Shown: in pieces, positions 1-17,698 of the stretch | Position numbering within the stretch: the stretch's first letter is position 1 | Layout of the letters: each line of letters starts with the position of its first letter | Source of the DNA: Desulfurococcaceae archaeon | GTDB taxonomy: Archaea > Thermoproteota > Thermoprotei_A > Sulfolobales > Desulfurococcaceae | Direction of reading: 5' to 3' | DNA length: 17,698 bases | Assembly (NCBI GenBank): GCA_038888155.1 | Contig: JAWAJB010000018.1 | Coordinates: 1 to 17,698 of the forward strand | Translations under genes and position numbers: made by a program | Notes under the pieces: generated by a model | What the model was told of the DNA's origin: nothing | Databases searched by the model: none | Seen by the model: only the letters and a program-made list of their open reading frames with translations

Positions 1-209
1 TGAAGATAATTGCCGGAATCCTGAAGCCCACAACCGGGAAAATATACCTGAATGGCGAGGAAGTTAGATTCAAGAGCGCCGCCGACGCCATGGCAAGAGG
101 AATAGCCATGACACACCAATTCCTTGATGAGCAACTAGTGGAAATAGCCAAGGTGTGGGAAAACTTCTACATGGGAAGAGAAGTGACGAAAAAAATAGGG
201 CCGCTGAAA
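1..209 (+). repeat. Inverted repeat, left arm (partner 2838..3040)
   Basis: 1..127 is the exact reverse complement of 2914..3040, and 146..209 is the exact reverse complement of 2838..2901. The blocks are separated by a divergent 18-nt versus 12-nt patch. The arm may extend upstream of the window. Confidence 0.97.
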
Positions 210-620
210 CTACTAGACATATTTAACATGCGCAAAATAACGAAGGATATAATCAGCAATTATCATCTGGGATTTGACGAGATTAGAGAGATCAGGGAGT
301 TATCTGGAGGTCAGCGCCAATTGGTTGCTGTTACTAGATCAATCGAATCTGAGCATGCTTTTAAAATATCTTTGAAACTTTTACTTCTTGATGAGCCGTA
401 TACGGGTCTTTCGGTTCGAGTTTTCAACGAAATCTGCTCTAACATAAGAAAATTGGCTCAGGAAGGCGTATCGGTAATAATTGCCGCGCAGTGGTTTGAC
501 ATGATAGAAAAAGTAATTGATGAAGTTGCTGTGATGAGGCTTGGACGTATCGTCGGGAGATTCAGCAAAGATGAAGTCGATAAACATATGATCTACAAGC
601 TCGCTATAAGCGGCGCATAA
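1..620 (+). CDS. Sugar ABC transporter ATP-binding protein (single NBD), 5'-truncated by the window edge
   Basis: The frame is open from base 3 (KIIAGILKPTTGKIYLNGEEVRFKSAADAMARGIAMTHQF...), so the ATG at 90 is internal. Q-loop THQ, signature LSGGQRQ and Walker B LLLLDEP are present, and the H-loop reads AAQW with no His. Walker A would lie just upstream of the window. Confidence 0.92.
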   Translation, partial: KIIAGILKPTTGKIYLNGEEVRFKSAADAMARGIAMTHQFLDEQLVEIAKVWENFYMGREVTKKIGPLKLLDIFNMRKITKDIISNYHLGFDEIREIRELSGGQRQLVAVTRSIESEHAFKISLKLLLLDEPYTGLSVRVFNEICSNIRKLAQEGVSVIIAAQWFDMIEKVIDEVAVMRLGRIVGRFSKDEVDKHMIYKLAISGA

Positions 621-640
621 CACCTCTTCTCAATCAACTT

Positions 641-2371
641 TCAATATCTCTTCGGCAGCCATCTCCACGTGTCATCTATAGCAACTTTTTCATAATCTCT
701 TCTCAACTCCTTGCCAAGCCTCAATTCAAGCTCCCTAGCTTCTTTATGCATTTCCTCTAAAACTTCTTTATCTTCATACTTTTTTCCAAATTTCTTTTTA
801 GTTACGAACACATCATCTATTCTCAGTATCATTAAAGCCGCTTCGACTGATGTTTTAATAATATTTTCTTTGATGGATGCAGGCTCGAACACACCTGCAT
901 TGCGCATATCGGCAATTCTAGCGTTTAAGACATCTACTCCAAAAGTTCTCCTGCCTTCTTGATGCAATGCTTTTAGCTCGGCTAATGTCGTTATCGGGTC
1001 TAATCCAGTACTCCTAGCTAATTGAACCGGAATCTCCTCCAAAGCCTCCGCAAATTTTTGCACAACTATCTGCTCCTTGCTTTTTATCGAATATGCATAA
1101 TCTTCTAAACCAATAGCTAGGTCGATTTCGATAGCTCCGCCTCCATATACTATTCTCGTATCTCTGATGACGCTTCTAGCGGCGTAAAGCCCTTTCTTAA
1201 TCGATTTCTCTGCCTCTTCAGCAATAACGCGCCCCGCGCCTCTAACCACGATGCTTATAACTTTGCTGTTGTCGCCGCATCTTACTATAATCATCTTATC
1301 GTCTCCGAATTTGACTTCTTCAACGCTTTCGGCGAATCCTAAATCATTTGCTGTTACCTCCTCAGGATTGGAGATTATCTTTGCTCCGGTTGCATAGGAA
1401 ATTTTTCTCAAATCGAACTTGCCAGCCCATCTGATCGCCATCGCATTATTCCTGGCGAAGTATCCAAGCACTATGTCATCGATGTTCTGCGATGATATGA
1501 TGACGTTTGCCCCCGTTGCTATTATTTTTTCCGCGATGTTTTCCAGAATTCTTCTTCTCTGCATCATTATCTGTTGAACATGTTGTGGTGACGTTAGTAA
1601 GGCTTTAAAATTTCGCTCAATAAACTTAGCTTGATTTAACGCAATTGGGGTATTCAGAAGGACTATTCTCGCATTCTCGATTTTTTTCGGCATGTTTGGG
1701 TCTAACCCTTTCTTCTCCAGCACTACTCCATGAATAAGGCAGCTATCTCTCAAGTAGCCACCTTTGACATTGATTATTTTAACGCGATCCAAATCTAGAT
1801 CAAACTTACAATCATTAATTGACATTGCCTTAATTACTGCATCAAGTAGAACTTTGCTAAGCCATTCAGCATCATCTGCTTGACTTTGCTTGATTGCAGT
1901 CTTTATTATGTTCCTTAATATCTCCTGCTGAGAAAGTGATATCTGGATTGATAGTTTTTCGCGTATAAGTTCGATCGCTTTACTCAGTGCTTTTTTGTAT
2001 CCATCGATTATGATTGCTGGATGAATGCCTAGTTTGATAAGTTCCTCTGCTTTCGATAAAAATTCTCCAATTAGTAGAACGGTGGATATACATCCATCAC
2101 CGAATTCTATTTCCTGCGCTCGAGCTGCTTCTATCATCATCTTTACTACGGGAGGCGATATTTCCATCATGTCGAGCCAGCGAAGTATCGTTCCACCATC
2201 ACTTGTCGCCACTAGATCATTTAAGTCCATGAGAATTAGCTTTTTCATCCCGAGGGGCCCTAACGATGTCTTTACCAGATCAGCGAGAATTTTGCACACT
2301 CTAATATTGCTTAGCATAATTTCCATATTTCCGTCTTTCCGCAAACTTGCATAGCTTTGGCTGTTGCTCAT
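641..2371 (-). CDS. Thermosome / group II chaperonin (TCP-1/cpn60 family) subunit, divergent, with degenerate ATPase motifs
   Basis: 576 aa with group II chaperonin landmarks in order: TSLGPLGMKK, TSDGGTIL, GIHPAIIIDGY, LIHGVVLEK, MPKKIENARI, ATGAKI, IVVRG, VYGGGAIE, FAEALEEIP, GVFEP, LRIDD. Canonical GDGTTT reads GDGCIS. Confidence 0.95.
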   Translation of the reverse strand: MSNSQSYASLRKDGNMEIMLSNIRVCKILADLVKTSLGPLGMKKLILMDLNDLVATSDGGTILRWLDMMEISPPVVKMMIEAARAQEIEFGDGCISTVLLIGEFLSKAEELIKLGIHPAIIIDGYKKALSKAIELIREKLSIQISLSQQEILRNIIKTAIKQSQADDAEWLSKVLLDAVIKAMSINDCKFDLDLDRVKIINVKGGYLRDSCLIHGVVLEKKGLDPNMPKKIENARIVLLNTPIALNQAKFIERNFKALLTSPQHVQQIMMQRRRILENIAEKIIATGANVIISSQNIDDIVLGYFARNNAMAIRWAGKFDLRKISYATGAKIISNPEEVTANDLGFAESVEEVKFGDDKMIIVRCGDNSKVISIVVRGAGRVIAEEAEKSIKKGLYAARSVIRDTRIVYGGGAIEIDLAIGLEDYAYSIKSKEQIVVQKFAEALEEIPVQLARSTGLDPITTLAELKALHQEGRRTFGVDVLNARIADMRNAGVFEPASIKENIIKTSVEAALMILRIDDVFVTKKKFGKKYEDKEVLEEMHKEARELELRLGKELRRDYEKVAIDDTWRWLPKRY

Positions 2372-2412
2372 ATTTGCCCACGAACCTCTGATATCACTTA
2401 CTAAGCCTTGGA

Positions 2413-2430
2413 CTTTAAGTTTTTTATTTT
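2413..2430 (-). promoter_or_regulatory. Putative archaeal BRE/TATA promoter for the chaperonin gene
   Basis: The minus strand reads AAAATAAAAAACTTAAAG, a purine-rich BRE-like run followed by a TTAAA box, about 42 nt before the ATG at 2371. Confidence 0.4.
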
Positions 2431-2438
2431 TGCAATAT

Positions 2439-3188
2439 TCATGAAAGCGTACCGAGCATATAGGCTATAATATCATCTATAGTTAGTTGCTCGGCAGGTC
2501 CGTAGAATACTTTTCTTCCTTGCCGAAGCACCATTATATCATCACTTAAGTACTTTACTAAGTCCAAGTCATGGCTCACCACTATAACTGTGATGCATCT
2601 CTCCCTATTAATTCTCTTGATGAAATCCGCGACCTTTTGCCTTCCCTCTATAGAGAGAAATGTAAAAGATTCATCGAGTAATAGAATTTGTGGATTCGTA
2701 TCAACTGCTCTAGCAATAGCGAGTATTTGGCGTTCCTCTCCTGTCAGTTTTCCAACTTCTTCATCAACATTTAGGTTCACACCATATTGTGCTAAGGTCT
2801 CCTTAACCTTATTTCTCATATAAGCTACATTCAACATTTTCAGCGGCCCTATTTTTTTCGTCACTTCTCTTCCCATGTAGAAGTTTTCCCACACCTTGGC
2901 TGTTTCTACAAGCTCAAGGAATTGGTGTGTCATGGCTATTCCTCTTGCCATGGCGTCGGCGGCGCTCTTGAATCTAACTTCCTCGCCATTCAGGTATATT
3001 TTCCCGGTTGTGGGCTTCAGGATTCCGGCAATTATCTTCAGCAGCGTCGACTTGCCGGCGCCATTATCGCCAACGAGGCCGAGAATCTTGCCGCGCTCAA
3101 GCTCGAAAGAAACATCCCTCAAAGCCTCAATCCTACCAAAATACTTCGAAACATTCTCAACACGCAGAGCGACATCTGGCTTAACCAT
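2439..3188 (-). CDS. Sugar ABC transporter ATP-binding protein (single NBD)
   Basis: Walker A GDNGAGKST, Q-loop THQ, degenerate signature LTGEERQ, Walker B ILLLDES, H-loop VSHD. 249 aa, typical of single-domain CUT2 ATPases. Confidence 0.95.
   Translation of the reverse strand: MVKPDVALRVENVSKYFGRIEALRDVSFELERGKILGLVGDNGAGKSTLLKIIAGILKPTTGKIYLNGEEVRFKSAADAMARGIAMTHQFLELVETAKVWENFYMGREVTKKIGPLKMLNVAYMRNKVKETLAQYGVNLNVDEEVGKLTGEERQILAIARAVDTNPQILLLDESFTFLSIEGRQKVADFIKRINRERCITVIVVSHDLDLVKYLSDDIMVLRQGRKVFYGPAEQLTIDDIIAYMLGTLS
2838..3040 (-). repeat. Inverted repeat, right arm (partner 1..209)
   Basis: Its reverse complement matches 1..127 and 146..209 base for base. Confidence 0.97.
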
Positions 3189-3219
3189 CTATCATCTAAA
3201 TCATTTTTTTGGCATGCTA

Positions 3220-3237
3220 TATTTATAGTTTGATTTT
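3220..3237 (-). promoter_or_regulatory. Putative TATA box and BRE for the ATPase gene at 3188
   Basis: The minus strand reads AAAATCAAACTATAAATA, about 32 nt upstream of the ATG, in a divergent intergenic region. Confidence 0.5.
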
Positions 3238-3283
3238 ATAGCTGACGATATTTATCCCTTCTCGAGAAAAAGGTATTGCATCT

Positions 3284-3297
3284 TAAAAAAGTTTAAA
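3284..3297 (+). promoter_or_regulatory. Putative BRE/TATA promoter for the permease
   Basis: TAAAAAAG-TTTAAA. The spacing favours the ATG at 3329 over 3311 as the start. Confidence 0.5.
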
Positions 3298-3328
3298 TTC
3301 AGATCTAATAATGAAAAAACCGATATTC

Positions 3329-4366
3329 ATGAGCGATGCTAAAGGGCTTAAAAGCAACAAAAGAAGCTCGGCTACAATAAGTAACACAAGTAGCGTCATG
3401 GCATCGGAGAAAGTGCCTGTCATGTCAACTTTAAAAAGCTTTGTGACGCACTATTCAACATGGTTTCTGCTGGCGGGATGCTATTTAGCGTTTGGCGCCG
3501 CATTCCCAATACTATTGACCGTTGAATCGTTCTGGAATATGCTTGTCCAGGGAACGACCGTAGTATTGCTGTCGATTGGAATGACGTTCGTTATGTTGAC
3601 AGGCGAGATAGATCTATCTGTGGCATCAGTTGCGGCTCTCTCGGCTCTCTTCGGTCTATATTGTATCACCGAGCTAAAGCTTCCAGGGTATATAGCTTTA
3701 CTATCAATAATACTGCTTGGCGCGATAGTTGGAGTGATCAACGGATTACTTGTTACGAGAATTAGAATACCATCGCTCGTGGCGACTGTTACCACCTGGT
3801 GGATGATCGCAGGAATAGTCCTTCTTTGGACGCAGGGTAGATCGCTAACTGGTTATGATGATTATTGGACTTATATAGGGATGGGAACTATAGGTCCCAT
3901 GAGGGTTGTGCTGTTATTCCTCATAGTGCTGATTATAATCGCGGTGATCATTGCGAGGCGGACGGTCACGGGCCTGAGAATTTACATAGTTGGCGGCAAT
4001 CCCGAGGCGGCCAAAAATATGGGAATTTCTGTCGAAAAAATTAAGACTATTGCATTTGTTCTATCCGGAATTTTCGCTGCTCTAGCCGGCTACACGCTTT
4101 CCTCAAGACTGGGGTTCGTATCTCCCGTTTTTGCAACGGAATGGCTCATGCCGGCCATAGCTGCACCTGTGATCTCGGGAGTGAGCTTAAGAGGAGGACG
4201 CGGCAACCTCATAAACGTTGTTGCTGGTGCATACTTGGTACAGCTAATAGTGTTGATAGTAAGAATTGGCGGCCTTGGAGGATACTTCTATCAGCTCGCA
4301 CAAGGATTACTGATATTCATCGCCGTTATCGTTGACACAATCAGGAGAAGAATTATGGGAGTGTAA
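3329..4366 (+). CDS. Sugar ABC transporter permease (RbsC/BPD_transp_2 family)
   Basis: Multi-TM protein with GMTFVMLTGEIDLSVAS, RIPSLVAT, the EAA loop GGNPEAAKNMGI and GVSLRGGRG. Start uncertain (3311, 3329 or 3398). Confidence 0.94.
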   Translation: MSDAKGLKSNKRSSATISNTSSVMASEKVPVMSTLKSFVTHYSTWFLLAGCYLAFGAAFPILLTVESFWNMLVQGTTVVLLSIGMTFVMLTGEIDLSVASVAALSALFGLYCITELKLPGYIALLSIILLGAIVGVINGLLVTRIRIPSLVATVTTWWMIAGIVLLWTQGRSLTGYDDYWTYIGMGTIGPMRVVLLFLIVLIIIAVIIARRTVTGLRIYIVGGNPEAAKNMGISVEKIKTIAFVLSGIFAALAGYTLSSRLGFVSPVFATEWLMPAIAAPVISGVSLRGGRGNLINVVAGAYLVQLIVLIVRIGGLGGYFYQLAQGLLIFIAVIVDTIRRRIMGV

Positions 4367-4420
4367 TCCGCGCGACCGAGATTATTCCCAGAAAAGTGAC
4401 TTTTTATGTAATCGCAAATC

Positions 4421-4427
4421 TTTTATA
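4421..4427 (+). promoter_or_regulatory. Putative TATA box for the binding-protein gene
   Basis: TTTTATA about 38 nt upstream of the ATG at 4465, preceded by CGCAAATC. Confidence 0.4.
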
Positions 4428-4464
4428 CAACTCGCGGGGAAGGATATAGCAAGGGCTTGAGATC

Positions 4465-5943
4465 ATGTCGGGAGAAAAAACTTCAAGGAGGACTGCGCTT
4501 AAAGTTGCTGCGGGCGTCATCGGTGGACTTGTTGTGGGTGGCGTAATAGGGTGGTTAAGCAAGCCTGTTGCTGAGGCCGTTAGAACAGTGACCTCGACGG
4601 TCACCACTACTGTAGCAGCCCCTGGCGCCGCAACCGTAACAGTTACTCAGCCCGCTACAACCATCAGGGAAACAGTCACGGTAACAGGCACTGCTATTCC
4701 ACCAACGGAGTTTAAGAATGGAGGCACAGTAACGCTAATAATGGGCTACCTTGGAGAATACTGGTGGTACACGTGCGCAAAGTACTTTGAGCTTGCAGTG
4801 AGCAAAATACCTGACCTACACGGAAGGCGTTGGAAGTTCGTTCTCGATACCGCTGAGGGATCAGATACGAGGCAATCAGAGATGATCGAGACATACGCGC
4901 AGAAAAGCGACTTATTGGTGGTTAACGCAGTTAGCATCGATGGAGTAAATACGGCTGTGAAAAAAGCAGAGGAGACGTATCACTGCCCGGTAATACCGGT
5001 AAAGGATATAATTTCCGGCAGGGGAAGATTCCAGATAGAGTTCTCTGACTTCTGGGCTTCTTCCTCGATGGTTGATGACGCCGTTGACTGGATGCGCAAG
5101 AAATACGGCACCGCTGAAGGAAAAATATTGCTCGCCCAAAACGGTGATTTATCATTTAGAGGATGGCTCTATAGATATATAGGATTTAGGACATGTCCGG
5201 AAAAGTATCCAGAAGTTGATTTCAAGGAATTCATTGGAGGAGTATCTCCAGAGGGCTGGGCTGATGCAGCTGACGCATTCATCTCCACCACAACACCAGA
5301 TGCAATAGTCTCGGCTAGCGATGGCCCCTACCTAGTGGGAACACTTGAGGCTCTTGCAAGATATGGCAAGCTATACTATGTAGGTAATCCTGAACATATA
5401 TTCGTTACGAGCATTGATGGAAAGCCGTCAGCTTCGATGTGGGTGAGGAAAGGCTATACGGACTCCGTTTACCCGCAGTGCCCGGACGCAATCTACTTCT
5501 CCACATGGGAAATAGCACGGCAATATATAATTAAGGATGCATCCTATCAGCAAGCACCGTATTCAATGCCGGAGATACCGCTACCGCTTGCATGGAGGCA
5601 GCCTAAAGGGACGTGGTGGGGTGGCGAAGACAAATACTTGGTAATTGATAAGGTGGATTGGTCCGAAACACCCTCTGGCCAAGCTCCAGGTTATAGAGTA
5701 ACGCCGGACAATGTTAACACATGGGAGATGTGGGGTAATCTGGTTACAGTTCTCCTAGGTAAAGAGGCTTTGCAGGATAAGGAGTTCCCAGCAAAAGGTA
5801 CACCACCTCCATGGAGTGCGCGGCTTGTTGAGGAGTACATTAGATGGTGGGAGAGCGTAACCGGCAAAGACTACAGGACCGCTGAGATCGAGAAGCCGCC
5901 TATACCGCTTGAGCAGCTAGAATGGCCTCCTAGGTGGAAGTAG
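4465..5943 (+). CDS. Sugar ABC transporter substrate-binding protein, Tat-exported and membrane-anchored (type I periplasmic binding fold, divergent)
   Basis: N-terminal SRRTALK twin-arginine motif, a hydrophobic helix and a Thr/Val-rich linker (TVTSTVTTTV...TVTVT). RbsB-like segments AEGSDTRQSEMIE, DLLVVNAVS and IFVTSIDG follow. Adjacent to the permease. Confidence 0.88.
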   Translation: MSGEKTSRRTALKVAAGVIGGLVVGGVIGWLSKPVAEAVRTVTSTVTTTVAAPGAATVTVTQPATTIRETVTVTGTAIPPTEFKNGGTVTLIMGYLGEYWWYTCAKYFELAVSKIPDLHGRRWKFVLDTAEGSDTRQSEMIETYAQKSDLLVVNAVSIDGVNTAVKKAEETYHCPVIPVKDIISGRGRFQIEFSDFWASSSMVDDAVDWMRKKYGTAEGKILLAQNGDLSFRGWLYRYIGFRTCPEKYPEVDFKEFIGGVSPEGWADAADAFISTTTPDAIVSASDGPYLVGTLEALARYGKLYYVGNPEHIFVTSIDGKPSASMWVRKGYTDSVYPQCPDAIYFSTWEIARQYIIKDASYQQAPYSMPEIPLPLAWRQPKGTWWGGEDKYLVIDKVDWSETPSGQAPGYRVTPDNVNTWEMWGNLVTVLLGKEALQDKEFPAKGTPPPWSARLVEEYIRWWESVTGKDYRTAEIEKPPIPLEQLEWPPRWK

Positions 5944-5969
5944 GAAAAACTTTTCACATCCTTATTTTT

Positions 5970-6797
5970 ATGAAACTAAGTCTGCTTATTTGGTTTGATA
6001 ACCTCAATTACTTGACTCCTTGGATTAAAAAGGCCAAGGATATTGGTTACGATGCTGTTGAGCTATTTCCTCAATACTTCTCTCTACGAGAGGTGAGCAT
6101 AGTCAAGAAGTTGTTAGATGAGCATAAACTTGAACACATAAGCTGCGTAATCCTTCCCGAGGAGGTTGATGTCGCGAGCTCCAATGATAGGACCCGGAGA
6201 AATGGAGTGATTTTCTTAGAACGTTGCATTGATATTACGGTTAAATTGGGCGGAGAACTGGTAACGGGTGTAATATATGCTCCATGGGGTAAAGTGGAGA
6301 GCAAATCTCCGAAAGAAGATTGGTATCGAAGCACCGCCTCTCTAAAACAGGTCTGTAAATATGCTTCCCAATTCGGCGTTAAGTTGGCTATAGAGCCTAT
6401 AAATCATTACCGGACATACCTGGTCAACACCTGCGAGGATGCTGTTAAGTTCTTGGAGGATGTGGGAGAAAGCAACTTGGGAGTTCATTTGGATACATAT
6501 CATATGAATATTGAGGAAAATAATTTTTATGAACCAGTCATAGCTGCTGGGAAGAGACTTTACCATGTTCACTGCTCTGAAAGTAACAGAGGAATGCTGG
6601 GAACAGGGCATGTAAATTGGAGCGAATTCTTTCAAGCGTTAAATGAAGTGGATTATCAAGGTTATCTTGGATTTGAATACCATACCCCAAGTATCATGAG
6701 AGTTAGCTGGAAAAGAGTTGCCCCATGCATGGAAGAAGTCGCTGTAAGAAGTTTACATTTCATGAAAGAAATGTGTAGTAGGTATATGAGGAAATGA
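5970..6797 (+). CDS. Sugar phosphate isomerase/epimerase, D-psicose/D-tagatose 3-epimerase-like (xylose isomerase-like TIM barrel)
   Basis: IGYDAVE, metal ligands in AIEPIN, HLDTYHMNIEE, HVHCSESNRGMLGTGHVNW and GFEY. The ATG at 5970 (MKLSLLIW) fits the family N-terminus better than the GTG at 5934, which overlaps the previous gene. Confidence 0.92.
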   Translation: MKLSLLIWFDNLNYLTPWIKKAKDIGYDAVELFPQYFSLREVSIVKKLLDEHKLEHISCVILPEEVDVASSNDRTRRNGVIFLERCIDITVKLGGELVTGVIYAPWGKVESKSPKEDWYRSTASLKQVCKYASQFGVKLAIEPINHYRTYLVNTCEDAVKFLEDVGESNLGVHLDTYHMNIEENNFYEPVIAAGKRLYHVHCSESNRGMLGTGHVNWSEFFQALNEVDYQGYLGFEYHTPSIMRVSWKRVAPCMEEVAVRSLHFMKEMCSRYMRK

Positions 6798-6818
6798 AGT
6801 ATGATTTATTGATACTTC

Positions 6819-7808
6819 CTAGCATTTGCCTAGAAGCCTTTTCACGGCAGCAATTATTTTCTTATAATCAACCATGTATTGCCTCTCGAGTGATGGTGAA
6901 AATGGAACTGGAAGCGGAGGAGAGTTAATTCTGATTATCGGAGCCTTGAGCAGTCCAAATGCATACTCAGAAATATATGCTGCAATTTCTGCTGAGATGC
7001 CTCCGGTTTTTACGCTATCATCAGCTATTACCAGCCTACCCGTCTTTTCCAAGGATCTTACAATAGTGTCGTAATCCATCGGTTGTATTGTCATAGGATC
7101 AATCACCTCCACGCTAATACCCTCTTTTGAAAGTTCCTCCGCCGCTTTTAGCGCCTCTGGAACAGTTCTGGAGATCGCGACTAATGTTACATCTTCGCCT
7201 TCACGCTTAATATCGCATTTTCCTATGGGTATAAGATATTCACGCTCGGGCACAGGTCCTCGTGTTCTGTAAAGCATCGCCGCTTCCACGAATAATACTG
7301 GGTCATCGTCTCTTATGGCTGACTTTAAAAGTCCTTTAGCATCATATGGAGTTGAGGGGGCAACTATTTTAATTCCAGGAGATTGTAGAAAGCATGAAAT
7401 GAGTACTTGACTGTGTTGTGCTGCTGACACTCTTCCAAGAGCGTACTCGGTTCGAATTACGAGCGGTAATCTTATTTGCCCACCGCTATAAAACCTCATT
7501 TTAGCGGCATGAGTCATTATCATATCCATTGCCAGAGTTATGAAGTCCATGTACATGATCTCGGCCACGGGACGCAACCCCATCAAAGCTGCTCCAATTG
7601 CTGTTCCAACTATTGCTGCCTCTGAAATCGGCGTGTCTCTTATGCGCTCCGGACCGAACTCGTCAATGAGGTCCTTCGTAACCTTATACACACTATAGAC
7701 CGCAACGTCCTCGCCGAAGACTATAACTCTATCATCTCTTCTCATTTCTTCGATTAGTGCCTCTCTCAATGCTTCAGCGTAAGACATCTCTCTAACGCCA
7801 CTCTCCAT
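6819..7808 (-). CDS. TPP-dependent 2-oxoacid/acetoin dehydrogenase E1 beta subunit
   Basis: GEDVA, RIRDTPISEAAIVG, GLRPVAEIMYMDF, AAQHSQ, PSTPYDAKGLL and SLEKTGRLV. The ATG at 7808 overlaps the end of alpha and has GGAGGGTG upstream. Confidence 0.95.
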   Translation of the reverse strand: MESGVREMSYAEALREALIEEMRRDDRVIVFGEDVAVYSVYKVTKDLIDEFGPERIRDTPISEAAIVGTAIGAALMGLRPVAEIMYMDFITLAMDMIMTHAAKMRFYSGGQIRLPLVIRTEYALGRVSAAQHSQVLISCFLQSPGIKIVAPSTPYDAKGLLKSAIRDDDPVLFVEAAMLYRTRGPVPEREYLIPIGKCDIKREGEDVTLVAISRTVPEALKAAEELSKEGISVEVIDPMTIQPMDYDTIVRSLEKTGRLVIADDSVKTGGISAEIAAYISEYAFGLLKAPIIRINSPPLPVPFSPSLERQYMVDYKKIIAAVKRLLGKC

Positions 7809-8859
7809 ACCTAGCTTCACCCTCCACATAAAGCAGATCCCACAGCTCATTAAAGTCTAGCACCGGTGCTTTTTCAGCCTCTTCGATCGCCTGCTCAAGT
7901 TCTTTTTCAATGCTTTCCTCCATACGTCTAATAGTCTCATCATCTAAGATCCCTCGAATCTTCAACTTATTCATGAATCTCTCAATAGGATCTTTCCTCC
8001 TCCATTCCTCAACCTCTTCTTTTGGCCGGTACCAGCCGGTGTCGTATATCCCATGCCCTTTCATCCTATAAGTTCGGCATTCTATAAAAGCTGGGCCATT
8101 CCCGGATCTTATATGCTCAACCGCCTTTCTAGCGGCTGAATAGACCGATATCACGTCATTTGCGTCAGAAACTAGGAAAGACTTTATTCCATAAGCAGCG
8201 CCTCTTGAAGCTATACTCTCTCCAGCGCAGACTCTGTAAAATGGTGTTGAGAGTGCATAGTAATTATTTTCACATACAAACAATATGGGAAGCCTCCAAA
8301 CTGCTGCGAGATTTAACCCCTCATTAAATGCTCCGGTATTCACAGCGCCATCTCCAAAGAAAACTACAGCAATTCTTTTTTCTTTTCTATATTGCAAAGC
8401 TAGCCCGATGCCGCATGCAATAGGTATACCGCTTCCAACAATTGCCGTTACAACAGGAATATTATGCATAATACTCAGGGCGGCGTGCATGGAGCCTCCA
8501 AGACCTTTACATGTTCCAGTAACCTTCCCGAATAGCTCAGCCATCAAATCCTTGAAAGGTACTCCCCTCACTATAGCATGCCCATGATTTCTATGAGTGG
8601 ATATTATGGGGTCATCAGGTCGTAGTGCAGAAATTATGCCAACGGCGACAGCTTCCATTCCAAAATAAGGATGACATAAACCTATCAGCTTCCCCTCGAC
8701 CAGAAAAAGTCTTTCAACTGCCTCCTCAAATTTTCTAATGCGTAACATTTTCTCAAACATTTGAAGCAACTGTTCACGCGTCAATCCGAGTTTATCATAC
8801 TCTTCAGTGGATACTTCACCAACGACCTCTGGAGGTTTATATGGCACGCCATATGCCAC
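7792..8859 (-). CDS. TPP-dependent 2-oxoacid/acetoin dehydrogenase E1 alpha subunit
   Basis: THRNHGH, GLGGSMH, the TPP motif FFGDGA...CENN and TYRMKGH. GTG start with GAGGGGGTG upstream. Confidence 0.95.
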   Translation of the reverse strand: MAYGVPYKPPEVVGEVSTEEYDKLGLTREQLLQMFEKMLRIRKFEEAVERLFLVEGKLIGLCHPYFGMEAVAVGIISALRPDDPIISTHRNHGHAIVRGVPFKDLMAELFGKVTGTCKGLGGSMHAALSIMHNIPVVTAIVGSGIPIACGIGLALQYRKEKRIAVVFFGDGAVNTGAFNEGLNLAAVWRLPILFVCENNYYALSTPFYRVCAGESIASRGAAYGIKSFLVSDANDVISVYSAARKAVEHIRSGNGPAFIECRTYRMKGHGIYDTGWYRPKEEVEEWRRKDPIERFMNKLKIRGILDDETIRRMEESIEKELEQAIEEAEKAPVLDFNELWDLLYVEGEARYGEWR

Positions 8860-8881
8860 GGGAACGCCACCCCCTCATTAT

Positions 8882-9346
8882 TCAACTTTTAAACCTGTCT
8901 TTAAACTCCACCCTACTGACACTTATAGTAGTAGCATCACATAGTCTGAATGTGGCCCATACGAACCTCATCGGTATAATACCGGTGTTATAGGTTACAT
9001 GGTAGCTCCCAGCCGGAATATATACAGCGTCGCCCTCTTTCACTGGAAATCTCTTATCATTTATTTGCATTTCGCCCCTACCCTGAATGTAGAAATAGAC
9101 TTCTTCTAAGTCCGGATGAGCATGCCCAGTAGTCCTTCCCCAGGGATATACTATTGTGTGTCCAAAGCTTAATCTCCTAGATGGAGAATTCTCTGGGATA
9201 ATCAAGTAATAGGTCTCACGCAGTATCCTGATTTCCTCAAGCCCAAGGACTTTCCTAAAAGAATTTTCGCTCGAATCATGTTCCAATTCATGAATGTTTA
9301 CGATGAAATTGTGCTGCATCTTTTTATAGCGTTGAGAAGATTTCAT
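8882..9346 (-). CDS. Cupin domain-containing protein (metal-binding)
   Basis: Cupin motif 1 TTGHAHPDLEEVYFYIQGRG and motif 2 GDAVYIPAGSYHVTYN. The start is probably 9346 or 9319 rather than 9415, judged from the paralogue at 12781. Confidence 0.88.
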   Translation of the reverse strand: MKSSQRYKKMQHNFIVNIHELEHDSSENSFRKVLGLEEIRILRETYYLIIPENSPSRRLSFGHTIVYPWGRTTGHAHPDLEEVYFYIQGRGEMQINDKRFPVKEGDAVYIPAGSYHVTYNTGIIPMRFVWATFRLCDATTISVSRVEFKDRFKS

Positions 9347-9420
9347 GCAGCATTTACTGCAAGTTAAGCCTAATAAGGTTATCGATTGATCACCGTAGGT
9401 TATCTTGCTCACCATTCATA

Positions 9421-9440
9421 ACTAATATTTAATAATTAGT
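9421..9440 (+). promoter_or_regulatory. Putative TATA box (TTTAATA) inside an ACTAAT-N8-ATTAGT palindrome
   Basis: TTTAATA at 9428..9434, about 24 nt before the ATG at 9458, flanked by a 6-bp inverted repeat. Confidence 0.4.
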
Positions 9441-9457
9441 CCCGAGCACGGAGAAAT

Positions 9458-9724
9458 ATGCCCTATATAGCTCAAGAAGAGCGCAAGGAACTTGATCCAT
9501 TTGTTGATAGGCTCATAGAAGTTCTGAAAAAATCCTCTCCCGATAGGCTTGATGCCAGGCTAAACTACGTGGTCTATAAGATGCTTGTAAGACTATACGG
9601 CGATAAATATTTTGATTATAACCGCGCGATGGGAGTATTGAATTGCATTGCTCATGAATTTTATAGAAGAAGAGTAGCCACCTATGAGGATCGAAAAATC
9701 CAAGAAACGGGAGATATAATCTAA
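9458..9724 (+). CDS. Small conserved hypothetical protein (resembles the DUF6899 family)
   Basis: The pattern MPYI...LNY...GVL..EFYRRRVATYEDRKIQETGD matches a small helical family recalled as DUF6899. The family name is from memory and needs an HMM check. Confidence 0.75.
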   Translation: MPYIAQEERKELDPFVDRLIEVLKKSSPDRLDARLNYVVYKMLVRLYGDKYFDYNRAMGVLNCIAHEFYRRRVATYEDRKIQETGDII

Positions 9725-9743
9725 GCTAATCGGAGGGATTATT

Positions 9744-9977
9744 CTGAAAGAAATTAAAATGCCAAGATTTGATCCATTAATGGAAGAAGGAAGAATAGTC
9801 CAGTGGATAAAGACTGAAGGAGAACAAATAGCGAAAGGTGAGAAGATCGCGATAATAGAGGGCGAAAAAACAACCTTTGAGCTTGAGGCGCCCTATGAAG
9901 GAAAGCTGGTAAAAATTCTCAAAAAAGCGGGAGATCTAGCGAAAGTTGGAGAGACAATTGCAATATTGGAAGAATAA
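9744..9977 (+). CDS. Stand-alone lipoyl (biotin/lipoyl attachment) domain protein
   Basis: KEIKMPRFDPLMEEGRIVQWIKTEGEQIAKGEKIAIIEGEKTTFELEAPYEGKL...VGETIAIL, with the lipoyl Lys in EGEKT. GGAGGG at 9732..9737 suggests a CTG start at 9744, and the first ATG is at 9759. Confidence 0.9.
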   Translation: MKEIKMPRFDPLMEEGRIVQWIKTEGEQIAKGEKIAIIEGEKTTFELEAPYEGKLVKILKKAGDLAKVGETIAILEE

Positions 9978-9990
9978 TTTTTCCCCTTTT
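9978..9990 (+). terminator. Possible archaeal oligo-T terminator or attenuator between the lipoyl and E2 catalytic genes
   Basis: TTTTTCCCCTTTT immediately after the TAA stop. Confidence 0.3.
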
Positions 9991-10019
9991 CAACATATAT
10001 TTTTGAGGAGAAGCGAAAA

Positions 10020-10682
10020 ATGTTTTCTAGAAAAGTGCCGTTTGCGGGAGTGAGGAAAGCGATCACTCAGAGACTTAGCCCCGGCTTCCATCAAGCTCTA
10101 CCTGTGGCATTGATGATGGAGTTTAAAGCGGATCCGCTTCTAGATCATAGAAAGCAGAGAGGCAGGCCATCAATCACCTCATATGCTGTTAAAGCAGCAG
10201 CATTAGCGCTTAAAAAGTACCCAGATATGAATGTCACGTTTGAAGAAGGGGAGCTCATTTACCATGATGAAGTTAACATCGCTGTTGGAGTACATACTCC
10301 TAGGGGCTTAAGAGCGCCCGTGATCAGAAATGTAGACAAGATAACTTTGAATGAGCTCACAAGAATCATTGACGAATTTGCGGAGAAAGGTGAGAGGGGA
10401 GAAATAACATTAGCTGATCAGGAAGGCCACAGCTTCACGGTGACAAATCTCGGCATGACCGGTGTAACTCACTTCACACCAATAATCAATCCACCAGACT
10501 GCTCGATACTTGGCTTGGGCGCGATAATCGCAAAGCCAATAGTAGTAGACAATAAATTAGAGTTAGGTAAAGTGGGCCACCTAACATTAGTTTTCGACCA
10601 CAGAGTTATTGATGGAATGCCTGCCTCAATTTTTCTAGGCGAAATCAAGAGATTATTAGAGAATCCAGTCGAGCTGGAATGA
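10020..10682 (+). CDS. Dihydrolipoamide acyltransferase (E2) catalytic domain only
   Basis: VPFAGVRKAI, VNIAVGVHTPRGLRAPVIRN, SFTVTNLG, FTPIINPP and the catalytic DHRVIDG. It has its own GAGGAG ribosome site at 10005..10010 and no lipoyl or E1/E3-binding domain. Confidence 0.93.
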   Translation: MFSRKVPFAGVRKAITQRLSPGFHQALPVALMMEFKADPLLDHRKQRGRPSITSYAVKAAALALKKYPDMNVTFEEGELIYHDEVNIAVGVHTPRGLRAPVIRNVDKITLNELTRIIDEFAEKGERGEITLADQEGHSFTVTNLGMTGVTHFTPIINPPDCSILGLGAIIAKPIVVDNKLELGKVGHLTLVFDHRVIDGMPASIFLGEIKRLLENPVELE

Positions 10683-10741
10683 TATGAGATTAAGCAAGCT
10701 TTATTGGTCACCTAATTCCAGCTTTTCTAGGTGATCTATTA

Positions 10742-12283
10742 TTGGAGGAATGTGTTGTAGGCGTTGATATAGGGACCTCCGCCTGCAAGGTTTTAGCGAT
10801 ATCACGCGATCTAGAAATACTAAGCGAGAAATCCGGAAAATATCCAACATATGTGCCTAAGCCAGGCTGGACCGAGCAAAATCCTGAAGATTGGTGGGCT
10901 GTTGTTGGAAGTTTATTGGCTGACATTTCTAAAGAACTACGTGAAAAGGGCTATGAAATCGCAGGAATAGGGCTTACCGGCCAGATGCATGGCCTTGTTG
11001 TACTTGATGATAAAGGCAACGTCTTAAGACCATGCATCATGTGGAATGATCAAAGGAATTATAAGCAATGCCTCTATGCGATTGAGAAGCTCGGCGGACT
11101 TGAAAACGTCATAAAGCTGATAAATAATGGTATAATGCCGGGATTTACTATAGGGAAAATACTATGGGTTATGGAGAACGAGCAGGAGATTTTCGCCAAA
11201 GCGAGTAAGCTTCTCAATCCTAAGGATTACATAAGGTTCAAGCTAACAGGCAATTATATTACTGATGTAAGTGATGCGTCGGGAACTCATATGTTCGACG
11301 TCAAGAACCGCAGATGGTGCGACGAGATTCTAGAAACATTCAATATCCCCGAATACATGTTGCCAGACAAAGTAGTTGAGTCCAGCGAAATAACAGGTTA
11401 CGTTAGCGATAATGTCTCAAAAGACATTGGTTTGATAGGTGAGGTGGCGGTAGTTGGCGGTGGTGGTGATGCAGTTGTACAACTTGCCGCGTCGGGATCA
11501 ACTGATCCGACTAAGCTTTGTATCTTAATAGGCACCGCGGGGGTCGTCGGGTTAACCGTAGATAAATATTTTGAAAACAGCGGAGGGATATTGCAATTCT
11601 ATTGCAACGTGATCCCGGGAAGATGGATAGTTTTTGGATGCACACTTGCAGCAGGGGGATCGCTGGAATGGTTTAGACAAGTGTTTGCCGATTCCGAAGA
11701 AGCCGTAGCAAAATGGTGTAATAAATCCGTCTTCGACATATTGTCCGAGGAAGCTGAAAAGGCTCCCATAGGCTCCGGAGGCGTATTCTTCCTACCATAT
11801 CTAACAGGCGAGCGGGCGCCGCACACGGACCCGAACGCTCGAGGAGTTTTCATAGGCCTTAACCTGATGACGAGAAAGCCTGAGGTTATTAGAAGTGTCT
11901 TAGAGGGCGTGGCTTACAGCTTAAGAAGTGTCGGAGATATATTAAGAATGAAGTCGGGCAGCGATATAAGAGAGGTATATCTCTCTGGTGGTGGAGCTGC
12001 AAGTAATGTTTGGAGGCAAATATTTGCAGATGTCTTTGGAGTGAGAGTGAAAACATTAAAATACAGTGAAAAAGGCGGTTCATTGGGAGCAGCTATATTG
12101 GCTGGAGTTGGAATTAGATTCTGGAAGAAATTCGAAGATGCTGTAAGGCTCCTAGAAATAGTTTATGAAAACGAACATCATCACGAAAATCATGAAAAAT
12201 ATGAAAAACTTTTCAGAATATATGAGAAGCTTTATCCGATACTAAAACCTGCCTTTCGATTAATCTCGGAAGAAGGTCAGTAA
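10742..12283 (+). CDS. xylB: FGGY-family carbohydrate kinase, xylulokinase-like
   Basis: GVDIGTS, EQNPEDWW, TGQMHG, WNDQR, PKDYIRFKLTG, DVSDASGT, FLPYLTGERAP, LEGVAY and SGGGA. TTG start. The true substrate is not established. Confidence 0.92.
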   Translation: MEECVVGVDIGTSACKVLAISRDLEILSEKSGKYPTYVPKPGWTEQNPEDWWAVVGSLLADISKELREKGYEIAGIGLTGQMHGLVVLDDKGNVLRPCIMWNDQRNYKQCLYAIEKLGGLENVIKLINNGIMPGFTIGKILWVMENEQEIFAKASKLLNPKDYIRFKLTGNYITDVSDASGTHMFDVKNRRWCDEILETFNIPEYMLPDKVVESSEITGYVSDNVSKDIGLIGEVAVVGGGGDAVVQLAASGSTDPTKLCILIGTAGVVGLTVDKYFENSGGILQFYCNVIPGRWIVFGCTLAAGGSLEWFRQVFADSEEAVAKWCNKSVFDILSEEAEKAPIGSGGVFFLPYLTGERAPHTDPNARGVFIGLNLMTRKPEVIRSVLEGVAYSLRSVGDILRMKSGSDIREVYLSGGGAASNVWRQIFADVFGVRVKTLKYSEKGGSLGAAILAGVGIRFWKKFEDAVRLLEIVYENEHHHENHEKYEKLFRIYEKLYPILKPAFRLISEEGQ

Positions 12284-12444
12284 ATGAAATGACATATAGT
12301 GCCGAGTAAACCTTACTTTTTCCATTTCTGCATTATTCTTAACTAGAAGCTAGAAGTTAGAATAGAGATCCAGAAGGACCAAACGAAATATTATATTAAG
12401 TTATCTGCTACGTAATTTTCTCATTCTCCCTACCTTTAAGAATA

Positions 12445-12648
12445 TTAGGGCTTGCTCAGACTAATGCTGAATGCGCACTTGATTACTGTTTTCGCGCATC
12501 CTACGCTTAATACCATCCATAGGAAGGCTCTCTGGATGGCCGAGGTCAATTTCAAGACCATCGTAACCAATCCTTTGAAGCTTATCGAAGATCAACAGAT
12601 CTTTTCCACGAATTTTGTAATCCATAACCATGCCCGAACACCATGCAT
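12445..12648 (-). pseudogene. Frameshifted, truncated remnant of a second ketose 3-epimerase-like gene
   Basis: The minus strand reads MHGVRAWLWITKFVEK, then a shift to DLLIFDKLQRIGYDGLEIDLGHPESLPMDGIKRRMRENS, then a shift to IKCAFSISLSKP*. This is collinear with the N-terminus of 5970..6797 (IGYDAVE). Confidence 0.7.
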
Positions 12649-12748
12649 TATCGCGAAGATTATGAAGATCATCCAAAGATATATTTCTTTATCTTTATTT
12701 TCTGTCACCCAATCAACCACGCGCACTTATGACATAGAAATGTTAAAA

Positions 12749-12770
12749 TTATGCTCGTTTAAAGGCATAA
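12749..12770 (+). promoter_or_regulatory. Putative TATA-like box within a TTATGC-N10-GCATAA palindrome upstream of the cupin-ALDH-transaldolase genes
   Basis: TTTAAA at 12758..12763, flanked by a 6-bp inverted repeat just before the ATG at 12781. Confidence 0.35.
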
Positions 12771-12780
12771 CTGAAGTGAA

Positions 12781-13179
12781 ATGGGTCGAGAGGCAAGAAA
12801 AGAATATAGCTTGGTGAACATTAATGAAGTTGAGCCAGATACTTGTGATCGATCCCTAAGATATCATACGAAGGATAGGAAGGGTCAGGTTCTTCGAGAT
12901 ACCTATAGGCTGATTGAGCCGGGAAAGACTCCGTCGCAAAGGCTTACTCTAGGATATACAATAGTGTATCCTGAAGGAAGGACTACAGGGCATTCGCATG
13001 AAGATATGGAGGAGGTATATTTCATAGTCCAAGGGCGTGGAATAATGGAGATAGATAATGAGCGCTTTCCGATAAAAGAGGGCGACGCATTCTACGTCCC
13101 ACCAGGGAAATATCATGTAACCTACAATACGGGAATATTACCGCTAATAATCGTATGGGTTACTGGTAAAGTTGGCTAG
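12781..13179 (+). CDS. Cupin domain-containing protein (metal-binding), paralogue of 8882..9346
   Basis: TTGHSHEDMEEVYFIVQGRG and GDAFYVPPGKYHVTYNTG. Collinear with the other cupin. Confidence 0.92.
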   Translation: MGREARKEYSLVNINEVEPDTCDRSLRYHTKDRKGQVLRDTYRLIEPGKTPSQRLTLGYTIVYPEGRTTGHSHEDMEEVYFIVQGRGIMEIDNERFPIKEGDAFYVPPGKYHVTYNTGILPLIIVWVTGKVG

Positions 13180-13202
13180 TATTATTAGGGGGTTGATGAA
13201 GC

Positions 13203-14648
13203 ATGGAGCGGTATTTGATGATAATTGATGGAGAGAAAGTAGAATCCTCCAGCAGAGAGTACTTAGATGTCATAAACCCCGCTACCGAGGAAGCTTTTGC
13301 CCAGATTCCGAAAGCAACGGCGGAGGATGTTGATAAAGCGGTTCGAGCAGCGTATAGAGCCTTTAAAGAGTGGTCTCAAACCTCGCTAGAAGAAAGGAGA
13401 AAGCTGCTTTACAAGGCTGCAGAGATAGTTGAGAAGCGTGCAGATGAAATAGGTAGAGCATTAACGCGTGAGCAGGGTAAACCGTTGAAGCAGGCGGCCG
13501 ACGAGCTTAGAAATGCGGCGCATGTTTTGAGATACTTTGCTGATGAAATCTTTAGAGTTTACGGCGAGATAATACCGCTACCTCAGAAAGATTATGAGAG
13601 TATAGTGATATGGCAGCCTATCGGAGTCGTTGCCGCAATCACTCCATGGAATTATCCAGTACAGTTGCTCTCTTGGAAAGTTGGCGCCGCCCTCGCAGCT
13701 GGATGCACGCTGGTTGCTAAGCCGCCAGTCTATACATCGATATCGCCAATAATGTTCATAGAATGCTTAGTTGATGCTGGCGTACCAAAGGGTGTTGTAA
13801 ATATTGTGACTGGGCCGGGTAGAACTGTGGGAGAGGCTTTGATAACTCATCCACTGGTTCGAAAGGTAAGCTTCACTGGGTCAACGGATATCGGTAAGCA
13901 TATCATGAAGCTTTGTGCTGATGGCATTAAGCGTGTTACCTTAGAACTTGGAGGCCAAACACCGATGATAGTTTTTGCTGATGCTGATTTAGATAAAGCT
14001 GTTAAAGGCGCGGTCAGAAGATCGTTCAGAAACATGGGCCAAATATGTAACGCCATAAACAGAATATATGTTGAAAGAAAGATCTTCGATGAATTTGTCG
14101 AGAGATTTGTTGAGGAAACCAAGAAGCTTAGAATAGGAAATCCGCTGGAAGAACCAGATGTAGACTTGGGCCCGATGTGCAATAAGGAGACATTAGATAA
14201 AGTTATAGAACATGTTGAGGACGCCGTGAAAAAGGGTGGAAAGATACTTTGCGGAGGCAAAAGACCCGATGGAGAGAAGTTTAGGAAGGGATACTGGTAT
14301 GAGCCGACGATAATAGTGAACGTGAATCACGATATGCTGATAATGAAGGAGGAGACATTCGGGCCCGCTAAGCCCGTTATGCCCTTTGATAACATTGACC
14401 AAGTGATAGAGTGGGCCAATTCGACCCGCTACGGCCTAGCAGCATATGTTTACACCAACAACATAAATACCGCTAGAAAAGTGGCGCTGAGACTTGAAGC
14501 CGGAAACATAGGAATAAACAACGTTGATGTGGCGACGATCGAGGCGCCATATCCCGGCTGGAAAGAGAGCGGGCTCGGATGCGATCTCGGCCGAGAAGGC
14601 TTAAAGCATTACATGGAGATAAAGCACGTCAAAATGTTTTATGGATAA
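13203..14648 (+). CDS. NAD(P)-dependent aldehyde dehydrogenase (SSADH/GabD-like fold, substrate unknown)
   Basis: ITPWNYP, FTGST, catalytic Glu in LELGG, catalytic Cys in GQICNA, EETFGP and YGLAAY. Confidence 0.96.
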   Translation: MERYLMIIDGEKVESSSREYLDVINPATEEAFAQIPKATAEDVDKAVRAAYRAFKEWSQTSLEERRKLLYKAAEIVEKRADEIGRALTREQGKPLKQAADELRNAAHVLRYFADEIFRVYGEIIPLPQKDYESIVIWQPIGVVAAITPWNYPVQLLSWKVGAALAAGCTLVAKPPVYTSISPIMFIECLVDAGVPKGVVNIVTGPGRTVGEALITHPLVRKVSFTGSTDIGKHIMKLCADGIKRVTLELGGQTPMIVFADADLDKAVKGAVRRSFRNMGQICNAINRIYVERKIFDEFVERFVEETKKLRIGNPLEEPDVDLGPMCNKETLDKVIEHVEDAVKKGGKILCGGKRPDGEKFRKGYWYEPTIIVNVNHDMLIMKEETFGPAKPVMPFDNIDQVIEWANSTRYGLAAYVYTNNINTARKVALRLEAGNIGINNVDVATIEAPYPGWKESGLGCDLGREGLKHYMEIKHVKMFYG

Positions 14649-14697
14649 ACAATACTAAAATATACCTTAGTTTTCATCATGATGGTGATTCGGCGAG

Positions 14698-15876
14698 ATG
14701 TGCAAAAGCGTCTCAAAGGCTGAGGTAAAGTTGAGACTGGATTCATCGCAGCTTGAGGAACTGAAGAAGCTGAATCCCGAGTTTGAGATCTGGTGGGATG
14801 GTCATCCCGGATACTTCCGAAAATTTTTAGCGGAACTCCTCGAGAAGGGTTACCCAAGAGAAGAGGTCGAAAAAATAAGGAAATGGATGTCTCATATCGA
14901 GGGTGGAACATTCTTTTTTGATGGATGCACAACGAACCCTCCATTAAACCTCCAGTTTCTTCAAAGCTCGCCGGAAGTTGTGAGCGCCATTAAGGAGAAA
15001 TATGCCAATTTGCTGAAAAGAAGCTGGTGGTATGGATACTGGATCACCGGGAAGCTGGGCATGGATAAGTTCCTTTCAAACTACTATAGAAGGGGTAGGA
15101 GATACGGCTTCGTATGCATGCAAGTTGACCCACACTACCCCCATGACACGGAAATAATGAAACTTCAGGCCATGGAGCTTGCAAGAGCTGCTCCAAACGC
15201 CATGATAAAGATCCCGGCTACAAAAGCCGGAATAGAGGTAATAAGATATCTAACAAGCTTGGGCATATCCACCAACGCTACTTCATGCTTCTGCGTCCCG
15301 CAGGTCGCTATGGTCGCTCAGGCTGTTAAGGAGGGGTACGAGGAAGGAGTTCAAAAAGGAGTAGATTACAGCGGATGGCGTTCTGTCATTACTATGATGA
15401 TTGGCAGGTGGGAAGCATCCACCGAGTGGGATGCTGAGGCCAATGAAATGGGCGAGATCATCACCGAGGAGGATCGCAGATACTTTGGATTATTAATGGT
15501 CAGGAAGGCTGTAGAAGTCGTGAAGAGCATGAATGCCCCAACAAAGGTTCTTGTGTGCTCCACGAGAAAGGGCCCAGGAGAGCGCTACTTGCACATGGAA
15601 GGGCTAGCCGGGCTGCCAATAATAGTCACGATGAATAAGGAAGCAATCGAATGGGCCTTAACGCTTCCACTCCGTGATGAATCCGGAAATATTAAGATGA
15701 TGAAAGAACTTCCACAGGATAAAGTTAACAGGTTAATGAAGTTTGAATGGGTTAGGAAGAGTATAGATCCAAGGGGCTTAACAATAGATGAAATCCATCA
15801 GTCAAGTGCGCAGAAAAAGAACCTAACAGAGTTCGCAAAAGCTTTGGAGGAGATCCAGAAGATATTTACAATCTAG
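14698..15876 (+). CDS. Transaldolase/fructose-6-phosphate aldolase family protein, long divergent type
   Basis: WWDG (catalytic Asp position), GCTTNP, Schiff-base Lys in MIKIPATKAG, GISTNAT, IGR and CSTR. Alternative TTG start at 14731. Confidence 0.88.
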   Translation: MCKSVSKAEVKLRLDSSQLEELKKLNPEFEIWWDGHPGYFRKFLAELLEKGYPREEVEKIRKWMSHIEGGTFFFDGCTTNPPLNLQFLQSSPEVVSAIKEKYANLLKRSWWYGYWITGKLGMDKFLSNYYRRGRRYGFVCMQVDPHYPHDTEIMKLQAMELARAAPNAMIKIPATKAGIEVIRYLTSLGISTNATSCFCVPQVAMVAQAVKEGYEEGVQKGVDYSGWRSVITMMIGRWEASTEWDAEANEMGEIITEEDRRYFGLLMVRKAVEVVKSMNAPTKVLVCSTRKGPGERYLHMEGLAGLPIIVTMNKEAIEWALTLPLRDESGNIKMMKELPQDKVNRLMKFEWVRKSIDPRGLTIDEIHQSSAQKKNLTEFAKALEEIQKIFTI

Positions 15877-15896
15877 CCAACAAACTAATACTTCTT

Positions 15897-16907
15897 CTAC
15901 CTCTTTCTTTCCAGAACTTCCGGATTTAGAATCCATAAAGGCCTTTCTCCGTGTAGCATTCTTAGAGCCTCTTCAACGGCTAGGCGATCCATGAGATAGC
16001 AACTTCTGCTGACACCGTAAGCCACATGTGGTGTTATTATAACGTTCTCGAACTGGAATATTGGGTGATTTGGTGGAACCGGCTCGGGGTCAAAGACATC
16101 TAGCGCAGCACCCTTGACTATCCCCTCCTTGAGCGCCCAGATGAGTGCATCAACATCTATTATCTCTCCCCTAGCTGTGTTAATCAGATACACCCCCCTT
16201 TTCATGACCTTAAACTTCTCGAGGTTCAGCAGCTTTCTAGTTTCATTGGTTAGAGGAGCATGTATTGTTATAACATCTGATTGGGCAAGTACTTCTTCGA
16301 TAGTGTTCGCCGCCAGCGCGCCACTCAGCCTAATAAATTCTCTAGAAACATATGGATCGTAAACCATGATTTCTTTAGGCTTGAACGGCTTAATCATCTC
16401 TAGGACTCTGAATCCTATTTCCCCGAGACCTATGAATCCTATTGTTTTATCCATTAATGTGTCGCCTAAGAAGTGCTCGAGATTGCTTGAAGATGGCCAT
16501 TCTCCACTTTTGAGGCGCTGGAAGGTTTGTGGGACCTTCCTCATTATTGAGAGCATCAGGGCCACCGTATGTTCTGCGACAGCATCTTTTAGAACGTACG
16601 AGGGCAGTCTAGATACCATGACGCCGGCCTCTGTTGCATCCTTCAGGTCTATGTTATCGTAGCCGACACCCCACCTGACTATCCCCTTAAGCTTTGGCAG
16701 CCTGCTGAATAGCTCGCGATTGAATATCGGCTGAGACCCGGCTATTATCACGTCGGCGTCCCTTAGCTTCCTCGCGATCTCCTCGACGGGGTCCGTCTTT
16801 TTGGCAAAAGCCCTCGTGAGAGTCACATTATGTCTCTCGAGCAACTGCGTCACGTCAGCTGCAACTCCGAAAAGCTTCGCATTTACGACGGTCAATACCT
16901 TACTCAT
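15897..16907 (-). CDS. D-isomer-specific 2-hydroxyacid dehydrogenase (PGDH/glyoxylate reductase-like)
   Basis: GVGYDNID, AVAEH, Rossmann motif GLGEIG, HAPLT, INTARG, LDVFDPEP and TPHVA. The catalytic Arg, Glu and His are present. Confidence 0.95.
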   Translation of the reverse strand: MSKVLTVVNAKLFGVAADVTQLLERHNVTLTRAFAKKTDPVEEIARKLRDADVIIAGSQPIFNRELFSRLPKLKGIVRWGVGYDNIDLKDATEAGVMVSRLPSYVLKDAVAEHTVALMLSIMRKVPQTFQRLKSGEWPSSSNLEHFLGDTLMDKTIGFIGLGEIGFRVLEMIKPFKPKEIMVYDPYVSREFIRLSGALAANTIEEVLAQSDVITIHAPLTNETRKLLNLEKFKVMKRGVYLINTARGEIIDVDALIWALKEGIVKGAALDVFDPEPVPPNHPIFQFENVIITPHVAYGVSRSCYLMDRLAVEEALRMLHGERPLWILNPEVLERKR

Positions 16908-17073
16908 ACCGCCTGTTCAGCAATTCCATAAGACGAGGCATGAGATAAATATTATCCATCCACAATTCGAAGCGCTTGGAAGCTGATGCTTTGATGTTTT
17001 CACGATAGGTCGTGATCGTCTCACAGAAATAATTTTATCCAAGATCGTTAATGCGTATGTGGGCATTGGTCTG

Positions 17074-17698
17074 ATGAAGTCTAAATGGTGGATTGTATTA
17101 GCCCTGTTGCTGGCTGCCTCAATATCTTTTAGTCTTTCCTATTCGCTCTCTCAGTCCAAAGTAGTAACTCAGACGATAACTGTAACGGAGAGAATTGAAG
17201 CCCCCAAAGTAACTTCGGATGAGGCATATGAGGAAAATGCTCGAGCGCTGCTGCAGCACGTGAAGGAGTGGGTGGAAGCGCGTCGAGGGTTGCGCTTTAA
17301 GGAGGATGTGGGAATCGTGGTTCTCACGAGGGAGTGGGTTATGGAACACTGGGGAGTGGGCGGGCTAAACGCCACACAAGTTATGATCGAGGAGATCGTC
17401 TTGAAGTCCCTATTCATGGTGCCGGAGAACTTCAACTTGACGGATTTCAAGGTTCGGGTAAGCGGCCACATGATAGCCGGCGCGGCCGACCACACGATAT
17501 ACGTCGTGAAGGAATTTTTCGATCCATCAGATAGGGTTGCATTCGGCGCGATTCTCGCGCACGAGCTGATGCACATCCTCCAAGGGGAATATTTCAGCCC
17601 GCCGGCACCTGGCCTCACGGATGAGAGAAATGCTTTAGCAGCCTTGGTTGAGGGCGAGGCAGGATTAGTCGGCTCCCAGTATCTGATAGAGCATGGGG
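17074..17698 (+). CDS. Secreted or membrane-anchored zinc metalloprotease-like surface protein (HExxH), 3'-truncated by the window edge
   Basis: Hand-translated stop-free frame MKSKWWIVLALLLAASISFSLSY... with a signal or anchor, a short Thr-rich linker, RRGLRFKEDV, AHELMHILQ (HExxH at 17560..17574) and LVEGEA (17650..). It is absent from the ORF track because there is no stop in the window. Confidence 0.85.
   Translation, partial: MKSKWWIVLALLLAASISFSLSYSLSQSKVVTQTITVTERIEAPKVTSDEAYEENARALLQHVKEWVEARRGLRFKEDVGIVVLTREWVMEHWGVGGLNATQVMIEEIVLKSLFMVPENFNLTDFKVRVSGHMIAGAADHTIYVVKEFFDPSDRVAFGAILAHELMHILQGEYFSPPAPGLTDERNALAALVEGEAGLVGSQYLIEHG

What the first reader, a model, noticed from the sequence alone, without database searches (positions are those of the whole stretch)
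641..2371. Probable ATPase-dead thermosome paralogue embedded in a sugar-transport locus
Seen: the phosphate-binding GDGTTT motif reads GDGCIS (2084..2101). The catalytic Asp of the ERS/AL-x-D-A motif is Lys (EAEKSIKKGL, codon 1193..1195), GMDK reads GMKK, and TNDG reads TSDG. The normally acidic helical-protrusion segment (EQEE-like) is basic (MQRRR). The 576-aa frame is nevertheless intact and has a plausible promoter. Established: these residues are near-invariant in group II chaperonins and needed for ATP hydrolysis, and degenerate chaperonin-like proteins such as eukaryotic BBS6/BBS12 act as assembly factors. Inference: this is a non-catalytic ring subunit, holdase or dedicated assembly factor, perhaps for the ABC ATPase pair or the E1/E2 complex in this locus. 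I know of no description of such an arrangement in archaea.
Basis: partly seen in the sequence, partly recalled or inferred. Interest (0 to 1): 0.8.

Follow-up and report, generated by a model that had tools for sequence, protein, structure and literature searches.

The report
ATPase-dead thermosome paralogue with sugar transporter
A chaperonin-like gene has lost the residues needed to hydrolyse ATP, yet selection keeps it intact and it always sits beside the genes of one unusual sugar importer in hot-spring archaea, which points to a dedicated helper protein rather than a general folding machine.

Summary
ORF 641..2371(-) encodes a full-length 576-aa group II chaperonin (PF00118, 477 bits). 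Both catalytic Asp positions are Lys (K43, K393), GDGTT is GDGCIS, the sensing-loop Lys is displaced and the lid is basic. These changes are fixed in all 5 clade members (down to 57% identity) and in 0 of 116 canonical hits. dN/dS is 0.10-0.18, like the neighbouring genes, so the gene is not decaying.

New points:
- The contig is probably mis-binned. Its right half matches a Caldarchaeales-like genus (g156), not the Thermosphaera-like core that carries the two "housekeeping" subunits.
- The clade is one 50%-identity cluster among 1.84 billion representatives.
- In all contexts recovered, the gene follows a single-domain ABC ATPase gene, inside a segment bounded by inverted repeats in two paralogous ATPase genes.
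- Its sister family (39% identity, also Lys at the second Asp) sits beside the homologous permease and binding-protein genes.
- Of 137 other profile hits, 76 lack at least one catalytic Asp, so degenerate archaeal-type chaperonins are common and, as far as my searches show, undescribed.

Best reading: a non-hydrolysing chaperonin-like accessory of this importer. Ring subunit versus free holdase is unresolved. TSDG is uninformative.

The parts
641..2371 (-). T: 576-aa degenerate group II chaperonin (P0001), stop codon included
   Evidence: PF00118 at 477 bits covering 1-489 of 490 profile positions. AF2 pLDDT 84.1. Foldseek TM (target-normalised) 0.84-0.94 to thermosome, Mm-cpn and TF55 chains.
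2243..2245 (-). K43, in place of the first catalytic Asp (GMDK -> GMKK)
   Evidence: K or R in 5 of 5 clade members; D in 116 of 116 canonical hits.
2084..2101 (-). GDGCIS in place of the phosphate-binding GDGTT(T/S); D92 is kept
2174..2182 (-). Clade-specific 3-residue insert (RWL). It is followed by SPPVV, where canonical subunits read (Q/E)HP(A/V)A
1880..1891 (-). Nucleotide-sensing-loop region KQSQ. The canonical Lys (aligned position 163) is Ser/Asn; a Lys sits two residues earlier
   Evidence: table. The loop's role is taken from passages of PMC5220055 and from recall.
1550..1561 (-). Basic lid segment QRRR, inside a lid that carries a 3-residue insert
1193..1195 (-). K393, in place of the second catalytic Asp (equivalent of Mm-cpn D386 and GroEL D398)
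   Evidence: Spacing to GGG is 17 residues, as in the canonical subunit L001.
1133..1144 (-). GGGA nucleotide-pocket motif, retained
644..799 (-). Clade-specific C-terminal extension of 52 residues, with an invariant L-x-L-G-x-E-L-R-R-D-Y-E...T-W-x-W-x-P core. Predicted helix 534-566 at low confidence
2372..2438 (-). 67-nt B-T spacer with a TATA-like box (2413-2431) and GAGGT
   Evidence: One contig from an RNA library spans 2301-2776; this is only a weak hint.
2439..3188 (-). B: 249-aa single-domain ABC ATPase (degenerate signature LTGEERQ, canonical H-loop His), directly upstream of T
3..620 (+). A: 3' part of the second ABC ATPase gene, convergent with T (canonical LSGGQRQ, H-loop His replaced by Gln). 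The full 260 aa is read from L022
1..209 (.). Inverted-repeat arm in gene A (1-127 is 100% and 135-209 is 96% complementary to the arm in B). The contig ends at the repeat
2838..3040 (.). Inverted-repeat arm in gene B. In other samples the likeness runs on to about 3172
3311..4366 (+). BPD_transp_2 permease of the same importer
   Evidence: It is 49% identical to the permease beside the sister-family chaperonin.
4465..5943 (+). 492-aa binding protein with an SRRxALK motif, a hydrophobic anchor and a Thr-rich linker
   Evidence: Found in 1 of 401 phylum genomes, the window's own.

Best explanation
T is a chaperonin-like protein that keeps the three-domain thermosome fold and built-in lid, and probably an adenine-nucleotide pocket, but cannot run the ATP-hydrolysis cycle. 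It works as a dedicated accessory of one unusual CUT2-type sugar ABC importer. That importer has two single-domain ATPases (A and B), a permease and a large binding protein with a twin-arginine-like signal. The most likely mode of action is ATP-independent holding or assembly of one or more importer components. What is shown: loss of the catalytic residues, purifying selection, and conserved gene linkage in two deep lineages. What is inferred: inability to hydrolyse, the importer as client, and the holdase or assembly mechanism.
For: (1) Catalytic residues. Both Asp positions are Lys or Arg, the P-loop Thr-Thr is Cys/Gly-Ile and the sensing-loop Lys is displaced, in 5 of 5 clade members and in 0 of 116 canonical hits. 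The single change D386A in Mm-cpn abolishes hydrolysis while ATP binding and assembly persist (PMC5019054, passages). (2) Residues that are kept. GP, (N/S)DG, D92 and GGGA remain invariant. (3) Selection. omega is 0.10 (NG86) to 0.18 (YN00) for the unsaturated pair L024-L025, against 0.04-0.17 for five neighbouring genes. (4) Linkage within the T clade. B->T tandem with a 67-nt spacer occurs in the window and in L022, L023, L024, L025, L026 and L027, which represent three lineages (100%, 76%, 57% identity), although the segment lies in either orientation relative to the permease. (5) Linkage in the sister family. P0127/P0391 shares Lys at Asp2, H73->P and W315, and groups with T at 99 SH-aLRT. 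On L028 it lies between a divergent ABC ATPase gene and the homologous permease (49% identity) and binding protein (44%). (6) Co-distribution. Neither T (E<=1e-135) nor this binding protein (E<=1e-50) was found in any of 400 other phylum genomes. (7) Departures from ring subunits. pI is 8.3-9.1 against 5.2-5.7, the N-terminal region is 8 residues shorter and lacks PVLILKEG, and there is a conserved 52-residue C-terminal extension.
Against: There is no biochemical or interaction evidence of any kind. Linkage rests on few, related hot-spring contigs: three T lineages and one sister-family contig. P0003 (81%) has no context. The whole left half of the window is an accessory island absent from related genomes, so co-inheritance could partly reflect hitch-hiking. 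The lid, the stem-loop hairpin and the IDDV strand are retained, which fits ring assembly equally well. Retention of the nucleotide-pocket residues shows that nucleotide still matters, so some slow or unconventional turnover is not excluded. Which importer component would be the client is unknown.
Confidence: 0.45

Rival explanations
1. T is a non-catalytic subunit that inserts into the host's ordinary thermosome rings. It would tune the rings' asymmetry or client range when the sugar island is expressed, as Sulfolobus gamma changes ring composition or as low-activity CCT subunits do.
For: The full fold, the lid, the stem-loop hairpin (strands 44-47 and 53-56) and the C-terminal IDDV strand are kept. 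The basic lid and surface could pair with the acidic canonical subunits. The probable host lineage already carries three paralogues, one of which (p3) has lost Asp1. D386A subunits still assemble (PMC5019054 passages).
Against: The N-terminal strand region is shortened and unlike the PVLILKEG consensus. A 52-residue conserved tail replaces the short acidic tail. The stem branch is 1.15-1.44 substitutions per site. Conserved linkage to importer genes in two deep families is not expected for a general ring subunit.
Confidence: 0.2
2. T has left protein folding altogether. It would be a nucleotide-binding sensor or regulator of the importer ATPases, or a scaffold that binds membrane or nucleic acid, using the chaperonin fold only as a frame.
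For: The adenine-pocket residues are kept while the catalytic ones are replaced by two Lys that could hold phosphates without turnover (inference). Overall charge is reversed to pI 8.3-9.1. The gene lies between two ATPase genes whose products would form one consensus and one degenerate ATP site (inference from ABC motifs).
Against: The apical domain and lid, the client-handling parts, are as well conserved in the clade as the rest. No precedent was found in my searches.
Confidence: 0.15
3. T is still an ATP-driven chaperonin that uses other residues for catalysis.
For: There is strong purifying selection, and D92, GP and GGGA are retained.
Against: Both general-base/Mg-water Asp positions, two P-loop Thr and the sensing-loop Lys are changed together. 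One such change alone (D386A) stops hydrolysis in Mm-cpn.
Confidence: 0.07
4. T is a decaying relic or an assembly artefact.
For: It has a long branch, is rare, and lies on a short contig of a chimeric bin that ends in a repeat.
Against: The frame is intact in the window, in L022-L026 and in P0002-P0005. Only L027 shows a frameshift, next to an N. omega is 0.10-0.18. The stretch is held by 20 runs from 11 studies.
Confidence: 0.02

Closest known systems
Archaeal thermosome alpha/beta subunits (group II chaperonin, PF00118)
   Same: Full-length domain match. Same three-domain fold with built-in lid (TM 0.84-0.94). 36-43% identity. GP, D92 and GGGA are kept.
   Different: Both catalytic Asp are Lys, the P-loop Thr-Thr is lost, the sensing-loop Lys is displaced, pI is basic, the N-terminus is shortened, there are two 3-residue inserts, and there is a conserved 52-residue tail. 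The gene is encoded inside a transporter locus.
Sulfolobales third (gamma) subunit
   Same: It is an extra, more divergent paralogue in a thermophilic member of the Thermoproteota.
   Different: Five gamma-type copies (L039-L043) keep all catalytic motifs, score 558-570 bits to PF00118 (T scores 477) and branch as sister of Sulfolobaceae alpha. T does not join them.
Eukaryotic chaperonin-like BBS6/MKKS, BBS10 and BBS12
   Same: They are group II-derived paralogues with degenerate hydrolysis motifs, thought to act as assembly factors rather than folding machines (PMC2846930 passages). This is the best functional analogy.
   Different: They are eukaryotic, derive from CCT, carry large insertions and serve the BBSome. 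No common origin with T was tested or is suggested here.
Mm-cpn D386A (engineered hydrolysis-dead group II chaperonin)
   Same: The same position as K393. The mutant binds ATP, cannot hydrolyse it, stays open and still assembles (PMC5019054 passages; PDB 3j02 and 5w74 are listed).
   Different: It is a laboratory point mutant of a homo-oligomer. T carries at least five concerted natural changes in the site.
Variant GroEL2/GroEL3 of Chlamydiae
   Same: They are extra chaperonin paralogues with their own NCBIfam 'variant chaperonin' models (listed). I recall that they have degenerate ATP-site residues; I did not check this.
   Different: They are group I, bacterial, and match T only weakly (29 and 15 bits).

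Membership tests
Group II chaperonin (Cpn60_TCP1, PF00118) | Full-length match to the family profile above the curated cut-off | tested here: met
   477.1 bits against a cut-off of 34.3, covering 1-489 of 490 profile positions.
Group II chaperonin (Cpn60_TCP1, PF00118) | Equatorial, intermediate and apical domains with a helical-protrusion lid | tested here: met
   AF2 model pLDDT 84.1, pTM 0.78. Foldseek TMt 0.87 (1q2v), 0.93 (1a6d_B), 0.94 (4xcd).
Group II chaperonin (Cpn60_TCP1, PF00118) | ATP-hydrolysis apparatus: GDGTT P-loop, two catalytic Asp, sensing-loop Lys | tested here: not met
   The site reads GDGCIS, K43 and K393, and position 163 is Ser. This holds in 5 of 5 clade members and in 0 of 116 canonical hits.
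Group II chaperonin (Cpn60_TCP1, PF00118) | Assembly into double 8- or 9-membered rings | not testable with these tools
   Two full chains exceed the size limit of complex prediction.
NCBIfam thermosome models | Score above the curated cut-offs | tested here: inconclusive
   thermosome_alpha scores 490.1 against a cut-off of 450, and thermosome_beta 476.4 against 400; both pass. The subfamily model TIGR02339 scores 475.9 against 671.1 and fails. This explains the public label 'thermosome subunit alpha' on P0002.
Sulfolobales gamma subunit | Branches with the gamma clade, sister of Sulfolobaceae alpha | tested here: not met
   The gamma clade has 99 SH-aLRT support inside the alpha group. T lies outside on its own stem.
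T/P0127 superclade (defined here) | Lys at the second catalytic Asp, Pro in place of the HP(A/V)A His, Trp at aligned position 315, (V)(Y/H/C)GGGA | tested here: met
   The clade has 99 SH-aLRT support. P0127's best non-self hits are P0391 and then P0004.
BBS6/10/12-type chaperonin-like assembly factors | Descent from CCT subunits; action on a defined multi-subunit client | not tested
   No eukaryotic sequences were put in the trees. The resemblance is functional analogy only (PMC2846930 passages).

The most novel reading that the evidence does not exclude
The T/P0127 superclade is an archaeal counterpart of the eukaryotic BBS chaperonin-like proteins. It would be an ATP-independent, client-dedicated chaperonin derivative that holds or matures the large, twin-arginine-signal binding protein, or the asymmetric A/B ATPase pair, of one sugar importer before export or assembly. 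It would also be only one branch of a wide, undescribed radiation of hydrolysis-dead group II chaperonins: 76 of 137 profile hits lack at least one catalytic Asp, and some are fused in tandem.
Probability: 0.3. Interest if true: 0.8.

Novelty: new variant of a known kind. Interest (0 to 1): 0.68.

Why it matters
Group II chaperonins are treated as obligate ATP-driven folding machines. The only well-known hydrolysis-degenerate relatives are the eukaryotic BBS/MKKS proteins. Here a natural archaeal protein has lost the whole hydrolysis apparatus but is under strong constraint. Conserved gene linkage in two deep families also points to a concrete candidate client system, one ABC sugar importer. 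That makes a general question directly testable: what can the chaperonin fold do without its ATPase cycle? The test needs only a handful of recombinant thermostable proteins. The profile search also suggests that many more such pseudo-chaperonins exist in uncultured archaea and are currently annotated as ordinary 'thermosome subunits'.

Tried and rejected
Complex prediction with T (alignment A1) and ATPase B (A6) gave 'no answer' (score 0.00, controls not run). This is neither support nor evidence against binding.

The protein-atlas search on the tail (residues 522-576) gave no usable hit, and the Atlas holds no model of this protein.

The sigma-70 promoter and terminator scan does not apply to an archaeon, so I ignored it.

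The search for related loci on genome contigs used peptide patterns too specific to P0001. It returned only two distant divergent paralogues (L016, L017).

Read laying held only Logan contigs. The repeat is collapsed at about twice the depth, so the contigs cannot tell which flank joins which inner part. The two 'opposite strands' joints are therefore not proof of inversion. Parts of T that the RNA run's contigs do not cover (736-1764) mean nothing. The RNA-library contigs do not prove transcription.

The search for P0127 orthologues in 400 phylum genomes was empty, and without a positive control it shows nothing.

The pseudogene reading is rejected. The Sulfolobales-gamma reading is rejected.

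I first treated C3 and C4 as the co-resident housekeeping subunits. I dropped this.

Trees were 'quick' IQ-TREE runs with SH-aLRT only. The position of the T stem among the alpha, beta and other long branches is unresolved and prone to long-branch attraction. No AU test was run.

Rows left out:
- L028 was left out of the first alignment, because my longest-ORF rule picked the wrong ORF.
- L011 was left out of the trees, because its start was truncated.
- 12 rows were thinned out.
- 12 of the 149 new proteins fell outside 480-620 aa and were left out.
- L027 was left out of dN/dS, because of the frameshift and N.

Supplementary files of papers were not consulted.
Full report
**1. The observation**

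The minus-strand ORF 641..2371 is open and encodes 576 residues. It matches Pfam Cpn60_TCP1 over the whole profile at 477 bits. It matches solved thermosomes at E 1e-95 to 1e-120.

- GMKK at 2240-2251
- TSDG at 2195-2206
- GDGCIS at 2084-2101
- QRRR at 1550-1561
- EAEKSIKKGL at 1187-1216, with K393 at 1193-1195

In the HMMER alignments, K392 and K393 lie under the D-D of 'IDDAL', and K393 lies under the D of 'INDAL'. The spacing from this residue to GGG is 17 in both T and a canonical subunit. K393 therefore occupies the position of Mm-cpn D386. By my recall this also corresponds to GroEL D398, and K43 to the GroEL D52-type Asp of GMDK.

**2. More than chance, and not decay**

Among 5.8 billion clustered proteins only four relatives stand out, at 98, 81, 76 and 57% identity. 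The next hit is at 43% or below.

All five clade sequences share these features:
- K or R at Asp1 and K at Asp2
- Cys/Gly-Ile in the P-loop
- Pro for the His of HP(A/V)A, next to a 3-residue insert
- a lid with a 3-residue insert and net charge +3/+4
- an N-terminal region 8 residues shorter that lacks PVLILKEG
- a 52-residue C-terminal extension with an invariant core

All 116 other proteins listed have D, D and T-T at these positions. In a 41-row table that includes five Sulfolobaceae third subunits, 35 of 35 canonical rows keep Asp2. Of those rows, 34 of 35 keep Asp1; the 35th (L011) was cut by my ORF trimming. TSDG is not informative, because two clade members read TNDG and canonical Bathyarchaeia-type and g156 p1 subunits read TSDG.

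For the only unsaturated orthologue pair (L024-L025, 94% amino-acid identity), dN/dS is 0.10 (NG86) or 0.18 (YN00). Five neighbouring genes give 0.04-0.17. Window against L024 gives 0.055-0.08, with saturated dS.

Residues that line the adenosine side of the pocket stay invariant: GP, (N/S)DG, D92 and GGGA.

**3. Fold and family**

An AlphaFold2 model built from a 48-row alignment has pLDDT 84.1 and pTM 0.78. It shows all three domains and the lid helices. The tail is a low-confidence helix at 534-566. Foldseek gives target-normalised TM 0.84-0.94 to Thermococcus, Thermoplasma, Methanococcus and Sulfolobus chaperonins.

NCBIfam would call the protein 'thermosome subunit alpha' (490 bits, cut-off 450). 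It fails the thermosome subfamily model (476 bits against 671).

The clade is basic, with pI 8.3-9.1, while canonical subunits have pI 5.2-5.7.

In quick maximum-likelihood trees:
- The clade is monophyletic, with SH-aLRT support of 95-100 across the three trees, on a stem of 1.15-1.44 substitutions per site.
- Its position is unresolved among the alpha group, the beta group and other long branches.
- It is not the Sulfolobales gamma subunit, which sits inside the alpha group with all motifs intact.

**4. Rarity**

No orthologue was found in 40 relatives, in 200 genomes of the class (best hit 42% identity) or in 400 genomes of the phylum at E<=1e-135.

I searched a profile of the clade against 1.84 billion 50%-identity representatives. 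That search returned one representative for the whole clade, P0004.

The DNA itself is not a one-off. Of the 22 public runs listed, 20 hold the stretch or part of it. They come from 11 studies and nearly all are labelled hot-spring metagenomes.

**5. Whose gene is it?**

The window is the whole contig C18 of bin G000. The bin is 2.42 Mb with 6.4% contamination, whereas 16 genus-mates are 0.9-1.5 Mb.

The evidence that C18 does not belong to the bin's core:
- A same-sized control piece of contig C1 finds 6-16 collinear DNA matches in 15 of 15 genus-mates. C18 finds one marginal match in 3 of 15.
- The xylulokinase on C18 is 98% identical to a protein labelled 'Candidatus Bathyarchaeia archaeon'. 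It is 89% identical, over part of its length, to one labelled 'Nitrososphaerota archaeon'.
- Among 400 phylum genomes, its six best matches (78-87%) all lie in one genus of another class (g156, 1.0-1.3 Mb). None of 16 genomes in the bin's own family matches.
- Window bases 10.7-17.7 kb match g156 genomes at 72-90% DNA identity. The left 10.7 kb, which includes T and the importer, has no real match there.

The main chaperonin of g156 groups with P0012, next to sequences labelled Candidatus Calditenuis and Nitrososphaerota.

I conclude that the bin is probably chimeric. T probably belongs to a Caldarchaeales-like archaeon, within an accessory sugar island. The two canonical subunits on C3 and C4 belong to the Thermosphaera-like core and need not be co-resident with T.

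The g156 genomes hold three chaperonin genes. The third (p3) is itself a long-branch, basic paralogue that has lost Asp1 (GMSK/GMGK) but keeps Asp2.

**6. Context**

The locus encodes:
- a CUT2-type importer: a BPD_transp_2 permease, a Peripla_BP_4 binding protein, and single-domain ATPases
- a xylose-isomerase-like TIM barrel
- E1 alpha and beta, and an E2 catalytic domain
- xylulokinase
- two cupins
- an aldehyde dehydrogenase
- a transaldolase-like protein
- a 2-hydroxyacid dehydrogenase

T lies 67 nt downstream of ATPase gene B and is convergent with ATPase gene A. A and B share near-identical 5' thirds, which form the inverted repeat (127 nt at 100% and 75 nt at 96%), and they have different 3' parts. 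A has a canonical LSGGQ signature but Gln for the H-loop His. B has a degenerate signature (LTGEE) but a canonical H-loop. Both types are conserved across lineages, while the shared 5' part is homogenised within each lineage. From ABC-motif rules I infer a heterodimer with one consensus and one degenerate ATP site.

Seven metagenome loci were recovered. B->T tandem is present in all six T-clade loci. In L024, L025 and L027 the order is flank X-B-T-A-permease. In the window and L026, B-T adjoins the permease. The B-T-A segment is therefore inverted between lineages. Flank X carries lipoate-protein ligase genes.

Within the 100%-identical lineage, C18 and L022 agree with each other, and L023 shows the other orientation. 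With a near-perfect repeat of about 330 nt, L023 may be a mis-join. Logan contigs collapse the repeat and cannot decide.

**7. The sister family**

The best profile hit outside the clade with T-like features, P0127, has as its best relatives P0391 (55%) and then the T clade (39%), ahead of any canonical thermosome. It shares Lys at Asp2, Pro for the His, Trp315 and VYGGGA. It has Tyr or Cys at Asp1 and no long tail. It groups with T at 99 SH-aLRT.

On its contig L028 it lies between a divergent ABC ATPase gene (cut by the contig end) and a co-directional permease and binding protein. These are 49% and 44% identical to those of the window. So the linkage between this degenerate chaperonin lineage and this importer survives both deep divergence and a different gene order.

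This binding-protein subfamily is as rare as T: 1 of 401 phylum genomes, the window's own.

All five binding-protein orthologues begin with SRR(T/D/A)AL(K/G) followed by a hydrophobic stretch. By my recall this resembles the twin-arginine export motif. TatC is present in 3 of 4 g156 genomes searched.

**8. A wider radiation**

Of the best 150 hits, 149 were new proteins (P0122-P0270) and 137 of these are 480-620 aa. Among these 137, 61 keep both Asp, 49 lack one and 27 lack both. The profile favours such sequences, and their organisms are unknown.

Two hits (P0122, P0123) are tandem double chaperonins of about 1050 aa with degenerate sites in one or both halves.

L016 and L017, whose records are labelled Nitrososphaeraceae archaeon and Thermoproteota archaeon, are another divergent type (GLEK; HR(T/S)..D/N).

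A tail motif (K/R)-(R/E)-(D/E)-Y-G recurs in five otherwise different representatives and resembles T's RRDYE.

**9. Mechanism**

Shown: the catalytic apparatus is replaced, the protein is constrained, and its gene is tied to the importer.

Established knowledge: D386A alone abolishes hydrolysis in Mm-cpn without abolishing ATP binding or assembly (PMC5019054, passages). Eukaryotic BBS/MKKS proteins with degenerate motifs are thought not to form CCT-like rings (PMC2846930, passages).

Inferred: T cannot cycle. It acts as a dedicated holder or assembly factor for an importer component. Candidates are the A/B pair, given the operon partnership with B, and the large RR-signal binding protein, which would have to fold before export.

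The ring-subunit rival cannot be excluded, because the lid and the hairpin contacts are kept.

One contig from an RNA library spans the B-T spacer (2301-2776). Others cover parts of T. This is only a weak hint of expression.

**10. Literature**

Four full-text searches found no description of an ATPase-dead archaeal thermosome paralogue. Reviews describe one to five archaeal subunits, all assumed to form hexadecamers (PMC5220055, passages). I recall, but did not see, Maeder et al. 2005 on the divergent Methanosarcina acetivorans subunits. Subscription papers and supplements were not searchable.

**11. Verdict**

The finding is a new variant of a known kind. Interest is 0.68.

Noticed in passing
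window 1-209 and 2838-3172; L022, L023, L024, L025, L026, L027: The 2.8-kb segment (3' part of A, T, 3' part of B) is bounded by inverted repeats formed by the homogenised 5' thirds of two ABC ATPase genes. It lies in opposite orientation relative to the permease in different lineages. One near-identical contig (L023) shows the flipped form, which would swap which ATPase 3' part and T sit behind which promoter. It may be an inversion switch, or L023 may be a mis-join.
   Followed up: partly
window 3-620 (+) and 2439-3188 (-); L022 2381-3163: ATPases A and B have complementary degeneracy. A has LSGGQ but no H-loop His. B has LTGEE but keeps the H-loop His. This implies a split CUT2 ATPase heterodimer with one consensus and one degenerate ATP site. 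Their first ~115 residues evolve in concert within each lineage.
   Followed up: partly
G000 as a whole; contig C18: Bin G000 (2.42 Mb, 6.4% contamination) looks like a mixture of a Thermosphaera-like genome and contigs of a Caldarchaeales-like genus (g156). C18 belongs to the latter by DNA and protein matches. Public labels for near-identical genes of this contig disagree (Thermosphaera sp. against Bathyarchaeia archaeon).
   Followed up: partly
window 4465-5943; L024 7260-8705; L025 6990-8429; L026 3-965; L028 3772-5289: The 480-505-aa binding protein carries an SRRxAL(K/G) motif before a hydrophobic anchor and a Thr-rich linker, in 5 of 5 orthologues. This is twin-arginine-like. TatC is present in 3 of 4 g156 genomes. 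The protein has a Trp-rich C-terminal region of about 145 residues beyond the Peripla_BP_4 match.
   Followed up: partly
L065-L068 (g156 genomes): The third chaperonin paralogue of genus g156 is basic, sits on a long branch and has lost the first catalytic Asp (GMSK/GMGK) and the sensing-loop Lys. It keeps the second Asp and GDGTK.
   Followed up: partly
P0122, P0123: These are natural proteins of about 1050 aa made of two group II chaperonin modules in tandem. The catalytic Asp positions are replaced in one or both modules.
   Followed up: no
P0122-P0270 (one search hits): 76 of 137 full-length representatives nearest the T profile lack at least one catalytic Asp. Many carry long Trp/Pro-rich or (K/R)(R/E)(D/E)YG tails. 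Their organisms and contexts are unknown.
   Followed up: partly
L016 7897-9498; L017 787-2403: This is another divergent chaperonin type, in records labelled Nitrososphaeraceae archaeon and Thermoproteota archaeon. It reads GLEK for GMDK and HR(T/S) for ERS, and has a 581-aa frame with a His-rich tail.
   Followed up: no
window 8956-9163 and 12952-13159: Two cupin genes in the window are inverted paralogues, with 69% DNA identity over 208 nt.
   Followed up: no
window 9458-9724 and 10020-10682; L024 642-1770: The E2 gene matches only the catalytic acyltransferase domain (220 aa) and is preceded by a DUF6899 ORF. Lipoate-protein ligase genes lie in flank X of the related contigs.
   Followed up: no
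L027 3634-5360: The T orthologue on this contig is split by a frameshift close to an ambiguous base, probably a sequencing error. It was left out of the dN/dS analysis.
   Followed up: partly

Follow-up and report, generated by a model that had tools for sequence, protein, structure and literature searches.

Sugar genes interleaved with lipoyl-linked E1/E2 genes in a possibly composite archaeal utilisation island

The cleavage of acetoin is itself a ketol cleavage. The sulfofructose transaldolase pathway also keeps a cupin whose role is unassigned (PMC11968277). The stretch of DNA analysed here, 17,698 nt from a hot-spring Desulfurococcaceae archaeon and hereafter called the window, holds enzymes reminiscent of both systems: E1/E2 genes of the acetoin or pyruvate dehydrogenase (PDH) kind, and a trio of isomerase-like cupin, transaldolase-family enzyme and aldehyde dehydrogenase (ALDH) that mirrors the sulfofructose pathway. 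Literature searches turned up no published pathway matching the cluster, in line with the initial annotation.

All genes listed in that annotation were located in the window by ORF calls and by Pfam and NCBIfam profile searches; the kinase shares its strand with the lipoyl and E2 genes and lies 3′ of them, and a cupin heads the E1 genes. The assembly is sound, with single DNA contigs from three independent studies spanning most of it: one of run X3 bridges 3140–17252, and others of runs X5 and X9 bridge 3143–14389. The same locus is represented by a metagenome contig, L125, at 96–100% protein identity. What did not survive was the treatment of 13.6 kb as one conserved gene set, as a block of cupin B, ALDH and transaldolase-like genes is separable. 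The 13.6 kb thus divides into two modules and is not a single conserved pathway. At about even strength, we favor the reading that the window is a composite sugar-utilisation island whose two modules were inherited separately.

The first module opens with a CUT2-type sugar ABC permease (3311–4366, + strand; BPD_transp_2, 138 bits), which scores 138–144 bits on the NCBIfam models for ribose, arabinose and AI-2 permeases, every one under cut-off. The solute-binding protein that follows (4465–5943, +; Peripla_BP_4, 49.9 bits; cut-off 35.1) gave no match in NCBIfam and no solved relative at E ≤ 0.001; its region, 4451–6258, is covered by an RNA-library contig. The third gene (5934–6797, +; AP_endonuc_2) encodes a ketose-3-epimerase-like enzyme with a xylose-isomerase-like TIM barrel. 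Its top NCBIfam match is D-psicose 3-epimerase (179.6 bits, short of the cut-off of 300), and among solved structures it comes closest to 3-epimerases of ketose, allulose, tagatose and L-ribulose type (E 9e-44 to 1e-29).

On the opposite strand lie the E1 genes. E1 beta (6819–7850, −; Transket_pyr and Transketolase_C) passes the PDH-named subfamily model PRK09212 with 354.2 against 321, and its true start is probably a Met 21 codons in, near 7787, which would do away with the overlap with E1 alpha. The latter (7792–8859, −; E1_dh, 267.9 bits) belongs to the acetoin/y-type PDH superclade of thiamine-diphosphate-dependent enzymes, carries the motif GDG-x26-NN at residue 169, and reaches 346.3 on TIGR03182, under the cut-off of 393.85. 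The operon is headed by cupin A (8882–9415, −; Cupin_2), identified by alignment as a paralog of cupin B and likely starting at Met24 or Met33. The spacing of cupin A and E1 alpha varies: the genes stand 22 nt apart in the window and 57 nt apart in L129, and they overlap by 29 nt in L130. A cupin fragment also precedes E1 alpha in L131. In L126 the two form a single uninterrupted frame of 520 codons, and in L164 they share one frame up to a frameshift; the in-frame reading is thus confined to two contigs, one of them with a frameshift, and a protein collection yielded only one fused cupin–E1 cluster among 154 and 414 candidates.

The operon of the lipoyl, E2 and kinase genes is headed by a DUF6899 protein of 88 aa (9458–9724, +; PF21840, 85 bits), which is kept in L126, L129, L130 and L164 at 85–90% identity. 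Next come a free lipoyl-carrier protein of 72 aa (9759–9977, +), with a candidate lipoyl-lysine in EGEKTT and the lipoyl part of acetoin dehydrogenase E2 as its top NCBIfam match (64.2 bits), and an E2 acyltransferase catalytic core of 220 aa (10020–10682, +; 2-oxoacid_dh, 217 bits; motif DHRVIDG). The core spans profile positions 5–230 of 232 and has neither a lipoyl domain nor a peripheral-subunit-binding domain. Read-through translation places the two ORFs in the same frame with one stop codon between them. The split recurs in L126, L130, L164, L120, L121 and L123, with the ORFs in different frames in two of the last three, and this repetition across loci indicates a real arrangement. The FGGY kinase of xylulokinase type (10742–12283, +) passes the TIGR01312 equivalog (492.8 vs 380.25), and its best solved relative is the E. 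coli xylulose kinase 2itm (E 1.5e-84). A D-2-hydroxyacid dehydrogenase (15897–16907, −; 2-Hacid_dh_C, 190.6 bits) scores 250 bits on the phosphoglycerate dehydrogenase model and 231 bits on that of glyoxylate reductase, both below cut-off. In L126, L130 and L164 this gene (87% identity) adjoins the kinase, and in relatives it is convergent with the kinase operon.

The interleaving of sugar and E1/E2 genes is inherited. The order permease, binding protein, epimerase-like enzyme, E1 beta, E1 alpha, cupin A, DUF6899, lipoyl protein, E2 core, kinase and hydroxyacid dehydrogenase is kept in the metagenome contigs L126, L130 and L164, and in part in the partial contigs L129 and L137, with protein identities of 68–91% (about 85% for the three longer contigs). 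The closest relatives share 78% nucleotide identity with the window and may belong to one genus, so that their synteny is weak evidence of function. In L129 DUF6899 is followed directly by the kinase, which makes the lipoyl and E2 genes dispensable at the locus. A sister locus type, L127 and L128, keeps E1 alpha at 84–86% with a different FGGY kinase (30–31%); L127 additionally carries GFO/IDH/MocA, SDR and DeoC-type genes, and L128 an epimerase-like gene (51%). The same E1 has thus been joined to different sugar front ends.

The second module occupies 3.6 kb (12289–15909), in which cupin B, ALDH and the transaldolase-like gene follow about 490 nt with no recognised gene, where blastx matched nothing except the gap's own ORF. 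When window positions 10001–17698 were compared by blastn with L126, L130 and L164, homology ended at 12283–12288 and resumed at 15910–15916. Three Wolframiiraptoraceae genomes that yielded no E1 alpha carry the trio, which also recurs in Caldatribacterium and Thermoanaerobacterales, adjoining a split transketolase. Module 1 is kept in relatives and module 2 is missing from the closest ones; in the favored reading, module 2 would be a mobile add-on. Cupin B (12781–13179, +; Cupin_2), a metal-binding cupin, adjoins ALDH in every case found, and all 13 sequences compared share its residues H71, H73, E77 and H112. Its structure model (pLDDT 74.5) best matches plu4264 (TM 0.58), and the top matches include cupin-type phosphoglucose and phosphomannose isomerases of archaea (TM 0.55–0.57). 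The NAD(P)-dependent ALDH (13203–14648, +; Aldedh, 597 bits) matched 43 NCBIfam models; none of the 25 matches listed is at cut-off, the best among them being the SSADH subfamily (515, under 646). The divergent transaldolase-family protein of 392 aa (14698–15876, +; TAL_FSA, 97 bits) is under the cut-off of all NCBIfam transaldolase models, and solved transaldolases align only to residues 119–254, at E 6e-10 or weaker. K171 is invariant, Q142 is Glu in the aligned solved transaldolase, and M234 falls in the SFFISR stretch of the latter. By analogy, the logic of this module resembles transaldolase-dependent sugar salvage: an isomerase would make a ketose, its C1–C3 part would be transferred to glyceraldehyde 3-phosphate, and the remaining aldehyde would be oxidised.

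The E1 falls outside the ordinary pyruvate and branched-chain enzymes of Bacillus type, a point in favor of the initial annotation. E1 alpha groups with acetoin-type and alpha-proteobacterial (y-type) PDH-type enzymes, apart from Bacillus PdhA and BkdAA (support 99–100), and is 46% identical to an alpha-proteobacterial pdhA-named gene and 45% to the acetoin type. Its own clade comprises 46 rows (support 98) in a tree of 97 E1 alpha rows. The clade also lies repeatedly inside sugar and pentose-phosphate gene clusters: in 24 of the 46 rows a gene with a sugar label (FGGY kinase, Rpe, class II aldolase/epimerase, Fae-Hps, epimerase-like, TAL-like, TktN or RpiB) lies within 7 ORFs, whereas the neighbouring clade of 39 rows has a Liv-type binding protein in 19 and sugar labels in none. 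The labels are concentrated on one clade, and 0 of 500 label shuffles were equally clustered, a figure inflated by relatedness. The other 22 rows, many of them short contigs, are without sugar labels; this also holds for the relatives L116–L119 from the same order, whose flanks reach up to 10 kb per side. An FGGY gene occurs in 15 of 79 E1 alpha metagenome loci. L133 and L134 (E1 alpha 70–72%) hold a full sugar cluster: two Zn-dependent alcohol dehydrogenase genes, a class II aldolase, E1 alpha and beta, a free lipoyl protein and an E2 core. Upstream of these lie ORF families 55–57; in L134, family 56 is a canonical transaldolase and family 57 a full-length transketolase. On a Rhizobium plasmid, E1 alpha, beta and E2 follow glucitol PTS genes, a sugar-binding regulator and an oxidoreductase. 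On a Thermus plasmid, an FGGY kinase lies 7 kb from a group made up of a sugar-binding TrmB-type regulator, E1 alpha and beta and a free lipoyl protein. A link of sugar genes with E1/E2 is thus supported, and the presence of E1/E2 relatives in sugar clusters of many other microbes hints at an undescribed connection between sugar breakdown and acyl-CoA.

It is roughly a balanced call that the importer, epimerase-like enzyme, cupin A, kinase, D-2-hydroxyacid dehydrogenase, E1 alpha and beta, lipoyl protein and E2 core of module 1 act as a unit. In such a unit a monosaccharide would be imported, isomerised or epimerised to a ketose, and phosphorylated. The acetoin/PDH-type E1, with thiamine diphosphate, would pass an acyl unit from a sugar-derived carbonyl compound to the free lipoyl protein; the E2 core would hand it to CoA, and the lipoyl group would be reoxidised by an E3 encoded elsewhere. 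No E3 gene was found in the window; the genome bin G000 holds E3 candidates and lipoate-ligase-like genes outside it. Gene identities, synteny, the division into modules, clade placement and neighbourhood pattern are observed, and each chemical step of this scheme is inferred. The carbonyl substrate may, tentatively, be a 2-oxo acid, for which pyruvate and hydroxypyruvate are examples; a ketol, for instance a ketose that the cupin isomerase has made, or its phosphate, is a doubtful candidate, and a compound of another kind is also conceivable. Pyruvate is the conservative guess and a sugar-derived ketol the bold one.

Alternatively, a general pyruvate or acetoin dehydrogenase may merely lie inside the sugar island, by chance co-location or by loose co-regulation with carbon catabolism, which we consider unlikely. 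The PDH-named model passed by E1 beta agrees with this, as does human PDH E1 alpha, the best solved relative of the window E1 alpha (194 bits). Zn-dependent alcohol dehydrogenase genes (family 3) lie near E1 relatives in 22 of 80 loci, as in acetoin/butanediol clusters. Fae-Hps and Rpe are genes of central metabolism, so that the neighbourhood pattern partly fits a general PDH among central carbon genes, and relatives from the same order have E1 alpha and beta, lipoyl protein and E2, some with E3, with no sugar genes detected close by. The lack of lipoyl and E2 genes at the L129 locus points the same way. Against it, five contigs preserve the interleaving across two divergent operons, cupin A abuts, overlaps or is in frame with E1 alpha, the sugar labels are clustered in the tree, and the front ends are exchanged in L127 and L128. 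A second, canonical set of E1 alpha, beta and E2 with binding domain is, moreover, already encoded on contig C34 of G000.

As a special case of the module 1 unit, the acetoin-dehydrogenase-like E1 might act on a ketose, free or phosphorylated, and cleave its ketol. The cupin would supply the ketose form, the simplest substrate would be xylulose 5-phosphate from the kinase, and the products would be an aldose phosphate and an acyl-lipoyl group, either glycolyl or, where the ketose is 1-deoxy, acetyl. We regard this as quite improbable. It is favored by the tree position of E1 alpha with an acetoin-type paralog, acetoin cleavage being of this kind, and by the convergence of xylulokinase-type kinases, Rpe and the class II aldolase/epimerase family on xylulose 5-phosphate. 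The likeness of the cupin to cupin-type sugar-phosphate isomerases and its coupling to E1 alpha also agree, and of 79 loci with the TAL-like family, 27 have a split transketolase and 8 have E1 alpha no more than 2 ORFs away, with 2 more in which E1 beta touches a contig edge. In G000, transketolase, phosphoketolase and Rpe all lack a match above cut-off, which would leave xylulose 5-phosphate without its usual outlets. The contig's membership in that bin is uncertain (2.4 Mb vs 0.9–1.5 Mb for its genus; 6.4% contamination; contig GC 35–53%), so that reasoning from the absent outlets may not hold. Within the order sample, 11 of 29 genomes with E1 alpha have transketolase, versus 27 of 91 without; among the 9 with an E1 alpha that belongs to the window's clade or matches at that level, 8 have it. 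L134 and Actinomycetota loci have transketolase and E1 alpha and beta together. A role of E1 as stand-in for transketolase is thereby weakened. Ketol cleavage by this E1 would also be without precedent and leaves the fate of glycolyl-CoA unexplained, and none of the 14 positions that set the sugar and Liv clades apart contributes a basic residue able to hold phosphate.

A linear route had also been annotated, in which aldol or transaldol cleavage gives an aldehyde that ALDH turns into a 2-hydroxy acid, the D-2-hydroxyacid dehydrogenase into a 2-oxo acid and E1/E2 into acyl-CoA (for example 6-deoxy-ketose, lactaldehyde, lactate, pyruvate, acetyl-CoA). Although every needed enzyme class is present, ALDH scores 413 bits (sub-cut-off) on the lactaldehyde dehydrogenase model, the trio mirrors the sulfofructose pathway and no transketolase is needed, consistent with G000, the route is highly unlikely. 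It needs ALDH, but the closest relatives keep E1/E2, kinase and hydroxyacid dehydrogenase without ALDH, cupin B and the TAL-like gene, and the trio occurs where no E1 alpha was found; the route therefore cannot be central to how the E1/E2 step works. The kinase is given no role in it, and the transaldolase-like protein matches the solved sulfofructose transaldolase (E 1.5e-4) no better than it does other transaldolases.

Upstream of module 1 lie two single-domain ABC ATPase genes, one with a single nucleotide-binding domain and truncated by the contig start (3–620, +; Pfam ABC_tran), the other (2439–3188, −) with a match to XylG/AraG-type sugar ATPases in their N-terminal half. They are 52% identical to each other, and the first 209 nt of the former gene form an inverted repeat with 2838–3040; an equivalent of it is found in the same place in L130 and L137. 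Between them sits a divergent thermosome (group II chaperonin) paralog (641–2371, −; Cpn60_TCP1, 477 bits), which has at most 43% identity to any thermosome found in the relatives searched and is retained in L130 and L137 at 76% identity and in unchanged position.

The E1 alpha gene of the window falls in a clade whose members are habitually located within sugar or pentose-phosphate clusters, in archaea, in Chloroflexota-like metagenome lineages, and on Rhizobium and Thermus plasmids. The clade comprises 46 of the 97 rows of the E1 alpha tree. By our own ORF calling and blastp against a small reference set, at least one sugar-phosphate label (FGGY kinase, Rpe, class II aldolase/epimerase family, Fae-Hps, epimerase-like, transaldolase-like (TAL-like), TktN or RpiB) was found within 7 ORFs in 24 of these 46 rows, among which related contigs are not independent; many of the unlabelled rows are short contigs. 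Of the 39 rows in the adjoining clade, 19 come with a Liv-type binding protein and none with a sugar label. An FGGY gene is present in 15 of 79 E1 alpha loci, and none of the sugar labels lies near the gene in the order relatives L116–L119. Among the labelled loci, L127 (E1 alpha 86% identical) carries GFO/IDH/MocA, SDR and DeoC-type aldolase genes with a different FGGY kinase, and L128 (84%) combines a different FGGY kinase with E1 alpha/beta, lipoyl (60%), E2-core (50%) and epimerase-like (51%) genes. In L133 and L134 (70–72%), two Zn-ADH genes and a class II aldolase accompany E1 alpha/beta, a free lipoyl gene and an E2 core; ORF families 55–57 lie upstream, and in L134 these include a canonical transaldolase and a full-length transketolase. 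The metagenome loci L141, L142 and L144 (55–56%) have two FGGY kinases, or one in the case of the shorter L141, together with an aldo-keto reductase, E1 alpha/beta and a fused E2, and their MttB-family methyltransferase gene is positioned between the FGGY kinases, upstream of E1 alpha/beta. Rpe is the neighbour in L149, L157, L165 and L166 (about 50–53%), Fae-Hps in L147, L152, L153 and L156 (about 52–53%), and L151 (53%) has epimerase-like and GatZ-like genes with PfkB and FGGY kinases. On an annotated Rhizobium plasmid, E1 alpha/beta-E2 comes after glucitol PTS, sugar-regulator and oxidoreductase genes, and on an annotated Thermus plasmid, E1 alpha/beta is accompanied by a TrmB sugar regulator and a free lipoyl protein as well as by a TRAP transporter and an FGGY kinase. 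A split E2 or an in-frame cupin also occurs in part of the window's clade.

ORF calling gave 18 sizeable genes for the window, and every gene listed in the initial annotation was recovered by Pfam and NCBIfam scans. The Pfam families of sugar dehydrogenases and sugar-acid dehydratases, which mark the Weimberg and Dahms pathways, are absent among the 18 ORFs. In addition, a DUF6899 gene (88 aa) separates cupin A from the lipoyl gene, and two single-domain ABC ATPase genes lie on either side of a divergent thermosome gene. A metagenome search with E1 alpha gave 5 contigs at 82–89% identity. In the closest relatives, L126, L130 and L164, the order is permease, binding protein, epimerase-like gene, E1 beta, E1 alpha, cupin A, DUF6899, lipoyl, E2 core, kinase and hydroxyacid dehydrogenase, the last directly adjoining the kinase in all three. 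The ATPase-thermosome-ATPase part is also kept in L130 and L137. The DUF6899 gene (9458–9724) heads the lipoyl-E2-kinase operon and is kept in the window and in L126, L129, L130 and L164; it was found in no other E1 locus examined. In L129 (3–1695), the kinase follows DUF6899 directly after a 62-nt gap, and the lipoyl and E2-core genes are missing there. DNA homology of L126, L130 and L164 to the window ends at 12283–12288 and restarts at 15910–15916, and therefore the 3.6 kb with cupin B, ALDH and the TAL-like gene is either an insertion here or a deletion there. The locus thus comprises two modules, of which this block is the second. The first 490 nt or so of this block (12289–12780) have a sole ORF of 121 codons without a family match. 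In blastx against all fetched locus ORFs it matched only itself and thus has no relative there, and a TIM-barrel remnant on the minus strand of the same stretch is likewise unsupported.

A mis-assembly or chimera was ruled out, as the junctions are bridged by DNA contigs from three studies: a single 14,113-base contig of run X3 spans 3140–17252, and contigs of runs X5 and X9 span 3143–14389. The metagenome contig L125 represents the same locus with 96–100% protein identity. The X5 and X9 contigs share a one-base deletion at 12489. Contigs of the RNA library X14, which cannot rank genes, cover parts of the binding protein/epimerase, permease, ALDH, TAL-like, hydroxyacid dehydrogenase and thermosome genes. 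No such contig covers 6491–8260 or 8851–9440, and a hole of this kind proves nothing about E1 expression.

E1 alpha matches the Pfam model E1_dh at 267.9 bits with the thiamine-diphosphate motif GDG-x26-NN intact at residue 169, and E1 beta matches Transket_pyr (136.9 bits) and Transketolase_C (133.5 bits). E1 alpha scores under both PDH equivalog cut-offs (TIGR03182, 346.3 against 393.85; TIGR03181, 264.7 against 411.35), and for E1 beta the subfamily model PRK09212 is the only one passed (354.2 against 321). The solved relatives of E1 alpha are human PDH E1 alpha (194 bits, the best), the Thermus 2-oxo acid dehydrogenase (187), human branched-chain E1 (154) and Geobacillus PDH (134). Bacillus sp. 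N5-665 has three E1 alpha paralogs, 45%, 35% and 30% identical to that of the window, which we typed by gene order after the operons of B. subtilis. The order E3-E1 alpha-E1 beta-E2 is presumably the bkd type (35%), a 374-aa E1 alpha followed by E1 beta-E2-E3 is taken to be the pdh type (30%), and the third, E1 alpha-E1 beta-E2-E3, is assumed by elimination to be the aco type (45%). Three trees were built, all by quick searches with SH-aLRT support only. The large one contains the 97 of 100 labelled ORFs with at least 280 aa, after the window duplicates L001, L085, L105 and L125 and the short order loci L086–L104 had been left out; the two reference trees have 51 and 42 hand-chosen rows. The pdh and bkd copies form the outgroup (support 99–100). 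One superclade unites the aco-type copy, a plasmid gene annotated pdhA (46% identical to the window's E1 alpha), the Rhizobium and Thermus plasmid genes, and all metagenome and order relatives, and the subclade of the window (support 98) includes none of the Bacillus or plasmid references. No interpretable phosphate site was found among 14 clade-specific E1 alpha positions.

The acetoin dehydrogenase system, encoded in Bacillus by the operon genes named for AcoA, AcoB, AcoC and AcoL, is similar to the window in its heterotetramer-type E1 alpha/beta with the thiamine-diphosphate motif, its lipoyl carrier and its E2 acyltransferase, and the window's E1 alpha shares a superclade with the aco-type copy to the exclusion of the pdh and bkd copies. 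However, E2 in the window consists of two proteins, a lipoyl carrier of 72 aa and a core of 220 aa that lacks a binding domain, the cluster has no E3, E1 alpha sits in a separate clade (support 98) that excludes the Bacillus reference, and the genes are set among those of an importer, an epimerase, cupins and a xylulokinase. The resemblance to the alpha-proteobacterial and mitochondrial PDH E1 lies in the best-scoring models (TIGR03182, PRK09212), in the human enzyme as best solved relative, and in the position of the plasmid pdhA (46%) in the same superclade. Nevertheless, the TIGR03182 equivalog cut-off is missed, the reference lies outside the clade of the window, and the gene context is different.

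The lipoyl and E2-core ORFs (72 and 220 aa) lie in one frame and are separated by 14 codons and one stop. With so little between them there is no peripheral-subunit-binding domain, and the split ORFs do not constitute a single-chain E2 with lipoyl, binding and core domains. The lipoyl ORF matches the lipoyl parts of 10 E2 and carboxylase models, and the lysine of EGEKTT at its hairpin position is the candidate for lipoylation. The core matches 2-oxoacid_dh at 217.3 bits, and DHRVIDG (DHRxxDG motif) is intact at residue 193. The same split is present in L126, L130 and L164 (ORFs of 79–80 and 220–244 aa), in L132–L134, and in the same-order genomes L120, L121 and L123. A sequencing error as the source of the stop was ruled out, as the split recurs in relatives and the two ORFs are in different frames in L120 and L121. 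Pfam scans of the window ORFs gave no E3 gene. Two Pyr_redox_dim matches elsewhere in the bin G000, on contigs C55 and C1, are E3 candidates for a window whose own membership in the bin is uncertain. G000 also has four lipoate-ligase-like genes and, on contig C34, a second set of canonical E1 alpha/beta with a fused E2 that includes the binding domain.

Cupins A and B are paralogs of one subfamily (53% identical) with invariant His, His, Glu and His ligand positions. One paralog always precedes ALDH (the pair occurs in 11 of 79 TAL-like loci), and the other precedes E1 alpha. In L126 (6173–7735), cupin A and E1 alpha form one uninterrupted frame of 520 codons joined by a conserved Lys-rich linker. 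The same linker joins them in L164 (5528–6586), followed by a frameshift, and the two genes are separate in the window, L129 and L130. A search of a protein collection gave a single fused cluster among 154 candidates, the same one among 414, and the L126 frame is absent there as a fused protein; the cupin-E1 alpha frame is therefore counted as moderate evidence. Sequence matches of the cupins to solved structures were weak, the best at E 2.7e-9, and an Atlas search for their function gave only generic cupin clusters. The predicted structure of cupin B, of moderate quality (pLDDT 74.5), is closest to plu4264 (TM 0.58), with archaeal cupin-type phosphoglucose isomerases (TM 0.55–0.56) and Thermococcus phosphomannose isomerases (TM 0.56–0.57) among the top matches, a result that is generic for cupins.

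The permease (BPD_transp_2) and the binding protein (Peripla_BP_4) pass their Pfam cut-offs. The importer ATPase is encoded by two single-domain genes, in contrast to the one fused two-domain gene of CUT2, and no solved relative of the binding protein was found. The epimerase-like barrel scores 179.6 against a cut-off of 300 with the D-psicose 3-epimerase model and matches solved ketose 3-epimerases down to E 9e-44. Although the cut-off is missed, it probably works like a ketose 3-epimerase. The kinase passes the xylulokinase model TIGR01312 (492.8 against 380.25), with E. coli xylulose kinase as its best solved relative, and its substrate is probably of the xylulose type, judged from sequence. 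The specificity of FGGY kinases is known to drift.

The trio of cupin B, ALDH and TAL-like gene recurs in Candidatus Wolframiiraptor allenii (L005; 90, 88 and 86% identity) and Candidatus Geocrenenecus (L006), and the closest relatives of this module are in the Wolframiiraptoraceae. In Caldatribacterium, the trio is accompanied by an ABC transporter and an FGGY kinase (50% identical), and in places a split transketolase is present as well. In Thermoanaerobacterales, it belongs to long operons in which Pfam also identifies a sigma-54 activator, a PHP protein and a DHDPS-family protein next to RpiB, a class II FBP aldolase and two split transketolases. The TAL-like protein (392 aa) belongs to a divergent subfamily of about 390 aa with 589 relatives at E ≤ 0.001, for which no solved and no characterised member was found. 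It resembles transaldolase and fructose-6-phosphate aldolase in its TAL_FSA fold family, in the Schiff-base K171, which aligns with the lysine of the MIKVPAT motif of the solved enzyme, and in the catalytic Asp (D34); these two, together with N80, N193, T195, R237 and R290, are invariant in 16 TAL-like sequences. Unlike canonical transaldolase, it is under the cut-off of all NCBIfam transaldolase models, has about 70 extra N-terminal residues, and lacks the catalytic Glu (E96 of E. coli TalB): the residue opposite the Glu in 'slevsp' of the solved transaldolase is Gln142, which is invariant. It also has an invariant Met234 at the SFFISR stretch, where FSA presumably has Tyr. The neighbours were counted in the 79 of 80 loci where the ORF caller found the gene: a split transketolase lies within 2 ORFs in 27, RpiB is a neighbour in 19 loci and class II FBP aldolase in 25, and E1 alpha lies within 2 ORFs in 8, mostly of Actinomycetota, with 2 more at contig edges.

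The sulfofructose transaldolase pathway (sulfo-TAL, sulfo-SFT) is like this module in combining an isomerase-like protein with a transaldolase-family enzyme and with a dehydrogenase that acts on the aldehyde left over, and its published cluster keeps a metal-binding cupin of unknown role that binds ketose (PMC11968277). However, the 392-aa protein of the window matches the solved sulfofructose transaldolase at E 1.5e-4 only, the cupins match Cupin_2 and other cupin models and not DUF4867, and no GH31 glycosidase is among the window ORFs scanned (Pfam). Among the TAL-like loci L046, L071 and L084, those of Actinomycetota (L046, L071) have an MttB-family methyltransferase with a B12-binding corrinoid protein beside the TAL-like and E1 alpha/beta genes. 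TAL-like loci of Anaerolineae encode a FAD/GCV_T fusion resembling dimethylglycine oxidase, together with an aminotransferase and a choline-kinase-like protein, which suggests that part of the family is linked to methylated amines.

A xylose route offers another comparison. For Wolframiiraptor gerlachensis, the accessible portion of the paper describes a xylose preference, a xylose isomerase, several xylulokinases and a transketolase, proposes an isomerase-xylulokinase route into the pentose phosphate pathway, and makes no mention of transaldolase or E1/E2 genes (PMC9246946). The window shares with it the xylulokinase-type kinase and the sugar importer but has no xylose isomerase. Furthermore, a full-length transketolase is present in all three Wolframiiraptoraceae genomes behind L005, L006 and L007, none of which has an E1 alpha match, whereas no transketolase was detected in G000, where only the two E1 alpha genes match weakly. 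Phosphoketolase and a ribulose-phosphate epimerase above cut-off were not found in G000 either, and transketolase occurs in 0 of 13 genomes of the same family. E1 as a replacement for transketolase was rejected, as the order sample has no anticorrelation: transketolase was found in 11 of the 29 genomes that have E1 alpha and in 27 of the 91 that do not, on the assumption that both searches drew the same 121 genomes, as common handles suggest. G000 measures 2.4 Mb against 0.9–1.5 Mb for 16 same-genus genomes, with 6.4% contamination and a contig GC of 35–53%. The TAL-like gene gave only 1 weak match in these 16, and an E1 alpha of the window's type was not found in the same-genus genomes searched, 1 of 2 having an E1 alpha at 45% identity. 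Given these absences and the size and contamination of the bin, the contig may be an acquired island or a binning error. The contig ranks 26 of 58 from the centroid (tetranucleotide and GC, contigs of at least 8 kb), which settles nothing in a heterogeneous bin.

The known substrates of lipoate-dependent E1/E2 systems are pyruvate, 2-oxoglutarate, branched-chain oxo acids and acetoin, and a putative acetoin dehydrogenase complex was reportedly noticed in Sulfolobus. The sugar-cluster setting of the E1 clade points to an undescribed substrate, or at least an undescribed physiological coupling. As we infer for the chemical steps throughout, a sugar would be imported, isomerised or epimerised, and phosphorylated by the xylulokinase-type kinase, and a lipoate-dependent acyl-CoA-forming step belonging to the unit would come last. 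The conservative substrate of E1 would be a sugar-derived 2-oxo acid, which the hydroxyacid dehydrogenase could supply. A bolder choice would be a ketol made by the coupled cupin and cleaved the way acetoin is. We consider it unlikely that E1 alpha/beta, the free lipoyl protein and the E2 core represent an undescribed clade of 'oxidative ketolases' that depend on lipoate and are supplied by a coupled cupin isomerase, in which E1 cleaves a sugar-derived ketol such as xylulose 5-phosphate or another ketose or ketose phosphate to acyl-CoA and a shorter aldose phosphate. If this is true, the C2 unit would be conserved as a thioester and not passed to an acceptor sugar as by transketolase, and a sugar ketol substrate would open a new entry from sugar to acyl-CoA, a thioester-conserving alternative to transketolase and phosphoketolase. 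For the cupin B-ALDH-TAL-like module, the most likely course, by analogy with the sulfofructose transaldolase pathway, would be a transaldolase-type salvage with oxidation of the left-over aldehyde (PMC11968277). Even with pyruvate as the substrate, three features would be new anatomy: a dedicated complex, split and without E3, in a thermophilic archaeon, the mobile trio of cupin, ALDH and transaldolase, and the 390-aa transaldolase subfamily with Gln for the catalytic Glu. No description of a sugar-linked E1/E2, of the trio or of DUF6899 was found in the literature searched.

The thermosome paralog (641–2371, minus strand) lies between the ABC ATPase genes and shares no more than 43% identity with any thermosome of the relatives searched; the genes at the same position in L130 and L137 are 76% identical to it. 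G000 has three thermosome genes and most relatives two. In Candidatus Geocrenenecus, L006 has a thermosome-like gene (11439–13019, 33%) inside the cupin-ALDH-TAL cluster. The 5′ parts of both ABC ATPase genes form inverted repeats (1–209 and 2838–3040; 127 nt at 100% and 75 nt at 96%), within which the contig begins. Contigs of X5 and X14 join the arms on opposite strands, so the thermosome segment may invert, or the assemblies are ambiguous. At the other end, the summed contig depth of three DNA runs rises from about 15–40 to 111–312 over the last 590 bases (17111–17698), in an Hvo_1808-family surface protein gene, and this stretch is therefore repeated or common to other abundant organisms.
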